IMG/VR virus record: IMGVR_UViG_3300021399_000102 | Location: 1 to 64,000 of that record | Length of the DNA stretch: 64,000 nucleotides | DNA from: a virus | Taxonomy: Duplodnaviria > Caudoviricetes | Direction: 5' to 3' (one strand) | Shown here: piece by piece, positions 1 through 64,000 of the stretch | Numbering within the stretch: position 1 is the stretch's first letter | Layout: every line of letters begins with the position of its first letter | Translations under genes and position numbers: made by a program | The notes under the pieces: generated by a model | The model's database searches: none | Told to the model about the DNA's origin: nothing | Seen by the model: the letters and a program-made list of their open reading frames with translations, nothing else

Positions 1-2
1 CT

Positions 3-584
3 CTTCCGATCTGTATCGCCGCAATGCTCACGTTCGTGACGCGCGAGGCGAACGAGATCTCCATCAAGACTCGCCGTGGTGCAGGTAACTTCGTTCTTGC
101 TTCCACGACCGTTTGCTCCTGCCTCCAGCAGCTCGGCACGTCCAAGCTCGTGAGCGACGGCAAGACAATGCCAAGCGTCCCTGCTTCCGCGATCGGCGCA
201 ATGACCAAGGAAGGTCTCATCAACGATGGGCGTCAGCTCCTCGTGCGTGACACCAACACCTTCGGTTCCTACGCCCTCGTTGGCTACAAGGGAACGCACG
301 CTGGCGATGCGGGTATCATCTACTGCCCATACATTCCAGTAACGCTCTACAAGGCAATCAAGCCTGAGAATGGTTTGAGCGTGATTGGCGCCCGTACGCG
401 CTATGGTTTGGTTGACAACCCATACGATGCAGAGAACTACTACTCTCTCATCAAGTTCATGGGCTTCGACAAGGGCTACACCCTCGGCACGACGGAGCGC
501 ACGTTCTTCGGCGATGTCAAGGCTGAGAGCGCACCGGCTGATTCCACCGGCGCTTATGCGTTCAGGTCGGGTCTCATTGGCTAA
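3..584 (+). CDS. Major capsid protein, T4 gp23-like (C-terminal part; 5' truncated by window edge)
   Basis: gp23-family motifs EAN.I...TRRGAGNF, VGYKG...DAGIIYCPY.P, G.RTRYG.V.NP; frame open from window start; TAA stop followed by a terminator. Confidence 0.92.
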   Translation, partial: LPICIAAMLTFVTREANEISIKTRRGAGNFVLASTTVCSCLQQLGTSKLVSDGKTMPSVPASAIGAMTKEGLINDGRQLLVRDTNTFGSYALVGYKGTHAGDAGIIYCPYIPVTLYKAIKPENGLSVIGARTRYGLVDNPYDAENYYSLIKFMGFDKGYTLGTTERTFFGDVKAESAPADSTGAYAFRSGLIG

Positions 585-609
585 TCCAACGTTTGATTGG
601 TCAAATACG

Positions 610-638
610 AAAGGTGGTTGGGAAATCCAACCACCTTT
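610..638. terminator. Intrinsic terminator, probably bidirectional
   Basis: 12-bp perfect stem AAAGGTGGTTGG/CCAACCACCTTT with 5-nt loop, between convergent genes. Confidence 0.85.
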
Positions 639-660
639 GTTCGTTTACTCCTACTGTCCC

Positions 661-987
661 TCAAATGTTGTTCAACAACCCAGATTGTGCTTCCTTGGGA
701 GTACACCAAAATACATCATCTGAGACATAATTCTCAACACGATATCCCTCAACGTGTCCATTCACTCCAACTGGAGGCCCGATAACCTCATCCACCAACT
801 GACCATTTGCGTCCTCATAGACGTTTGCCAGAAGAACAGGACTCTCAAATAAATCAAAGGTTGGATCTTTGATTGTCCCCTTGTATGGCAACTTGGAAAT
901 CTCAAGCTTCAACTTGCCCCAATCAAGGATAAGTTTCCTGCCACGGAACTTTCGACCATCCGTTTCGTTGATTTCAGAATTTTCCAT
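661..987 (-). CDS. Hypothetical protein
   Basis: Start chosen at MENSEI behind a GGGAG SD; TGA stop. Confidence 0.65.
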   Translation of the reverse strand: MENSEINETDGRKFRGRKLILDWGKLKLEISKLPYKGTIKDPTFDLFESPVLLANVYEDANGQLVDEVIGPPVGVNGHVEGYRVENYVSDDVFWCTPKEAQSGLLNNI

Positions 988-1001
988 TGTATCAATCTCC
1001 C

Positions 1002-1325
1002 TTAAGGTCTTTCCACGTTGAATTTTACCTTGTTCTTCTCGCACCATTCCTTCAATGCGTCATAATCCACATACTCAATAGTTCCCTTGAACCACAGGCT
1101 TGAGAATCTACCCGTCAGACGTCTGTGGGTGAAGTGCTTTATCTTGCGTTCCTTCTTGTCAAGCCACATGACGTGGAATCTCATCGGACCGTTGATTACG
1201 ATGTAGTCGTTGTTCTTTGGGTCTTTCCAACAACGCTTCATTGCCTCTATAAGGCAATTTGACCAAAATGGCTTTGGCTCAATTTCAGCCTCTTTATGGT
1301 TGAATTCTGGCTCTTGTGCAGACAT
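1002..1325 (-). CDS. Hypothetical protein
   Basis: Start MSAQEP behind an AGGAGG SD; part of a minus-strand operon. Confidence 0.7.
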   Translation of the reverse strand: MSAQEPEFNHKEAEIEPKPFWSNCLIEAMKRCWKDPKNNDYIVINGPMRFHVMWLDKKERKIKHFTHRRLTGRFSSLWFKGTIEYVDYDALKEWCEKNKVKFNVERP

Positions 1326-1335
1326 AGTTCCTCCT

Positions 1336-1626
1336 TCAGCAATATAACCCAAAGTCGTAGTCGTTCTTGATGCAAAACCGTTTGGCTTGGACAGGGGAAT
1401 CAAATCTCCCTATGATGTCTCCAGTGGTGTTGTCCTTTACTCTCCACTTGACTCTACGCTTGTTGTCCTCTTGATCTGCAATCTTTTGGGCAAGGGTCTT
1501 CTTTGGTTGTTTCTTCGCCTTGCTCTTCTTCGCAGTATTGCCGTGTGATTTTGGGAACAACCAGGAAACGTCCACCGTAGGGACTTCCTTTACGATTGTC
1601 ACTTTCCTCAGAACAAGTTTCTTCAT
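1336..1626 (-). CDS. Small basic hypothetical protein (putative early gene)
   Basis: GAGGTG SD, directly downstream of a sigma70-like promoter. Confidence 0.7.
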   Translation of the reverse strand: MKKLVLRKVTIVKEVPTVDVSWLFPKSHGNTAKKSKAKKQPKKTLAQKIADQEDNKRRVKWRVKDNTTGDIIGRFDSPVQAKRFCIKNDYDFGLYC

Positions 1627-1658
1627 CTGACACCTCTTTGGTTTGTTTCAATGAGACT

Positions 1659-1687
1659 ATTATATCACTTTCAGACGATAAAGTCAA
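1659..1687 (-). promoter_or_regulatory. Sigma70-like early promoter
   Basis: TTGACT-17 nt-TATAAT on the minus strand, preceded by GGGGTA as in the promoter at 45612. Confidence 0.75.
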
Positions 1688-1703
1688 TACCCCATTGAAA
1701 CTG

Positions 1704-1931
1704 TCAAAATCTCTCGTCAGATGTGCATTTCAGGAAGAAATCGCCATTTCTGTCCTTGGCAACATTGATGGTTATTCCATGTTGCTTCTTCAATATCCCA
1801 CGCAGGCATTTGAGCAATCCCCATAGTTTCTTGGTTTCCAATCCCTCAAACGTCCTCATGAATATGAGTGACAGGGTATTGTTCATCAATTCAAGGTAGG
1901 TGGAATACTCAATGTCTATGGTCATCGTCAA
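1704..1931 (-). CDS. Hypothetical protein
   Basis: ORF tightly packed in an operon. Confidence 0.55.
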   Translation of the reverse strand: MTMTIDIEYSTYLELMNNTLSLIFMRTFEGLETKKLWGLLKCLRGILKKQHGITINVAKDRNGDFFLKCTSDERF

Positions 1932-1933
1932 CC

Positions 1934-2206
1934 TTACTTCGGATTCGTCAATCTAATGCGAATCTGGTTCTTGTCCATTGAAAGTTCACGATTGATGAAG
2001 TTCGTTTGGACGCCAGAACCATTTACGACATCCCAAAACAGATTGCGTTCATATTCCTTGTCAGGGCAATGATACGTAATGGTCATCTTGTCCTTGTAGC
2101 CACTTTCCTCGTTGATGGCTTTGCTCTTTACTGTGATGATTACTATGGCAAGGCACAATAGCATTCCGCAAATGAATCCAACTCCAAAATAGTGTTCCTC
2201 TGACAT
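1934..2206 (-). CDS. Membrane-anchored hypothetical protein (paralogue of 2220-2501)
   Basis: N-terminal hydrophobic helix; SGY.....I.YH.P..EY.R....D.VN.SG..TNFIN shared with neighbour. Confidence 0.75.
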   Translation of the reverse strand: MSEEHYFGVGFICGMLLCLAIVIITVKSKAINEESGYKDKMTITYHCPDKEYERNLFWDVVNGSGVQTNFINRELSMDKNQIRIRLTNPK

Positions 2207-2219
2207 TGTTCTTTCTCCT

Positions 2220-2501
2220 TTACTTTTGGGTGTTCGGGTTTGTCATTCTCCATTCAGTGCGATATGGAGACATGATATGTGTCTTGTTGATGAAATTGGT
2301 GGTTATTCCTGAGTTGTTCACCAAGTCCAATATCATTTTTCTGTCGTATTCTTGGCATGGACTATGGTATTGGATGATGAGCTTGTTTCTGTATCCACTG
2401 TTCTCGTGACACCATATCATGATAGAAATACCGGCATAAGCCATTGCTGATAACAATATCCCGGTGAATAATCCCCACAAGAAATCTTTGTTCTCGTTCA
2501 T
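2220..2501 (-). CDS. Membrane-anchored hypothetical protein (paralogue of 1934-2206)
   Basis: N-terminal hydrophobic helix; clear similarity to the adjacent gene. Confidence 0.75.
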   Translation of the reverse strand: MNENKDFLWGLFTGILLSAMAYAGISIMIWCHENSGYRNKLIIQYHSPCQEYDRKMILDLVNNSGITTNFINKTHIMSPYRTEWRMTNPNTQK

Positions 2502-2623
2502 TGGTTGTTGTTCCTTCTATCACTATTGTACAACATAGTTGAATGGAAGTAAAGCGAATCATTCTATTTCGCTTGCAAGTGGACAAATCCAAGTTCAACG
2601 GCTCATTTCAGAACAAAATTCAG

Positions 2624-4231
2624 TCAAGACACTTTTCCCCTCAATCCATCTTGGTTCTTGAACAATCCAATATACTTCTCTATGAATCTTTTGTGATGTT
2701 CACTCTTCTCTTGCCATGTCGCTCCTCCGAAGTGATCGACATACATTGATGTTGACAACAATGGTTTGAATGGTAGCTTCATCTCAACTACTTTTGAGTA
2801 GAACAACGAACCAGTCCAAAAGAACACAGATTCCCTTCCTCCATAGCAAGGGTTCTTGAACCACCCGGCCTGCCATAGGTTATCCTTCAGAACTCCTGGG
2901 TCGAAGTATTTGATTCCACTGTTGCGCATCATCTTTGTGTTTAGGTATTGGATATATGGAGAAAACCGTGTTCTTGACAGTTCGGGCCTTAAGAGTGGAC
3001 GAAGTCTGTCAAGGTGGATGTAGTTCCAATATTCTATTTTGGCTGAAGTCACGACATTTCCATCCACGAGCGTATTCACTGGAGATATTAGTGGAGCGTC
3101 ACTGTCCACGAGGATGAAACCATCTACCCCAATCGTGTCAATCGCAAACTGAATGTTGATTGGATGTTGGTAGTCTCCACATGGTAGCACATCTATCTTG
3201 TCAGATCCGAACATGTTCATCACTGTCATGCGTTCTTCGTCTGTTATGTTTCTAGAATCAGGAATGTTGATGACAGGAAGATTCAGATCATCCCACATCA
3301 CTCCTTGAATGACTTCGACCCCAGACATTTCGTCAATTTGGTGAAATCTACCTTCATCGTTTCTTGAAACATCTATGACAAAGGCTTTTGCGTTCGGATG
3401 ATGCTTGAATATCGTCTTTAACGTGATGTTCGTGAATGTGTTTGTTCCTGCATTTACAGTAACGAATGGAATTGCGCTGTTGAACCCTTTTGACACATTG
3501 AATGTATGTGGCATCTTCTTGTCGCCATTCTCTATGTCCTCAACCATCGGAAATCCCAATCTAATTGCTTGTTCTACTGAAATGGTCTTGTCGTATGGAA
3601 CATACATCATTCCATTTGCTGTGATCAACCTTCTGGAATCAATGAACACATATCCCCCATTGTTGTTCATTCCATTTGACTTGGTGTATTGGATGAAAAG
3701 GTTATCCTTTGGTATGTAGAAGGAATCCTTTGGTAGAATGTCATCCATTCGTGAATAGAACGCGCCATCTCCTTCTGGAGCCTTGTCAAGCATCTCAATG
3801 AACTTGTCGTATGCGTCCTTGAACACGACATAGGCATGTCCGCCATATGACTTGAATGATCTGTAGAAATTCCCATCTTCTCCCCTGATGTCCCAAAGCA
3901 TGATGTGTCCAAGGACAAACACCTTGCATGTTTCAGGCAATTCCTTCAACCTATCGTTCAACTTGTCCATGACATTGTTGATTGGATAGGCATCGTCCTC
4001 GAATATGCAGACATACGGCCATTTCAACTTCTTCGCCTTGAGGATTGCGTTCTTATGGGATAGGTAGCAGTTGTATTGGGGAGAGTTGTACCAAAGTGTT
4101 ACACCAGGAAATCTCCTTGGCAATGGTTCAATACTGTGGAACTTGAACACCTTCTTGAACCACTTGAACCGTTCATCGTCAATGGTGATGACGAAGGAGT
4201 GTTGAAGAAGGTCTTTGGTGGTGAGGTTCAT
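2624..4231 (-). CDS. Two-domain glycosyltransferase (GT25-like N-terminus, GT-A-like C-terminus)
   Basis: CYLSH...YVCIFEDDA and GGHAYVV (GT25-like); second domain with ILVDSD DxD motif. Confidence 0.75.
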   Translation of the reverse strand: MNLTTKDLLQHSFVITIDDERFKWFKKVFKFHSIEPLPRRFPGVTLWYNSPQYNCYLSHKNAILKAKKLKWPYVCIFEDDAYPINNVMDKLNDRLKELPETCKVFVLGHIMLWDIRGEDGNFYRSFKSYGGHAYVVFKDAYDKFIEMLDKAPEGDGAFYSRMDDILPKDSFYIPKDNLFIQYTKSNGMNNNGGYVFIDSRRLITANGMMYVPYDKTISVEQAIRLGFPMVEDIENGDKKMPHTFNVSKGFNSAIPFVTVNAGTNTFTNITLKTIFKHHPNAKAFVIDVSRNDEGRFHQIDEMSGVEVIQGVMWDDLNLPVINIPDSRNITDEERMTVMNMFGSDKIDVLPCGDYQHPINIQFAIDTIGVDGFILVDSDAPLISPVNTLVDGNVVTSAKIEYWNYIHLDRLRPLLRPELSRTRFSPYIQYLNTKMMRNSGIKYFDPGVLKDNLWQAGWFKNPCYGGRESVFFWTGSLFYSKVVEMKLPFKPLLSTSMYVDHFGGATWQEKSEHHKRFIEKYIGLFKNQDGLRGKVS

Positions 4232-5970
4232 ATGTTGATGTCCACAACCTTGTCGAACTTGGTCTTGTTGTAGAACTCCTTGAAGAGTCGCTTTCTCTCA
4301 GAAGCATGACGTTTCGAGTATTTGAACGAGTAGCAAACGTCTATGCACTCTGCTTGCTTCCCATCCTTGAGACGCAAGATACGTCCAATGGATTGGATTG
4401 TCCGAGCCATTGACTTGCCACCAACGAACAGAACCAACTTGGACAGGGACTTGATGTTGATTCCAGTTGAGAGAATCGCGGACTGACCAAGCAATAGGCA
4501 TCCTGAATGTTCTTCAACGTACTTTCTCACACGTTCGCGCTCTGCCACAGGGATAGAGCCATCTATGAACAAGGGCGTTCTGTCTATGATGTTGCGCTCC
4601 TGAAGCAAGGATAGGTAGTTGAAGAGCCTTTCGCCCATCTCTGTCCTGTCGAAGAGGACTATGGTGTTGTCGTCAAGCGTTGTCTCTGATACGATGTAGT
4701 TCAACACGGGTTGGAAGAGCTTTTCGCAATTGTCAACCATGTACTTCTGCTCTGCCCTGAATGGGTCTCCACTTCCAACCAAGGACATTCCTGTCTCATC
4801 CACGCTATTGACCTTGTAGATGGAATTGGTGTTGAACAGAAGTTCCCTGTTGGAGGTCACTTCCTTCACGTCAATGTTGATTCTGGTTATGTCACATTGG
4901 GAAATGAACCCTTGGTCTTGAAGTTCGGTCACGGATGCATCGAACACCTTTGGACCGGTCAAGCCAACCATTTGGTAGAACTTGAAGCCCTTTGGCAACG
5001 TTCCAGACAAGCCCACCCTCAACTTTGTCTCCATGAGGAAGTTCTCAAGGACAGAGAATCCTGCTGTTCCATAGTTGAAGGTCTTGTGCGCTTCGTCTCC
5101 AATAACCATGTCAATCTTTCCAATCTCTGCTATGTGTTGGAGACAATACGTGGAGTTTGCTATTACTATGCTTGCTGTGGCAAGATGCTTCATGTCCTTC
5201 TTCTTGGTGGAACCAGAGAACCTACATACTTCCTCTGGCTTGTAGCCATATTCAAGCAAGTCCGAATAGAACTGCTCCACTAACCCAATATTTGGTACAT
5301 AAATCAACGTTCTGAAGTCCTCGTCTTTGAAGAATTGCTGCTTCAGGTTGTATATCAAGTTGGCGATGATAAGGCTCTTGCCAGAACCGGTGGCCGATTG
5401 TATCAAGCATCTGCCATTACCCTTGAATATGATTGCTCTCACTGCTTCCTCTTGATATGGGCGCATGATTCGCACATTTGGGTCTTCTGGATCCTCTGCC
5501 CTGTCCAAGGATATGTTCTCCACCTCAAACGAATCTGGCGAAATCTTGAGTTCTGACATCTTCCTGGCGAGTGGCACGAGATAGTCGTAGACATAGGACT
5601 TCGCCCTCGGCCCAATCAACACCATCTTGGATGATGGTAGGTTCGTGGGGTTCAACTCAAAGTCGTTGACGATGAAGTTCAATACCTCGAAAAGCAATCC
5701 ACTTGGAAAATACCCAAATGGCGATACTGCATATTGATATACTGGATCCCTACGCCCTGTGAAGAAGCTGGATTGGTCAATCTCTCTGAAGTGGCGCACA
5801 ATCTTGTCCAAGTGGACAGCATTGCGAACTGACAGACGAAACATCATTTGCTGGTTGTCGAAGCCGATGTAGAACCTGAAGTTGGGATTGGAGTACATCA
5901 AGTCATCCACGTCATCCACATACTTCAAGTATCGGTTCTGAATCGTCTGCGATATGTTGTTTGTTGCCAT
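4228..5970 (-). CDS. uvsW: UvsW-like SF2 helicase
   Basis: RPYQEEAV, Walker A SATGSGKS, DEAH, GLSGT, STGINI, QSIGRILR. Confidence 0.88.
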   Translation of the reverse strand: MATNNISQTIQNRYLKYVDDVDDLMYSNPNFRFYIGFDNQQMMFRLSVRNAVHLDKIVRHFREIDQSSFFTGRRDPVYQYAVSPFGYFPSGLLFEVLNFIVNDFELNPTNLPSSKMVLIGPRAKSYVYDYLVPLARKMSELKISPDSFEVENISLDRAEDPEDPNVRIMRPYQEEAVRAIIFKGNGRCLIQSATGSGKSLIIANLIYNLKQQFFKDEDFRTLIYVPNIGLVEQFYSDLLEYGYKPEEVCRFSGSTKKKDMKHLATASIVIANSTYCLQHIAEIGKIDMVIGDEAHKTFNYGTAGFSVLENFLMETKLRVGLSGTLPKGFKFYQMVGLTGPKVFDASVTELQDQGFISQCDITRINIDVKEVTSNRELLFNTNSIYKVNSVDETGMSLVGSGDPFRAEQKYMVDNCEKLFQPVLNYIVSETTLDDNTIVLFDRTEMGERLFNYLSLLQERNIIDRTPLFIDGSIPVAERERVRKYVEEHSGCLLLGQSAILSTGINIKSLSKLVLFVGGKSMARTIQSIGRILRLKDGKQAECIDVCYSFKYSKRHASERKRLFKEFYNKTKFDKVVDINI

Positions 5971-6010
5971 CTACTTTATTATACCACAATCATATTCTAT
6001 GGTAAAATAC

Positions 6011-7297
6011 TCACATATTCCCTTCTGGATTGGAATTGTACTTTTGCTTGTTGACTTCCAACTTGAATGTCATATATTCATTTCCTTGGATTGATTGAGC
6101 GCGTATTACCATCAAGTTTGAGTTAAACGCATTGATTATGTCTTGCACTTCCTTGATGATAATTACATTGTTGTCTATCCAGTTTGGAATCTATTGGGAA
6201 TCTGAACCAGGTCTTAAATATACAACAAATGCGTCGTCATTTCCATGCTTTGCCTTGTCTAGGTATGCTCCCCATACACCTTCCAATTTTTTGAGTGCGC
6301 TTCGTTTCCATTTATTGGACAATGTACGTATGTCTATTGATGGTACTTTAGCATCGACTCTCTATTTTCTTGCTCCTTCTGGATTGTTGTCTGGCTTCCT
6401 TGTCCATACAGGAATTTTTTCCGAACCGGTGTTTTCATATCCACACGCCTTCATCATTACTGGAACTTCTACGCGCCCAATGTCGTCGGGGCCAGCAGAA
6501 TTTGCTTTCATCTCTACAGGAATTCGCTTTCCAACACCAAGCTATCCACTTGGGAAACAATCTATATCTCCTACATCTCCTATCACACAATCCTTGAATA
6601 GAAGGGCAAACAATATTTCGCCTTGTCCCATTGACGTTGCTTTTTTCAGATGGAATCTTGTCAATTTGGTTATGATGTCATCATCCAAATTAATTTCGTT
6701 CCCATAAGCGTCATTGATTATCCTTCTAAGGGATGTTGTGTTGTTCTAAACATTCTATAAAGCCTTAAAAAGGGATGAATTGGATTTTTTTACAACATTG
6801 AATAGATTGAACAATTCTTTTATTTCTTTTGCTGACCATTGCGCCAATAGTAATTTTGCCGTCATTTTTGGCTGCGTCTTATCTCCACCACATTCTTTTA
6901 TGTATCTGTCAAGTTGATTGAAAAGTTGAAATCCTTGTGATTCCTCACCATCACCCAATTCCTTGAACATATCTCTCAACCTTTGCAAAGTTTCATCTGA
7001 TTTCTTTTGTGATACTTTGAGAAATGTAAGTATTACTTTTGCATGTTCCTCAAACTCTGACCATGTTTGCTTCCAAGTTTGGTCTTGTTCGTCTTCGGTT
7101 TTCCCCTGAGGGATTTTTCTTTCTGTGAAAATTGATGATGGGTAATACTTCTTTACCAGATCAAACATACTACTTGCGAGAATTGAGATTGAAGCCTCGC
7201 TATATATGGCTTTATCATCTGAACTTTCAGATTGCAATTCTTTGAAAGTATATTTCTCTTTCTTTGTCCCCTCTATGTCAATCCATGTGTATTTCAT
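6011..7297 (-). CDS. Putative PD-(D/E)XK nuclease-like protein, 428 aa with 5 in-frame TAG
   Basis: Frame continues through TAG at 6755, 6746, 6542, 6362 and 6191 to TGA at 6011; GQGEILFALL...GDI...VEMK motif; GTAAATA upstream; start could instead be 7324. Confidence 0.65.
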
Positions 7298-7394
7298 CTT
7301 CTTGAACTCCCTTGAATGGTTCATAGTGGTATTTACCATATGGGATATAAGAAGTATAATTAATAAGATAGAAGAGTTTAAGGAGTATATTCGT

Positions 7395-8420
7395 TTGAAA
7401 GACTACTACAAGATATTGGGCGTTTCTGAAGATGCTTCGGACGATGAGCTGAAGAAGTCGTTTCGCAAGCTCGCCATGAAATACCATCCTGACAGACAGG
7501 TTGGCAAGTCTGACGCCGAGAAGAAGGAAGCTGACGAGAAGTTCAAGGAAATCAACGAGGCATACGACACTCTGTCCAGCAAGGAGAAGCGCGAACAATA
7601 CGACACCATGAGGAAGTATGGTGGAGATTCTTCTGGATTCAGTCCGTTTGGGGACATGGGTGGTGGCACTGCGCGTCAATGGACTGACGAGAATGGCAAC
7701 ATGCATTGGGAGTTCCATGGAGACCCAAGAGGCATGGGTGGTTTCGATCCGTTTGGCATGGGTGGATTTGGAATGGGTGGGTTCAATCCATTTGGCAGGA
7801 GACGGGTTGATCCAAATGCCCCAAGACGTGGAGACGACTTGATGTTCACATTGTCGGTTGGTTTCATGGAAGCCATTGAGGGATGCAAGAAGAAGGTTCG
7901 CCTCAACGTTGATGAGGATTGTGGTTGCCTTACTGGGTGCGACAAATGCGATCATACAGGGCGCAAGACCAAGACAATAACGTTGGAGGTGAAGATCCCG
8001 AAGGGATGTCCAAATGGTCAAAGGTTGAGGGTTGCTGGTCAGGGCAACAGAGGATATAATGGTGGTCCCAATGGAGACATCTACTTTCAGATTGACGTTG
8101 GAGACGACCCCAATGGCGTGTTCATCCGAGATGGATTCGACCTGCTTCAGAAGGTTGATGTTCCATTCGAAACTTTCGTGTTGGGTGGCGAGATTGAATA
8201 TCATACCTTGAATGGGATTGAGAAGTACGAGGTTAAGCCCCATACGAAGCCAGGAAAGGTGATGTTGTTCCAAGGTAAGGGAGTTCCTGTGATGAATTCG
8301 CTCAACGCATATGGAGACTTGAAGGTACTGCTTGACCTGAAGATGCCAATTGACTTGACTGACGAGGAGCGCAAGCACCTTGAGGCGTATCGAGATTGCC
8401 GTGTAAAAAATGGTAAATAA
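7395..8420 (+). CDS. dnaJ: DnaJ chaperone
   Basis: TTG start behind AAGGAG; J-domain DYYKILGV...KYHPD; G/F-rich linker; C-terminal domain; zinc finger much reduced. Confidence 0.92.
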   Translation: MKDYYKILGVSEDASDDELKKSFRKLAMKYHPDRQVGKSDAEKKEADEKFKEINEAYDTLSSKEKREQYDTMRKYGGDSSGFSPFGDMGGGTARQWTDENGNMHWEFHGDPRGMGGFDPFGMGGFGMGGFNPFGRRRVDPNAPRRGDDLMFTLSVGFMEAIEGCKKKVRLNVDEDCGCLTGCDKCDHTGRKTKTITLEVKIPKGCPNGQRLRVAGQGNRGYNGGPNGDIYFQIDVGDDPNGVFIRDGFDLLQKVDVPFETFVLGGEIEYHTLNGIEKYEVKPHTKPGKVMLFQGKGVPVMNSLNAYGDLKVLLDLKMPIDLTDEERKHLEAYRDCRVKNGK

Positions 8421-8446
8421 GTCTACAACAATGAGGTATAGACAGA

Positions 8447-9259
8447 ATGAAATGGTATAGACTTTACAGGGAATCTGACGAGCAAGTGGATCTCAAGAAA
8501 CTGCTCAAGTTGAATGGCGTTACGAAACTTCCATCGGGAATCAAGTTCTCAGGAACGAAAGCAACATGGGAGAAGCACAGGGGTTATTCTGGACAGAAGA
8601 CAATCAACAATATGTGCATTCAGCTTGAACATGCTGGTTGGAAGAGGGGAGATTGGACAACTGGTGGAATTCCTGACGGCTCGTCTGTCTCCAATTCACA
8701 GAAATACACCTCTCCAGACGGAAGGATATTGATGTCGTACACTGAGTATTTTGGAGTCACATCATACGACAACTCATTCTATATCACATTCAAGCTGGTG
8801 GATAACAGAGTTGATGAGTCAAGAGGCAATATTATCGAGGGCAAGGGCAGAATAGAATATGAGGACGACATTGTTGTTGTGTATTCTCCTGATGGAAAGG
8901 TGGATTACGAAGGGATGTTCGACTACTGCCCATATAGATACGACAAGATGGAGTACGACAAGGCAACCAAGTCCTATCACATCTTTGGAAAGGGTGGAGA
9001 CTACTTCACGATGGTGAGGGTTGAAAGCTGCAGTGAGTCAAGCAGATTTGGGTTCAATGTTGGGGACAAGGTTGTTCTCACGAAGGACAAGTCCAACAGA
9101 TTCAGTGGTGACTTCATCCCTGCCGGTTCGGAGGGAGAGATCGTTGCTGTGGACAAGCCAATACCTGGTGTCATGAAAGTGAAGATTGAGGATTGGAAGG
9201 TCATTTCGGTTCCAGAGCGGAGCTTGAAGTTGGTTGGAGCCGACAAAACCGATCTATGA
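8447..9259 (+). CDS. Hypothetical late protein with MKWYRLYRES leader
   Basis: GTAAATA at 8413, GAGGT SD; N-terminus shared with 32106 and 12199. Confidence 0.75.
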   Translation: MKWYRLYRESDEQVDLKKLLKLNGVTKLPSGIKFSGTKATWEKHRGYSGQKTINNMCIQLEHAGWKRGDWTTGGIPDGSSVSNSQKYTSPDGRILMSYTEYFGVTSYDNSFYITFKLVDNRVDESRGNIIEGKGRIEYEDDIVVVYSPDGKVDYEGMFDYCPYRYDKMEYDKATKSYHIFGKGGDYFTMVRVESCSESSRFGFNVGDKVVLTKDKSNRFSGDFIPAGSEGEIVAVDKPIPGVMKVKIEDWKVISVPERSLKLVGADKTDL

Positions 9260-9287
9260 TGGACAGATGATTGATGAAAGGGATTGA

Positions 9288-9953
9288 ATGTCAGACTTGA
9301 TAGACAATTTGATTGAATCTGGGGTTCAGACGACCCAGGAGATGGAAGTCAAGAAGGGGAAGAACAAGAACGCAAAGGAGATTCCCTTCGACATAGATGG
9401 AAAGACCTATATGCTCGATTCCCAGGAGGAATGGTGCATGTTCAACTGGATTAAGGAGATGAAGGAGCATGGTCTCTTGACTGACTACATCTATCAGCCG
9501 GAGCACTACGACCTCTCCCCACGATACGAATACACGCCATATCCCGTCCATACTGACAAGAATGGAGAGTTCAAGAAGAAGTTTCTGATGCACCCTCATG
9601 TCTATACGGCAGACTTCATATTGAGATTCGACGCGAGAAACCTTCAGCTGATTAGATATTTGGCGCAAGCGTTCAAGATAAGGTTGGATGACGTTAAGGA
9701 CAATGAACTGACATTGGTGGTGGATGTCAAAGGCACTTTCATGAGCAACGATGGAGGGCGTTCATTCTCCATAAACCAGAAGTTGATGATGGCTGTTCAC
9801 AACATCTATGTTCAGAAGTTTGTTCCCAAGGTGGCGTTCAAGAAGTTGGGCGTTCCAAAGAGATGCACCACCACGATGAAGTCTGGCAAGGCAAGCAAGG
9901 TGTTCAAAGGCATGAACTTCATGGAAACCGTATTGAAAGGATTTGACCTGTGA
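9288..9953 (+). CDS. PD-(D/E)XK endonuclease (DUF1064/TnsA-N-like)
   Basis: DSQEE...YQP...YTADF...VVDVKG motif. Confidence 0.65.
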   Translation: MSDLIDNLIESGVQTTQEMEVKKGKNKNAKEIPFDIDGKTYMLDSQEEWCMFNWIKEMKEHGLLTDYIYQPEHYDLSPRYEYTPYPVHTDKNGEFKKKFLMHPHVYTADFILRFDARNLQLIRYLAQAFKIRLDDVKDNELTLVVDVKGTFMSNDGGRSFSINQKLMMAVHNIYVQKFVPKVAFKKLGVPKRCTTTMKSGKASKVFKGMNFMETVLKGFDL

Positions 9954-10903
9954 TAAAGCTTGAAAGCAAGAACCCTTCTGGGACATGCCATGTCATATTT
10001 CCAAATGATTGCATATGCACGCTAAAGGCGAAACTTGTTCCACATGCAGACCTCATAATTGCAGATCCACCATACTACAAGGTGGTTGGCGAGAAGTGGG
10101 ACTACCAATGGCGAACCGAGCAAGACTACATTGATTGGTCTGTCCAATGGCTTTCTGCAGCACACGATATGCTCAGGATTGGCGGTTCGATGTACTTGTT
10201 TGGGTACTTTAGAACATTGGCGTTGCTCTTGCCAAAGTTGAAGGAGATTGGATTCTCTCTCCGTCAGCAAATTGTCATTGACAAGGGCATGAAGGCTGTT
10301 GCTGGAAGGGCAACAAAGAACTACAAGATATTCCCTTGCACAACTGAATCAGTATTGCTGCTCATGAAAGACAACATACAGTTCTCCAGGAAGTTTCTCA
10401 AAGGCAGACAAGAGAAGTTGGGATTGACATCAAAGGAGATTAACGAGGCGTTGGGTGTGAAGTCCAATGGTGGTGGGATGTGGTCTATCTACACAGGGAA
10501 CAACGTTTGCGAACAATTCCCTACGAGGGAGATATGGGAGAAGTTGGAGAAGGTGTTGAAGTTCGACTTGGAATACGACCAGATAGCCCAAACCTTCCAT
10601 CCCCAAATGGGATTGACTGACGTTTGGACTGACATTGATTTCTATTCTGAGAAGCGTTGGCATCCTACACAAAAGCCACTGAAATTGATTGAAAGGTTGA
10701 TTGCCACTTCATCCAATCCATTTGACAAGGTTATTGATCCATTTGGGGGATCTGGCTCCACCTTGATGGCTTCAGAGAAGTTGGACAGACAGGCTTTCAT
10801 AATAGAGCAAGACGAGAAGTATGTTAAGGCGATGATTGAACGCTTTACCTCTGAGACCGGAAATGGTATAATTGAAGTTGAAAGGATAACCAACAATGGC
10901 TGA
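9950..10903 (+). CDS. DNA amino-methyltransferase (N6A/N4C, beta class) with internal HTH-like insertion
   Basis: DPPY near the N-terminus; HPTQKP and DPFGGSGST near the C-terminus. Confidence 0.88.
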   Translation: MIKLESKNPSGTCHVIFPNDCICTLKAKLVPHADLIIADPPYYKVVGEKWDYQWRTEQDYIDWSVQWLSAAHDMLRIGGSMYLFGYFRTLALLLPKLKEIGFSLRQQIVIDKGMKAVAGRATKNYKIFPCTTESVLLLMKDNIQFSRKFLKGRQEKLGLTSKEINEALGVKSNGGGMWSIYTGNNVCEQFPTREIWEKLEKVLKFDLEYDQIAQTFHPQMGLTDVWTDIDFYSEKRWHPTQKPLKLIERLIATSSNPFDKVIDPFGGSGSTLMASEKLDRQAFIIEQDEKYVKAMIERFTSETGNGIIEVERITNNG

Positions 10904-11180
10904 AATGACAGAAGATGAGAAGAGGATTGTAAAGAAGTGGCAACCCATATTGGAGAAGTGTGGAAACCTCGCCACCAACGAGCAAATGACATTCCTTGCA
11001 AACACATTGGAGGCACTTCGTCAAAAGGCGATTGACTCCAGTGGAAACGATATGACACTTGCCCTTGGCGACACATTGAATGTGGCAAACCCCACAAACA
11101 CCAATAGGCTTGTCATTTCCTATGATCCTGCTGGGGAGTTAAAGGTTACGTGCCAGCACAAGGGTTGGATTGACGATTGA
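10896..11180 (+). CDS. Small protein resembling the N-terminal segment of gp23-type capsid proteins
   Basis: KKWQPILE...LANTLE; overlaps the upstream stop. Confidence 0.55.
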   Translation: MAEMTEDEKRIVKKWQPILEKCGNLATNEQMTFLANTLEALRQKAIDSSGNDMTLALGDTLNVANPTNTNRLVISYDPAGELKVTCQHKGWIDD

Positions 11181-11217
11181 TTCAATCCTGTCATTCTTGG
11201 AAATGAGTCAAACCCCC

Positions 11218-11247
11218 TTGACAACCCAAGGGGGTTTGTGCTATGAT
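11218..11247 (+). promoter_or_regulatory. Sigma70-like promoter overlapped by a 12-bp inverted repeat
   Basis: TTGACA-18 nt-TATGAT; inverted repeat 11209-11220/11227-11238. Confidence 0.65.
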
Positions 11248-11273
11248 ATATGTGTTAGGAGGATATTGGATTT

Positions 11274-11450
11274 ATGTATCATTACGATCCCAATTCAGAA
11301 GACACCCGGCTTGAAATGGAGTACGAGGATTACCTGGAGGAGCAATACCAAGCATATCTTGACCGGCAGGTTGAGGACTGTGTATACAACAACATTATCA
11401 TTCCGCAGTATTTAGATGACTTGGATGCGTCGTTGGCGAACCCCCATTGA
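11274..11450 (+). CDS. Small acidic hypothetical protein, 58 aa (not in ORF track)
   Basis: AGGAGG SD; MYHYDPNSEDTRLEMEYEDYLEEQY...; TGA stop. Confidence 0.6.
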   Translation: MYHYDPNSEDTRLEMEYEDYLEEQYQAYLDRQVEDCVYNNIIIPQYLDDLDASLANPH

Positions 11451-11476
11451 CAACCGGAATCCAAATATGATATAAT
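11447..11476 (+). promoter_or_regulatory. Sigma70-like promoter
   Basis: TTGACA-18 nt-TATAAT with TG extension. Confidence 0.75.
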
Positions 11477-11510
11477 ATACTTGTAGTGAGAAGAAGCAAA
11501 GGAGTAGACC

Positions 11511-11933
11511 ATGATTGAATACAACAGAATATTCGACCGGAACGCCCATACCACAGATGTGGGAGAATTGCTCATGACTCTGTTTGACCGAAACAACACC
11601 CTTGCCGACAAGCGCAAGGTGTGGAAGCAGTGGAGGGACGAATACTTCTCCAATGACGCGCTCATTGAGTTCTTCTCCGACTCCCTGTTCGCCGATGGCA
11701 AGTCCAACTATTTGGACGCAATTCTCAAATGCGAGTACAAGAACTTCTACGAGTTGGCTTGCACCCTCGACCTTTCTGGCATAGATCCCCGGGCATATTA
11801 CGTCTATTGGATTCTGTGCTATGGTCACAAGTATGAAACAGGCTATCTCAAGGAGGCTCTTGAATATGACCCGGACACAATCAAGGGAATGTTCCCTGAC
11901 ATTGAGCAGGTAATCATGAACGAGGGAGCTTGA
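11511..11933 (+). CDS. Hypothetical protein
   Basis: AAGGAG SD and promoter upstream. Confidence 0.75.
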   Translation: MIEYNRIFDRNAHTTDVGELLMTLFDRNNTLADKRKVWKQWRDEYFSNDALIEFFSDSLFADGKSNYLDAILKCEYKNFYELACTLDLSGIDPRAYYVYWILCYGHKYETGYLKEALEYDPDTIKGMFPDIEQVIMNEGA

Positions 11934-11934
11934 C

Positions 11935-12162
11935 ATGATAAATCGGTTCAACAACTACATTCTAAACAGAATCAAGGTTGCCATCATCGGCTTTTGCTGG
12001 CTAATCCCGTTTCATGTTCCGTGGGAATCACTGCCAAACGCCCCGATTGGTGGCAAGTTGATTTCTGCAATCATGATATGGGCAATCTGGAGTTTCATGG
12101 TGATGATTGTGGAACTGAAAGAGGATTGCGGAAAAGTAAATACATCTAAACGAGGGAATTGA
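11935..12162 (+). CDS. Small membrane protein
   Basis: Two hydrophobic segments; GGGAG SD. Confidence 0.55.
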   Translation: MINRFNNYILNRIKVAIIGFCWLIPFHVPWESLPNAPIGGKLISAIMIWAIWSFMVMIVELKEDCGKVNTSKRGN

Positions 12163-12198
12163 CAATGGAACGAGGATTTTGAAATAGGTGGTTTGAAC

Positions 12199-13200
12199 AT
12201 GAAGTGGAATAAATTGTATTAGGGAAAGGCAATCCTGTCTGAAAAGACAATACCATCTGACGAAGAAACCATAATGGCATCTTTCGGGCATGATGTAAGC
12301 GAATAGAAGTTCTCCCCTTCCAGGGAGTTTCTCAGGGTTGCCTATGGCATCTTCAACGACAGGTTCTTCAGAGGAAAGCTCCCAGAGGGCATTTAGTTTC
12401 AAGTGAAGACCCAACCTACGAAGTCCTATATTGGCTTGGCTTCCTACATGTATGATAGGAGAATGGACAAGGTATGGGCGACTTCAGTAACGTTGAATGG
12501 GTCAAGAACCCTCACTTTGCACGAATGGCTTGAGGTTGTTCTCCACGAAATGATACACGTTCTGGACTATGAAACAAACCCCCAGCACTTTGTTGGATAT
12601 ATGCGCCACGGCTATGACGTACATGGCTATTGGTTCTTGACAGAGGGCGAGAAATACACCAAGTATGGCTTCCACGTTCAGAAGTATTGCAAAGCTGACA
12701 TTGGCGTGAATACGGACGATTCCAAGGTGAAGAACAGAATCGGCAATTCGGTGTTCCTGTACATGAAGGGAACAGGACGTCCTCTCATAATGAAGATGTC
12801 AAGAAAGAACTTGGACAGGAACTTGGACTACATAACATCCAGGATGGGAAAGCCTTGGAGTACGTTTGGACAAGGTGTCAAGGAGATTCAGATAATGACA
12901 AGCGAGAACCCAAAGATTTCCTTGTTGCGTGACTTGAGGATGCGAGACAGCACGTCCAGAATATCCTGGTGGTGGTTCGACGACGATTTCAACAAGAAGT
13001 ATGGGCCATTCGAGGTTGAGGACACAGTGAAGGTCTTGAGCGCGAAGAACAAGGTCAATGAAGAGGACTTGGAAAGCAAGCCAGAGGAAGTTGAGCCAGA
13101 GACGCCAGAAGAGGTCATCGACGAGATTGAAGACAAGATTGACGGCGTTGAGGACGTGAAGGAAATTTCTGACGACAAGTTCGTTGTTTCAATTCAATGA
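12199..13200 (+). CDS. SprT-like zinc metalloprotease, 333 aa with 3 in-frame TAG
   Basis: Read-through of TAG at 12220, 12304 and 12394 restores the SprT N-terminus (FNDRFFRGKLP); LHEMIH...HG motif; MKWNKLY leader; GTAAATA at 12136. Confidence 0.8.
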
Positions 13201-13215
13201 TGGAGATACGAGAAA

Positions 13216-13467
13216 ATGCAAATATACACTACAACAATAATGAATACATCGGCTAAAATTATAGCCCCTGATAGAATGGAATGCAAGTCTTTCAAGACAT
13301 TTGACTCTGCTGTTGAATACTTGATAGACTTCCTTGTAGACGAGGGCATTATCGAGATGTCTGGCGTTCCAGATGCTGAGAGATTTTTGCGTGATCATCA
13401 TGCCATGCATGTCTATACTGCAGATATGGAACTTCACATTGAAGAGAACGAGCTTTGCGAGTGGTGA
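13216..13467 (+). CDS. Hypothetical protein
   Basis: GGAGA SD; operon position. Confidence 0.6.
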   Translation: MQIYTTTIMNTSAKIIAPDRMECKSFKTFDSAVEYLIDFLVDEGIIEMSGVPDAERFLRDHHAMHVYTADMELHIEENELCEW

Positions 13468-13483
13468 GAAGAGGATTGGCAAG

Positions 13484-14011
13484 ATGGTTGTGATGCGAAA
13501 TGGATTTTTGCGTCAGGGGTTGATTGACCTCATAGACTGGCTGCCATACAACAACATCAAGATGATTGAGGTTGGCAGTTATGCTGGAGAAAGCGCAGAC
13601 TTGTTCGCCCAATCCCCCAAGATACAGCAACTTTGGTGCATAGACCCTTGGATGCCCGGATATGATTCAACCGATGTCGCTTCCTCATCTGACTTCAATG
13701 AGGTGGAACATGCATTTGACTTGGTTGCTCAGAAGCACCAAAACAAGATACGGAAGTTCAAGGGAATGTTGAAGGATTTTCAGAGCAAGTTTCCAAACGA
13801 TGTTCCTGACTTCATCTACATAGACGCAAACCACACATACGATGGATGCAAGTCAGATATCCAAACTGCCCTTCTTTGGAAGGATGTTCCAATCATTGGC
13901 GGACACGACTACGCAAATTGGTGTCCTGGGGTGATTCAAGCTGTTGATGAGATTTTTGGAAAGCCAACCAAGACATTTGCTGATTCGTCTTGGGTCAAAG
14001 CTTATGGATGA
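13484..14011 (+). CDS. Class I SAM-dependent methyltransferase (Methyltransf_24-like)
   Basis: IEVGSYAGES, CIDPW, DFIYIDANHTY, GGHDY. Confidence 0.82.
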   Translation: MVVMRNGFLRQGLIDLIDWLPYNNIKMIEVGSYAGESADLFAQSPKIQQLWCIDPWMPGYDSTDVASSSDFNEVEHAFDLVAQKHQNKIRKFKGMLKDFQSKFPNDVPDFIYIDANHTYDGCKSDIQTALLWKDVPIIGGHDYANWCPGVIQAVDEIFGKPTKTFADSSWVKAYG

Positions 14012-14456
14012 ACACATTGGTTCTGGTGTTTCCAAACTTGTGTTGGATTTTGCCAAGAACCACGTTCCAATCTCCACCCGCCAATCCACATCCAATCATG
14101 TATGGAAAGTGGAGGTCAAGCGAGAAGAAGTTTGTCAAGTCGTTCAACTTGTCCAAAATCTTGTCCCAAGCATTGTAGTCTGTCATCAATCCATTTCGTC
14201 CTGGATATATCTGACCAAAGCAATTCGCCACAACCAGGTTCTCTGAAACCAACGTATCTTGAACCCTTCCAAGTAGATTGCTTGGCTTGTCAGAGAACAA
14301 CTTGCATTCGTCGTTGTAGCACTTGAACACAACTGGCCACTTGTTTCTGATTTGCAAGGCTATCCCTGCGCCCATCGCTCCAACGCAATTCACTTGGTGG
14401 CAAATTATTCCAGACTTTACGTCCAGTAGGTTGGAGTTGTTGATTATCTCCACCAT
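13995..14456 (-). CDS. Macrodomain protein (Poa1p-like ADP-ribose processing)
   Basis: ICHQVNCVGAMGAGIA and PYMIGCGLAGGDW. Confidence 0.85.
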   Translation of the reverse strand: MVEIINNSNLLDVKSGIICHQVNCVGAMGAGIALQIRNKWPVVFKCYNDECKLFSDKPSNLLGRVQDTLVSENLVVANCFGQIYPGRNGLMTDYNAWDKILDKLNDLTNFFSLDLHFPYMIGCGLAGGDWNVVLGKIQHKFGNTRTNVFIHKL

Positions 14457-14463
14457 AAGGATT

Positions 14464-14727
14464 TCAACCTTCCCTTGGACACATCAAGATAGGAGCATAT
14501 TCACCCATGTATGGCAATGATCTGGCAGTATTATAACTTATCCAATCTTCAGCTTCCTCGTGGGTCATACCCTCTTTCATCAAGCATTCTGCAAACTTGT
14601 CAACGTCATAGATTAGGTGGTTGCTATCGTAGGTGATTCCCACGATTGCGTCTGCATATTGCTCTGGCTGGTCGCCAAGATAAAGGAGTTCTTCATTTAT
14701 GCTCTTGAGTTCTTCAAGGTCTATCAT
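14464..14727 (-). CDS. Hypothetical phage protein
   Basis: AAGGA SD; AIVGI...IYD...EEAEDWISYN. Confidence 0.7.
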   Translation of the reverse strand: MIDLEELKSINEELLYLGDQPEQYADAIVGITYDSNHLIYDVDKFAECLMKEGMTHEEAEDWISYNTARSLPYMGEYAPILMCPREG

Positions 14728-14745
14728 GGTTGGTTTCCTTTCTTT

Positions 14746-16131
14746 TTAGGGCAAGTTGAACCTCGCTTTGTCCACCGCGTAGTTCGCGGCTATCTCGGCG
14801 GACGTCAGGGCGCGGGAGTAGATACGAATTGCATACAATTCCCCAAGAGTGTGCCTTCCGCTCCAGAATGATAGCGACCCCATAGCCATCAACGCGAAGC
14901 GCCCTGTGGTTGTCATGGGGTTCGCATTGCCACTTGTCCCCGTTGCAAAATAAGACTTTCCATCCACGATGGAGGTGGAAGACATTGAACTGTCAGACCG
15001 CTTGACGACGCACAGATATGATGGGCTGGTTGCCACTAACGGTGCAGTTGTGCCATGTAATCCATACGTGAGTCCGTAAGTCCTCCAAGGCTCTCTTATT
15101 GCAGCCTTGCCTCCAAGGACAGGACATAGTATGCTAAGATTTTGGACATTAGATCCCTCATATAGTTGCGAAACAAGTGCACCCGCGTTGGTCTTCCTCA
15201 GATGTCTGACGACTCCCTCGATTGTGACATCTCCGCTATTGACTGCATTCACCAACGACTGTGGAACGCCACCTTTCGCCCCATAAAATCTTTGTAGTCT
15301 GCCATCATTGCAATAGATGCAATCATCCTTCCAGAAGAACTCGCTGTCAAAAGCACCTTGCTGATTAGTCAAGTCGAAACCGCTTGGTGATAGGTCTTTC
15401 CATACCATCGCGTTCGGGTCATGCAGACCTACGCCAGCATTCTCCTTGCCGTCCCACATGGCGATGAGTCCGTCCTGCACATACCTATTCGTCTCAATCG
15501 GTATCTTATCTGCGCCATAAAGGAATGATCCTGTTCCTTGGTTTCTGAATAGTTGCTTGGATACGCGGTCGTACATCGCGCCCTCGCTCTGACCGAGTTC
15601 GTTGGTGAAGCGCACGGGAATCATATCGCGGACGAGAACGCTGTTGGTGTAGTACGATAGGGACGCAATGCGAAAAGCCCCCGAAGAGACAAACGCATTA
15701 CCTAACAGTCGCCCGAAAAGAGCAAAATGGCTGGAAAAAATGCCACTCGCCATTGTGGGCGTGAAACGACTTCCTGCGATAGTGACATCCCCATTGGCGA
15801 CGTGGATATCCATCCATGTCTCGGATGGCACATCAACAGGGCCGCATAATGGGTCAAAAAACCTGACGGAACTTGAAGAAGCGGCGGTCCCCAGCGTGTA
15901 GTACTGAACGGACGTCGATGCATTCTGCGAGCCGCAAAACGAAGAGTATGGTCGTGTTGCAGACATTATCATCACGCGAATGTCAAACGAGTCGGATACT
16001 CGATCTGGGAATACTCCAGTGTCAATCCACTGTGCATTCGAGCTTTCCAAATACTCCACCTCCGCATCATACGGGAGCTTTTCATATTGGAACAATTGCG
16101 TATTTATGACATCTATGTTTGCGCTTCCCAT
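14746..16131 (-). CDS. Putative virion/lectin-fold protein (LamG/ConA-like domains)
   Basis: EYLES...WIDTG, RDMIPV...MYDRVS and C-terminal IRIYSRALTSAEI. Confidence 0.6.
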   Translation of the reverse strand: MGSANIDVINTQLFQYEKLPYDAEVEYLESSNAQWIDTGVFPDRVSDSFDIRVMIMSATRPYSSFCGSQNASTSVQYYTLGTAASSSSVRFFDPLCGPVDVPSETWMDIHVANGDVTIAGSRFTPTMASGIFSSHFALFGRLLGNAFVSSGAFRIASLSYYTNSVLVRDMIPVRFTNELGQSEGAMYDRVSKQLFRNQGTGSFLYGADKIPIETNRYVQDGLIAMWDGKENAGVGLHDPNAMVWKDLSPSGFDLTNQQGAFDSEFFWKDDCIYCNDGRLQRFYGAKGGVPQSLVNAVNSGDVTIEGVVRHLRKTNAGALVSQLYEGSNVQNLSILCPVLGGKAAIREPWRTYGLTYGLHGTTAPLVATSPSYLCVVKRSDSSMSSTSIVDGKSYFATGTSGNANPMTTTGRFALMAMGSLSFWSGRHTLGELYAIRIYSRALTSAEIAANYAVDKARFNLP

Positions 16132-16133
16132 GA

Positions 16134-16439
16134 TTACATCCCCTTGACCTTCGCCACGATGAAGTCTGTGTCGAATATCTTGTATTTCTTTCCCTCAAGT
16201 TCAATGTCAATCCCCAATGCCTCTGTCATGACGACATCCCCAACCTTCAGGGAAATCTTCTTGAACTTGCCATCTCCCTTTACCCACTTGATCTTGTAGA
16301 GCTTGAGGTTGTCCTTTGACAACCTATTGTCAATCTTGGTGGATGCCAGGAATGTGTTGCCAGAATCGACATTGCTGTCATCAGCGTTCCAGCATTCCTC
16401 GCATATTATCCTGTTGTTTCTGGTTATAGTCAAGTCCAT
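16134..16439 (-). CDS. GroES-like co-chaperonin (single domain)
   Basis: LKVGDVVM...GIDIELEGKKYKIFDTDFIVAKV C-terminus. Confidence 0.7.
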   Translation of the reverse strand: MDLTITRNNRIICEECWNADDSNVDSGNTFLASTKIDNRLSKDNLKLYKIKWVKGDGKFKKISLKVGDVVMTEALGIDIELEGKKYKIFDTDFIVAKVKGM

Positions 16440-16441
16440 AG

Positions 16442-17041
16442 TCAGTCGTTGACCTTCGCTATGATTGCGTTTGTCCTGTAGATCAGAATTGGCTTTGTTG
16501 GATCAAGGCTTGAATCTCCCTTGAAGCCATGCAGGGTGTCGTGTTCGTCCTTTGTGAGCAGAACCTTGTCCCCAACCTTGAATCCATATGTGTAGTCGTC
16601 GGTGTCCTCGTATTGCGGCGTTATGGACTTGATTACGCCGATGTGCATCTCGTCGGATGTTGGGATGACGAATCCACCCTTGCGTTCTTCTGAGTCATTG
16701 ACCTCCTGGACGATGCATCGTCCGCCCAATGCCCGGTACTTGGTCTTCTCTGGATTGGATTCCATTATCAATCCCTTGTACCTCAATACTGCTATTGGTT
16801 GCGTGTGGTAGAATGTGGATAGAGTGTCGTAGAACACCCAATCTCCCTCCTTCAAACCGGTTTCAGACTTCGCCTTGTCCCCAATCTTGACTATTTGCGC
16901 GAATCCCACTCTGAGGTTCCGAAGCGCGTCGTCACCAATCACGAAGCCAGACGACTTCGTTGACAATGTGTCGTTGTCCTTGATTCTAATCACCACGCAG
17001 TCTGAAGCTGGCTCTATGTTCTCGTTGTCAAAGTGAATCAT
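16442..17041 (-). CDS. Tandem two-domain GroES-like co-chaperonin
   Basis: Two GroES repeats (IEPASDCVVI..SSGFVI..LKEGDWVFY and RALGGRCIV..KGGFVIP..FKVGDKVLL); start placed behind AGGAAGGA. Confidence 0.75.
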   Translation of the reverse strand: MIHFDNENIEPASDCVVIRIKDNDTLSTKSSGFVIGDDALRNLRVGFAQIVKIGDKAKSETGLKEGDWVFYDTLSTFYHTQPIAVLRYKGLIMESNPEKTKYRALGGRCIVQEVNDSEERKGGFVIPTSDEMHIGVIKSITPQYEDTDDYTYGFKVGDKVLLTKDEHDTLHGFKGDSSLDPTKPILIYRTNAIIAKVND

Positions 17042-17188
17042 CTTTCGTATATCCTTCCTGATTTCCCTATTCAATTATACGAGAACGCGCCTTCCCAACA
17101 AAGGAAGCGCGTCTGGTTCTTGTCGATGTGCCATGTTACACTTGTCGCAAATCTCTGATAGGAAGAATTCGCGTTAGCTTGTTAACAT

Positions 17189-17911
17189 TTAACGAATCTC
17201 ATTGTCATAAACCCAATATTCACCATCATATCCATCATCTTCTGCGAATTCTGGATCACGGGAAATGAGATATTCGAACCCTGGTTCATCCATGAGACTT
17301 CTTGATTTACGAACAATCCAGCCATATTTGGGAAAGTCAGGGTCATTAACGGTCCGAATGAAATCGTCTGTTACTTCAACCTCTGCTCCCTTTTTGAACT
17401 TTGGTCTTTCTGATTCCTTGAACATCAATATCTTGCCTTTGTTTGTCTTGAACAACTTGCCACTTTCTGACACATATTCAAGCTTGCCATACTTGTTCTT
17501 GAAGTAGTTGCTTTTTTCAAAAGACTCCTTCGTTATGTTCAGTCTCTTTATTTTAGGTTGCCTCTTTGTGGATTCAAAGCTCTTGCGCCCAGTAGCAATT
17601 CGTTCCATATCGTTGAGATAGGAATTTTTAAGGACATCAATACCTTCTTCTGTAATGTGATATTCGTTGTTCTTTCTGTCATATTCTATCAGACCAGCAA
17701 TCTTTAGTGCGGCGAACATGTCTGAATATTGTCCCTTGCCAAAATTATTGCTGCCTATTCCATGCAGAACGTCCATTTTCGTGCAACCATCGTGGTCTCC
17801 AATGTACTTCAGAATCTGAACATACCGTTTGTCTGAAGTTGCTCCCTTGAAACCGCTCTTGCCCATTCCTGCAAGAAACCATGCTCCACTTTCATCATAT
17901 TGTCTTTTCAT
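17189..17911 (-). CDS. Winged-helix protein carrying a module shared with 34967-36130
   Basis: wHTH-like ALKIAGLIEY...YHITEEG; internal LNITK.....S.YF..KYG.L.YVSESGKLFKT.KG. Confidence 0.65.
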   Translation of the reverse strand: MKRQYDESGAWFLAGMGKSGFKGATSDKRYVQILKYIGDHDGCTKMDVLHGIGSNNFGKGQYSDMFAALKIAGLIEYDRKNNEYHITEEGIDVLKNSYLNDMERIATGRKSFESTKRQPKIKRLNITKESFEKSNYFKNKYGKLEYVSESGKLFKTNKGKILMFKESERPKFKKGAEVEVTDDFIRTVNDPDFPKYGWIVRKSRSLMDEPGFEYLISRDPEFAEDDGYDGEYWVYDNEIR

Positions 17912-17934
17912 AGTTTGTTTCCTCTATTGTCAAA

Positions 17935-19638
17935 TTACATTCCAAGTTTCTTGAGCTTCTCGTCAAGTTCCCTTGCGTCCAATGCCGTCCTTTGGTTGGT
18001 GGTTGCCAAGCCATCGTCTGTGACTTGGACGTATTCAACCACGGTTCCGGTACCCTCTGGTCCAACTGCTGGCCTGAACACAAGTTTCCACTTTCCACCC
18101 GTCTTGCTGTCAACGAACACTAACTTGTTCACGTCAAGTTCAATGTCGCCACTCATCTTGACAGAGGTGTTGTTGCCCATCGTGAAAATTGAGCCATCCT
18201 TGAGTTCAAGGGAAGCACCACTCTGAAGGGTCATCTTCGCCCCATTCGCAACATTGACCTTCGTGCCATCTTCAATGAACATGTTTGCGCCAATGTTCAT
18301 GGTTCCGTCAAACTCTGCAAGACCACGGGACTTCAATAGATTGTCCGTATCAACCACGTTGGATGCCACCGATGTAGTCACCAACTTGTCCACATTCATC
18401 TTGTTGATGTTGAACTTGTAAGCTTCCAATTCCGAGAACTTGCCCTTCTCTGCAACAAGGTTCTTGGTCAGGGTATTGCCATTGGAGTCAAGCCTATACA
18501 CGCCATTCTTTACTGCAAACCTCTTTGGCACGTTTGGATCAGAGTTCTCCATCGCATAGCAAATTGGATTGACGAGCTTCTGCACTGTCTCCCTTGCACA
18601 TTCATAGTTGTTTCTGTTGCGCAGGATTGCCGAAGTCACTGTGGCGTATGGGTCATAGCCATCCGAGGTTTCCGAGGAGTCTTCATACTCCTGAACCATC
18701 TCTCCCTTGTAGTCTTCCCAATCTTGGCGCGTGGTCAATTGGACGCCAGAAGTAACCTCGTCGTTCGCCAATTGGCTTATTGGGGTGACAGTGATGTTGT
18801 CTACGGCAAGCTTGGAGTTGTCCAATATGAGGTTGGAATCCTCTATCGTCACGTTTCCTTGGAACAACGAATCGACCCCAGGCTTGACAACGAAGCAAGT
18901 GTCGTGCCTCACTCCACTTCCACCAATTTCGAGACACTGGAACCTGTTGTTTCTGGTGGAGGAGATTATGCCCTCGTTGGCAACCAGCTCACCACCTTCC
19001 ACTGTCAATGCGGCTCCATTCACCCCGACACCTCTCACAAACAAGCTTGTGTTGAGGGTTGCCTTTCCATTCACAATGATGTCCTTCACGGTCAATGCCT
19101 TTGCCACGTTGAGGTTCAACGCCGCCATCTTCTCCATCAAGAGGTTGTTGGTCTTCACTGTGTCTGCGAATATCGTTTGACCAATCAATTCGTTTGTGAC
19201 TTGGAGGTTCTTGGATTGAATCAAGGTGGCAACACCCTTCTTCATTGACACCTCTGAGGATACAAGCTTCTCAAGGCTCATGTCAAACGTATCTGCGATT
19301 ATCTTCCTGGCATCTACGTCCCACTTCGCTGCTGAATCCCCAAGCACGAGCCTTTGACCGGCTTGAATCGTCTCTGACCCAACATAGGCTGAGTTGTAGG
19401 TGGTCTCCATCCCAATGAGTGTCCTGCCCTTGTTGAATTGCGCTCCCTCCAGGAAATCTACTGCCTTCTTGAAGGAAACGCCAGTGTTGTTGGCATGTAG
19501 AATTGGATCCCCGCTTGCCACTACTGAAAGCCCATTCGTGATGGTCTTTCCCTGCACGTCCAAGTTGCCCTCTATCGTCATGCTGCCATGGATGGTTGGG
19601 TTCGCATCCAAAAGTTCGCTTTCGTCACTGCTAATCAT
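17935..19638 (-). CDS. Beta-strand-rich putative virion fibre/spike protein
   Basis: Repetitive short beta-strand pattern; GTAAATA upstream; neighbours fibre genes. Confidence 0.55.
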   Translation of the reverse strand: MISSDESELLDANPTIHGSMTIEGNLDVQGKTITNGLSVVASGDPILHANNTGVSFKKAVDFLEGAQFNKGRTLIGMETTYNSAYVGSETIQAGQRLVLGDSAAKWDVDARKIIADTFDMSLEKLVSSEVSMKKGVATLIQSKNLQVTNELIGQTIFADTVKTNNLLMEKMAALNLNVAKALTVKDIIVNGKATLNTSLFVRGVGVNGAALTVEGGELVANEGIISSTRNNRFQCLEIGGSGVRHDTCFVVKPGVDSLFQGNVTIEDSNLILDNSKLAVDNITVTPISQLANDEVTSGVQLTTRQDWEDYKGEMVQEYEDSSETSDGYDPYATVTSAILRNRNNYECARETVQKLVNPICYAMENSDPNVPKRFAVKNGVYRLDSNGNTLTKNLVAEKGKFSELEAYKFNINKMNVDKLVTTSVASNVVDTDNLLKSRGLAEFDGTMNIGANMFIEDGTKVNVANGAKMTLQSGASLELKDGSIFTMGNNTSVKMSGDIELDVNKLVFVDSKTGGKWKLVFRPAVGPEGTGTVVEYVQVTDDGLATTNQRTALDARELDEKLKKLGM

Positions 19639-19682
19639 TGTATCTTCTCTCGTATGATGCTAAGATGTGGTTTGTCACGTAT

Positions 19683-19744
19683 TATTTACCACAGAAGTCA
19701 AAGAATCTTCGTGGGGATTCAATTTCCCTTGATTATTGTAAATA
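19683..19744. promoter_or_regulatory. Back-to-back putative late promoters (GTAAATA on each strand)
   Basis: TATTTAC 19683-19689 and GTAAATA 19738-19744 between divergent genes. Confidence 0.65.
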
Positions 19745-19771
19745 CAGATGGCAGTATTGAAAATAAGGTAC

Positions 19772-21400
19772 ATGGCAATGGCACAACAAGTTCAATTTGT
19801 TTATTTGGGATAGAGTGAATATGACACATTGGAAAGCAAGTCTCCTGGACATCTGTACTTCACGTCTGACACCCATAGGATATATAGAGGATCTGACTTA
19901 TATGCAACAACATCGTTTGACACTGTTTCTGCCCAATCAGCAACCTTTGGAGATTTGACTGTCACTGGAAATGTATCAATGTCATTGTCTCAGGTTGAGT
20001 TTGGGAGAATATAGGCTTCTGAAATAACTGTAGATGGAAGTTCCGTATCTCTTGAAGGTCACACGCATCCAGAACTTTCGGGGATAACTGAATCTGAGAT
20101 TTCCAAGACAAGCGCGACTTTTCAAGACTTGACAGTTACGGGAGATGTGACATTTTCTGTTGACCAATTGGATTTCCAAAGTCTTACGGCTTCAAGTATA
20201 GTGGTCAATGGAAGCCAAGTCTCTCTTGAAGGTCATACACATTCAACATCTGACATATCAGGGTTGGATTAGATGCTTTCTGGATATGCGTCTGCCTCGC
20301 ATTCCCACGCAATATCTGACATCACCAACCTATCCACAATCCTTGAGGGCATAACCCAATCAGAGGTAACAAAGAACAAGGTAAGCGCGTCAGCAGGCGT
20401 GTTTGACCAGATTTCAGCAGAAAGCGCAACTTTCTCGTCAATAACAGTGCAGGTTGCTGATTTCACCACAACAAGGGTTTCAGCCCAAGCCATGACAGTT
20501 GGTGGGTCAAATGTCTCAGTAGAGGGACATACGCATGGGATGTCTGAGATAGAAGGGCTTGAATCTTTGGCAACAACCTTGTCAGGAATAACCAAATCAA
20601 CCATAGCAAAGGCATCAGCCACTTTCCAAGACCTTGTTGTTACAGGGGATGTGACATTCTCGGTTGATCAACTAGATTTCCAAAGCATTACAGCTTCAAG
20701 CATATTGGTGAATGGAAGTTCAGTGGCACTTGAGGGTCATGTTCATTCTGCGTCTGACATATCAGATTTCGCATCTGCAGTTGTCTCTGCTGGAACAAGC
20801 GCGTTCGCAAGCGCATCGCATTCCCATGATGGACTTCAAGGCTTGACATCAAGTTCCATAACCAAGGATTTTGCTTCGTTCAATTCCATAAGCGCATCAA
20901 CCGCGACATTCGACAATCTTGTTGTTATTGGAGACGTGTCATTGTCTCTGTCCCAAGTTCAATTTGGGAGCATAATGGCGTCTGACATATCAGTGAATGG
21001 AAGCCAGGTGTCGCTTGAAGGACATGTCCACGCCATGTCTGAGATAGATGGGCTTGAAAGTTCCATCAGTCAATTAAACGCATCTGTTTCCGCGTTTGCT
21101 TCTGCGATGTCTGGATTGGATGCGACCTCTATTTCCAAGACTACAGCCACATTTGGAGACCTTGTTGTTACGGGGAGCGTGACATTCTCGGTGGATCAAC
21201 TTGATTTCGACACTTTGACTGCGTCGACCATATTGCTGAATGGAAGTTCAGTTGCAGTGGAAGGGCATACGCATTCAACATCTGACATAACTGGTCTTCC
21301 AAATCTATCCATTTGGGAAACCAGGCTTTAGAGTGTTGAAGATCAATTGGTGGGACTTGAATCTGCGCTACATGCTATCAACAATGGAGGAAACGCATAA
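19772..21400 (+). CDS. Tail fibre-like repeat protein with HxH motifs, ~542 aa with 4 in-frame TAG
   Basis: One frame through TAG at 19811, 20012, 20270 and 21329 to TAA overlapping the next ATG; six repeats ending EGH(T/V)H plus two ASHSH. Confidence 0.75.
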
Positions 21401-22887
21401 TGAGCATAGCATATGAAATACAGGCACTTGTTGCGAACAAGATTGCCATAAAGAACGCAATATTGGCGAAGTCTCCTGCTACACCACCTGGGGACAATTT
21501 GTCTGATTGGCCAACATCAATTGGAAGCATACCAAGTGGCGGTGGAGGAGCAGACCCAAGCAAACCAGTTAAGTTCAGGGACTGCGATGGCGTTATTCTG
21601 CATTCATATACAGCAAATGAAGTAGCAAGCATGACCGAACTTCCATCTTTGCCAACAAGGGATGGCTTGACATGCCAAGGGTGGAACTGGACGTTGCAGC
21701 AAATCAAAGACTATGTTGCTTCATATGGGAAATGCGAGATTGGAGCGACCTATACCACTGATGATGGCAAGACGAAGATAAAGCTGACCATATTGGACCA
21801 GAAGTACGCGACCATTCCTATTGTGTTCCAATAGACTGTGGCAAATGGCGTGAATGTGAATTGGGGCGATGGCTCTTCAGACCAGACTTATTCAGAAACT
21901 TCGCAATAGACCATAAGCCATACCTATGCACCATCTGCATATCCTGCTACATATACCATAACGTTCGAGGTCACAAGCGGCACAATGTCGTTCCCGTCAT
22001 ACATAATGGGAATGTCAGGCCAAACCACAACCAATCCAAGAGATGCTTTCCTGAACATGATTGATGAGGTGAATATCGGCAATGGTGTGACGAGAATTGG
22101 TGATAATGCGTTCAGGTATTGCTATTCCCTTGCCTCTGCTACGATACCAAGTTCAGTAACCAACATTGGGGCTTATGCATTCACTAGTTGCCATTCCCTT
22201 GTTTCGATAACCATACCAAGTTCAGTGACGAGCATCTACAATTTTTGGTTCTCGGGTTGCAATTCACTTGCTTCTGTTACGATACCAAGTTCAGTGACGA
22301 GCATAGGAAATAATGTGTTCTAGAATTGTTCTTCTCTTGTTTCGATAACCATACCAAGTTCAGTGACGAGCATAGGAAATAATGTGTTACAGAATTGCCT
22401 TTCACTTGCTTCTGTTACGATACCAAGTTCAGTGAATAGCATTGGGAATTATGCGTTCTCGGGTTGCAATTCACTTGCTTCTGTTACGATACCAAGTTCA
22501 GTGACGAGCATAAAAAATAATGTGTTCTAGAATTGCTATTCCTTTGCTTCAATAACTATACCAAGTTTAGTGACTAGCATCGGGAATGATGCCTTCAGGG
22601 GTTGCAATTCCATTGCTTCGATAACTATACCAAGTTCAGTTACGAGCATCGGGTCTTAGGCATTCTATGGTTGCTACGGACTCAAGACATTTGACTTCAG
22701 GCAAAGCACATCAGTTCCAACACTTGCTGATGTAAACGCATTCTTGACCACCCCAACAGTAAAGGAGATTGTCGTTCCAGATGACCTATATGACACTTGG
22801 ATAGCAGCTACGAACTGGAATTCAACAACAAACCAGATAAAGACGAGCATCGTAAAGGCGTCTGAATCGTCGCTTGGAACACTATAA
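21400..22887 (+). CDS. BspA-type leucine-rich repeat protein, 495 aa with 5 in-frame TAG
   Basis: [13 protein letters not shown] 23-aa repeats; TAG at 21832, 21907, 22321, 22528 and 22657; TAA at 22885. Confidence 0.85.
22072..22692 (+). repeat. Coding tandem repeat, 69-bp unit (LRR)
   Basis: ATACCAAGTT core recurs every 69 bp; 8 TIPS units from 22141 to 22624. Confidence 0.9.
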
Positions 22888-22911
22888 TTAAATAATGGAG
22901 GATTTGACAAA

Positions 22912-23349
22912 ATGGCAGTAGTATATGAAGAACAAGAAGATGGAATGGTGAAAGCCTATTCTGATCAACACAGGAAGATATTTGGTGGATTTCCAGAAGC
23001 CGAATATGATGTTGCATATGACCCGAAGGATGCGCAGAGGACATATGTTGAGACAGACGAGTACATTTCAACGCAAGAATCCACTTCAACAGCAAGAAGA
23101 TTCTCCAAATTGTCTCTTGAATCAGCACTGTTCCAAATGGGGCTTCTTGACAGGGTTGATGCATTCATAGATGAGCAATTGGTGGAAAATAAGCAAGGGC
23201 AGAAAGTTCCGTTGAGGAGATTCTACAACACCGCCAAAGAGTTCAGGGAAGACCATCCATTGTTCGAGAAGTATCTTGGTCTTCTGAAGCCTGTTGTTGG
23301 TTTGACAGATGTCCAAATAGAGCAACTTCTTGATTCTTGCCAAGCATGA
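22912..23349 (+). CDS. Hypothetical protein, possibly a fibre-assembly factor
   Basis: GGAGG SD; follows fibre genes. Confidence 0.6.
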   Translation: MAVVYEEQEDGMVKAYSDQHRKIFGGFPEAEYDVAYDPKDAQRTYVETDEYISTQESTSTARRFSKLSLESALFQMGLLDRVDAFIDEQLVENKQGQKVPLRRFYNTAKEFREDHPLFEKYLGLLKPVVGLTDVQIEQLLDSCQA

Positions 23350-23388
23350 ATTGACTTGACTCACGGAATCTGTGTAAATAGTCATATC

Positions 23389-23673
23389 ATGGCAAGCAAG
23401 ATACCAAAGAATCCGTACAACAAGATGAAGAACACCTCAGTTCAGGTGGACAATTTCATCTACACGCAGCTTCAATCCAACAAGAAGTCTTTCTATGTCT
23501 ATTGTGGAAAGTCCAAGAAGCGAATATATCAAGGGCATTGCTCAAAGGAGATAAAGAACATCTACTTCGATGGCACTTGCGTGGTGTGCATTTGCGACAA
23601 CAAGACGTACATATTCGGACCGCAGGATATGAGGTATCCATTGAAGAATTGGAGACAGATAAGGGAGTTCTAA
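23389..23673 (+). CDS. Hypothetical basic protein
   Basis: ATG 8 nt after GTAAATA (23374); TAA stop. Confidence 0.6.
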   Translation: MASKIPKNPYNKMKNTSVQVDNFIYTQLQSNKKSFYVYCGKSKKRIYQGHCSKEIKNIYFDGTCVVCICDNKTYIFGPQDMRYPLKNWRQIREF

Positions 23674-23675
23674 TC

Positions 23676-24960
23676 TTCAACTTACTCAACGGCTAAAGAC
23701 TGTTGAGATTGCTCTGCGATTGCTCGTAGAACCATTGGCTGGTTGAAGCAGCCTGTCCACCAAGTTCAACTTGCCGTCAATTGGCAACTCAAACGAAGTG
23801 GAGTGTTTGACATACCTGTTCATGATGTTGATTGCAGCATTCCAATCTGCATCGAACACCATGCCATCTTTCGTATAGAACCTACACCCAATTCTCTTAC
23901 ATCCAACACCCGATTGTGTTCTGCAATCTTGTCTGGATGTGTATTCGGGCGAAACTGTTTCTACTCGCTTTCCCTTGAGTAGTGCCTTGTAGGTCAAAAT
24001 CTGTCTTATCAAATAGAACGGAACTTGAGAGATTGCGTTATTATGTCTCTTCCTCTTGTATCCATCCTTGGTCTTGGAAGTAGATTGCTTTAGCTTGGTC
24101 AAGTCCTCCATAACAATCACAGAGCCATGATGTTTCAATATGGCATTTGCAAGATGATGACGCATGTTCTTTGAGACATTGGCTTCCTTTCTGCGAAGTT
24201 TCTTCAACTTGGTTCTTGCAGAGTGCGAATGCTTCTTGTGTGATTGGAGAATGCGTTTCTTGTGACGTATCCTTCGACGATTGGCGAGATACTGCTTGTC
24301 AGAATATGCTGTTCCATCAGACAAGGTTGCAATCCGCTTCATTCCAAGATCAACTCCAATATAACTGTCCTCATGTGGAGTAGGCGGAATATCCAAGAAT
24401 GGAACACAAGCATAGAACACACCTGTCTCATCATTATATGTCAATTTTGGATCGCACATCTTATACATCTCTGCCAATTCGTTGAACTTGGGATAAGTCA
24501 AGAACTTCACAGTTGATCTATGGTTTCCGTCCCCATTGGACAACTTGAAAGACTCTCTTGTGAGATTTGAGAACAGACGTTTGTCCAATTGAATTGATGG
24601 GTTCTTCATCTGAATTGGCTTGTCAATTTTGTGTCCATTGGAACGAACCGACTTGTAGTTTGCAATCAACGCACGTTCAACTTGAATGCACATCTGGGAT
24701 GGCAGGTTGTTAAACCGGCCTCTGAGTTCATAATACAACCTATTGTGAACTGACTTTAGACCAAGAGGCACTTTCTCATTGAATATGATGGTTGATGCGT
24801 AGTTATAGCATTCTCGTACAAGGCAAATGCGTTCCTTCCAAAAGTTCTTGACCTTTTGGTTCTCGAATTCCAATTTGACCTTGTATGTTCTCATGACAAT
24901 ATTATTTACACAGATTTACTCAGAAACTTCATTATAAATGAGCATATTTACAAAATATTG
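23676..24960 (-). mobile_element. Non-autonomous IS200/IS605-type element (tnpB only)
   Basis: Contains tnpB; TTGAA (minus strand) at both junctions (23676-23680, 24961-24965); CTCAAC...GTTGAG hairpin at the 3' end. Confidence 0.6.
23686..24894 (-). CDS. tnpB: TnpB RNA-guided endonuclease
   Basis: RuvC I IGVDLG, RuvC II IVMEDL, RuvC III DADWNAAINI; zinc finger degenerate. Confidence 0.9.
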   Translation of the reverse strand: MRTYKVKLEFENQKVKNFWKERICLVRECYNYASTIIFNEKVPLGLKSVHNRLYYELRGRFNNLPSQMCIQVERALIANYKSVRSNGHKIDKPIQMKNPSIQLDKRLFSNLTRESFKLSNGDGNHRSTVKFLTYPKFNELAEMYKMCDPKLTYNDETGVFYACVPFLDIPPTPHEDSYIGVDLGMKRIATLSDGTAYSDKQYLANRRRIRHKKRILQSHKKHSHSARTKLKKLRRKEANVSKNMRHHLANAILKHHGSVIVMEDLTKLKQSTSKTKDGYKRKRHNNAISQVPFYLIRQILTYKALLKGKRVETVSPEYTSRQDCRTQSGVGCKRIGCRFYTKDGMVFDADWNAAINIMNRYVKHSTSFELPIDGKLNLVDRLLQPANGSTSNRRAISTVFSR

Positions 24961-25043
24961 TTCAAGTGGTAAATAAGTAGAAAGGAGGTGGCGAATTCAT
25001 CGCAACAACTGAAGATGGTTGCGTTTCCTTCGCCAAGGTAATT

Positions 25044-25643
25044 ATGAAGAAGATAAACGAGAGTTGGGATCCGAAATACGACGACCAGCAAACGAACCAA
25101 TGGGGCGAGAAGTGGCAATAGGTTTCTGACACTTGGTTGGGTTCAATCATAGAACACATAATAAGGGATATTCAGATTGATCCATATGACGGCCCAAAAG
25201 TTGAAAGACTTTCACTTGGAAGTCTCCACATTTGCGAAGATGGACATCTCATAGCGACAATCTATGGTGGTGCGAATGGTGGTGGATTTAGTGGGATGGA
25301 AAGCAACTGGCCCTTCTATCTTTCCCTTGTTCGGAAGTTCCTTGGCAAGATTTTGGATTATGACAACGGCAATACGTTCAAGGATGTTTGGTTAATAGAT
25401 TGGGACAACGATTGTTGCGACGACGTATGGACGTTGCGCTTGGGACTTGGACTGTCTGATGAAGAGAAGGTTCATTTGATTGAGTGTGGAAAGAAGTTCT
25501 CTGTTGTAGATCCTACGAAGTTGGATGTGAGCTTGGATGCCGCAGTAGAAATGGTTGATCCTCTTGCAAATGACGCAATCCAAGTTGCGAATTGCGCAGC
25601 AACAGTTGCTGAATCCAGAAAGTTCCATTGGAAACGCATTTGA
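25044..25643 (+). CDS. Hypothetical late protein, 199 aa with 1 in-frame TAG
   Basis: MKKINES start; TAG at 25119 in frame with the track ORF at 25137; GTAAATA at 24969. Confidence 0.7.
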
Positions 25644-25762
25644 TTTTTCTGTATAATTGTAAATAGATATTGGCAAGGGGAGGTCAGGAAGACATCCGAC
25701 CAATCCAAGCCAACAACAATCAATTGGTCAGCGAACACGCGACCAAAGGAAGGTAAAGTAAA

Positions 25763-26230
25763 ATGAATGAACTGATGAAACCCCTGTCCACATGGGATGA
25801 TATGTGGAGAAGCATGGATGCCTTGATGAGGTATCCTTTTGAGGAAAATCCCCTCGCCACCAACGGACTGAAGTCCTTGATTCGCAGACCCCACAACCTC
25901 GTGAATGTCAAAGACGATGATGGAAATGTCGTCGCCCAGAGACTTGAGGTCGTGACCACTCCATTCGCAAAGGATGAAGTGAAGGTCAGTGTTGAGGGCA
26001 ATGTGTTGACAGTGGCATGTGGTGAAACCAACAAGGAGGAAAAGACCGAGGATGAATACATCTACAAGGGAATCTCCTCGCAAAGCTACACATTCCAGGT
26101 GAGATTGGGCAATTCTGTTGACAAGGCTGCAATCAAGGCGAAGAATGTCGATGGCGTTCTTACGGTGATGCTTCCATTCAAGAAGAAGGAAGCCGAACCA
26201 AAGCAGATCACCCAGATTGAGGTGGAATGA
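25763..26230 (+). CDS. Small heat-shock protein (Hsp20/alpha-crystallin)
   Basis: EVKVSVEGNVLTV, YIYKGIS, AKNVDGVLTVMLP and C-terminal I-x-V. Confidence 0.9.
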   Translation: MNELMKPLSTWDDMWRSMDALMRYPFEENPLATNGLKSLIRRPHNLVNVKDDDGNVVAQRLEVVTTPFAKDEVKVSVEGNVLTVACGETNKEEKTEDEYIYKGISSQSYTFQVRLGNSVDKAAIKAKNVDGVLTVMLPFKKKEAEPKQITQIEVE

Positions 26231-26231
26231 C

Positions 26232-26290
26232 ATACTGACATAAACATGATGTCAGTATTTCGGGGTGGGTTTATGGACTCGCCCCGTTTC
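26232..26290 (+). terminator. Double hairpin ending in an intrinsic terminator
   Basis: Inverted repeat ATACTGACAT/ATGTCAGTAT, then GC stem CGGGGTGGGT/ACTCGCCCCG followed by TTT. Confidence 0.65.
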
Positions 26291-26326
26291 TGGTATAATT
26301 GGATAGGCACAAGGAAGGTTTACAAC

Positions 26327-26689
26327 ATGATGGGTGACATATCCAAATATCCAAATCTTGAACGGTATTATAGGCATTTCGAGGAATCTTATGGGAAGTC
26401 AGAGAGGCATGACGATTCTTTCCCCAATCTCATAATCTGGATTAGGTTGGTTGTTGAGCCAGAAGACGATGGGAAAGAATGGACAGATGCAGCGCAATTC
26501 TTCGAGCTGGATGAAGATGATTCTGAGGATTTCCACTCATGGGGACACAACAGCAGATGGGCGAATGTATTTCTGCCATTTGCCTTGCATAACATGGAAC
26601 TTGTCAAGGAGAAGTGCATTGAACTCGCCGAAAGATTCGGCGACCCCAATGTTGAAGAATATCTGAAGGGGACAAATGATTACACCTGA
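26327..26689 (+). CDS. Hypothetical protein
   Basis: TGGTATAAT and AAGGAAGG upstream; overlaps the polymerase start. Confidence 0.65.
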   Translation: MMGDISKYPNLERYYRHFEESYGKSERHDDSFPNLIIWIRLVVEPEDDGKEWTDAAQFFELDEDDSEDFHSWGHNSRWANVFLPFALHNMELVKEKCIELAERFGDPNVEEYLKGTNDYT

Positions 26690-28784
26690 CTACAAGCTTA
26701 CATTTGACGTTGCCAAGATTCGTTCCATCATAGAGCCAAACGATGGCTATTGTTGGGTCTATTATGACCCATTTGGAATGAACCCAAGATTGGACGAGAA
26801 TGGCAAGATTTATCTCAAGTGCTTTGAGAAGGACACGCACAAGCCAATCGTGGTGGAGGTCAAGGACTTTCCATCTACGCTTTGGCACAGAACAACTGAC
26901 AAGTCCGCAATGGCGAGAGCCACGAAGGTTGATGCCTATGGCCAGCCTGTGGTTCAAGAGGTGTTCTTCAATGGGGCGCAAAGAAGGAAGTGGTTGACCG
27001 CATGGAAGAAGCGCACAGACTATTGCGAGAACCAAATTGTTCAGTGCATGGATCCGTGCGACGAGTTCATGCAGCAAGTGTTCTGGCAAGAGGCACAGGA
27101 GGAAACCTTCAATAAGGGATTCCAAAGGGTGTTCTTCTTGGATATTGAAACCGAAGTGTCAGAGACTTCGCTTCAACCGTGGAAGGCTGAGGACAAGGTG
27201 TTGATGGTCACTATCTACGATACCCAAACAGAGAAGTTCTACACTTGGTCTCTGAAGCCGGCAAAGGTTGAATTCCACGATGAACTTGACGAGAATGGAA
27301 ACGTGGTTTGGCACAATCCATTGTCAGACTACCCCAAGGACAAGTTCGTTCTCTACGACAACTTCAATGGTGACGAGCGGGAATTGCTCAAGCACATGAT
27401 GAGGTTCTGGGTTCATAACTACCCAGATGTTCTATGTGGTTGGAACAGCAGATGGTACGATATGCCATATTTGGTCAGACGGGTGGAGAACGTATTGGGC
27501 AAACCTGCTGCCAAATACTTCTCGCCACTTGAGGATTATTCCATCCACCACGAGAAATCCAACAAGAAGGACGAGAAGGGGCATTGGATTGAGAAGGACG
27601 ACATTGAATGGGTTGAGATAAAGGGCTTGTTTCAGGCAGATGAAATGGTTCTCTATTCCAAGAAGTTCAAGGTCAAGGAGGCACTTGATGGTGGATATGG
27701 CTTGTCGAACGTTGGACAAGCAGAAGGGTTTGGAGGAAAGATTGCATACGAGACAACGCTTCTTGACCTCTACAACCAAGATTGGCAGAAGTTCTACGAG
27801 TACAACGTCCGAGACGTTGAATTGCTTTGGTCAATCGAGCAGAAGTGCAAGTTGATACCACTTGCGAGGACGGTCGCGGGGTTTGGATTGACAAACTACG
27901 ACTACATCTATCAGTCGGCACCCTATCTCGTTCCCACAATCTCCATCTTCTGCCAGAAGCACCGTGAGAACATGATATTCAATTCCTACGCCAACAACTT
28001 CCGAGAGAAGGTGAAGTTCGAGGGGGCGTGGGTGATTCCTCCAGTGGTAGGACGGTATTCCTATGGAACTGCCACTGTTGACTTCAACTCACTTTATCCA
28101 TCCTGCATGCGTATGCTCAATCTTTCCATTGAAACCTATGTTGGACGCATAGACGATGGCTACAATGGCGAGGGTGGCTTGGACAACTTCTGGATGACCC
28201 ACGGTGGCATAGATGGCATCCCTGAGGACACGAAGTTCAAGTTGATTCTTGACAGAGTGGATATGCAAACTCCCATTGAGAAGGAGATTGATGTTCCAAC
28301 TCTGAGGAAGCTCCTTGAAACCAAACTCATAATCTGCCCAACGAACATGACACTGTTCTTGAAGCACGAAGTGAAACGTGGTGTCATAGCAGATTGGGCA
28401 GAGGTGTTCTTCAACCGAAGGAAAGCCACGAAGGGCGAGATGTTCAAGTGCGATTTGGAGGCAGAGAAGTGTCAGGATCCTATTGAGAAGGAGAAGTTGC
28501 TTACGAGAATGGAGAATCTCAAGAACCTTCAGCAGGCCTTGAAGATTTGCTTGAACTCCATCTATGGAGCCTTGTCGACGACAGGATGTCCATTTCTCCA
28601 TAGCATAGGTCTTGCGCAAAGTGTGACAAGGGCAGGTCGTTTCTCAAACTATAATGGTAGATTATTCTACAAAAAGTGGCTAAAAGAGCAATATAACATT
28701 GATGACAACTATGTTGTCACCGCGTCCGGCGATACAGATTCGTCAGTTTTCGACACATACATAGATGTAATTGAAGAGGATTGA
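26676..28784 (+). CDS. Family B DNA polymerase, N-terminal part plus 14-aa N-intein
   Basis: Exo I DIETE, Exo II GWNS..YD, Exo III YNVRD, motif A DFNSLYPS, motif B K...NSIYG; ends SGDTD|SSVFDTYIDVIEED-stop. Confidence 0.93.
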   Translation: MITPDYKLTFDVAKIRSIIEPNDGYCWVYYDPFGMNPRLDENGKIYLKCFEKDTHKPIVVEVKDFPSTLWHRTTDKSAMARATKVDAYGQPVVQEVFFNGAQRRKWLTAWKKRTDYCENQIVQCMDPCDEFMQQVFWQEAQEETFNKGFQRVFFLDIETEVSETSLQPWKAEDKVLMVTIYDTQTEKFYTWSLKPAKVEFHDELDENGNVVWHNPLSDYPKDKFVLYDNFNGDERELLKHMMRFWVHNYPDVLCGWNSRWYDMPYLVRRVENVLGKPAAKYFSPLEDYSIHHEKSNKKDEKGHWIEKDDIEWVEIKGLFQADEMVLYSKKFKVKEALDGGYGLSNVGQAEGFGGKIAYETTLLDLYNQDWQKFYEYNVRDVELLWSIEQKCKLIPLARTVAGFGLTNYDYIYQSAPYLVPTISIFCQKHRENMIFNSYANNFREKVKFEGAWVIPPVVGRYSYGTATVDFNSLYPSCMRMLNLSIETYVGRIDDGYNGEGGLDNFWMTHGGIDGIPEDTKFKLILDRVDMQTPIEKEIDVPTLRKLLETKLIICPTNMTLFLKHEVKRGVIADWAEVFFNRRKATKGEMFKCDLEAEKCQDPIEKEKLLTRMENLKNLQQALKICLNSIYGALSTTGCPFLHSIGLAQSVTRAGRFSNYNGRLFYKKWLKEQYNIDDNYVVTASGDTDSSVFDTYIDVIEED

Positions 28785-28866
28785 CTAAATCCTTTCTATG
28801 GCACAATTAGTATAATTGTAAATAGTAATGGCAACGAGTTGTTGCCATTATTATATGAGGAATATT

Positions 28867-30708
28867 ATGTCTGAACTTGAAGAAATAAAGGCAATTGTTT
28901 ATGCCAATAGAACATCTTGGCGAAAGTTATTGGAAAAGCGCAATGACTTGATGGAGTATATTCGTGTTCATACTCCATCACTGATTTCTGGCGAAGAGTA
29001 TAAATTGAGTACCAAGTTGTATTGGTTGTTCAACGGACTCACAGAATTTCCACGATGTAAGGAATGTAAAAAGAACGAACATTATATTGGACGAAATGTG
29101 ATAAATGTGTTCAAGGGTTATTATTCATTTTGTTCAAGTTCATGTGGATCGAAGAACAAGGAGACACAAATAAAGCACGAGAATACGAATGTTCGCGTAC
29201 ATGGGGTCAAGTCCACAAATTCTCTAAAGTCAGTGATAGCCAAGAAGCAGAAGACGATTGCTGAGAATCATGGCAACGGTGATTTGAAATTAGCTTACAA
29301 GAACATACATGCGAAGGGCGAAAAGACATGTGAACGCAAGTATGGTGTCAAGAACATATTTCAAACTGAGGAATGTCGGAAAAGGAGAAAGGAGGTTTGT
29401 GAGGAGAAATTTGGCACTGAATGGACTTTGCAGAACGAGGATAATCAAAGGAAATGTAGGGAAGCCAAGATAGAGAAATTTGGTTGTGATCCAATGAAGA
29501 TTCGCTCTGTGGTGGAAAAGATGCTCCACAATAGATGGGACTTGAAAAGCGACGATGAATTGAAAGAGATAATAGATAGGACAAACGCCATCAAGAAGAA
29601 AAACAGATACAATGCCATTCTATCCACAGAAACGATACCGTTGTTCTCAATAGACGAGTTCAATTTAAGGGACTATGACACGAAATATAGATGGAAGTGC
29701 CTGAAATGTGGAAACGACTTTGAAGCTCCCTTGGATTGCTCGTTATATTCTGTGTCAGACCACAAAGTCATGGCAAGATGTCCAATTTGTCATCCTCCAT
29801 GTCCAAATGGGGTTTCGGCAGAGGAGATAGAGGTTGCTAAGTTCGTTGGTGGATTTGTCGATGTATTACAGAACGATCGAAAGATTCTGAACGGTAAGGA
29901 ATTGGATATCTATGTTCCATCGAAGAATCTTGCGATAGAGTTCGATGGATTGTATTGGCACAGCGACAAAAATAGTGAAAGTCAAAACAGGCATTTGGAC
30001 AAGACCAACTTATGCGAGAAATTGGGAATTCATCTTGTTCATATATTCGAGAATGAATGGTTGCACAACCGCAATCAAGTTGAATATAGGTTGAAGAATT
30101 TGCTTGGTGTGTACGACAAGACGATATATGCCAGACAATGTGTAGTGAAGGAAGCCTATGGTGATGATTCTGTTGTGTTTCAAGATGCGAACCATCTTCA
30201 AGGTCACACCAATGCGAAAGTAAGTTTGGGGTTGTATTATGATAGAGAATTGGTTTCCTTGATGACATTCTCCAAACCTAGGTTTAATAAGAATTACGAG
30301 TGGGAACTTGTGAGATTCTGCAATAAGTGTGGATATCATGTCCCAGGTGGGGCTTCCAAGTTGTTGAAGCACTTTGAGAGAACATATCATCCAAAGTCAA
30401 TCGTCAGTTATGCTGACAGAAGATGGACGATGAACAATGGGAACACTCTGTATGATAGACTTGGATTCTCACTTGATCACATATCCAAGCCAAATTATTG
30501 GTATTGGAACACTGAAAACAGGGATTATGCTCTATATAGCAGAATTCTATTTCAGAAGCACAAGTTGAAGGGCAAATTGGACAAGTTCGACGAGTCAAAG
30601 TCAGAGTGGCAGAACATGCAGGACAATGGATACGATAGGATATTTGATTGTGGAAACCTTGTGTTCGTCAAGAACTACGATTTACGAAATACCACATTAG
30701 TGGTATAA
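28867..30708 (+). CDS. Free-standing putative homing endonuclease (Hef/Vsr-like with Zn ribbons)
   Basis: CxxC motifs, T..(R/E)KYG repeats, ELDIYVPSKNLAIEFDGLYWH, WELVRFC...GGASKL...SYADRR; lies between the two polymerase halves. Confidence 0.8.
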   Translation: MSELEEIKAIVYANRTSWRKLLEKRNDLMEYIRVHTPSLISGEEYKLSTKLYWLFNGLTEFPRCKECKKNEHYIGRNVINVFKGYYSFCSSSCGSKNKETQIKHENTNVRVHGVKSTNSLKSVIAKKQKTIAENHGNGDLKLAYKNIHAKGEKTCERKYGVKNIFQTEECRKRRKEVCEEKFGTEWTLQNEDNQRKCREAKIEKFGCDPMKIRSVVEKMLHNRWDLKSDDELKEIIDRTNAIKKKNRYNAILSTETIPLFSIDEFNLRDYDTKYRWKCLKCGNDFEAPLDCSLYSVSDHKVMARCPICHPPCPNGVSAEEIEVAKFVGGFVDVLQNDRKILNGKELDIYVPSKNLAIEFDGLYWHSDKNSESQNRHLDKTNLCEKLGIHLVHIFENEWLHNRNQVEYRLKNLLGVYDKTIYARQCVVKEAYGDDSVVFQDANHLQGHTNAKVSLGLYYDRELVSLMTFSKPRFNKNYEWELVRFCNKCGYHVPGGASKLLKHFERTYHPKSIVSYADRRWTMNNGNTLYDRLGFSLDHISKPNYWYWNTENRDYALYSRILFQKHKLKGKLDKFDESKSEWQNMQDNGYDRIFDCGNLVFVKNYDLRNTTLVV

Positions 30709-30739
30709 TTTAATGAAACTATATTTGGAGAGACTTTCA

Positions 30740-32059
30740 ATGACATCTGTGAAGATTGGCGAACTATACAACAAGTATCTGGCAAAGGGATATGAGATTG
30801 TCAATACCCCAACTGGGCATGAATTGATATATCCAAAGAGCCTAAAAGTGCGTTCCATTGGCAACGAATTCAAGAAAGTGAAGTGCCTATCTCGTCATAG
30901 AACCAGCAAGCCATTGGTGAGGATATGCTTTCAGAAGTCAGAACCATTGGTTGTTACAACTGACCACGTTTGCATGGCGTACAACGACGATAGGATGCTT
31001 GAAAACATTGCATCCAAGGACCTGCGCGTTGGTATGATGGTTGACCATTATTGCAGGACTTCTGACAAGGAGGTCATAGATGTAATCACCAACATAGAAC
31101 CTCTCGGAACCACTGATGATTATGTCTATGACTTGGAGGTGGAGGACGAGTCACATGTGTTCTACGCCAACGACACTCTTATCCACAACTCATTCTTCAT
31201 GAACTTGGAAGCTGTCACAAAGGACTTCATAGCCAAGTATGGATGGGACGACAACATGAACAATTGGACTGACGAGCAAAAGCTTCAGTTGTTCGCCCAT
31301 ATGCAAAAGTTCACCGACGAATACCTTGTACCACACATTCAGGAGTTGGTGACAAAGGAATTCCACACTTCCAACGCCAAGCCAATGAAGTATGGTCTTG
31401 AATACATGACTTCTGGTGGCATATTCGAGTCTCCGAAGCACTATATCGTCCATAAGATTGTGGATGAGGGTCCGAAGGTAGTGGATAAGTTCAAGTACAC
31501 TGGCATTGAATTGAAGAAGGCTGTTGTTCCACCAGAAATCAAGAAGTTCATGAAGGACATCTACTTCACTGCTGTCATCGACCCCAACTTCAACCACGAT
31601 GCTATAAAGCGCAAGATGGACGAGGTGTATCAGGAGTTGTTGAAGATGTCTCCAAACGCCTTGGCGAAATGGCAGGGTTATGGCACAGAGACCACTATGG
31701 AGGGATTCTTGGTTGAATCAAAGGGTGCTACTGGAATTGGCAAGTGCGCCAACTACTACAACCAAATCATCAGAAAGCTCCATCTTGACAAGAAATATGC
31801 CCTCATCAACGTAAAGGACAAGATTCAGACAATCTACATCAAGCCAACGAACGTCTATGGCATAAACCAAATTGGCTTTCCACCAAGGCAGTGGCCAGAC
31901 GAGTTCAACGACATCTTTGAGATTGACTATCCCACGATGATGGAGAAGGTTGTCATATCCCCATTGAAGGGCTTGCTTACTGCCCTTCGGATGGAAGACC
32001 TCATAAAGTACGACCCAGCAATATCTGCTGCCCTTGAATACAGTGTTGATGACATTTAA
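30740..32059 (+). CDS. C-intein (~150 aa) plus family B DNA polymerase C-terminal part
   Basis: Block B VTTDH, block F VYDLEV, block G IHN|S (junction 31189/31190), then polB C-terminal motifs (K.Y, KYTGIE); own TGGTATAAT and GGAGAG SD. Confidence 0.92.
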   Translation: MTSVKIGELYNKYLAKGYEIVNTPTGHELIYPKSLKVRSIGNEFKKVKCLSRHRTSKPLVRICFQKSEPLVVTTDHVCMAYNDDRMLENIASKDLRVGMMVDHYCRTSDKEVIDVITNIEPLGTTDDYVYDLEVEDESHVFYANDTLIHNSFFMNLEAVTKDFIAKYGWDDNMNNWTDEQKLQLFAHMQKFTDEYLVPHIQELVTKEFHTSNAKPMKYGLEYMTSGGIFESPKHYIVHKIVDEGPKVVDKFKYTGIELKKAVVPPEIKKFMKDIYFTAVIDPNFNHDAIKRKMDEVYQELLKMSPNALAKWQGYGTETTMEGFLVESKGATGIGKCANYYNQIIRKLHLDKKYALINVKDKIQTIYIKPTNVYGINQIGFPPRQWPDEFNDIFEIDYPTMMEKVVISPLKGLLTALRMEDLIKYDPAISAALEYSVDDI

Positions 32060-32105
32060 TCCCTTTCATTGTAAATACTTCTACACACCAAAGAGGTATT
32101 GACAC

Positions 32106-32573
32106 ATGAAATGGAATAGACTTTACAAGGAGTCCACAAATCCTGAGTTCGTGAATGTGAGCAGGTTCCGTCAGGAAATCAAGGAAGTTCTTGAGGAGGC
32201 TACCGAAAAGTGGCCAGAAGGATACATGAAGGATTGCGCTGACGACTACATCGACGAATATGTTGATATGATTGTGGAGGATGCAGTAAGGAGCTTCAAC
32301 AAGCTTGTCCATAGGGACGATACCTCAATGTCTGGCAACTTCAAGGACATTCGCTATGATTGGGACGGGTTCCATAGGGAATATCCACATGGTTGCAGTT
32401 TGAGCGAAGTTGTGGAGATGATTGACGCTGGCGAGGACAACGAATTCACCAAGGAGTTCAAGGATTGGGCAATTGATTGGTATTTCGAGGCATTTGGCAC
32501 ATACAATTTGACATACAAGTGGACAGAATTCATGGAAGAAGCCACATATGACGAGGAGGACGATCAGATATGA
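32106..32573 (+). CDS. Acidic hypothetical late protein with MKWNRLYKES leader
   Basis: GTAAATA at 32071; GAGGT SD. Confidence 0.75.
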   Translation: MKWNRLYKESTNPEFVNVSRFRQEIKEVLEEATEKWPEGYMKDCADDYIDEYVDMIVEDAVRSFNKLVHRDDTSMSGNFKDIRYDWDGFHREYPHGCSLSEVVEMIDAGEDNEFTKEFKDWAIDWYFEAFGTYNLTYKWTEFMEEATYDEEDDQI

Positions 32574-33325
32574 AACGTATTATGAAGAAAAGCAAAAGGA
32601 TGGTGAAGGAGAGCTATGAAGTCTCTCCTGAACTTGCAGACAGGTTGAACTCAATTCTTGCTGACGAGTTCTTGGCAGCAGAGTTCTATCGTTTGGCCGA
32701 GCTTGCGATGAAGGGCAACAAGCAACATAGGCTTTCTGAGATTGCTGACGAGAATGGCGAGGACGAATTGGAGGATCACTTCAAGAACCTCTCTGAGTGG
32801 ATGCAGTCCAAGGGAATCAAGGTTGTCACAAATCACGACCAGATGTTGGACATCACTGGGGCAACCGTATTCACTGTGGAGGATGGGGATTCCACCAAGG
32901 ACATAGTGGATAAGTTGATTCAGTCTGAGGAAGAGGCTATTGAGGCATATGAGGATCTGATTCCAGACACCGACCTTGACCTTCATACGATGCTTTGTGG
33001 CTTCTTGAAGGATGAACGTGAGCATCTCAAGGCGTTGCAGGACGCAAAGGACGAGATGGGTGGTGGTCTTGAAGAGAGCAAGCCAAAGCACACCATTTAC
33101 GAGGGTATTGACAAGGGAAGACCAAAGGACTGGAATCATCTTAAGGCTACAAACATTCAGTGGGATGTGGATGATCCAGACGACCTTAAGCATGTGCCAG
33201 ACGAGATGTGGGTGGCAATCCCACCAGATGTGGAAGCAGAGGGACCAGAGGCAATTGAGGAATATATGTCAGATTACATCACTGACAATGGTGGCTTCTG
33301 CCACAAGGGATTTGACATAGAATGA
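32570..33325 (+). CDS. Ferritin-like (Dps/bacterioferritin-fold) protein with extra C-terminal domain
   Basis: LNSILADEFLA..FY, EDH, SEEEAIEAY and DEREH diiron-type pattern. Confidence 0.75.
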   Translation: MKRIMKKSKRMVKESYEVSPELADRLNSILADEFLAAEFYRLAELAMKGNKQHRLSEIADENGEDELEDHFKNLSEWMQSKGIKVVTNHDQMLDITGATVFTVEDGDSTKDIVDKLIQSEEEAIEAYEDLIPDTDLDLHTMLCGFLKDEREHLKALQDAKDEMGGGLEESKPKHTIYEGIDKGRPKDWNHLKATNIQWDVDDPDDLKHVPDEMWVAIPPDVEAEGPEAIEEYMSDYITDNGGFCHKGFDIE

Positions 33326-33639
33326 AGAAACTGCTTGCCATATTGGTTCTTTGCATTTCATTCACGGGTTGCGTGAATGTATGCACGAGAAATCCTTGGT
33401 CCAGAACCAGGATTGAGGACACCTATCAATGCACATAGGAAGCAGCAGGAATCTCTTGGATAATCATGTTTCCCCAGACGATGGGATATGGCAACAGCAA
33501 GGGGTTCATGTGGGAGAACATCTTCACGATTCCATTGGGGTTGGTGGGATTCTGCGATACGGCATGTGAAGCCGTATTGGACACCATATGCTTGCCATAT
33601 GATTGGTCAGTGTCCAACCATAGAAACAAATACAAGTGA
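33322..33639 (+). CDS. YceK/YidQ-like lipoprotein, 105 aa with 1 in-frame TAG (not in ORF track)
   Basis: MKKLLAILVLCISFTG-C lipobox; TAG at 33436; C-terminal D....AVLDTICLPYD. Confidence 0.7.
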
Positions 33640-33656
33640 GATGGGGAAGATGATTT

Positions 33657-34880
33657 ATGAAGGTAATCGTTGAAAAGGACGATGAAAGCCTCATTGTAAA
33701 AGGGGCGAAGATGGCATATGGCGCTGTCAAGAACAAGCTTGTATCCATCATAACTGGCCACGCTGCATTGTCGTAGATTGGAACAATTCTCTCCATTCTT
33801 TCCTTCCTTCCTGGGATTGACAAGGATGCAGTTGAGAAGAAGATGAAGGAACTTTCTGGATTCCTCAATTCCAAGATTGAGGATTTCGATGAGTTCATGA
33901 AGTCCATTCCAATGTTGGAGACTTTGTTTGGGGACGAGAAAGATTGTCTCAAGAACATAATGCGTTTCGAGGTGTTTGTCCAACAGATTTCCTTGGGACA
34001 ATATCCAGCAGAGAACTACGACTTGTCGAAAGTTACGGTTGTGCAAACAACTTTCATGGCTTTGATTGCAATATGGGTTGCATTTGGTGCTGGCGTGGTT
34101 GGAACAGGTGGAATTGCGCTTTGTGTTTCTTGGATCATAAAGGATTTGAGCGTTCTTTGCTACAACAAGGTGTTTCCTACGATTGAGGAAGACCTCAAGA
34201 AGTTTGAGGAGTGGGCAAAGAGCAACAACGTGGATGTGGAGAAGAACGCAAAGAGCATCGGGAATGGAAAGACCCCTCAGAAGGGGGAGGCGAAGCCCAA
34301 AGAGGGTGAAAAGGAGGAGCAATCCAAGGAAAAGACAGATGAAAGTTTGCTTGGTGCGATTGCCAAGGGTGCAGCGAAGATGCTTGGAAAAGGTGCTGCA
34401 AAGGCCGCAACGAAGGGTGCTGCCAAAGGTGCTACGACCATTGCTGGCAAGGCAGCATCCAAACTTGCTCCAGCAGCAACCAAGGGATTGACGAAACTTG
34501 GGTCAAAGGTGTTGAAGCAGATAGCAAAGTTGAGTCCAAAGACAGCACAAGTGTTGAAGAAGGGTTCAGTTGAACTTGGCAAGGTGTTGAAGAAGTCAGG
34601 AATAACGATGGAACAAGCCCTTGGAAAGACTGGGGACTACATAGCGAACGCATATGAAAAAGCCAGTGAAGAGGACAAGAAGATTCTGGACGTGATGAAG
34701 GAGGACTTGAACTCTGCAACTGACGTGGATAATTTGATGGAGAAGCTTAAGGAGATGTTTGACATAATTGGGGGAGATGGACAAGAGTCTGATGGCAATG
34801 AAGAGGTTCAGAACGCCAATGAATCCACAAAATGGATTCCATTGAAAAGGACCAGGTGGATTTCGTTGGCTACCGTGTAA
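33657..34880 (+). CDS. Hypothetical late protein with hydrophobic segment and Ala/Lys amphipathic region, 407 aa with 1 TAG
   Basis: ATG at 33657 in frame with the track ORF through TAG at 33774. Confidence 0.7.
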
Positions 34881-34966
34881 ATAATACATGAATTGAACAT
34901 TCGATGCGAGGACTAGTCCATAGAATTGTTCACAACAAACAAATTACTCTATAGAGGAAACGCAAA

Positions 34967-36130
34967 ATGAAGAAACTAAACATTACGAAGAAGCAGTATG
35001 ACGAGTCCAAATACTTCAACAAGAAGTATGGTTCTCTGAAGTACGTTTCTGAATCAGGTAAGCTCTTCAAGACGGACAAGGGCGTAGTCCTTGCTCTTGA
35101 AGGAACTGAGACACAGGGTGCAGATGCACAGGGTGCTGAGGGAGATGGTCAGCAGACCGACGAGTCTCTCAAGGACATTGGAGATGCCATCAAGGGTACT
35201 GCCAAGGAAATTGGTGGCAAGATCAAGGATGGTGCGAAGAAGGGTGCGAAGGCAGTGAGCAACTTCTTCAACGGAAACTTCCGCAAGAACGACACAGTGG
35301 AGATTTCCGGTGGAGAGGACAGCGATGGCAAACCAGTCACGCTGAAGGGCGTTGTCAAGGACGCCGGAAAGAACGAGGTTACGATTGGTATCTCCAGGGA
35401 GGCAGCTGAATCCGACGATGGCGACGCTACTGAGGTTGGAGAGGAAGTGACCCGTGGCGAGCTTACCGACATTCTCAAGGACGTTGTTTCTGAGGTTGAG
35501 AAGGTTTGCGATTCTCAGGATATTTCCTTCGAGGAAGTTGCTGGCATTGAGACCCCAGAGGGTGAGGCTGACGAGACAGCTGACGCCGATGAGGTTGTTG
35601 CCACCAAGGAAGATGTTGCAGATGCACTTCAGGGCGTGATTGACGCCGTTGAGAAGGTTGCGGACGCCAATGACATCGAGCTTCCTGAAGAGGAAGAGGA
35701 CGAGGAGGGTGATGCTTCTGACGATGAAGATGGTGAGCAGTACGACGAAGGTTGCGATTGTGGCAAGAAGGATTGCCCAGAATGCAATCCTGATGGAGTC
35801 AAGGGCGAGTGCGGTGGTCAGGCTTGCGAGTGTGGAGACAAGGTAATGGAGTCCCGTAGGGCCCGTGCCAAGCTCGTTCGTGAGGCAATTGCCCGTCGTG
35901 CAAGAGCCCGCAAGATTCGTGAGAGCCGTGAGCGCCGCGCGAAGATTCGCAAGGTGATTGAGTCCATCCGTCGCCGTAGGGTTGCCAAGAAGGTGTTGGA
36001 GAGCATCCGCCGCCGTCGCGCAGCGAAGAAGATGATGGAGTCCAGGAAGCCAGCATTCAAGAAGATTGCTTCCAAGAGTGTTATGGAGTCCCGCAGGCTC
36101 CGTGCCCGTAGGGCCAGAATGGCAAAGTAA
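34967..36130 (+). CDS. Putative prohead core/internal head protein
   Basis: Strongly biased codon usage like the capsid gene; acidic middle; Arg-rich ES-delimited repeats; own GTAAATA and terminator. Confidence 0.6.
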   Translation: MKKLNITKKQYDESKYFNKKYGSLKYVSESGKLFKTDKGVVLALEGTETQGADAQGAEGDGQQTDESLKDIGDAIKGTAKEIGGKIKDGAKKGAKAVSNFFNGNFRKNDTVEISGGEDSDGKPVTLKGVVKDAGKNEVTIGISREAAESDDGDATEVGEEVTRGELTDILKDVVSEVEKVCDSQDISFEEVAGIETPEGEADETADADEVVATKEDVADALQGVIDAVEKVADANDIELPEEEEDEEGDASDDEDGEQYDEGCDCGKKDCPECNPDGVKGECGGQACECGDKVMESRRARAKLVREAIARRARARKIRESRERRAKIRKVIESIRRRRVAKKVLESIRRRRAAKKMMESRKPAFKKIASKSVMESRRLRARRARMAK

Positions 36131-36160
36131 GTTCAATTTGAACTGAAATGCAAATAAAGA

Positions 36161-36195
36161 GCGAGGTTGCCTTTACAGGCAGCCTCGTTTCGTTT
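36161..36195 (+). terminator. Intrinsic terminator
   Basis: GCGAGGTTGCCT/AGGCAGCCTCGT stem followed by a T-rich tail. Confidence 0.75.
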
Positions 36196-36206
36196 ATAAT
36201 ATATAT

Positions 36207-36725
36207 ATGGAAATTGAAGATTCCAAATTGGAGTTCTTGAACGAGAACAGAAATCGGCTGCTTGAAGGGTTTGACCATATCGACCAGAACATATTTAAGC
36301 CCAACATGATTTATGCCCTCAATGGAATTGGCTACAAGTTCATCATCGTTCCAGATGAAGATTGGACTCCAAGCAAGTGGTTTCCAACTGAGACATCTTC
36401 CCAAGACAGGGAGGTTAGGGTGATACATTCGTATATCTCCAAAAATTCTGGAATGTTGAGATATTCTGACCAATGTGGTTGGTCGTTTCACGAGTTGGCA
36501 CACGCTACGATATTTAGTGGCAATTTTACAGAGAAGTTCATATCGTTGGTTTCTCCATATGAATATCCTCTGAATAGAGATGAGCTTTATTGCTATGGCT
36601 ATCAGATTTGGAAGATGGCTCAAGTTGGAAAGTTGAAGAATTTTGTGAAGTTTGTTGTAAAGAAGGTTCCTTACATAGGAAATGACTTGGATTTGTTGGT
36701 AAAGGTAATTGCTCAAAGGCATTGA
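36207..36725 (+). CDS. Hypothetical protein with HExxH motif
   Basis: FHELAH followed by a downstream E; possible zinc peptidase. Confidence 0.55.
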   Translation: MEIEDSKLEFLNENRNRLLEGFDHIDQNIFKPNMIYALNGIGYKFIIVPDEDWTPSKWFPTETSSQDREVRVIHSYISKNSGMLRYSDQCGWSFHELAHATIFSGNFTEKFISLVSPYEYPLNRDELYCYGYQIWKMAQVGKLKNFVKFVVKKVPYIGNDLDLLVKVIAQRH

Positions 36726-36737
36726 AAGGAAAAATAC

Positions 36738-37826
36738 ATGTATAGTTCATCAGAGTTCGTTTCGCAAGGTCATCCAGACAGAACATGCGACAGTATCGCG
36801 TCCTATCTTCTTGACATGTACTTGAAGCATGACCCCCATGTAAGGTTTGCCATGGAAATCCAGTTGAAGGGACAATATTGCAATCTTGCTGGTGAGGTTA
36901 CATCCACTTGGACGCCAGATAACGATATGGTTGCAGAGATGGTGAGGGATGCCATTAGAAAGGTTGGCTATACCCACGAGTATGCTTCTAAATGGCCGAA
37001 GAACGCTACCTTGGATGCTGATAATGTCATCGTAAACGATTTTGTTGGGCAGCAGTCCCCTGACATCGCCAAAGGTGTTGATAGGGAAGGTTGGGGAGAT
37101 CAGGGTTGCTTCATGGGCATGGCTACAACCGAACAGGAATATGACTATATGCCTATGGACAAGTATTTCGCCAACAAGATTGGAACATATCTCTATCATT
37201 CAGCGTTAAGGGGGGACATCAAGATTGGTCTTGACATCAAGGTTTTGGTCTCCATCAAGAACCCTAAAACGGTTGAGCAGGTGATTGTAGCGGCACCAAT
37301 GCTCCCAGAAAACGAGAAAGAAGCGAAGGAAGCCATCACGACCATAGTGAGAAATGTCATATTCAATCATGGTGTCGAGAATGGGGAAATCATCATCAAT
37401 GGCACTGGCGCTTATGTCATACATTCTTCCATTGGGGATGCTGGCGTTGTTGGCAGGAAGTTGGCTGTGGACTTCTATGGATTGAACTGCCCTATTGGGG
37501 GTGGAACGACTTGGGGCAAGGATGGCACGAAGGCTGATGTCACATTGAACCTTGCTGCACGATACAATGCCATGCTTCAGATGTTTCACACTCAGAAACC
37601 CACCTTCTGTAAGATTAGCTGCTGCATTGGAAATCCTGAGTGCCTTGTGTCCTTCTTTGAGAAGAACCATGACGAGCCTTATGCTGAGGATAGCGTCACC
37701 CTCCTTCCTTCTATTCTGACGCACAAGTTTGGGCTGGATGGTTCTGTCCCCAACATGTTCTGGGCGATGTGCGAGAATGGGTTGTTCTGCCGTGTGGACG
37801 AATTGGCGAGGTCTGAGGGTGAATGA
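36738..37826 (+). CDS. metK: S-adenosylmethionine synthetase
   Basis: SEFVSQGHPD, GEV, QQSPDI, GDQG, DAGVVGRK..VD.YG, GGG...GKD.TK.D. Confidence 0.93.
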   Translation: MYSSSEFVSQGHPDRTCDSIASYLLDMYLKHDPHVRFAMEIQLKGQYCNLAGEVTSTWTPDNDMVAEMVRDAIRKVGYTHEYASKWPKNATLDADNVIVNDFVGQQSPDIAKGVDREGWGDQGCFMGMATTEQEYDYMPMDKYFANKIGTYLYHSALRGDIKIGLDIKVLVSIKNPKTVEQVIVAAPMLPENEKEAKEAITTIVRNVIFNHGVENGEIIINGTGAYVIHSSIGDAGVVGRKLAVDFYGLNCPIGGGTTWGKDGTKADVTLNLAARYNAMLQMFHTQKPTFCKISCCIGNPECLVSFFEKNHDEPYAEDSVTLLPSILTHKFGLDGSVPNMFWAMCENGLFCRVDELARSEGE

Positions 37827-37851
37827 GCCGCAAATGGTAAATACCATTGTT

Positions 37852-40800
37852 ATGGATTCAGAATTGACAAGACCGCAGTCCCTTTAGGAACTATATAAGA
37901 CATATTTCGCCTTTGCGAACAAGTGCCAATTCACTACCCTTCTGAGGAACTACATTCAGAATGAGGAGTGGAAGGACAAGTCGCAAGAGCCAGTTTGGAA
38001 TATACTGTCCAAGATTTCAGACGACATTGGTGCCGTCCTCACAGACGACATAGTGAACTACACGAGAAACGTAGTTGACATAAACACTTGCAAGGTTCCG
38101 CAGTTCATAGAGCAGGGAAAGATGCTTTCGTATGGGCTTGACCACATCAAGAACTCATATGACTTTCTGCCAAAGCGCATACAGTGCCTTGTGGACATCT
38201 TCTCTGTGAATCCAGAGTTCTTGATTGGAAACCACAAGAACCACATTCTCTCCGACAAGGTAATCAAGGAAATCTTGGTCTATATCAAGGATAATGCCAC
38301 ATCAAATGTGGCATTCACCAACGAGGATGTAATCGACAGGTTGATAGATGATCCACATGGTCTCACTGACGCATAGACCTACAGGAACTTCGTATTGACT
38401 TTGTTCTACACAACCATAGTCAATGCCTTGTCTGCTCCATATTCTGACGAGAACAAGCAACCTATAGTGTTCAATTTGCTTTGGAAGGAAAGGCAGAATC
38501 AGAAGAACATCATCTCCCATCTCAGGGAATACAAGACTTGGGTTGACAAGTACATCTCCAACGAAATTGAGCATCCTCTGAACGATGGAGATTTGCGCAA
38601 CACCATCTATGATGAGGTGGAGCGCGTGAAGAATCAGAAGAAGATGTCGTCGAAGTTCAATCCATTCAAGGTTGCTGACCACATCTATTTCAATGGTCTC
38701 AATCCAACGAACAAGTTGTCTGACGATGAGTTGGACTTGGTTGAGATGGTGATTGACTATCATTCCAGGACGAAATACAACTACGAGGCTCAGGAGTTTG
38801 AGGACGACCAAAGCACACAGTACGCCTACTACAAGGAATTGGAGTTCTGCGAGTATGTCAAGATGATGATGTTCGTGATGAACAACCTCAAGTATTTCGA
38901 CCTTGACAACTTGTCCTACGATCCATCAAGCAACAAGTTCATACAAACGAAAACAGATGAGGAGAAGTGCTTGCGCGTTGTGGAGTTGTTCTGCGATGGA
39001 GAACATCTCGTGGAGGATGCGCAAGGGAACGTTGTTCTAAACCACAAGGACGTGGTGTTCAAGGTGGCAAAGTTCCTTTGCGACTATGTGTTCAACATCC
39101 AATTCATGAGAGAGAACATCAAAACTGTTGCGACCAAACATGCCATGAGGGGAACAGCTGGATTGCTTGTGCATATAGTGAACGACTATCTCATCAAGGA
39201 ATTGGGGTCTGTAAGGGACAGGATCCCCTTGGAAGACGCCAAGAAGAAGGGAATAGACATAAAGTTTGGTTGGGAGATTCAACCTGACAAGTTCCTCAAC
39301 TATGGCAACGCAACTGTCCTTGAATACGAGGACGACAACGAATACTTCAACATAGAGCCAGAGAAGGATGTTCGGTTCACAGAGCGCACCAACGCAAGAT
39401 ATTGGGAGAAGTTGGAGAACATGGGAGACGACGACAAGCTCGGCGTTCTCACAAAGGCTCAAATAAGGGATTTCTACAGAAAGACCCTGGGAATGGGGCG
39501 TTTGCAGCCAAAGAAGCCAAAGGACTATGACGATGTTTGTGATTTCTTGGTTGATTTGTTCAAGATTGGCGCGAATCCAATCGCTTGGAACAACGACAGC
39601 AAAGAACTGAACAACCCAATAGACAACATAACATATGATTCTGAGGAGAAGTATGGCTACACCAAGGCTGAGAGGATGGAGGTTCAGACCAATACTGCTT
39701 TGAGGGCAAACCAAGAACGTCAATTCCTGGAATACAGTGGCAACGAGGATTTGATTGGCGAGAGCATGTACGAGTTCGTCAATAGCAAGATATTCTATTG
39801 GAAGAATACTGACTTCTCCTCGCACGTCCTTCATCCATTCATGTACAATCTGAAGCTGTGGAACAAGCTCAACAACATCATCATCAATGGCTACAAGGAC
39901 TATGTGGATAACGACCTCATAGAGTACATGTCCTCAAAGATGAAGTTCGACCAGCTTGTTGGCGAGTTTGGGGAATGCAAGAACTTCTGGAAGTACAATG
40001 TGATGGACTTGACGGGATATACCACCAGGTACGAGGCTGCCATCAAGGACGAGCATAGGGACGACGACAACAAGACCACAAGCGAGTTGACAGGATATGA
40101 TGGTTTGTTCTACCCACAAGCAGCGGAGGAATTCCTATATTTGGTCAGAAACAGAGTCCACATAAGGGATGATATTGACGACGTGGAACAGGATTTCACC
40201 TTGACAAATGGATTCTTTGCGCAACATGGTTTGGAGGTCACTGATTCTGAAGATGAAGATGAGCAGGATAAGCAGAATAAGATGAAATATATCACATCTA
40301 ACCCATTTATTGAGGCGATATATTCAATCTATTGGCAGATTAAGGAGAATCCTGTATATGAATACAAGAAGGTGAACGACAATCCAGAGGAATGGAAGTG
40401 GGTTGAAACTTCAACCAAGAAGTCTTTCTACCTCAAGTGGTATTCCCATCTGAACTACACAAGAGCAGAGTATCAGAAGATCGCAATGCAACTTTGGTAT
40501 TGGCGAAAGAGGATTTGCGAATTGATTCGCACTGACTACGACATCTCAAAGTACTGCCTGGACATATAGGGCAATTCACTCATCTTGATGCATACGTTCC
40601 ATGACGAGGATTACGAGAAGAACCCATATCTCATAGACCTTGCCATAACGCAAAGCAAGTTGATGGACAATGCTTCTGGAAACAAGAACACGCACGTTCC
40701 ATTCTGCGAGAGCAAACTTGTCCGACCAAACGAGCTTTGGGTGAGATGGAAGTCAAACCCAATTGCTATTCCAGCATTTGACGTGAATTGGCAAGAGAAG

Positions 40801-43800
40801 ACAGGGGACTACGAGTTCGACTACCACTATAGAACTGACGATTTCGAGGAAATGGGTCAGGTAACGCATTCCAACAACGATTGCAACGACGATTTCCACG
40901 TTGTCATCCGAGAGTGGAGAGACCAGTATAAGAACCTCATCCATTGGAACGAACAGGGGTTGGACGACAACAGGTTGCCGGTGTTCTTCGACATGGAGCA
41001 GTCGGCGAACGTATTGGCGTTGGCATCTTGGCGTTGCTTCACCTACACTGAAGATGGAATTGAAATAAGAGATGAGGATGGGGAACCAGTAAAGGCTACA
41101 CTTTGTGGCAAGAATCCCCTTCACATACTGTCGATTGAGCGTACAAGCACATCCACATTGGAGTACAATTGGACAAAATATACTGAAGGGACATCCAAGT
41201 TGTTCAACTTGAATCACTTGCTAAATTGGATGTTTGATGCATATCATTATTGCCCAGCAAATGGTTCGTTGTTGATACCCCTTTACAGGTTCGATTGCTT
41301 GGACGCACAAGGAGATGTTGAGCAAAGCGGACGAGATGGTTTAGAACGGGATTCTGACACCGAAGTTGAGGAGGATAAGGAAGAGCCAAGGCAAATTGCC
41401 CAAGTTGATATGTTCGTTGTCCCTGCCCAAATGCTCAAGTAGGACAACTTCTCGGCAATGGACAGGGTATATGAGTTGCCAATAGAGAAAATAGACCTCA
41501 ATGCCATATCCGACTTCTCTGACAAGTTCCTCAAATACAGGTTCGACCATCCAATCAAGGTTTGTAGAAACACGAACATGGTGTTCTCCCCTTACAGCAG
41601 CAATGGTCAGAACAAGGTCAAGTGCGCGTTCTTGGGTGTGTTCATTGATGACGATGAAGAACCCCACAAGGAGAAGAACAACTACAACAACAAGTCAATC
41701 AGGTTCAGCACTTGCGATGCAGCAACAAGATACGAGCATGATTCCCAATCAGTAGTTGATCTTGGGTTGACCAAGGGTGGATATTTCAAGCCTTGGGTTG
41801 ATGCTGATGGGAACTTGATTGTCGATAAGGATGGAAACCCATTGAACAGGGGGAATGTTGGAGATGCCAACTACATGGATGATTTCGTCAATGATGAAGT
41901 TCTGAAGAAGGATGCGTTCAATTCCTACGATTCCAACGACAAGTATGTGTTCATCATAGACTTTCAGACCACCATAGACAATTCAACGCTCTTCTTGAAC
42001 ACCAAAGAGAACCTGATGTTCTATTCCTACAACATTCTGTCTGATGCTGGGTACATTCCACACTTCGCATATCAGTCCCTTGTGAAGTATGGCGATGATG
42101 TTGATGGCACGGCATATACTTGGAGGAACAAGTATCTCAAGACCAAGAACCATCTCCAATTCGAGCTTCTTGGGCTTGACGACCAACGCATCCCAAAGGC
42201 GTTTGACGCAATGCAGAAGATGGTTGTTGAGGACACCACTGACGATTGCAAGACCCTCATCAACCCTGCAAAGATGATGGATGACATCTACAGGATATGG
42301 TGCGAGACCAAGGGCAAGAAACGCAAGTTGCTTCCTGGCGAGGAGGACAAATACGGCTATAAGGTCAAGTACGATGCCTATTTCGAGAACGAGTACAAGG
42401 ACTATTCCAATCCAAAGTGGGATTTCAATGAATAGGGCTATGAATGGGATGTTTGCAAAGACCATCCAGACGAACGGTTTGAGATTTCATTGCCTCAACG
42501 AAATGGTTCAAGAAGCCTTGTTCCAGAGACGTTGTCAGAGTTCAAGTCCATATTGGATGAATACTATGTGTCCATCCTCAGAACAGATAATGGGCAGTTC
42601 CTGAACGAGAAACGCTACATCCTCCCTCCAACCAAGGTGTCGGAGTTCGTGCTTGAACTTACTGATGACAAAAGCACACTTGACGAGGAACAAAAGAAGA
42701 AGATTGATGATGGCTTTGTGGAATGCAACCTTGGGGAGTATCTTTCCTCCCAAGTCCAGGACGACCACTTTGTTCCTGAGCAAGTTCTGTTCACCGGAAC
42801 TCAAAATCCGTTCAACTACGACAACGATGGCAGAAGGATATGGTCGAAGTCAGAGACGTTGCAATATGGCAATGGAATACTCGGCTTGGATGGAATAAAG
42901 CTCAAGATTGGCATAGAAAGCGAAGAGAGCGTAGAGCCTTTGAGGGACGTGAAGGGCAACATTGTCGCCCACGAGGAAGTTCAGGACGTGGGTGGCGTGA
43001 AGAAGATAGTTGTTGTCCCAGATACCAGAACAGTAACGAGGAAGTTCTTGCGTCCTTATGTCAAGTTCATCAAGACGGCAAGGAATTCCACTGACCTCAT
43101 AGACAAAATCCACAATGAAACCAATGTGATTGGCGAGGGTCAAATAACCATAGTGCTTTCGCATAGGAATTTGGACAACATAGCGAAATATCACATCCTC
43201 AATACTTCATCCAATCTCTACTACAATGGCTCGTTGCCAAAGGATGGAACAGAGAGATTCAAGTTCTCTGACTTCAAGTTCAAGAAGACATCTAAACTAA
43301 AGTCAAGATAGAACTACATTTAGTATTATTCACCAGATGGGAATTATAAGTTTGTGACATTGGTTGAAAATGATGGTACAATAAGGACATCCGAAACCAG
43401 AGAATCTGCCATAGTGTATGATACGAAGGAAAAAGCCATTGATTTCATCAAGAACATATGCAAGAAACACAACAAGAAAAAGGATATGTTCTATGTCTAT
43501 CAGGATAATTGGGCTACAGAAGATGTTGATGAAGAGGGAAATCCATTGTTGGAGTTCACCAATGAGCAAATTCAGGGTGAAGTTCCTCCATACTATATTG
43601 TGGGGGAAGATGAAAAGCCATTGTGGTTCTTGGAGCAAGACAAGCTTATTCCGAAGCCAAGCCAAAAAGCTTGGGATGAAGCTGCATCGAAGTGGTCGCA
43701 AGACGAGGATGATCAAACAGACTTGAAGAGAATTGGACATACGTTGGAGAAACGCGAACAAGTACCAATCAAGGAACGTGTTGATTCCGAAATAGAATAT

Positions 43801-45579
43801 CAATATGGGATTGGATTCCGCGAGAATGGCGTGACATATCCAATCCCAACCACTGGCAATTTCAAGTGGGCGCATCTCGTGAAGTCAAAGCCCGAGAGGT
43901 ATCTGGATTATCTTTACGTCAATCGTGGCACGTTGGCATTCAAGGTAAGTGAGGAATCAGAGTCCTTTGCAGAGGCAATGTCAATGATTCCACCGTTCTA
44001 CGTTGATGAGGTCACGAAGAACAAGTTGAACGACTTGAATGATGTTCAGATTCTCAAGGACTATTCTACGTTCATCCATCAAAGCGAAGACCCAACTTCT
44101 GTAAAGGATTGCTCCAACTTCAATCCATATTCAGTTGATGCAATCCTCAAATATGGCGTGGAGCAAAAGGAAATCCACAATTCACACGAAGAGACTGACC
44201 CTGAAACATAGGAGAAAAGAATTGTCATAGATCCAGATGACACAACACCGATAGTCATTTGCGCCAATGAACTTGACTCAAGCAAATCCAGATTGATAGA
44301 GTTGAGCAATCTATCCAATAAGACCCGACTTGACCTTCAGTTCGAGGATGGTGAGTTGGACGACTATCTTAAGATATACACCAACTATGTCAGGGTTGAT
44401 GATGGACATGGGGATTTCCACTATGATCTATACTTCAACATCCAAAATCTGTTCAATTCTCCGTTTGAGTACATTTCAAGCGTGACGAACCAGCCAAATG
44501 TCCTCATAATCCCAGATTCGTATCTCTATCTCCCGGGGGACAAATACATAGACAAGGGAGACCACAACGAGGTCGATCATGAACGGAAGAAGAAAACCGA
44601 AACGCCAAAGATGGATGCCATCAAGAAAGGTGGTCAATTGTCCATCTATGGTCAGGTGAAGGTATATTCAGACGATACCCTTTCTGACGTCAAGACGATA
44701 AAGTTGTTCTCCTACCAAATCTACAACGTCTCTGACGACAAGCCAAAGTTCCTCATTGAGAAGACTTATGACGTGACCAAGGCTTCGCTCCACAACAAGA
44801 CAACGAAGCAAATCAAGTTGGAGTTCTCTGACGTGCTTTGGCAAATAGACGAGAACCAATTTGAGTTCTTGAATGGTACGGATGGGCATCCGGATGAAGA
44901 TCCAAACAGCTTCAGAATACTGAATCAGGATGTGGTTGTTGTGCAGCCAATTCAAGTGAAGTACAACTGGGACAAGGATGACGATTACAGAATCAGGGAG
45001 ATGTCGTTCGACATAACCAACGATATCATAGACTTTGGCGCCGTACCGGAGCTTTGTGGCTATTCCACGCAGGCGAGGACATTGAGAAACGAGTTCTTGG
45101 ATTCCGCAAATAGGGCTTGGAGAGAGCCATATTACGATCATTGGTCAGACAGGACGATGAAATTGGAGGTTGATCCAGTGACGACCGTGCCAAGACTCAC
45201 ATTGTCATTCCCTGATGGTGGGTACAATTTCGAGACCATCTATTTGAGGTGGAAGCTTCCAAAGGGATGTCGCATTATGGACACTTTGGATAGACTTGGT
45301 GGATATGTGTTCAGTTCCACGGCAAGCAATGTTGTGGTTGATTGTGGCAATTCCATGGTGGTTCAGGACGTCCATACAACGATTGGGCATATTGTCGTGA
45401 GGGTGAAGAAGCCGGGAACGATGTATCTTGGACTTGAACATTCCACCACCAAGAGGATGAATAGGTATGTCATAACCAACTTGGCAGATGAAATCAAGAA
45501 CGCCCTTCTTCGTGGAATATTCAACCCAACCCTTGATTCTGCCATAGAGGAAGTCGATGTGAAAGACGCTTCGGATTGA
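37852..45579 (+). CDS. Giant putative virion protein (baseplate-wedge-like N-terminus), 2575 aa with 8 in-frame TAG
   Basis: Seven track ORFs share one frame, separated only by TAG (37885, 38374, 40567, 41440, 42433, 43309, 43321, 44209); DINTC and R..IK....RGT resemble wedge proteins. Confidence 0.75.
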
Positions 45580-45611
45580 CAGACAATTTGATGGAAATAT
45601 CCAAAGGGGTA

Positions 45612-45640
45612 TTGACATTCTGACCCAAATATGCGATAAT
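45612..45640 (+). promoter_or_regulatory. Sigma70-like early promoter
   Basis: GGGGTA-TTGACA-17 nt-GATAAT with TG extension. Confidence 0.7.
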
Positions 45641-45677
45641 ATAGGTGTTGTGAGACAAACAAGGAGAAGACACACCT

Positions 45678-46007
45678 ATGAAGACCTACATTGTTGATTG
45701 GCATAACAAGACCAGAAATGGCGCATGGCGCGATTATCGGAAGGTGGTTTGCACCGACGACATTGAATCCTATGTCAGGGACAAGATGAAGTTGGTTGTT
45801 GGATGCTTGGCGTATGGTCACTACAAAGGTACGTTTGACTCTGCCACTGAGGTGCGCGAATCCAAGTCCTTTGGCTACAAGTACGAGGGTATCAAGGGAG
45901 GTGAATATTGGTACTCCAAGGACAATAAGATGGTCAAGGGGGTTGCCACTTGGATGGACAAGTACGACTACAAGTTGAAGGGATGGAAGACCAATGACTG
46001 TATCTGA
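45678..46007 (+). CDS. Hypothetical protein (putative early gene)
   Basis: AAGGAG SD behind the promoter. Confidence 0.7.
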   Translation: MKTYIVDWHNKTRNGAWRDYRKVVCTDDIESYVRDKMKLVVGCLAYGHYKGTFDSATEVRESKSFGYKYEGIKGGEYWYSKDNKMVKGVATWMDKYDYKLKGWKTNDCI

Positions 46008-46401
46008 ATTGGAGAAGAAATACTCCGAAATACAGGGGGAGTCCATTGAGTTGCATGAGCAGCTCAAGCCCCTTCTCAAGAGGTTGAAGATCCTTGCCAA
46101 GAAGTCTCAGAAGTTGGGATATATGATTGACAACGATCAGAACCTCTATACGAAGGAGTTTGGTTCTTTCGTTGCAAAGGATTGGGATGATGGCATTATG
46201 TTTCGGCTCAATGACTTCGACTGCGTGGAAGATTCCATTGAGAGCATAGATGCTGTTCTCTATAACCTCAACCACACAAAGTTCTGGAGGAAGGGTCACA
46301 AGAAGATGGTAAAGGTTCGCATCTCTACTGGTCCGAACTCTACCGCCACAGTTGCCATTCCGGAGGAAGTTATCAAGAGACTTCCGCCTATGGACATGTA
46401 A
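45994..46401 (+). CDS. Hypothetical protein
   Basis: Overlapping operon gene with coiled-coil-like N-terminus. Confidence 0.65.
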   Translation: MTVSELEKKYSEIQGESIELHEQLKPLLKRLKILAKKSQKLGYMIDNDQNLYTKEFGSFVAKDWDDGIMFRLNDFDCVEDSIESIDAVLYNLNHTKFWRKGHKKMVKVRISTGPNSTATVAIPEEVIKRLPPMDM

Positions 46402-46413
46402 TGGAGAGACAAA

Positions 46414-46815
46414 ATGTCAGAGAAAAAGTCATTCATTGAGGATTTGCTTTCAACTCCACCTTGGAACAAGGAGCAGGAGAAGGTTTTGTTGGAGGATTTC
46501 CGAAAGGGAATCGTTGAAGAGGGTGAATATGAGAATGACGCAATCAAGTGGCAAGAGGGAAACGTCCTTGAGTTCGTTGAGTGCGATCCTGAATATTCAA
46601 CCATTGACAAAATCCCCTGCAAGTGCTGGCTCACTGGGGAAGGAATACTCCACGCCAGGGTAAATGCCGGCTTCTATATTGAGTTCATGCCGCCCCAGGT
46701 GCTTCACTACGCAAAGGATTGTGGCAAGAGGGTTGCGCGAATGGTCATTGACCTCTTTGACATGGAAATTGAACGTAGGGTAGATTACCTTGCGCAGATG
46801 AACTACGGACATTGA
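46414..46815 (+). CDS. Hypothetical protein
   Basis: GGAGA SD; last gene before the terminator. Confidence 0.65.
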   Translation: MSEKKSFIEDLLSTPPWNKEQEKVLLEDFRKGIVEEGEYENDAIKWQEGNVLEFVECDPEYSTIDKIPCKCWLTGEGILHARVNAGFYIEFMPPQVLHYAKDCGKRVARMVIDLFDMEIERRVDYLAQMNYGH

Positions 46816-46861
46816 TTTTGCTTCGCTCATTGGTTTCCACATTTGTGGAAACTTCCTTTCT

Positions 46862-46885
46862 GGCCGAGGAAATCCTCGGCCTTTT
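46862..46885 (+). terminator. Intrinsic terminator
   Basis: GGCCGAGG-AAAT-CCTCGGCC-TTTT. Confidence 0.8.
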
Positions 46886-46935
46886 CTGCTTGAATGGTAA
46901 ATAGAGGCGGACGATATAGGAAGGAAGCACATAAG

Positions 46936-49398
46936 ATGTACAAGAACCACAAAATAGTTGTTGCAATGACAAGCTGGACAAAGCGCATAGGTAATTGCGC
47001 ATAGGTGGTGAAATCTATACTTGAAAATACCCTTAAACCTGATATTGTGTACTTAAGCTTATCCTTGGAAGAATTTCCTCAAAGAGAATTGGCGTTGCCA
47101 TAGAACTTGATAAAATTGTCGAGACAGGAGTCTGCATTCAAAATCAATTGGGTTCCCGGAAAGAATACCAAATCAATGAAAAAGGTATTTCCTATTTTGC
47201 AATATATAGATGATGATGATATAATCATCACTTGTGATGATGATTTGGATATTCCAAAAGGACTTATCAAGTCCAGGGTATAGGATTATGATAGGTATAA
47301 ACAACCAATTACTGCAATATAGTCTCCCAATTCAAGACATGTTATGTTGCACGATATGATTGGAACATGCTATATGCCTGGGATGCATCCAACATCGTTA
47401 TATACTAAACGAATGTTGAAAGGGTTTGAGTGTTTTTATGTTCCTCCTGTGATAAAATACTCGAATGATGATTTGATCTATATGTTTTTGTTGAGACTAA
47501 ATGGATATAAGCAAGTTAGGTGTTCATATTATCCAACGTGGGACAAAAACAACAAGCAGAATGACCAAATTAGGACTTTGTTTCCAGAAGATGACTATTC
47601 TTTAAGAAACACTTATGTTGATGGAAAGACATATAATCAATCATTAAAGGAACAACTTGTTCAATTGATAGACATTGTTTATAAGGCAAAAATTTGGCAT
47701 GGAGACTTCTACAATTTATGTGCTGAATATAAAAACCGAGGAAACACTTGCCTCAATAGAAAAACACTATGTGTGGTCGCCATATAGAAAAATGAGAATG
47801 CCTACATAAATGAATGGATAGAACATAACTTAAATATAGGTGTTTCCCATATATTTCTCTATGACAATTCTTCAATCAATGAACAAATCAAATATTCCAT
47901 TTTGCCTAAATACGAGAATTTTGTTACAATTATAGAGGTATTTGATAAGAAGAAATATCAGCTGTCGGCGTACACAGAGGCATATTATAAATATGCTCCT
48001 GAATATGATTATGTTGCTTGTATAGACGTTGATGAGTTCATAACATTTAATAATGGGATGAATTTGGATAAACTATTGTCGTCTTTGCCAAAAGATTGCC
48101 AGTAGTATAGAATAAATTGGCAGTTGTTTGATGACAATGATATTGTCAATAGAGATGTAAGAAATTCAGTAGTTAAGGATTTCACCAGAAAAATCCCAAA
48201 TAGAAACACTGTAACAAAAAGCATTGTCAAAACTGGGATAAAGGATGTTGCATATACATCAACACATTATTGCTCGTGTAAGTCGAATGGCAGAAAATTG
48301 CCACTGACCACATATTATGGCAAAATGGAATAGTTGAGACAAAATCTTTTTAATGTGGATATGGGTATTTGTGATTATTCCATCGCATAGGTAAATCACT
48401 ATATCACAAAAAGTGCAGTTGAATATGTGGATAGAATAAAACGGGGAGATGCAATAATAGATTATGTTAGGTCAAAGGAAACATATTTTCAATACAATAG
48501 GTATTCCAAGGAGAAAGAACTGGTATTCAATGAATCTAATAGAACATTGACTTATGTGTATTGGGCGAATGATAAAATAAGGGATAATGCTGGCGATTGG
48601 TTTAATCATACTATAATGGATAAGATATATTTCTGCAAAAACAAAGATTATTTGTCAAGCTCAAATATGAATACAAAGATTGATATGGCAATGTGTGGTT
48701 CATTATTGGACAATTCACATACCATGGTTAAAAACTGTCAGTACATTGTTGGATGTGGAGCATAGATTCTCCATAGGAAGCCCAGCAACAATAAAGGTGA
48801 ATCTTATCTTGCTGTAAGGGGAAATATATCTAAAGAATTTCTTGAAAACAATAATGTACAAGTACCAAGTAACGTTGTTCTTGCTGATCCGGGAATTTTA
48901 TTGGGTTCGTTTTATGATTTTAGAAAGTATGTTAAGCAGAAATACGATATTGGAATAATTTGCCATTATATGGATGAACAGAAGGTTAGGGAAAAATATG
49001 GGGATGATCCGAACCACATTGTGATTTCAATGCGTACAACTGATATTCAGAAATTGGCATATACTATTTGTCAATGCAAATTGACGGTTTCCTCTTCATT
49101 GCATGGAATAGTTTTCTCTCATTCATTGGGTGTTCCATGCTATCATATATCATTATCTGAGTTGAACAACAAGTCCGGGGATATAAAGTTCAACGATTAT
49201 TATTCATCGTTTCCATTGGAATATGAGAAATTCGTGTATAGAGACTATAAGATAGATTTCCCAAGAATATTGGAATATGATTCCCATAATAGGGGAAAAT
49301 CAAATCCAACCATCGACATGGTTAAGAAAAAATAGAAGGAACTTTTGCGTGTGTTTCCATTTAAGAACTTGATTCGTAAACAATTCATTTCCAAATAA
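46936..49398 (+). CDS. Three-domain glycan enzyme (GT-A, GT92-like, polysaccharide pyruvyltransferase), 820 aa with 10 in-frame TAG
   Basis: TCDDD; KNENAYINEWIEH..IGVSHIFLYDN..IDVDEF; NAGD..GSLL..VRG..DPG..SSSLHG; only TAG interrupts the frame. Confidence 0.8.
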
Positions 49399-49412
49399 AA
49401 GGATATACTAAA

Positions 49413-49841
49413 ATGTCGAAGTTAAATATATGCTTGATATTTCATCAAAACATGATATCGTTATGTGTATCAGCAATCAAAACCATACTTGATAGTTAGA
49501 TTGATGCTAATAGAATCTATCTCACGATGTCATATAAGGAATTTCCAAATTGGGAATAGGATTTACCAAAAAGTCTTTGTCATTTAATAATGACATCAAA
49601 TAAGATTATTCTAAATTGGGTGGATGACATATATGGATTCGAGAAAAATGCGATTGCCAAGATTAGGCAATATGTATCAAGTGATTCTGATGTAGTTATT
49701 ATCAAAGATCGAGATTGCGTATTAAAGGATTATATTTTAGAAAAGATGAAACATGTATCAAGAGGATGTGAGTATAAAAACATCAAAGCAAAGCCATAGG
49801 AACATAAAGTCCAAAATCATTCGACATTTTGGTTTCATTGA
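49413..49841 (+). CDS. Short GT-A-like paralogue, 142 aa with 3 in-frame TAG
   Basis: Aligns with the N-terminus of 49889 (RIYLT.S..EFP..EQ.LPK.L.HL.MTSN..ILNWV). Confidence 0.65.
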
Positions 49842-49888
49842 TGTATAAGAATCTAAATGGTAAATATTCCACATGAAGGAGAATATGA

Positions 49889-51490
49889 ATGTCCACTATA
49901 AACATCTGCATGACATCTTTTCCAAGGCGCATAACGAATTGCGTTCCAGTAATAAATTCGGTACTTGATAATACAGTCCTTCCCGACAGAATATATCTCA
50001 CGCTTTCCCACCAGGAGTTCCCTGGTTTCGAGCAAAGTTTGCCAAAGGAATTATATCACTTGGTGATGACTTCCAACAGGGTAATCCTGAATTGGGTTGA
50101 GGACAACACAAAGTCCATGAAGAAGGTGTTTCCAATCCTGTCATATCTTGAAGACGACGACATCATCATTCCAATTGATGACGACATGCTTCTGCCAAAG
50201 GATTTCATAGAGGCAAGGCTCAAGGACTTCAGGGACAACAACTGCGAACATCCAATCACGTCCAATCTCTCCAAGACAATCAACATGGACAATATGGTGT
50301 TCACTGTCTATTCTCTGGTTCAGAAGAAGATGCTCAATGGTTGGGAGAAGTTGAATGTTCCATTGGTTCTGGACACATGCAACGACGACAGAACATATCT
50401 CTATCTTTGCCATCTCAATGGCTACAAGCTTGTTCCTTGCACTAAGTATTGCTACACGCCGGGAGATTCACATGGAATCGAGAAGCTTCCAATTGCTCCA
50501 AGAAGTGACTATCAATATCAAGTGGGGCCGTTGTATGACAGGATTCTTGCTCCATTGATTGCCAAGTTGTCTGGTGGCAAGACCATACGCGACTGCTTTG
50601 GATTGTTCAATCCAAAGGAAGAGGTTGTAAACGACAAGAAGCAGAAGAGGAATTTCGTGGATGTCAAGCAACTTTCATCTCCATCCACGAGACCAGAGAT
50701 AGATGTTGCAACTGCACGATTGTTCCAATACAACCTCAAGAATCCAATCAAGCACGATTTGGTGTATGTGCTTGGAGATGGAAGCCACTACAAGAACCTG
50801 GAGATAAAGATTTCCATAACATCCATGTTGAAGTTCTGCTCACATTGGATAAATGAAATCTACGTGGTTGGCGAGAATTCAGGAATCAAGAACCCAAAGG
50901 TGCATCACATCTACGCGCCAGACGTTTCAAGAAGCAACAAGGACGCGAACATCATCTACAAGTTGAACATGGCGATATAGAGGATTCCAAAGCTCACTGA
51001 GAACTTCTTGTTCTGCTCTGACGATATTCTTGTCACTCGGAAGTCTGATTGGGAGGATTTCATGCCAAGACAGGTGTTCGAGTACAACCAGAACGACGAG
51101 TTCAGAAAGAGATTGAGGGAGGATACCAAGGACAATCCTTGGGATGAACTCTTGATAGGGACTATGGACAGGTTTGTTGGGAACAGGGAGCATATCTACT
51201 TCTACGAGCCACATATCTTCGCTCCAATCAACAAGAAATACTTCAAGCGAATGTGCAGGGAGATTGACTACTTGAACAGCAAGAATGTCATCATAATGTC
51301 CCTTTGGTTCAACTGGCTTGGGTTGCCCAATCCCCCAAAGAAGTACGATCATATGTCAATATTTAATCAAAGTCAAGCAATGAAGATGAACAAGCTTGAA
51401 CGCCATTTGACATACAACGACAAGGCGTTTGGGGTTAAGGAGTTCAGGGATGGTCTAATAGAACTTGTCACTATGGACGAGTTCAAGTAA
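49889..51490 (+). CDS. GT-A domain fused to a Stealth-like hexose-1-phosphate transferase, 533 aa with 1 TAG
   Basis: IDDD; DLVYVLG, E.K.SI.S..K, LTENFLFCSDD; TAG at 50978 joins two track ORFs. Confidence 0.75.
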
Positions 51491-51491
51491 A

Positions 51492-51710
51492 TCAATAGGT
51501 CTGGTCTTTCTTGATGAAGGACTCTACTGCAAGATGGTCTATGTCTGTTTGGCGTAGAATAATTACATTATTGGCAATCATGCATTGATGCTTGGCTTCT
51601 TCCTTCGCGCATTTCCATTCGTATTCTTCGTCTGAAAGTTTAGGGTCTCTCCAAGTCAAGTACATTTCCTCCTTGCCTGTCTCCTTATTGGTTGTGATTA
51701 GATGCTTCAA
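51492..51710 (-). CDS. Hypothetical protein
   Basis: TTG start with GGGAG SD; GTAAATA at 51743-51749. Confidence 0.5.
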   Translation of the reverse strand: MKHLITTNKETGKEEMYLTWRDPKLSDEEYEWKCAKEEAKHQCMIANNVIILRQTDIDHLAVESFIKKDQTY

Positions 51711-51759
51711 GGAACTCCCATTCTTTGGAGCATTGTTTCATCTATTTACCATTTTTACA

Positions 51760-52359
51760 TCAATAAGTCTAATCTTTTTTCATCCAAGAGTCTATTTTAA
51801 CCTCATATTTTAGTTCCCGAGGACGAATAACTTTTGTTCTTGGAACTTGGGTCTTGAGTCTTGGACAAGTCTTTCTGAATCCATTTGCTTGAATCCCATG
51901 TTCTATTTCGTGCATGTCAGGCAATCCCTTGAAGATGTAATCAACGCAAGCTGCTGCCTGCTCCATGGCAATTGCGTCATAGACACGTGGATCAAAGTCA
52001 GGGAGTTTGTCCCACCAGTTCTCCGGGAGTTGGTTCTCCTCAATCTCCAGCTTGTACAATGGAGTCTTTGGGTTCTTGTGGCAAGCACCATCTGAAGCAG
52101 AGTATTGCCCAGAGCCAGCACCTCCTGCTCCACCTCCACATCCACCACCCTTGACTTTCTCCTTTATGGTGTCTTCAACCTGAGAGCCTACTTCCTCTCC
52201 TATTTTCTCGCCGATGTATTGCCCAATCATTCCACCAATTGGACCACCGTAGGCAGAGCCAATGGCAGCACCTGCTTGTCCACCTGCCTACGCTCCAATT
52301 TGACCCCCCATTTCCCCACGAGGAGTTTCCAATATGCTTTCTTTTTGTTCGTTGTCCAT
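51760..52359 (-). CDS. Glycine-zipper protein, 199 aa with 2 in-frame TAG
   Basis: GGQIGA(TAG)AGGQAGAAIGSAYGGPIGGMIG; TAG at 52288 and 51769; TGA at 51760. Confidence 0.7.
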
Positions 52360-52374
52360 GCTAGATATTCGCAC

Positions 52375-53724
52375 TTATAGGTCTTGTATCAAATCCCATT
52401 GCTTTATTACACACCATATGGAGTTTGTCGAAGGTTCTCGCATTTTCAATACGAATGGCGCGTTTGTTATTGTTGCATAAAGACCATTTGTGTATCCTAT
52501 TTCAGGTGATATTGCGATTTTTATGTTCTTCGATTGTGGAAGTTGGGAGAAAGAGATGATGAAATTGGAATCTTCTGGAACATTTAACAATTCACCTTTT
52601 GATTCATATTTGCATTGTGGTATCTCCATAAACACCAAATCAAAGTTTCTTTGCCCAAGGGGTGGTTCGACTCCAATCGTGGTACCTGCCATGAACACGC
52701 CATTTGTGTTTGGTTGGAGTTTGATTTCTGTGACCCCACGGAGCATTGGTTGGATATTTTGCATCTTGTCCAATTCATCTTCTTCGTGTTCGACCCCATC
52801 TCCAACAATTGTCGTGTTTCCATTTTTCATCATTATCAACAAATCGTTCAATACGCCATCACGCATTGCAGAGAACGCCAGTTCAAGCCGATTGGTTGGA
52901 ATCTAACCATTTTTGTTCACAATTTGCCATTGTCTGAATTGGAGTGTATTCATCTCTGAATTCTTTCCAGCACCTATCTGGACAGAACCTCTTGCAGTTG
53001 CTTCTGCATTGGTGTTTCCTTCATGAGACCCTATAGATATCGCATTGATTGCTGATGCTCTGGATTTTCCACCTATTGCGATTGCGATGTTTGTTACTGA
53101 TCTTGCGCTATACCCAAGAGCAATAGATTCACTTCCAGATGCATAGGTTGCATCCCCCGTTCCTTGTGTCACATCCTCGTTTGGATGCTAGGCTCCGTTT
53201 CCAATCGCTATTGCATTGCTTGATTTTGCTTGTGCATGCCATCCTATCGCAATTGCCTGCGATTTTCCACCAGGAACAACCGCATCAGCATAGTCTCCAA
53301 TGGCGATTGACACTGACCTCAATATGGTTGGCTTATCTATGCCATCTATGTACGATTGGGGGATTTTGGCCTTTGCTCTGAATCCAATTTCGATTGCAGA
53401 ATTCTAATCTTCGCCATTTCCATCTATGAATGTAACTCCAATCTATTCTTTTTCTGGCGAAAGCGATATTGGGGATAGATCAATGGAACGACCCAAATCT
53501 TGCACCACTTTTGGGATGAAATTGGTGTATGTCTGTCCAGAATCATGCCTGGTCATCACCACATTCAATTCGTTTGATTTGACGAATCCGTGTTCATGTA
53601 CAACCTTTTCAATTGTTTCATCCAAGTTCACATCCCACCATGTCTATTCTTGAATGGAGTATGCGTCCATTGTCAATACCATGGATAAAAGAACGAGTGC
53701 AATTTCTATTGATGTATTTTTCAT
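52375..53724 (-). CDS. YadA-head-repeat adhesin-like protein, 449 aa with 5 in-frame TAG
   Basis: Repeated (S/A)IAIG..A.A motifs; hydrophobic N-terminus; TAG at 53644, 53443, 53404, 53188 and 52903. Confidence 0.72.
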
Positions 53725-53756
53725 CTTGATTTTGGATTTATGTATGTTATATCATC

Positions 53757-53819
53757 TATTTACAAAATCCTATGGCAAGAAAGATTTCAAGCCCTTCTTG
53801 CATAGGTTTATGGTAAATA
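53757..53819. promoter_or_regulatory. Back-to-back putative late promoters (GTAAATA on each strand)
   Basis: TATTTAC 53757-53763 and GTAAATA 53813-53819 with an imperfect inverted repeat between them. Confidence 0.65.
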
Positions 53820-53855
53820 CCAACATAAGGTTTGTAGATAGGAAGAAAAGAAACC

Positions 53856-56800
53856 ATGAGGCATAACGTAGAAGACTTGAAGGGCAGGGCGTTGGTTGAG
53901 AGCAACATCCTCAAGCAATTCATATTGTCGGCGACAGCGAAGAAGAGAGGCGAGTTCAAGCCACAGTTGGACGATATCTTGATACATGACTATCAGATGG
54001 CGAATTCTGTGACATTGAACGTCATTCTTTCCAACTATATGGTTGACCTTGCCTATGCCATAGATTCCATAGAGAATCCTCTTTATGGTGGGAATAAGGA
54101 CTCATACTTCAAGTTGGTGCGCGACTTGGATGAAACCAACAACCATCTCGACGACCAAACAAGGTTGGTTCTGGACGTAGCCGATGGAGATGGTACGTTC
54201 AAGTCTCGTGACTTGATTCTTCAGATGAAGGAAGTGTGGAATCAAACTCTGAAGGTAAAGAAATTCTTCAATCTCGATTCAATCTGGTATTGCCAAAGGG
54301 ATGGGAATGCTGGAAATGACAGGATAGATATTGTTAATGAGATGAACGATTTCGTCCGTGATGCCAATCCATTTGGTGACAATCCGTTTGACAAGCCATT
54401 GTTTGGAGATGATGGCACATCTTTAGGATATACATTCAACAAATGGCTTACTGAACTCAATTGCATTATAGAAAATAGATTCTACAAGAATGTCCTCAAG
54501 GACGATGGCGCGAAAGGGACACATACCAATTTTGGGGACATGATTTCCAAGTGTAGGTATTTGCTTTGCGGACATGGTGGATTCTATGGATTGGAGGCAT
54601 ATTGGGACACGACAGGAGGCGAGAGGGCTTTCAAGGGCTTCAAGTTGCACGATATTGGGGCAACACTTCCAATTCTTGGCAAATCCTTGGAATACAAGTT
54701 CTGCAGTTTCCACGTCATAGGAAATGCAGATGAGACTACGTTGTTCTTGGCAGTAAAGGAGAAGTCAGGTGGTCTATATCACTATCTTTACTTGAATGAA
54801 AGTTCGATTGACGAAACCTACGGCTTCACTGAGATTGATTCTGTTGTCGTTGACCAATTGATTGTTCAACCTTCTGAGGTGTTCTCCTGGGTGGATAGCG
54901 TAAGGGAATTGGACACTGTCAACATAGCCCTTACTGACTATGGCTTCTGGGACATTGAAGCAAACCAAACCAACAACATCACCTATTCATACAGAAATGG
55001 AAAGTCCTATGAAAATAATGTGACTCCTGCGTTCAATGGAGACAACACCAAGCTGATTGATCCAACGATTTCCATTAAACCGACCACCAAGTATTGCGAA
55101 TATTCCCATGAGGAGGAATCTGGTGATGAAGAGACATATAGGATAGATAGGCTTTGGAACAAGAAGGATGGATACTGGTATGCCTGTCAGGAACTTGATA
55201 AGCCCTATAGAAGTTCCATAGTTGGAAACAATGGCAATACCTTAAATCTGGTTGGATGTACCGAACACTTTGCTGTATATGATTCCAATGGAAACGACCC
55301 CATCCATATCTTGGTCAATTTGTCTGAAGAGCAATTCAAGAACCTGTTGTTCTCTGATGCGCAATTGACAAACTACTTCATTGAATGGCTTTATGATGAG
55401 GTAATACACCCCCTCAGAGATGTGCCAAATGGCGATACCAGGGAGGAATGGTACTTGTACAACAACTATTCTGCCTTCATAGCCAATTTGGGAAGTTCTC
55501 TGGCACCATCTGACGCAAATGAAATCTCATATTCTGACCTTCATTTCCAATTGAGGAAGGAATATTCATCTTCTGACACGACGATAAAGATAGACCTTTC
55601 AGACAAGTTTGGCTTGGTGGTAGGGCCAGACGACAGCCATCATGGTGTTGTAGATATGTATGACGCATCTGCAAGCACACTGACACAATATTGTACTGCC
55701 CTCAATGATATAGTAAATGCTCTATATGGAGATATGGTTGATGGGTCAGGAAACCCAACGGGGAATCTGAATGTGAATTGGCTCATAGATTCTGGTGAGT
55801 CGTCCCTCATATAGAACATGTACAACCTCTTCTCCAATGTAACTTGGGGAACGAAGCGTGATGCATTTGTGGAAAAGACCATAAAATCCCTGATATAGGC
55901 GTTTCTCCCTTTGGAGTATTTCAATCCATATCTTACGGCACATCTCAAAGAAGACCTCAAGAAGTTTGATTCTGCAATAGAATCTCCTGAAACACACACT
56001 GATGCGGTCAAGCTTACCGAGAATGAGAAAAAGCGTGTTGTGAAAGCAGTATAGAACTATATAGAGGGCAAAGTCAAGACTTCCCTTGTGCTTGGAAAAT
56101 ATCGCAATTCTGACCCAGAGGACAATACAAGATATCCGGACATTGAAAAATATCTCCAAAATACTGAGCGTAAGATTAGCAAGCTTCAAGCAAGAGACAT
56201 TATGTCCTTGACAAATACGCTCAAGGAAGTCACATTTGCTGTACAATCCACGAAGTTCATCAATGGTTGCGATTCATTCGCCAAGCTCGCCAGAATACGT
56301 GATGATTCAGACCTGTTCGCAATGGCAGAGAATGCCTCATTTGTCGCCCTATCCAATCTCGTCAAGTCAGATGGAGAAACCTTGAACGTGAATTGGTCGC
56401 AAGATGGTGGCCGAGGAACTGACGTGAAGGGGTGGATGTTTGACCATGAAAATTGCTCTGACGAGAATATGCTCAAGGCATTCATTAGAACCCAAATCTA
56501 TCGTCCTCTGTTCTTCCAATGCAACAATTATAGCAATTTCACGAGCAATTCTGAGGCGTATTATTGCGTCACCGAAAAGTATTTCATTGACCATGTTGGA
56601 AACGAACACAAGGTGCTTTTCACCAATTGGCCAGATGAAGAAACGCTTTATATCTCCAAGGATGGGGCAGAAGATCCAAATGGAATCAAGGACATACTTG
56701 AATCTGATGAAATATCTCATGGCGAATATACTATTCCATCTGACAGCATTAAATATTTCCCAATCTCCAACAAGTTTGAGTATAGCATAAGCTACAATCC

Positions 56801-59800
56801 TGTTCAGATTGAAGACAACAAGTTTGTCATAAACGACGTTGAATATTATGTGGTAAGATCTGATGGTGAGGAAGATAGTCCAATCAACAGCATCTACTTC
56901 AATGAGTTCCAAAGCAACACTGAGGGGCAGAACCAAGTTGCGCAGGTGATTGATGGCAACAAGTTCACGCTCAATGGCTTGGAATATGTCATAGAGGGAA
57001 ATGAGATTTCCATACCTTCTGTGACCCAAGTATTTGACGAGAATGCCACTGATGATGAAGTCTCTGATGAGGACAAGGGAAGATATAAGGAGTGGAAGTG
57101 TGACATAGTGGACGACAGGTTCCAGTTTGATGGCATTTGGTATGTGCTTGTGAGGGATGCCAGAAACAATTACGCATCCGTTGAGTATGCTGACAACAAG
57201 GACAACAAGCTTATTCCACTTCTTGTGACAATAGATGGCGTTGCAGAATACAAACCTTGGGAGCTTAAGTTCCAGTTTGAGACCTATGGAGCCAATGCTT
57301 GGAAGATTGTCAGGGCAGTCAAGAAGCATCAATCAGATGTCATTGACCGATTGGCATAGGAATGGTGCGAGTTTGACGGCACAATTGACAGTCCATCTGA
57401 ATATGGATTTACCCCCAATAAGACCTATGATTGGTATGTCGCAAACGAACTTCTAAAGATTCAGCAGCAACATCCAATTGAATACAGGAAACTTCTGAAC
57501 CTTGGTTCTGGAAAGCTCTTCAATGGAGCATTGAAGCTCATCACAAGCACGGTTCCACCAAGAGATTGCATTCTCCATATGCGAAATGAACTTCAGAACG
57601 AGGATGTTGTCACTGTTTGCGAGCTTGTCAAGAAGTATGACGACAATGAACAGGTCCAGTTCATGGGAGTGCTTTTCGACAGGGACATGAATCTTGATTC
57701 TGTCAGAATGTTCCGTGGTGATCTATCCGGAAACATTGCCATAGAAGGATCATCCGGAAGGTTTGCATTCTTTGTCAAAGAACTTGGTTCTGGTCTGAAC
57801 AACGTCAATGTTGCTTGGACAGACTATTCAATATGGAATGCATCTCACCAAATTGTTCAGAATGCCGCAGAAGCGCAAATAGACGAAGAAACAAACCAGA
57901 TTGGGTTCTATTGGGATGCAAACCCAAATTACTCAGAAACCTCCAAAGTCATATTGACTCCAATATACAGACTTGACGATGAAGGAAACGAAACATCAGT
58001 AATAATCAAGTACAATGTTGATATAGACAATGGACTTAAACAATATACAGTTTGGGTCAATGGTCAATATGTGCATTTCATAGTCAATGAAAACAGATAT
58101 AGGTTGAATCTTTCAACAAACAAGGTCGATAGATTGGTCATAAACGACATTCACGTTCAGACCGTTGACTTCTCCACGTCATACAATCCAGAGCAATTGA
58201 AGGACAATTTGGCTCAGAACGTCAAGAATGCGATGCTCAACCAGATTGTATAGAAGGTCATAGACAGTGAAGCCACATCTGCTGGAGGGGAAATAACAAT
58301 TCAATTTGAGCGGCCACTTGCCCTATACTTGGATGTGTTCACTGATGCAGAATCGTTGGATAACTATGTCATTGCCAACAATCTGGAAATTGATTCTGAC
58401 GATTGCGTGAAGTTCTCCCAAGTGTTCAAGAACAACCTTGTTGACATAGATGAATCCAGAATGGTGGATGGCAATGTGTATCGTCATCTTTCAGACAACA
58501 TAACGAGGACGTTTGGCAGAAATTCCAACCTTCCGGTGGTTGATAGTCCATCCATATAGGTGAAGAGAATAAAGGTTGGTTCAAAGGACACTGACACATT
58601 TACGTACAATGTTCTTATGGACGTGTACATAATGCAGAACAAGGAGTGGATGAAGAAACATAGCACTTACGATGGGAAGTATGTCATAGCCAATGCCATA
58701 GTCAAGGACATGGAATGTTCAGTGACAATAACTCCAACATATCACAAGGCTGATGGCACAATATCATATGAAGCAAAGTATGTGGTGAACAAAAAGCCGA
58801 GTAATCGAGACACTTATGATGTGGAGTACAACCAAATCGTATATAACTACAATGGCAAGACCAAGCACATGACCACTGCAGCCACCCGCAAAGTTCAAGA
58901 TGGTGTGAATTTCTTGGATGTCATAGGTCTTAATTTGACATATTCCACGAAAGGTAATTTGAAGGTTAGAACCACTCCAACCACAAGAATCATAATAGAC
59001 GAAATCATCTCCAAGGAGATATAGAACATCTTTGTCCATAAACTTTCAGATAATACCTATGATTACGACTACATCAAGATGTTCAACAAAATCAACAATG
59101 CTATTTCTAGTCCTGAAATAGTGGATAATTCTGTTGTGGAAAATTATGGCTATGATGCGGACAAGATATGGCCGATAGGGGGAATTATTCATAGGGATGG
59201 TGGGGAACTTGTCAATGTAAATAGAGGGTAGACATACATTAGGGGTCAGTTATACAAGATTGATGACGACACCAAATTGCTTCCATTAACTGGATCTCAG
59301 GAATATGGCATCAATGATGTGAAGATACACGCATATGAAAATATTCCTGTGATGAAGGTTCTTGTTCCTGTTTCCGACACAAATCAACAGTATCTTGTAC
59401 AGTATCTTAAGACCTTTAGCTTTGGTTCTGAGCCACATTTGACCTTTACAACTGACATAAGTGAAGCACATCAATTCCAAGTTGCAGTGGTTAAGCCAGG
59501 GGATTGGACAGTATCTAATTGGATTGAAACAAACATAGGTGATTCAAGGGTCATAGATGGAAAGACATATACAAGGGACAATTTTGGGGAAGATTCGTAC
59601 TTGAAGCCAGTAAAGGCAAATCCTGAGCAGGGCACTGAGGAGGGATATGAATTCAAGCAAGTTGCAACAAGCGAAAAGGTACTTGTTTATAAGGACAACT
59701 ATATCACCACAACATCTGAACAAGGCAAGTTCTCGGTGAAAGCTCTTGGAACTGGAGAGAATAGAGATGTGTTCCTTTGCTACAATCCACGTTCAGGAAA

Positions 59801-62800
59801 GCCAAGCAGATTCCATGTCCAAAATTACAATACTACCCATACATTTGACACAACGAAGCTTGTCAATATTGCATTGTATGAAGGAAGCATTAGGAATAAA
59901 GACACTGACAACCCAAATGTTCTGAACTATGTATATTTGACCACCTCTCCTGGGTTCTATCCTATTTCCCCGTGGCTTGTCCGTGAGGGTTCTCATTCTG
60001 AAATCAAAGGTTTCTTGATTACTGAATACAATGGGAGAGAAGAAAGGAGACTTGGACCTGGGCTTAAAGATGGCGAAGTATTTTAGCAGTCATTTTCTTG
60101 GTTGTCAAATGAAACGCCAAAAACCGAAGAAACAGTGAGAATTAAATTCGGTGTCAATAGAGTTGAACAAGTAGCTTCGCTTCCGAAGGACGAGGACGGC
60201 AAGCCAACTGGGGAGCTTGGTGTCCTATACGTAGTGACGGACGGAAAGAACTACTATATGACCCAAGTCGGGGTTGACGGTCTTGGCTATCCAACATATG
60301 ACTATGTTGAAACTTACGACACTTGGGATGGGTTGGTCGGTACGCAGATTGAAATACCTGTGGCATTCTCCAAAATCAATACCGACAGTCCAACGGTAAG
60401 CATAGCCAATGGAAGTTATGTGTGCTATTCAATGGATTCCGTTCCAGACTCACGAACATAGAATTATGTTGTGGATGTAATGGAATACACTGTGCGTTCC
60501 GGAGACATAAACCAAAGCCCATTGATAGGAGATGAAACCAATTATGTTTCTTCTGAGGAGACGCAGGAAGCACAAGGTGAAGATGTCGTCCGAATCACCA
60601 AGACAATATCTTTCACGCCTATGGTGATTGTAAGGAGGAAGAAGTTTGCATTGGATCGTGGAAGCTCATACATAGCATCCAACAGTATGTATGTCAATTG
60701 TGGGAATGATGATCCTTTGCAAACCCAATACGTCATCAGAGCAACTGATTTCGGTGGAGATAAAGTTGGGACTTTGGAGTTTGGATTCTTGTCCTTGCCT
60801 TTGGATTTGGATGATGATGCTGATGAAACATATTACACTAAAAGGCTATCTGAAATAAATGCGCAAAGGAAGGACGGTGAGAAACTTCTGATGAATGAAA
60901 TCCAACATAGGTCAATAGACGAATACACCTGGAGCTATCCTGCGCATTTCGAGTTTCAGGGAAATGGCATCATAAGTGATGGAACTGACTGGCCAATTTC
61001 GCTTGATGTACTTCCCCCTGGAAAGCTCCCTGATGATGATGGAGACGTATATAACAGAGTGTATGAAGTCCAACAGAAGGTATATGCATAGCATGTGGAT
61101 TTCCCGGAAGGAGACTATCCTGGGAAGGATGATGCTTCAGGAGCAAATTCTGTGTGGATAGACAAGGCGAGTATGGCAGCATCCATAAGCGCAAAGGATA
61201 ATGTTGATGATTGGAAGAAACTCATATACAAATGCGTGGACGACAATCTGACATCCAACATAGATGATGCCGTTCCACCAAGGATGCGCGAAAGCGTGGA
61301 GAAGCTTATTTCCAAGACGACATTCTTGGACGATTCGTATTTCCATGTAGTTCTCACGCAGCTACAAACGTTTCTTGACATGATTGCAGGAGAGTTGCAT
61401 CAAGAGTTTGTGTTGTCAGACATTGCCAATCTTTGCAATTTCGAGTATTCCATGAAGGGAATAAAGTTCAAGAACCATGATGCAAATCAGAGAAATTGGG
61501 CAAATACGGGTGGCTTGTTTGGATATAATCGTTCTGGAATTGAATATACGTCGTGTTTGGAGAGTTTCAAGAACCACCTGCTTGACGAGTTCAAGAGCGA
61601 CTGGAGGAAGATTACACCAGGTGTTGTGGATGACGACGATGAGGACACCTATATAGGGAATAGGGATTACCACTATATTCTATTGTCTTCTCCAATTGAC
61701 TATACCAATGCGGCCAATATTGCGAAATTGCGTAACGACACTCTTTGGGAGATGTGGAGAACATTGAACTATCCACCAGAAACTCCACCCGATATCATAG
61801 ACCAAATATTCCAAGAATCGTCCGACAAGGTCAGGTACATCAATGCGACAAAGACAACAATAAATGGAAACTTGATTGGCATGTTCGTTGCTGACACCAC
61901 ATGCAATTTGTTCGTGAAGACATAGACATCAGATGTGCAACCCAAGGACATTGTGAGATGGTACACATTCGACGCGCAAAAGCCGACCATGGATGCCATT
62001 GTTAGATATAGGGTTTCCTCTGATACTGGCGACTATGTGTTTGAGCCAAGGATGCGATTCACAGACTATTCAATATCGAACGATGGATGGCTGTTCAAGA
62101 TGCTCAACAGAGATTTCGTTGGAACTTCAAGGATTTCTGACGCATTTGCCATCCATTGCGAGCAGGAATCTGAAACAGAACAAGCATTGTGGTATGTTCC
62201 ACAACTGGATGCGTACATATATGGAGCAAACTCAACAAGACCAAACGCAAACATTGATGGCATATTCGACATGGTGTATGAGCAATATGGCGACAGGCTT
62301 TATGTCCTCTTCAATGGGGACAACCATCTCTATGCCTACGACAACATTGGTCAGACAAAGACGTTCGATGGATTCGTGATACTCAAGAAGGAGACTGCAA
62401 CGTTGAAGCTCAAGACGTTCAATTCAATTCAGATAACCAACGACAAACTTGAGTATGGCAGGTTGTTCCTCGACTACTTCAGGACGGAAGCTGATGAGGA
62501 TGCTGAATACCACAATTGGCGCATAATCCTCTATGGAAAGCGTATAGACAAGAATACACAAGCAGAAACATTCAACAGGGAGATTTGGTACTTCAGGCCA
62601 GGTTTGGATAGGAGGGGCTATCAGCAATACAACTCCATCATGTTTGGAGATTCGTTGTTCGACGAAGGGCAACTCCGATTCCACAATATCTCCAAGAACA
62701 AGGACATGTACGACATCCTCGACATAAACGAGGTTGATGGGAGATACTATGGATTGTTCAAGAACGAGAATGCTGGATCAGAAGTCAATGGGAAAGAGAC

Positions 62801-64000
62801 CTATACCGTATTCAAGGCTGAGAAGGAAGGTGGTGTGGTTCAACGCCTCCCTTGGCAGATATTGAACAAGCATATGTACAGAACCAACGACAAGCTTTAT
62901 TCGTTGTTTGTGGTATCCAACGAGCCAGAGGAAGGGGAGACGTATCATCCAGTGCTCAGGGAGATTTCTGTCCCAAATTCTGACGAATATCCAAATAGGG
63001 TCATAGACATCAACAAGCTCTTCAAGGACAACAATGGGGAGAACGGGTGGAAGAACGATCTTGACGTGTATGGTTTGCTGATGGACGAGTTCAAGCTCAA
63101 GAGCAGGGAGGGGCAGATGTTCGCCCTCACCAACAAGGGCTTCCACAAGATTGACTACATAGACCAATTCAAGCAATTGTCCATAGACAAGTTGGCAGAC
63201 TTCAAGGACAGGTTGCACGATACGTTCAATGCGACGGTAATTCAGAAGCACATGGATGATATGCACAACGGGGAGCAGGATTACTACTTCGCCGTGTTGA
63301 GGAACAAGATAAACCAGTTTGCTGACGATTTCACGGTGTTCGATCTCATTCCAACCGAATTCACTGAGACCCAGGACGTTGGCGTAATCCCCAATGGACC
63401 AGTGACCGACATTGATACGATTGAAGACCATAGGGATGATTCCATCTTGACTTCCACGGACATTCTTTGGACGGATGGAATGTTCGCGCAATCCGACACA
63501 AACCCTGGAATAGTCACTTGCGCAATCTCAAACCCTGCAACAATCTACGACGACAACAGCGTATTCACGAAGTTCCAACGCAACCCGTCGATAGAGGGGA
63601 CAGAGTTCTATGATTTCATCAACGACCAAGATGGAAACACCTTGATGGACTTGTATGCGATCCCGTTCATATACAGAATCAACTCCAACAACACATACGA
63701 CCTCTACATCAACGTGCCAACCACGAGGACGAAGTACCTCAACAGGATTGCTGGAACGTTGCAGGACAATGGCACGGTCCAGGTTCTTGCTGGCGATACA
63801 AGGACGCGCTTGAACTTCCTTGAAGAGCCTATGGCGAACAACTTGAATGAATCCACCACGAGGTTGCAAGTGTTCATGGACAAGAAATATCTTTCCATTG
63901 GCACCATTGATCTGGTGGAGATTTCTGGAAACTCAATTCCAACGCAAATCTACAGGGACGTTCCAAACAACGGTCTCTACGATTCCATAGCCCTTGAGAG
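53856..64000 (+). CDS. Giant putative virion protein, >3380 aa with 12 in-frame TAG (3' truncated by window edge)
   Basis: Nine track ORFs share one frame, interrupted only by TAG (55812, 55896, 56052, 57357, 58251, 58557, 59022, 59229, 60084, 60459, 61089, 61923); open to the window end. Confidence 0.8.

Follow-up and report, generated by a model that had tools for sequence, protein, structure and literature searches.

TAG as a glutamine codon in the late genes of a T4-like jumbo phage with TAG-free replication genes and a non-canonical CUA tRNA

Is TAG an amino acid codon in a phage whose genes it repeatedly interrupts, and if so, which residue does it specify and what allows it to be read? 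The window analysed here comprises the initial 64 kb of a phage contig from IMG/VR (G0, 201.5 kb) and has a GC content of 43.9%. A first-pass annotation had proposed that TAG is recoded to glutamine (genetic code 15) across positions 6011-64000. The recoding stands, but it is uneven, and the replication genes in that range contain no TAG. We consider it very probable that TAG is a sense codon for glutamine in late and structural genes, that early genes are free of it, and that a phage-encoded tRNA with a CUA anticodon acts as the switch.

The contig covers about 48% of the genome of a T4-like jumbo phage of approximately 415 kb in full. It was compared with two complete relatives (G1 and G2; 414 and 418 kb), DNA divergence among the three genomes being roughly 15-35%, with a metagenomic fragment (L005, 83% identical) and with a further relative (L092). 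Assignment to a gp23-type phage is borne out by the C-terminal fragment of the major capsid protein, which is truncated by the contig end (enclosing ORF 3-584), by a T4 gp15-like protein (PF16724, E 2.2e-21) and by a polymerase about 27% identical to T4-like gp43; PHROG matches are also present for the clamp loader and topoisomerase II. A sequence search of the PDB with the gp15-like protein gave no matches, nor did tblastn of the 2616-aa protein against 50,697 GenBank phages. Public protein sets show the proteins of close relatives as pieces of 60-276 aa.

In the window, reading TAG as sense merges fragments into two long frames, of 2616 and 3621 aa, which contain TAG and neither TAA nor TGA. 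Of the corresponding stretches, one is 7851 nt long (37729-45579) and the other exceeds 10 kb (53832-64697); the only stop triplet in them, over up to 10.9 kb, is TAG, confirming the earlier claim of contiguous frames above 10 kb. With TAA and TGA together making up 3.0% per codon across the six frames, ln P for the chance occurrence of the two frames is about -81 and -105. Pfam domains extend across TAG positions, and in the 834-aa glycosyltransferase, for which 85 homologues were recovered, they cross TAG residues 298, 404, 480 and 624 (one in-frame TAG site of this gene is at 48763). A greedy cover of the window by non-overlapping ORFs increases from 0.906 under table 11 to 0.952 with TAG as sense, and shows no gain with TGA (0.900) or TAA (0.902) as sense. 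This cover replaced the raw sum of ORF lengths, which was dropped as a measure; the sum gained most with TGA as sense because TGA is the commonest stop triplet over all frames.

When TAG is treated as sense, a mechanical listing of ORFs contains 68 in-frame TAGs in 18 ORFs between positions 6011 and 64000. About six of these (7403, 7406, 11955, 13337, 53835 and 30698) are probably 5' of true starts, so the first-pass figure of about 61 TAGs in 14 genes is a fair one. TAG 30698 falls in the ORF of the polymerase C-terminal part, upstream of the gene itself and in the overlap with the endonuclease gene; the other five are elsewhere in the list. The relatives of the 552-aa ORF have TGA within the first 97 or so codons, and its true start is probably near residue 105-111, which would leave five TAGs in the gene; its two homologues have Gln at three of the seven aligned TAG cells.

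Of the in-frame TAGs, 55 of 72 from the window region and 140 of 225 from the whole contig fall inside alignments with G1 and G2 orthologues. They include all four TAGs of the phage-tail-repeat protein, all eight of the 2616-aa protein, whose orthologues have 14 and 7 TAGs of their own, and 13 of the 14 in the 3621-aa protein. For the YadA-head protein, neither G1 nor G2 has an orthologue. Within the alignments of G0 ORFs that are 300 aa or longer, 47 and 31 in-frame TAGs were counted in the two relatives, versus 8 and 9 TGA plus TAA, and every TGA or TAA case was traced to a wrong-frame ORF or an over-extended start. A reverse tblastn search with the relatives' six-frame ORFs was discarded, since non-coding frames contaminated its results. 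TAGs are placed uniformly along ORFs with no 3' excess: 8 are found within 10 codons of a TAA or TGA stop (8.8 expected) and 20 within 20 codons (17.7 expected), the stop codons counted being 148 TGA and 70 TAA. This is consistent with the observation that no called gene ends in TAG; the 3'-end enrichment test gave no sign of TAG terminators, and a few short TAG-ending genes may exist.

Table 1. Features of the window, with in-frame TAG counts and supporting matches
Feature	Position	Strand	In-frame TAGs	Support
T4 gp23-type major capsid protein, C-terminal part	21..434	+	0	PF07068 Gp23, E 2.2e-33, profile 223-368
DNA helicase, standard-code compatible	4228..5970	-	0	phrog_16, E 1.4e-59
552-aa ORF	6011..7669	-	7	homologues P0236 (56% identity), P0237 (55%)
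DNA methyltransferase	9950..10903	+	0	phrog_67, E 2.2e-46; GTATAATTG motif at 10866
335-aa ORF, weak SprT-like match	12193..13200	+	3	3/3 TAGs inside orthologue alignments
550-aa protein, phage-tail-repeat domain	19748..21400	+	4	PF12789 PTR, E 1.3e-10
BspA-type LRR protein	21400..22887	+	5	PF13306 LRR_5, E 4.2e-68
Family B DNA polymerase, N-terminal part	26676..28784	+	0	phrog_262, E 4.4e-97
HNH/homing endonuclease between polymerase parts	28828..30708	+	0	phrog_3339, E 1.1e-120
DNA polymerase, C-terminal part	30716..32059	+	0	phrog_1918, phrog_262
2616-aa protein, unknown family	37729..45579	+	8	orthologue alignments over residues 32-2612
834-aa multi-domain glycosyltransferase / pyruvyl transferase	46894..49398	+	10	PF13704, PF01697, PF04230
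142-aa glycosyltransferase N-domain paralogue	49413..49841	+	3 (incl. 49557)	
533-aa Stealth-like transferase paralogue	49889..51490	+	1	CAA 50033 opposite TAG 49557
449-aa protein, YadA-head repeat	52375..53724	-	5	
3621-aa protein, unknown family	53832..64000 (ending at contig 64697)	+	14 (13 within window)	orthologue alignments over residues 10-3527

Four independent lines of sequence comparison support glutamine as the residue: paralogues, distant homologues, codon swaps in close relatives, and likelihood. The two internal pairs on which the first-pass assignment was based both hold. In the LRR protein, TAG 22321 and CAG 22390 are in frame and 69 bp apart in adjacent 23-residue units (NNVF-TAG-NC versus NNVL-Q-NC), and in the paralogous glycosyltransferase N-terminal domains TAG and CAA occupy the same place (EFPNWE-TAG-DLPK versus EFPGFE-Q-SLPK). 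The other LRR TAGs are at 21832, 21907, 22528 and 22657, with orthologous codons CAA/CAA at 21832, CAG at 21907 and CAG at 22657. Distant homologues are predicted as full-length proteins and are therefore presumably standard-code; at one gp15 TAG column (residue 160 is a TAG site, contig 167607-167609) Gln is present in 86 of 134 of them, and at two conserved TAG columns of the glycosyltransferase in 6 of 7 (column 624) and 7 of 8 (column 814). In L005, TAG is exchanged with CAA or CAG in both directions. Genome-wide, TAG is aligned with TAG 34 times and with Gln in 59 of the 227 other cases. The log-likelihood ranks Gln highest, ahead of Glu by 137, of Lys by 173 and of Asn by 186 units, and Gln leads by 14.8 units when only window genes are used. 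TAG sites are less conserved than ordinary Gln codons (26% aligned to Gln versus 56% for CAA/CAG, the TAG-to-Gln share being about 43% once TAG=TAG pairs are included), and many single columns are uninformative for this reason.

The distribution of TAG follows gene class. Helicases, both polymerase parts, topoisomerase II, ligase, the clamp loader, a sigma factor and homing endonucleases contain no TAG, and replication genes, among them the helicase and the polymerase N-terminal part, lack it in all three genomes. In the structural, surface-decoration and giant (late) genes, TAG accounts for about 17% of Gln codons. Whether a gene contains TAG or lacks it is a conserved trait across G1 and G2 (Fisher odds ratio 10.7, p 2e-8). 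The endonuclease gene between the two polymerase parts has a GTATAATTG motif at 28810, and the C-terminal polymerase part has intein-like blocks at its start. The motif GTATAATT occurs in 32 copies versus about 11 expected; 18 copies have an assigned downstream ORF, which is TAG-free in 16, and the other two flank the CUA tRNA, 5' of an ORF with one TAG (contig 113550-114536). These promoter motifs are consensus-level observations, and GTAAATA likewise lies upstream of some TAG-free genes.

The first-pass annotation had suggested a search of the rest of the genome for a tRNA with a CUA anticodon, RF2 or GlnRS. Such a tRNA was found, but it is non-canonical and located outside the window, at contig 114646-114724 on the minus strand. 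The candidate cloverleaf has U1-A72, G73 and an encoded CCA, together with an atypical D loop (11 nt, lacking GG) and a T loop of 8 nt that lacks T-psi-C; the usual D-loop/T-loop contacts are missing. U33 is near-universal in tRNAs; the G0 candidate has C33 in its place. Bacterial tRNA-Gln carries U1-A72 and G73 as GlnRS identity elements, and these elements, taken with the codon evidence, are the basis for a putative glutamine identity of the candidate; its global similarity to the tRNA-Gln genes that the phage carries falls short of significance and is uninformative on identity. The gene is equipped with a GTATAATTG motif of its own and with a hairpin terminator. In its G1 orthologue (297902-297980) the anticodon and T stems differ by compensatory changes, and there the cloverleaf is the minimum-energy fold. 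In both G2 and L092, ARAGORN calls a tRNA(CUA) at the corresponding position, placing the gene at one syntenic locus in four relatives.

On the G0 contig itself, ARAGORN (default, -ps90/-ps80/-ps70 and intron modes) gave no credible tRNA(CUA), only low-threshold noise, and in an Rfam search that allowed E values as high as 10 the candidate was likewise absent from the tRNA matches. A regular-expression search built on a canonical NU-CUA-R anticodon arm and a T arm found nothing; the pattern required U33 and a 7-nt T loop, both of which the candidate lacks. A pattern scan of IMG/VR DNA with the anticodon arm returned G1 only. A tRNA with a group-I-like insert (192758-193035) was considered as a hidden suppressor and rejected, as no plausible splice junction gives CUA. 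The proposed RF2 and GlnRS were not found: release factors (RF-1 family, PF00472) and GlnRS (PF00749) are absent from the contig and from both complete relatives.

We propose that two coding regimes operate in one T4-like jumbo phage, with TAG-free early genes and TAG-containing late genes. Early replication and DNA-metabolism genes end in TGA or TAA, many behind the sigma-70-like extended -10 motif GTATAATTG; since they have no TAG, an unmodified standard-code host could translate them. The late class, made up of structural, surface-decoration and giant genes, is the one with in-frame TAG. The phage CUA tRNA would be charged by host GlnRS or by the host indirect Gln pathway and would compete with host RF1, such that UAG is read as Gln and late proteins are completed; a phage RF2 or GlnRS would play no part in the switch. 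We infer the charging of the tRNA with Gln, the timing of expression and the standard-code host, as well as the role of TAG as a lock on premature late translation. More tentatively, and with somewhat less than an even chance in our estimation, the code 15 switch may have a single component, a rebuilt tRNA(CUA) that finders miss and that shares an early-type promoter motif with TAG-free genes.

If TAG instead still stops translation, the interrupted frames would be pseudogenes, split genes or products of rare leaky read-through. The failure of ARAGORN and Rfam to detect a canonical suppressor in the contig, the C33 of the candidate and the lack of an encoded RF2 would fit this, but we regard it as extremely improbable. 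The interruptions are only ever TAG over frames that chance would hardly leave open; the same genes are TAG-interrupted in three genomes, with the 34 shared positions having homology on both sides; leaky read-through of up to 14 TAGs per gene would give essentially zero full-length product; and the CUA tRNA is kept in four relatives. It is just as hard to credit that the host itself reads TAG as sense, with the phage mirroring the host code and the CUA tRNA dispensable. For some recoded jumbo phages no suppressor can be detected, and supply by the host has been proposed (PMC13037316). The conserved absence of TAG from replication genes in three genomes, however, is understandable only if these genes have to be translated while TAG still acts as a stop, and the phage retains its own CUA tRNA at a conserved locus. 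We know of no established bacterial lineage in which TAG encodes Gln.

It is also very unlikely that TAG is sense but specifies another residue, whether Glu, Lys or Tyr, each one base change away, or pyrrolysine. Many TAG columns are variable and polar, and several of them are dominated by K, E, N, S and T; with 19 of the 227 cases, Tyr is also fairly common at TAG positions; the amino-acid identity of the candidate suppressor is unreadable from its sequence; and 'Pyl' is the default ARAGORN label for the CUA tRNAs of the relatives. Against this, Glu, Lys and Asn trail Gln far in likelihood, the conserved columns of gp15 and the glycosyltransferase carry Gln, the closest relative exchanges TAG with CAA or CAG, and the candidate tRNA shares U1-A72 and G73 with bacterial tRNA-Gln.

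Glutamine recoding of TAG in late genes is well documented elsewhere: code 15 is used by crAss-like, Lak and jumbo phages, so that the present case adds an example rather than a phenomenon and the advance is incremental. The gut phages with this code comprise crAss-like, Lak, Garnet, Amethyst, Sapphire and Agate clades (Borges et al., 10.1101/2021.08.26.457843), with proteomic proof of TAG-to-Gln translation in crAss-like phages (PMC9523058). Shared with them are in-frame TAG as Gln with TGA and TAA terminators, concentration of recoding in structural and late genes over several modules with standard replication genes, and a phage-encoded suppressor tRNA(CUA). The lineage differs in its T4-type hallmarks (gp23, gp15 and gp43-like polymerase) and complete relatives of about 415 kb, and these hallmark genes make membership of Lak or Crassvirales unlikely. 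It differs also in a suppressor invisible to ARAGORN and the Rfam tRNA model; Borges et al. (10.1101/2021.08.26.457843) foresaw non-canonical suppressors without describing any.

In a survey of 10,754 jumbo phage genomes, 3.58% were recoded (8.75% of rumen ones), recoding being called at a coding-density gain of at least 10%, and a suppressor tRNA was detected in 60.8% (PMC13037316). Like these recoded phages, ours is metagenomic (IMG/VR), recodes TAG and has many tRNAs, some with introns. Its gain is only about 4-5 points by our crude ORF cover, a small value because only some genes are recoded, so that the filter could miss the contig; the survey would also class it among genomes 'without a suppressor tRNA'. 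The lineage exposes two blind spots of current pipelines, the small density gain and a suppressor unseen by standard finders. If the switch does have a single component, many phages listed as lacking a suppressor tRNA may carry hidden ones. Table 11 breaks late genes into fragments, hiding giant virion proteins and glycosyltransferases that code 15 allows to be annotated, and a T4-type jumbo lineage joins the phages that may use TAG as a late-translation lock.

The lineage may have a kinship with the Jug phages, a group of T4-like jumbo phages from the gut (360-402 kb) reported to show no evidence of alternative codes (PMC12880540). Both combine T4-like markers with a genome size near 400 kb and with genes broken up by group I introns and inteins, seen here in the split DNA polymerase and the tRNA with a group-I-like insert; unlike the standard-code Jug phages, this lineage is TAG-recoded. 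If our reading is true and the two are related, they would form a natural pair for studying the onset of recoding. The candidate tRNA also resembles E. coli supE in its CUA anticodon, U1-A72 and G73, and in the insertion of Gln at UAG in competition with RF1 that we propose for it, but supE has a canonical tRNA structure and suppresses weakly, whereas the phage tRNA has altered D and T loops and, in G0, C33. Some Lak and Agate phages encode RF2, which this lineage does without; phage-encoded RF2 or GlnRS is an optional trait of some code 15 clades rather than a group-defining one.

The 64-kb window comes from one contig of 201,557 bp, of which it forms positions 1-64000; the contig is an IMG/VR virus record that is classed as linear and has a CheckV completeness estimate of 48%. 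The contig carries a Gp23-family capsid fragment, a T4 gp15-like tail-sheath stabiliser, a family B DNA polymerase with ~27% identity to T4-like gp43, a topoisomerase II and a clamp loader, which together identify a distant T4-like phage. Two relatives, G1 (414,060 bp) and G2 (418,068 bp), both complete and with direct terminal repeats, were retrieved from IMG/VR by a protein-guided scan; their polymerases share 75-78% amino-acid identity with that of the contig. Because the contig is colinear with G1 at ~204 to 379 kb, it represents roughly half of a ~415-kb genome. The GC content of the window is 43.9%, in line with the moderate value given in the first-pass annotation. The contig opens with CTCTTCCGATCT (window 1-12) and closes with AGATCGGAA (201548-201557), both Illumina adapter remnants, indicating that its ends are assembly artefacts rather than genome termini.

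It had been proposed from the sequence alone that TAG is recoded to glutamine (code 15) across 6011-64000. With TAG read as sense, the region contains open reading frames (ORFs) of 2616 aa (37729-45579) and 3621 aa (53832-64697), the maximum under table 11 being 730 aa; the log probabilities of such frames arising by chance are about -81 and -105, respectively, at 3.0% TAA plus TGA per codon, the mean of all six frames. Coding density, measured as the cover of the window by greedy, non-overlapping ORFs, rises from 0.906 to 0.952 when TAG is sense, and the same measure shows no gain from TGA or TAA as sense. Between 6011 and 64000, 18 ORFs together hold 68 in-frame TAGs, of which ~6 are probably upstream of true starts, close to the 61 or so originally reported. 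Pfam domains extend across these codons: LRR_5 is found on a 5-TAG protein (E 4e-68), and a 10-TAG protein bears GT2, GT92 and pyruvyl-transferase domains.

When all ORFs were compared with G1 and G2 by tblastn, 140 of 225 in-frame TAGs on the contig fell well within orthologue alignments, as did 55 of the 72 from the window region. Where longer contig ORFs are aligned, the in-frame stops of the relatives are predominantly TAG, in 47 and 31 cases, and TGA or TAA in 8 and 9. The TGA and TAA interruptions all come from wrong-frame ORFs or over-extended starts in the crude gene list. Along the ORFs, TAGs are evenly distributed except in the first decile, where over-extended starts produce an excess. 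Towards ORF 3' ends TAG is no more frequent than expected (8 observed within 10 codons, 8.8 expected), and there is no sign of a terminating TAG, consistent with the earlier statement that no gene ends in TAG; the ORFs stop at TGA (148) or TAA (70). Frame length, coding density and orthologue alignment thus show, at the level of sequence, that TAG is read as sense.

Several comparisons identify the amino acid as glutamine, as the first-pass annotation had claimed from two internal codon pairs, TAG 22321 against CAG 22390 in the LRR gene and TAG 49557 against CAA 50033 in glycosyltransferase paralogues. Both pairs proved exact on checking, and the reading is further supported by homologue columns, codon swaps in relatives and likelihood ranking. 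The window glycosyltransferase has 85 distant homologues, predicted to be full-length, with Gln in 6/7 and 7/8 at its two conserved TAG columns; its remaining TAG columns are variable and polar. For the 7-TAG gp15-like protein, an exhaustive HMMER search places Gln in 86/134 homologues at one TAG column. The closest database relatives are present as pieces of 60-276 aa that end next to TAG positions, which shows that they too are recoded. In two further homologues of the protein encoded at 6011-7669, Gln occupies 3/7 aligned TAG cells.

Codon exchanges agree. In an 83%-identical metagenomic fragment, CAR stands opposite a contig TAG four times, TAG stands opposite a contig Gln codon twice, and one TAG is shared. 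Genome-wide, TAG is paired with TAG 34 times, and among 227 pairings with other codons the commonest partners are Gln (59), Glu (27), Tyr (19) and Asp (17). With substitution frequencies drawn from the same alignments, Gln has the best log-likelihood, ahead of Glu by 137 units and of Lys by 173, and it also ranks first, by 14.8, for the window genes alone. These data show that TAG corresponds to Gln in the predicted proteins, where it makes up ~17% of the Gln codons of TAG-bearing genes.

Predicted genes fall into two classes. Those free of TAG include, in the window, a helicase, a methyltransferase, both parts of the polymerase and the homing endonuclease between them, and, outside it, a sigma factor, NAD ligase, topoisomerase II, clamp loader, DnaB-like helicase, further homing endonucleases and an endolysin-like protein. 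TAG-bearing genes encode LRR, tail-repeat, YadA-like and Listeria-Bacteroides-repeat proteins, gp15, glycosyltransferases and giant proteins. The same division holds in G1 and G2 (Fisher odds ratio 10.7, p 2e-8; Spearman 0.58). The motif GTATAATT, mostly in the form GTATAATTG, resembles an extended -10 element and occurs 32 times on the whole contig against about 11 expected (in the window, for example, at 10866, 17080, 25651, 26293 and 28810). A downstream ORF could be assigned to 18 copies: in 16 cases it contains no TAG, and the remaining two copies flank the locus of the candidate suppressor tRNA described below. GTAAATAC is commoner before TAG-rich genes (for example 19748, 53832 and contig 114775-119871); GTAAATA is found before TAG-free genes as well. 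We infer that these motifs may act as promoters.

Between 32 and about 40 ARAGORN-predicted tRNAs, including Gln(UUG) and Gln(CUG), are arrayed at contig 182.8-194.6 kb, and neither ARAGORN nor the Rfam tRNA model finds one with a CUA anticodon on the contig. In G2, ARAGORN detects an isolated tRNA(CUA) at 268,611-268,687, adjoining a block matched by contig 112,919-114,603. Alignment of the syntenic intergenic regions located a 79-nt cloverleaf with a CUA anticodon on the contig and its orthologue in G1. In this non-canonical candidate the acceptor stem has 7 bp, with U1-A72, and G73 and an encoded CCA are present. The D stem has 4 bp and its 11-nt loop lacks GG; the anticodon and T stems both have 5 bp, and the T loop is 8 nt long. 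The anticodon loop is CCCUAAC in the contig, with an unusual C33, and CUCUAAC in G1. Compensatory, two-sided changes between the two copies affect one pair of the anticodon stem and two of the T stem, and the minimum-energy fold of the G1 sequence is the cloverleaf. The candidate lies between a copy of GTATAATTGAATGTGA and a hairpin terminator, and in a fourth relative ARAGORN detects a tRNA(CUA) at the corresponding position, likewise preceded by GTATAATTGAATGTGA. Synteny and structure thus show a tRNA locus by which the contig encodes a candidate amber suppressor. The CUA tRNA sought since the first-pass annotation therefore exists, but it lies outside the window and escapes both search tools. 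U1-A72 and G73 agree with the established identity elements of GlnRS; global similarity to other tRNAs is uninformative. Neither RF2 nor GlnRS, both also raised earlier, was recovered: RF-1 family and class Ic synthetase domains are absent from the contig, G1 and G2.

Coordinates of predicted features on the contig and in G1
Feature	Location	Strand	Basis
Gp23-family capsid fragment	21-434		
Helicase, TAG-free	4228-5970		
Transposase gene	23686-24894	-	phrog_506, E 4e-44
HNH/homing endonuclease, 626 aa, between polymerase parts	28828-30708		
79-nt cloverleaf, CUA anticodon	contig 114,646-114,724	-	syntenic alignment
Orthologous 79-nt cloverleaf	G1 297,902-297,980		syntenic alignment

Other tRNAs in the array are also atypical. 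A class-II-like tRNA at 192758-193035 (-) has a ~190-nt insert in its anticodon loop, with a below-threshold match to the Rfam group I intron model (33 bits, E 1e-6 locally); its spliced anticodon candidates are GGU, GUU or GUA, not CUA. At 190269-190371 (-), a 103-nt tRNA (Rfam 41.7 bits), with a GGC anticodon suggested by ARAGORN and the Rfam alignment, has an insert of ~31-33 nt, placed in the D-loop region by Rfam and in the anticodon loop by ARAGORN. The phage tRNA-Gln(UUG) and tRNA-Gln(CUG) have atypical T loops (CGCACAU and CGCAAUA).

In the most probable mechanism, set in a standard-code host, host-type promoters would express the early TAG-free genes and the suppressor tRNA, a host enzyme would charge this tRNA with Gln, and the charged tRNA would out-compete RF1 at UAG, such that full translation of the TAG-bearing late genes would be possible only after the suppressor acts. 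We infer the charging, timing, host's code and 'lock' function by analogy with the model of Borges et al. (10.1101/2021.08.26.457843). TAG-to-Gln recoding is documented in crAss-like, Lak and several other gut phage clades, and the late/early gene split of the contig is the same as in the code-15 clades (10.1101/2021.08.26.457843); in crAss-like phages proteomics confirms the assignment (PMC9523058). The phage therefore adds an example rather than a new phenomenon. In a jumbo phage survey of 10,754 genomes, 3.58% used alternative codes (8.75% of rumen genomes) and suppressor tRNAs were detected in only 60.8% (PMC13037316); suppressors missed by standard tools were explicitly predicted by Borges et al. 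(10.1101/2021.08.26.457843). The 'Jug' phages, T4-like gut jumbo phages of 360-402 kb, are reported without alternative codes (PMC12880540); the lineage described here is also of the T4-type jumbo kind, but is TAG-recoded. Less ordinary are the T4-type ~415-kb lineage, the lack of any helper release factor or synthetase, and a suppressor tRNA overlooked by standard tools.

The family B DNA polymerase is encoded in two parts (26676-28784 and about 30716-32059). Its C part begins with intein-like blocks (TTDH, VYDLEV, HN then S), which suggests a split intein or similar arrangement. The transposase gene is 87% DNA-identical to the non-syntenic G2 263632-264999, the best-conserved block in the comparison, and so is probably an active mobile element. 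Three adjacent genes at 46894-51490 share a paralogous N-terminal domain (~120-270 aa), fused in one to GT2/GT92 with pyruvyl transferase, in another to no further domain and in the third to a Stealth-like domain; the same N-terminal domain occurs in >80 metagenomic proteins on varied C-terminal enzymes.

Follow-up and report, generated by a model that had tools for sequence, protein, structure and literature searches.

The window analysed here, a stretch of 64,000 nt, carries at 26676–32059 a family-B DNA polymerase (PolB) encoded as two genes with a further ORF between the halves, all on the (+) strand, as read from the letters and ORFs of the window. Gene 1 (26676–28784, 702 aa) has the C-terminus ...TASGDTD-SSVFDTYIDVIEED, followed by TGA at 28782–28784. 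Its N-extein (26676–28739) covers the exonuclease domain of a T4 gp43-like PolB together with the N-terminal portion of its polymerase domain, with Pfam matches to DNA_pol_B_exo1 and DNA_pol_B, and ends in SGDTD, which contains the motif C aspartates; unbroken relatives of 952–977 aa align with it through SGDTD. The 14 codons that follow (28740–28781), SSVFDTYIDVIEED, contain Ser1, block A/N1 and strand beta2 of an intein N-part (IntN). The ORF of gene 2 (30713–32059) encodes TTDH, VYDLEV and HN, then Ser+1 at 31190–31192 and FFMNLE. It divides into an IntC (30740–31189, 150 aa), with NX motif SRH, block B TTDH, block F VYDLEV and block G HN, and a C-extein (31190–32059) of Ser+1 and 288 further polymerase residues (289 in total) ending at TAA. 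A sequence-only reading of this DNA had described the 14-residue tail of gene 1 and the roughly 150 residues with these blocks at the head of gene 2, and both descriptions were confirmed. The stops of the three genes are TGA, TAA and TAA, so that the use of TAG for Gln reported for this phage leaves the reading of the locus unaffected. Only one PolB was found in the 201-kb record, which is about 48% complete, so that a second polymerase may exist. Judged by its sequence, the pattern of the locus is far beyond chance.

The 1.9-kb gene between the halves had been left undescribed. This free-standing homing-endonuclease-like gene (28867–30708, or from 28828) encodes 613 aa from ATG 28867 or 626 aa from ATG 28828. 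It matched phrog_3339 ('homing endonuclease', 1e-120) and Pfam DUF7487, with a MTES_1575 match under that family's cut-off, and its domains are DUF7487, a Vsr-like/EDxHD nuclease domain and a C-terminal Mom/GNAT-like domain. Sequence searches of the PDB returned nothing meaningful for this protein, and its relation to I-Bth0305I comes from a fold search only, in which an AF2 model (pLDDT 88) matched the I-Bth0305I catalytic domain (3r3p_B; TMt 0.76, rmsd 3.1 Å) as well as Mu Mom (8bv8). The E..D....H.D signature is present in the nuclease domain as IEFDGLYWHSD. The GC content of the gene is 39%, and that of gene 1 is 47%. Upstream lies a putative control region (28818–28866) with a GTAAATA late-type motif (28818–28824; 20 occurrences in the window, 4.1 expected), a 14-bp hairpin that buries ATG 28828 (RNA fold −26 kcal/mol, z = −4.1) and a GAGGAA Shine-Dalgarno sequence. 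Non-coding sequence amounts to 43 nt before the ORF (82 nt if the start is ATG 28867) and, between its end and ATG 30713, 4 nt. The arrangement is that of a fractured gene, with a free-standing putative homing endonuclease gene between intein-bearing halves on the same strand. The genes found in this gap are unrelated (a ~600-aa DUF7487 protein, a ~430-aa phrog_22677 protein and a 298-aa SprT-like protein), which suggests that the same intein loop may have been invaded repeatedly.

The ORF of gene 2 is open from ATG 30713, and its start is most likely ATG 30740 (Met10 of the ORF), since a GGAGAG Shine-Dalgarno sequence lies 7 nt upstream, a sigma70-like promoter is located at 30681–30709 and relatives use the same start. 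The promoter reads TTTACG-17-TATAAT with an upstream TG, matching 10 of 12 consensus positions; together with the Shine-Dalgarno sequence it would form the expression signals of the IntC gene (30681–30739). Translation from this start would give an IntC of 150 aa. A start at Met 30626, reached when TAG is read as Gln and the frame is extended upstream, was rejected: relatives begin at the Met adjoining VKIGELY, and the Shine-Dalgarno sequence and promoter favour 30740.

Residues 13–159 of gene 2 were aligned with positions 10–155 of the 155 positions of the Pfam Intein_splicing profile (PF14890). The match lacks only the block A portion, which the tail of gene 1 provides. The score of gene 2 alone, 34.2 bits, falls just under the curated cut-off of 35.8, a shortfall to be expected with block A located on the other protein. 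IntC also matched PDB entry 8cpn_A, 'PolB16 intein' (E 3.3e-37), with approximately 56% identity across the last 87 aa. The Pfam and PolB16 matches support the original claim of a fractured DNA polymerase with a short-IntN split intein. Among 70 IntC relatives, with identity down to 32%, the SRH, T-x-D-H, V-Y-D, H148 and HN|S positions were all invariant. TTDH corresponds to gene 2 residues 82–85, with T82, D84 and H85 the same in all 70; in the NX motif, S60-R61-H62, the His was likewise invariant and residue 61 was Arg or Lys in 70 of 70. Arg or Lys before the NX-motif His is a signature of Ser1 inteins, the motif being defined in PMC10189870. On the IntN side, Ser1 is encoded at 28740 and the pattern S-x-x-x-D-T-x-I-x-V is kept in 36 relatives; at position 1, 42 of the 44 split N-parts have Ser and two have Thr. 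A gapless alignment with the PolB16 IntN, SVHGKTHVFIRSIKN (from the supplement of PMC10189870), brought S1, T6 and the hydrophobic residues at 8 and 10 into correspondence. A phmmer search of the PDB with the last 30 aa of gene 1 gave chance WD40 matches only. The catalytic residues include no Cys (Ser1, Ser+1), and the four other Cys of IntC are at positions 49, 63, 78 and 105 of the 150-aa form. The locus thus has the N-terminal nucleophile, T-x-x-H, blocks F and G, +1 Ser and predicted restored host protein of a class 1 split intein. With the PolB16 OarG type it shares homology, the motif C site, the S1 split, the Arg/Lys-His NX motif and cysteine-free catalytic positions.

Related polymerases provide a record of the same site in other states. 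Forty-three unbroken relatives, at most 88% identical, read GDTD-S[FY]FMNLEAVTKDF, identical to the predicted splice product. Unbroken close relatives read SGDTD-SFFMNLEAVTKDF, and the C-extein matches them in length and sequence, beginning SFFMNLEAVTKDF...; empty alleles have 288–290 aa after GDTD, and the locus itself has 289. The prediction that splicing would rebuild motif C as SGDTD-SFF is borne out by these intein-less relatives, which read exactly SGDTDSFFMNLEAVTKDF. One relative, P0080 (1119 aa), carries a contiguous form of the same intein, and the joining of the halves was judged by its alignment, end to end, with IntN plus IntC. Ten of the 14 IntN residues are identical to the corresponding stretch of P0080. 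The alignment places the break after ..IDVIEED and four residues before VKIGELY, i.e. between ..IDVIEED and (DCNV)VKIGELY, and a DNA comparison with P0080 marks both ends of the cassette. Polymerases at least 80% identical in the region compared (residues 440–702) include examples of all three allele types: empty, contiguous-intein and fractured. At least 10 independent phage contigs show the three-part layout. A megablast comparison of the locus with cultured phages gave no match. With tblastn, cultured phages matched the polymerase extein only, at 25–28% identity, and the intein was found in none of them; gp43 of T4-like cyanophages was matched from residue 138–143 onward only.

A structural model of the IntN/IntC complex gave an ipSAE of 0.62, compared with 0.00 for the best of three controls, and passed a mark that 58 of 80 solved complexes had attained, along with 2 of 110 mismatched pairs. 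At least 78% of the contacts were common to the runs, the pLDDT of the partner was at least 49, and the interface was formed by the IntN residues (chain 1 residues 20–35). Structure prediction, named as a check in the sequence-only reading, came out in its favour, with the proviso that the pass may reflect only likeness to the solved structure 8CPN, or recall of PolB16. In 11 pairs the charge of the IntN tail was opposite to that of the IntC strands it contacts, a pattern that is suggestive only.

We interpret the locus, with a probability of about 0.85, as a fractured PolB gene, the sole one detected, of a T4-like jumbo phage, in which a free-standing homing-endonuclease cassette of ~1.96 kb lies inside a mini-intein at motif C (DTD|S), trans-splicing by this member of the PolB16 OarG family yielding a 977-aa polymerase. 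The position of the cassette inside the mini-intein would account for the two adjacent polymerase genes. The break would be right after intein strand beta2 (the 'S1' atypical split site), so that the gene 1 product ends in a 14-residue IntN and the gene 2 product starts with a 150-residue IntC. Following translation, the acidic IntN strand would dock between the IntC N-terminal strand and the LKVR strand, completing the HINT fold. Splicing is expected to take the class-1 oxyester pathway, with an N-O shift at Ser1, attack by Ser+1, cyclisation of Asn150 (Asn159 in ORF numbering) and an O-N shift, releasing both intein pieces from a 977-aa polymerase reading ...SGDTD-SFFMNLE.... The endonuclease gene appears to have arrived with expression signals of its own and to have supplied the downstream half with a start; presumably it also propagates the cassette. 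Trans-splicing by the intein is a predicted part of this reading. The locus would then be a clean case in which an essential phage gene stays functional despite the insertion of a selfish element, with the before and after states preserved in close relatives.

Could the intein halves be splice-dead and serve only as a non-covalent clasp, the polymerase being a two-subunit enzyme like the NrdA of Aeh1, which is fragmented, or the gp43 of Aeromonas phages, which is split but has no intein? Phage genes that are split by homing endonuclease genes and function without splicing do exist, as cited in PMC2677866 (see also PMC3045599). This explanation is nevertheless unlikely. The catalytic positions (T-x-D-H, NX His, block F Asp, penultimate His, terminal Asn and Ser+1) do not vary in any of the 70 relatives, and all 44 split N-parts have Ser or Thr at position 1, a pattern unexpected for a mere clasp. 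The break is within motif C (DTD|S), where an insertion of 164 residues would occupy the active site, and the closest tested relative, PolB16, splices.

Failure of the polymerase on this contig, through recent gene disruption or an assembly artefact, is very improbable. The record is an uncultured metagenome assembly and about half complete (~48%), but the identical protein is found on two contigs, one of them 422 kb, and many independent samples, from divergent lineages, show the same layout, in which the tails are conserved and the genes have proper starts and Shine-Dalgarno sites. We give still less credence to joining of the halves as RNA, through a group I/II intron or trans-splicing, with the intein-like blocks incidental. 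T4-like phages carry group I-type introns. Vsr-like endonuclease genes also occur within group I introns (PMC2677866), but an Rfam scan of 28300–31500 on both strands (E ≤ 1) found no group I or group II intron RNA, nor any other family, and a group I intron at the locus was accordingly rejected. Hardly any non-coding sequence surrounds the ORFs (43 or 82 nt before, 4 nt after). Moreover, removal of RNA from the stop to ATG 30740 would leave a complete in-frame intein of 164 aa, as in P0080, so that protein splicing would be needed anyway.

The closest known counterpart of the intein in the window is the PolB16 OarG split intein from a sheep gut metagenome (Pasch et al. 2023), for which biochemistry and crystal structures 8CPN/8CPO are available and whose synthetic IntN peptide has been applied in thiol-independent semisynthesis (PMC10189870). 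The novelty first seen in the window's intein for such thiol-free use is therefore lost to a homologue with the same site and a 15-aa IntN. Both inteins interrupt PolB at SGDTD|S, have Ser1 and Ser+1, are split at S1 after beta2, and share the NX Arg-His, block B TTDH(V/I)C and a gut-type phage source. They differ in IntN (14 aa and acidic, IDVIEED, in the window; 15 aa and basic, FIRSIKN, in PolB16), in IntC (150 versus 168 aa, with ~37–56% identity along the alignment), in C-extein (SFFMN versus SQFAN) and in the number of non-catalytic IntC Cys (four versus two). By its sequence, the window's intein is an untried relative of PolB16, in an acidic-tail subfamily about 50% identical to it, with some practical value.

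The published record for a natural short IntN of the Ser1/Ser+1 type is 15 aa, held by PolB16, the sole natural intein of its type listed as of March 2026 (PMC13014065). The description of the window's IntN as among the shortest natural ones holds against that record, by one residue, but not within the family: in 44 clusters of related split N-parts the tails are 12–16 residues long, 19 of them falling below 14 (12 aa in eight, 13 aa in 11). Further 12-aa tails are present in IMG/VR loci. PolB16 splicing is slow and prone to side reactions, with up to 25% C-cleavage (PMC13014065), and as PolB16 is the only tested relative, efficient activity of the window's intein is not to be assumed. We put at slightly better than even the chance that this intein and its relatives with 12- and 13-residue tails are natural, functional Ser1/Ser+1 split inteins below the 15-aa record, that the acidic-tail subfamily is perhaps orthogonal to, and possibly faster than, the basic-tail PolB16, and that one lineage displays all three gene-breaking stages (empty site, contiguous mini-intein and endonuclease-fractured intein), with at least five switches of state by a quick tree. 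Short, cysteine-independent IntN pieces are accessible to peptide synthesis and permit protein labelling in oxidising conditions with cysteines untouched. The locus and its ~70 relatives place PolB16 in a large natural family with IntN pieces of 12–16 aa and two charge types, a candidate pool for better or mutually orthogonal splicing tools.

Fractured loci described earlier are reportedly split at the canonical endonuclease position, whereas the window's intein is broken after beta2; in the window's lineage, empty, contiguous-intein and fractured alleles are all found. Those loci (Dassa et al. 2009, PMC2677866) resemble the window in having adjacent same-strand halves of a phage DNA-synthesis enzyme with a Vsr-like free-standing putative endonuclease between them that has its own control elements. 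The Aes123 PolB1 intein (CL, or CLm) of T4-like Aeromonas phages (PDB 9HTH, PMC11923092) is also a cysteine-less split intein in a phage PolB and a distant homologue of the window's (E 6.2e-7), but its natural split is at the canonical site with a long IntN, and its short IntN of 26 aa was engineered. VidaL T4Lh-1, as cited in PMC13014065, has a natural atypical S1 split and a very short IntN (16 aa) like that in the window, but is cysteine-dependent and lies in another host gene. For the endonuclease, the catalytic domain of I-Bth0305I (EDxHD / Vsr-like, PDB 3R3P, PMC3239194) superposes on the modelled nuclease domain of the window ORF; I-Bth0305I is intron-encoded, whereas the ORF is free-standing, with ~600 aa that include DUF7487 and the Mom/GNAT-like C-terminal domain.

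The polymerase of this phage is encoded in two pieces separated by a third gene. By Pfam, gene 1 (26676-28784, 702 aa) spans the exonuclease domain of PolB and the beginning of its polymerase domain; it ends ...YVVTASGDTD-SSVFDTYIDVIEED, followed by TGA. The gap ORF (28828-30708, 626 aa, stop codon TAA) lies on the same strand. Gene 2 (ORF 30713-32059, also ending in TAA) carries TTDH, VYDLEV and HN within its first ~150-159 residues, and these intein blocks are followed by a serine (31190) and FFMNLEAVTKDF... Translating TAG as Gln would fuse none of these frames, so the locus is the same under either code. Residues 13-159 of gene 2 align with positions 10-155 of the 155 in Pfam's intein splicing profile. 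Only block A, the first nine profile positions, is absent, and it is supplied by the gene 1 tail, the 14-residue intein N-fragment (IntN, 28740-28781). The coordinates and residues that the sequence-only reading had assigned to a fractured polymerase were correct when checked in the sequence.

A search using the C-terminal portion of gene 1 as query retrieved 43 unbroken polymerases, 952-977 aa long and with identity as high as 88%. Their junction sequence is SGDTD-S[FY]FMNLEAVTKDF, with 288-290 residues past GDTD; gene 2 has exactly 289 residues counted from Ser+1. The splice product predicted from the sequence alone, in which SGDTD is joined to Ser+1, matches the sequence of these 43 relatives exactly. 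An unbroken version of the intein was found in the related polymerase P0080 (1119 aa, 81% identical), which reads SGDTD-STEFFTNIDVIEEDDCNVVKIGELYNK...LIHN-SCFFNLE, and the window's IntN and C-fragment (IntC) together align end to end with its intein. DNA homology with P0080 stops at GAG GAT | TGA in the window and restarts at GTG AAG ATT GGC, indicating that a cassette of ~1.96 kb occupies the loop past beta2 of a mini-intein. The G+C content of the cassette is 39%, against 47% in gene 1. A quick tree built from the N-exteins of 42 close polymerases requires at least five switches between the empty (intein-less) and split states and sets the contiguous-intein allele beside an empty one, a pattern that fits an element still moving or being lost. 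In more distant IMG/VR phages, the GDTD|S site is occupied by a contiguous intein at one locus (L041:6590-8530), and at another (L030:6560-7673) the frame is interrupted there.

The IntC region matches the PolB16 intein (PDB 8CPN/8CPO) with E 3.3e-37 and ~56% identity across the last 87 residues, and more weakly the Aes123 PolB1/CLm intein (9HTH, E 6e-7). PolB16 OarG, from a PolB gene in a sheep gut metagenome, has the N-extein SGDTD, Ser1, Ser+1, a 15-aa IntN (SVHGKTHVFIRSIKN) and a 168-aa IntC. Splicing takes place both in vitro and in E. coli, a synthetic IntN peptide is active with it, and the intein has been crystallised (Pasch et al. 2023, PMC10189870). Alignment of the window IntN with that of PolB16 is gap-free (S1, T6, hydrophobic positions 8 and 10), the window IntN being one residue shorter.

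Gene 2 has 69 relatives, all 432-465 aa long with one exception of 288 aa, so nearly all share the split form. When these were aligned with gene 2 (70 sequences, identity down to 32%), S60, H62, T82, D84, H85, V138, Y139, D140, H148, H158, N159 and S160 were invariant. H62 is the NX-motif histidine, essential in Ser1 inteins (Pasch et al., PMC10189870), and residue 61 is R or K. Position 1 of the split N-parts is Ser in 42 of 44 and Thr in the other two. Judged from these alignments, the intein chemistry is under purifying selection. Four independent lines of evidence, namely PolB16 homology, empty alleles, the contiguous allele and selection on the chemistry, agree on the identity of the element. 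Overall, we put the probability that the locus carries a functional trans-splicing intein at about 0.85.

Binding of the two fragments was modelled with two alignments as input, one covering the C-terminal 35 residues of gene 1, the other IntC together with 15 residues of extein. The predicted complex scored ipSAE 0.62, a mark attained by 58 of 80 solved complexes and, among mismatched pairs, by 2 of 110; none of its three controls rose above 0.00. Runs had at least 78% of contacts in common, with partner pLDDT at least 49, and the confident interface was exactly T20-D35 of the gene 1 segment, against IntC residues 1-9, 32-38 and 141-145. Because the homologous PolB16 structure is already solved, the prediction may only reflect likeness to PolB16. 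In 11 IntN/IntC pairs, the contacted strands carry charge opposite to that of the tail (for example IDVIEED with LKVRS, and KLRIRRI with IEVLT), a small independent hint of binding that is suggestive only, since the pairs are few and related.

Joining of the polymerase halves at the RNA level is unlikely: an Rfam search at E <= 1 gave no match at the locus, non-coding sequence is nearly absent, and a precise RNA deletion would still leave the entire intein in frame. It is possible in principle that the intein acts as a clasp holding the halves together without splicing, but the invariance of all catalytic residues speaks against this, and so does a break that falls within motif C. Recurrence of the layout of N-part, gap gene and C-part in many independent contigs excludes an artefact of assembly.

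The sequence-only reading had placed the 14-aa IntN among the shortest natural ones. In a census of 44 split N-part clusters, tails of 12, 13, 14, 15 and 16 aa occurred in 8, 11, 21, 3 and 1 clusters respectively; with 19 of 44 at 12-13 aa, this claim is weakened. Five further 12-aa tails were found in IMG/VR loci, and the family splits into acidic-tail and basic-tail subfamilies. The original observation is confirmed and its interpretation partly supported: the anatomy of the intein was right, but its kind is known, and PolB16 has already been used for the proposed application, protein semisynthesis. What it offers is a set of useful candidates for intein engineering and a neat case of evolution, not a new mechanism.

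The gap gene matches PHROG 'homing endonuclease' families (1e-120) and, in Pfam, DUF7487, with a weak REase_MTES_1575 match; its relatives form >7,400 clusters. An AlphaFold model of the last 314 residues of the protein (29764-30705, pLDDT 88) superposes on the catalytic domain of I-Bth0305I (3r3p_B, TMt 0.76), whose Vsr-like family is present in half of the fractured genes of Dassa et al. 2009 (PMC2677866). The C-terminal ~200 residues have a GNAT/Mom-like fold (in the PDB, closest to Mom of phage Mu, 8bv8, with E 1.9e-5), which adjoins the nuclease domain in the gap protein (28867-30708) and corresponds to PF25680 in relatives. A distant second match to the N-terminal DUF7487 part (25% identity, E 2e-16) lies outside the window on the minus strand of the phage's own record (G000:C1:146370-147017).

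A putative control region precedes the endonuclease (28818-28866). It comprises GTAAATA, a 14-bp hairpin burying ATG 28828 (z = -4.1), and then GAGGAA with ATG 28867, an arrangement similar to that in T4, where a late promoter and a hairpin control homing endonuclease genes. GTAAATA occurs 20 times in the window against 4 expected, a five-fold enrichment. A second putative control region (30681-30739) combines a sigma70-like promoter (30681-30709; TTTACG-17-TATAAT with TG), located within the endonuclease gene at its 3' end, with a downstream GGAGAG ahead of ATG 30740, so the IntC gene may start its own transcript.

The source record is a 201.6-kb IMG/VR virus rated about 48% complete, and a 422-kb contig also encodes a protein identical to gene 1. 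Related loci contain T4-type portal and gp23 genes, which makes this jumbo phage, known from uncultured samples, T4-like; this intein was found in no cultured phage of the collection searched. Gap contents differ across the family: besides the ~600-aa DUF7487 type, relatives (L010:5087-5983, L012:4696-5985, L013:2816-5910 and L014:4698-5990) carry phrog_22677 proteins of 428-430 aa with a weak Vsr-like C-terminus, a 298-aa SprT-like ORF, or a tandem of two genes, one for a 428-aa protein and one for a 593-aa DUF7487 protein. This variety suggests that one intein loop has been repeatedly invaded, or its gene replaced. In one related phage, a DUF7487 endonuclease paralogue lies outside the intein, directly upstream of the polymerase N-part (L012:573-2363).
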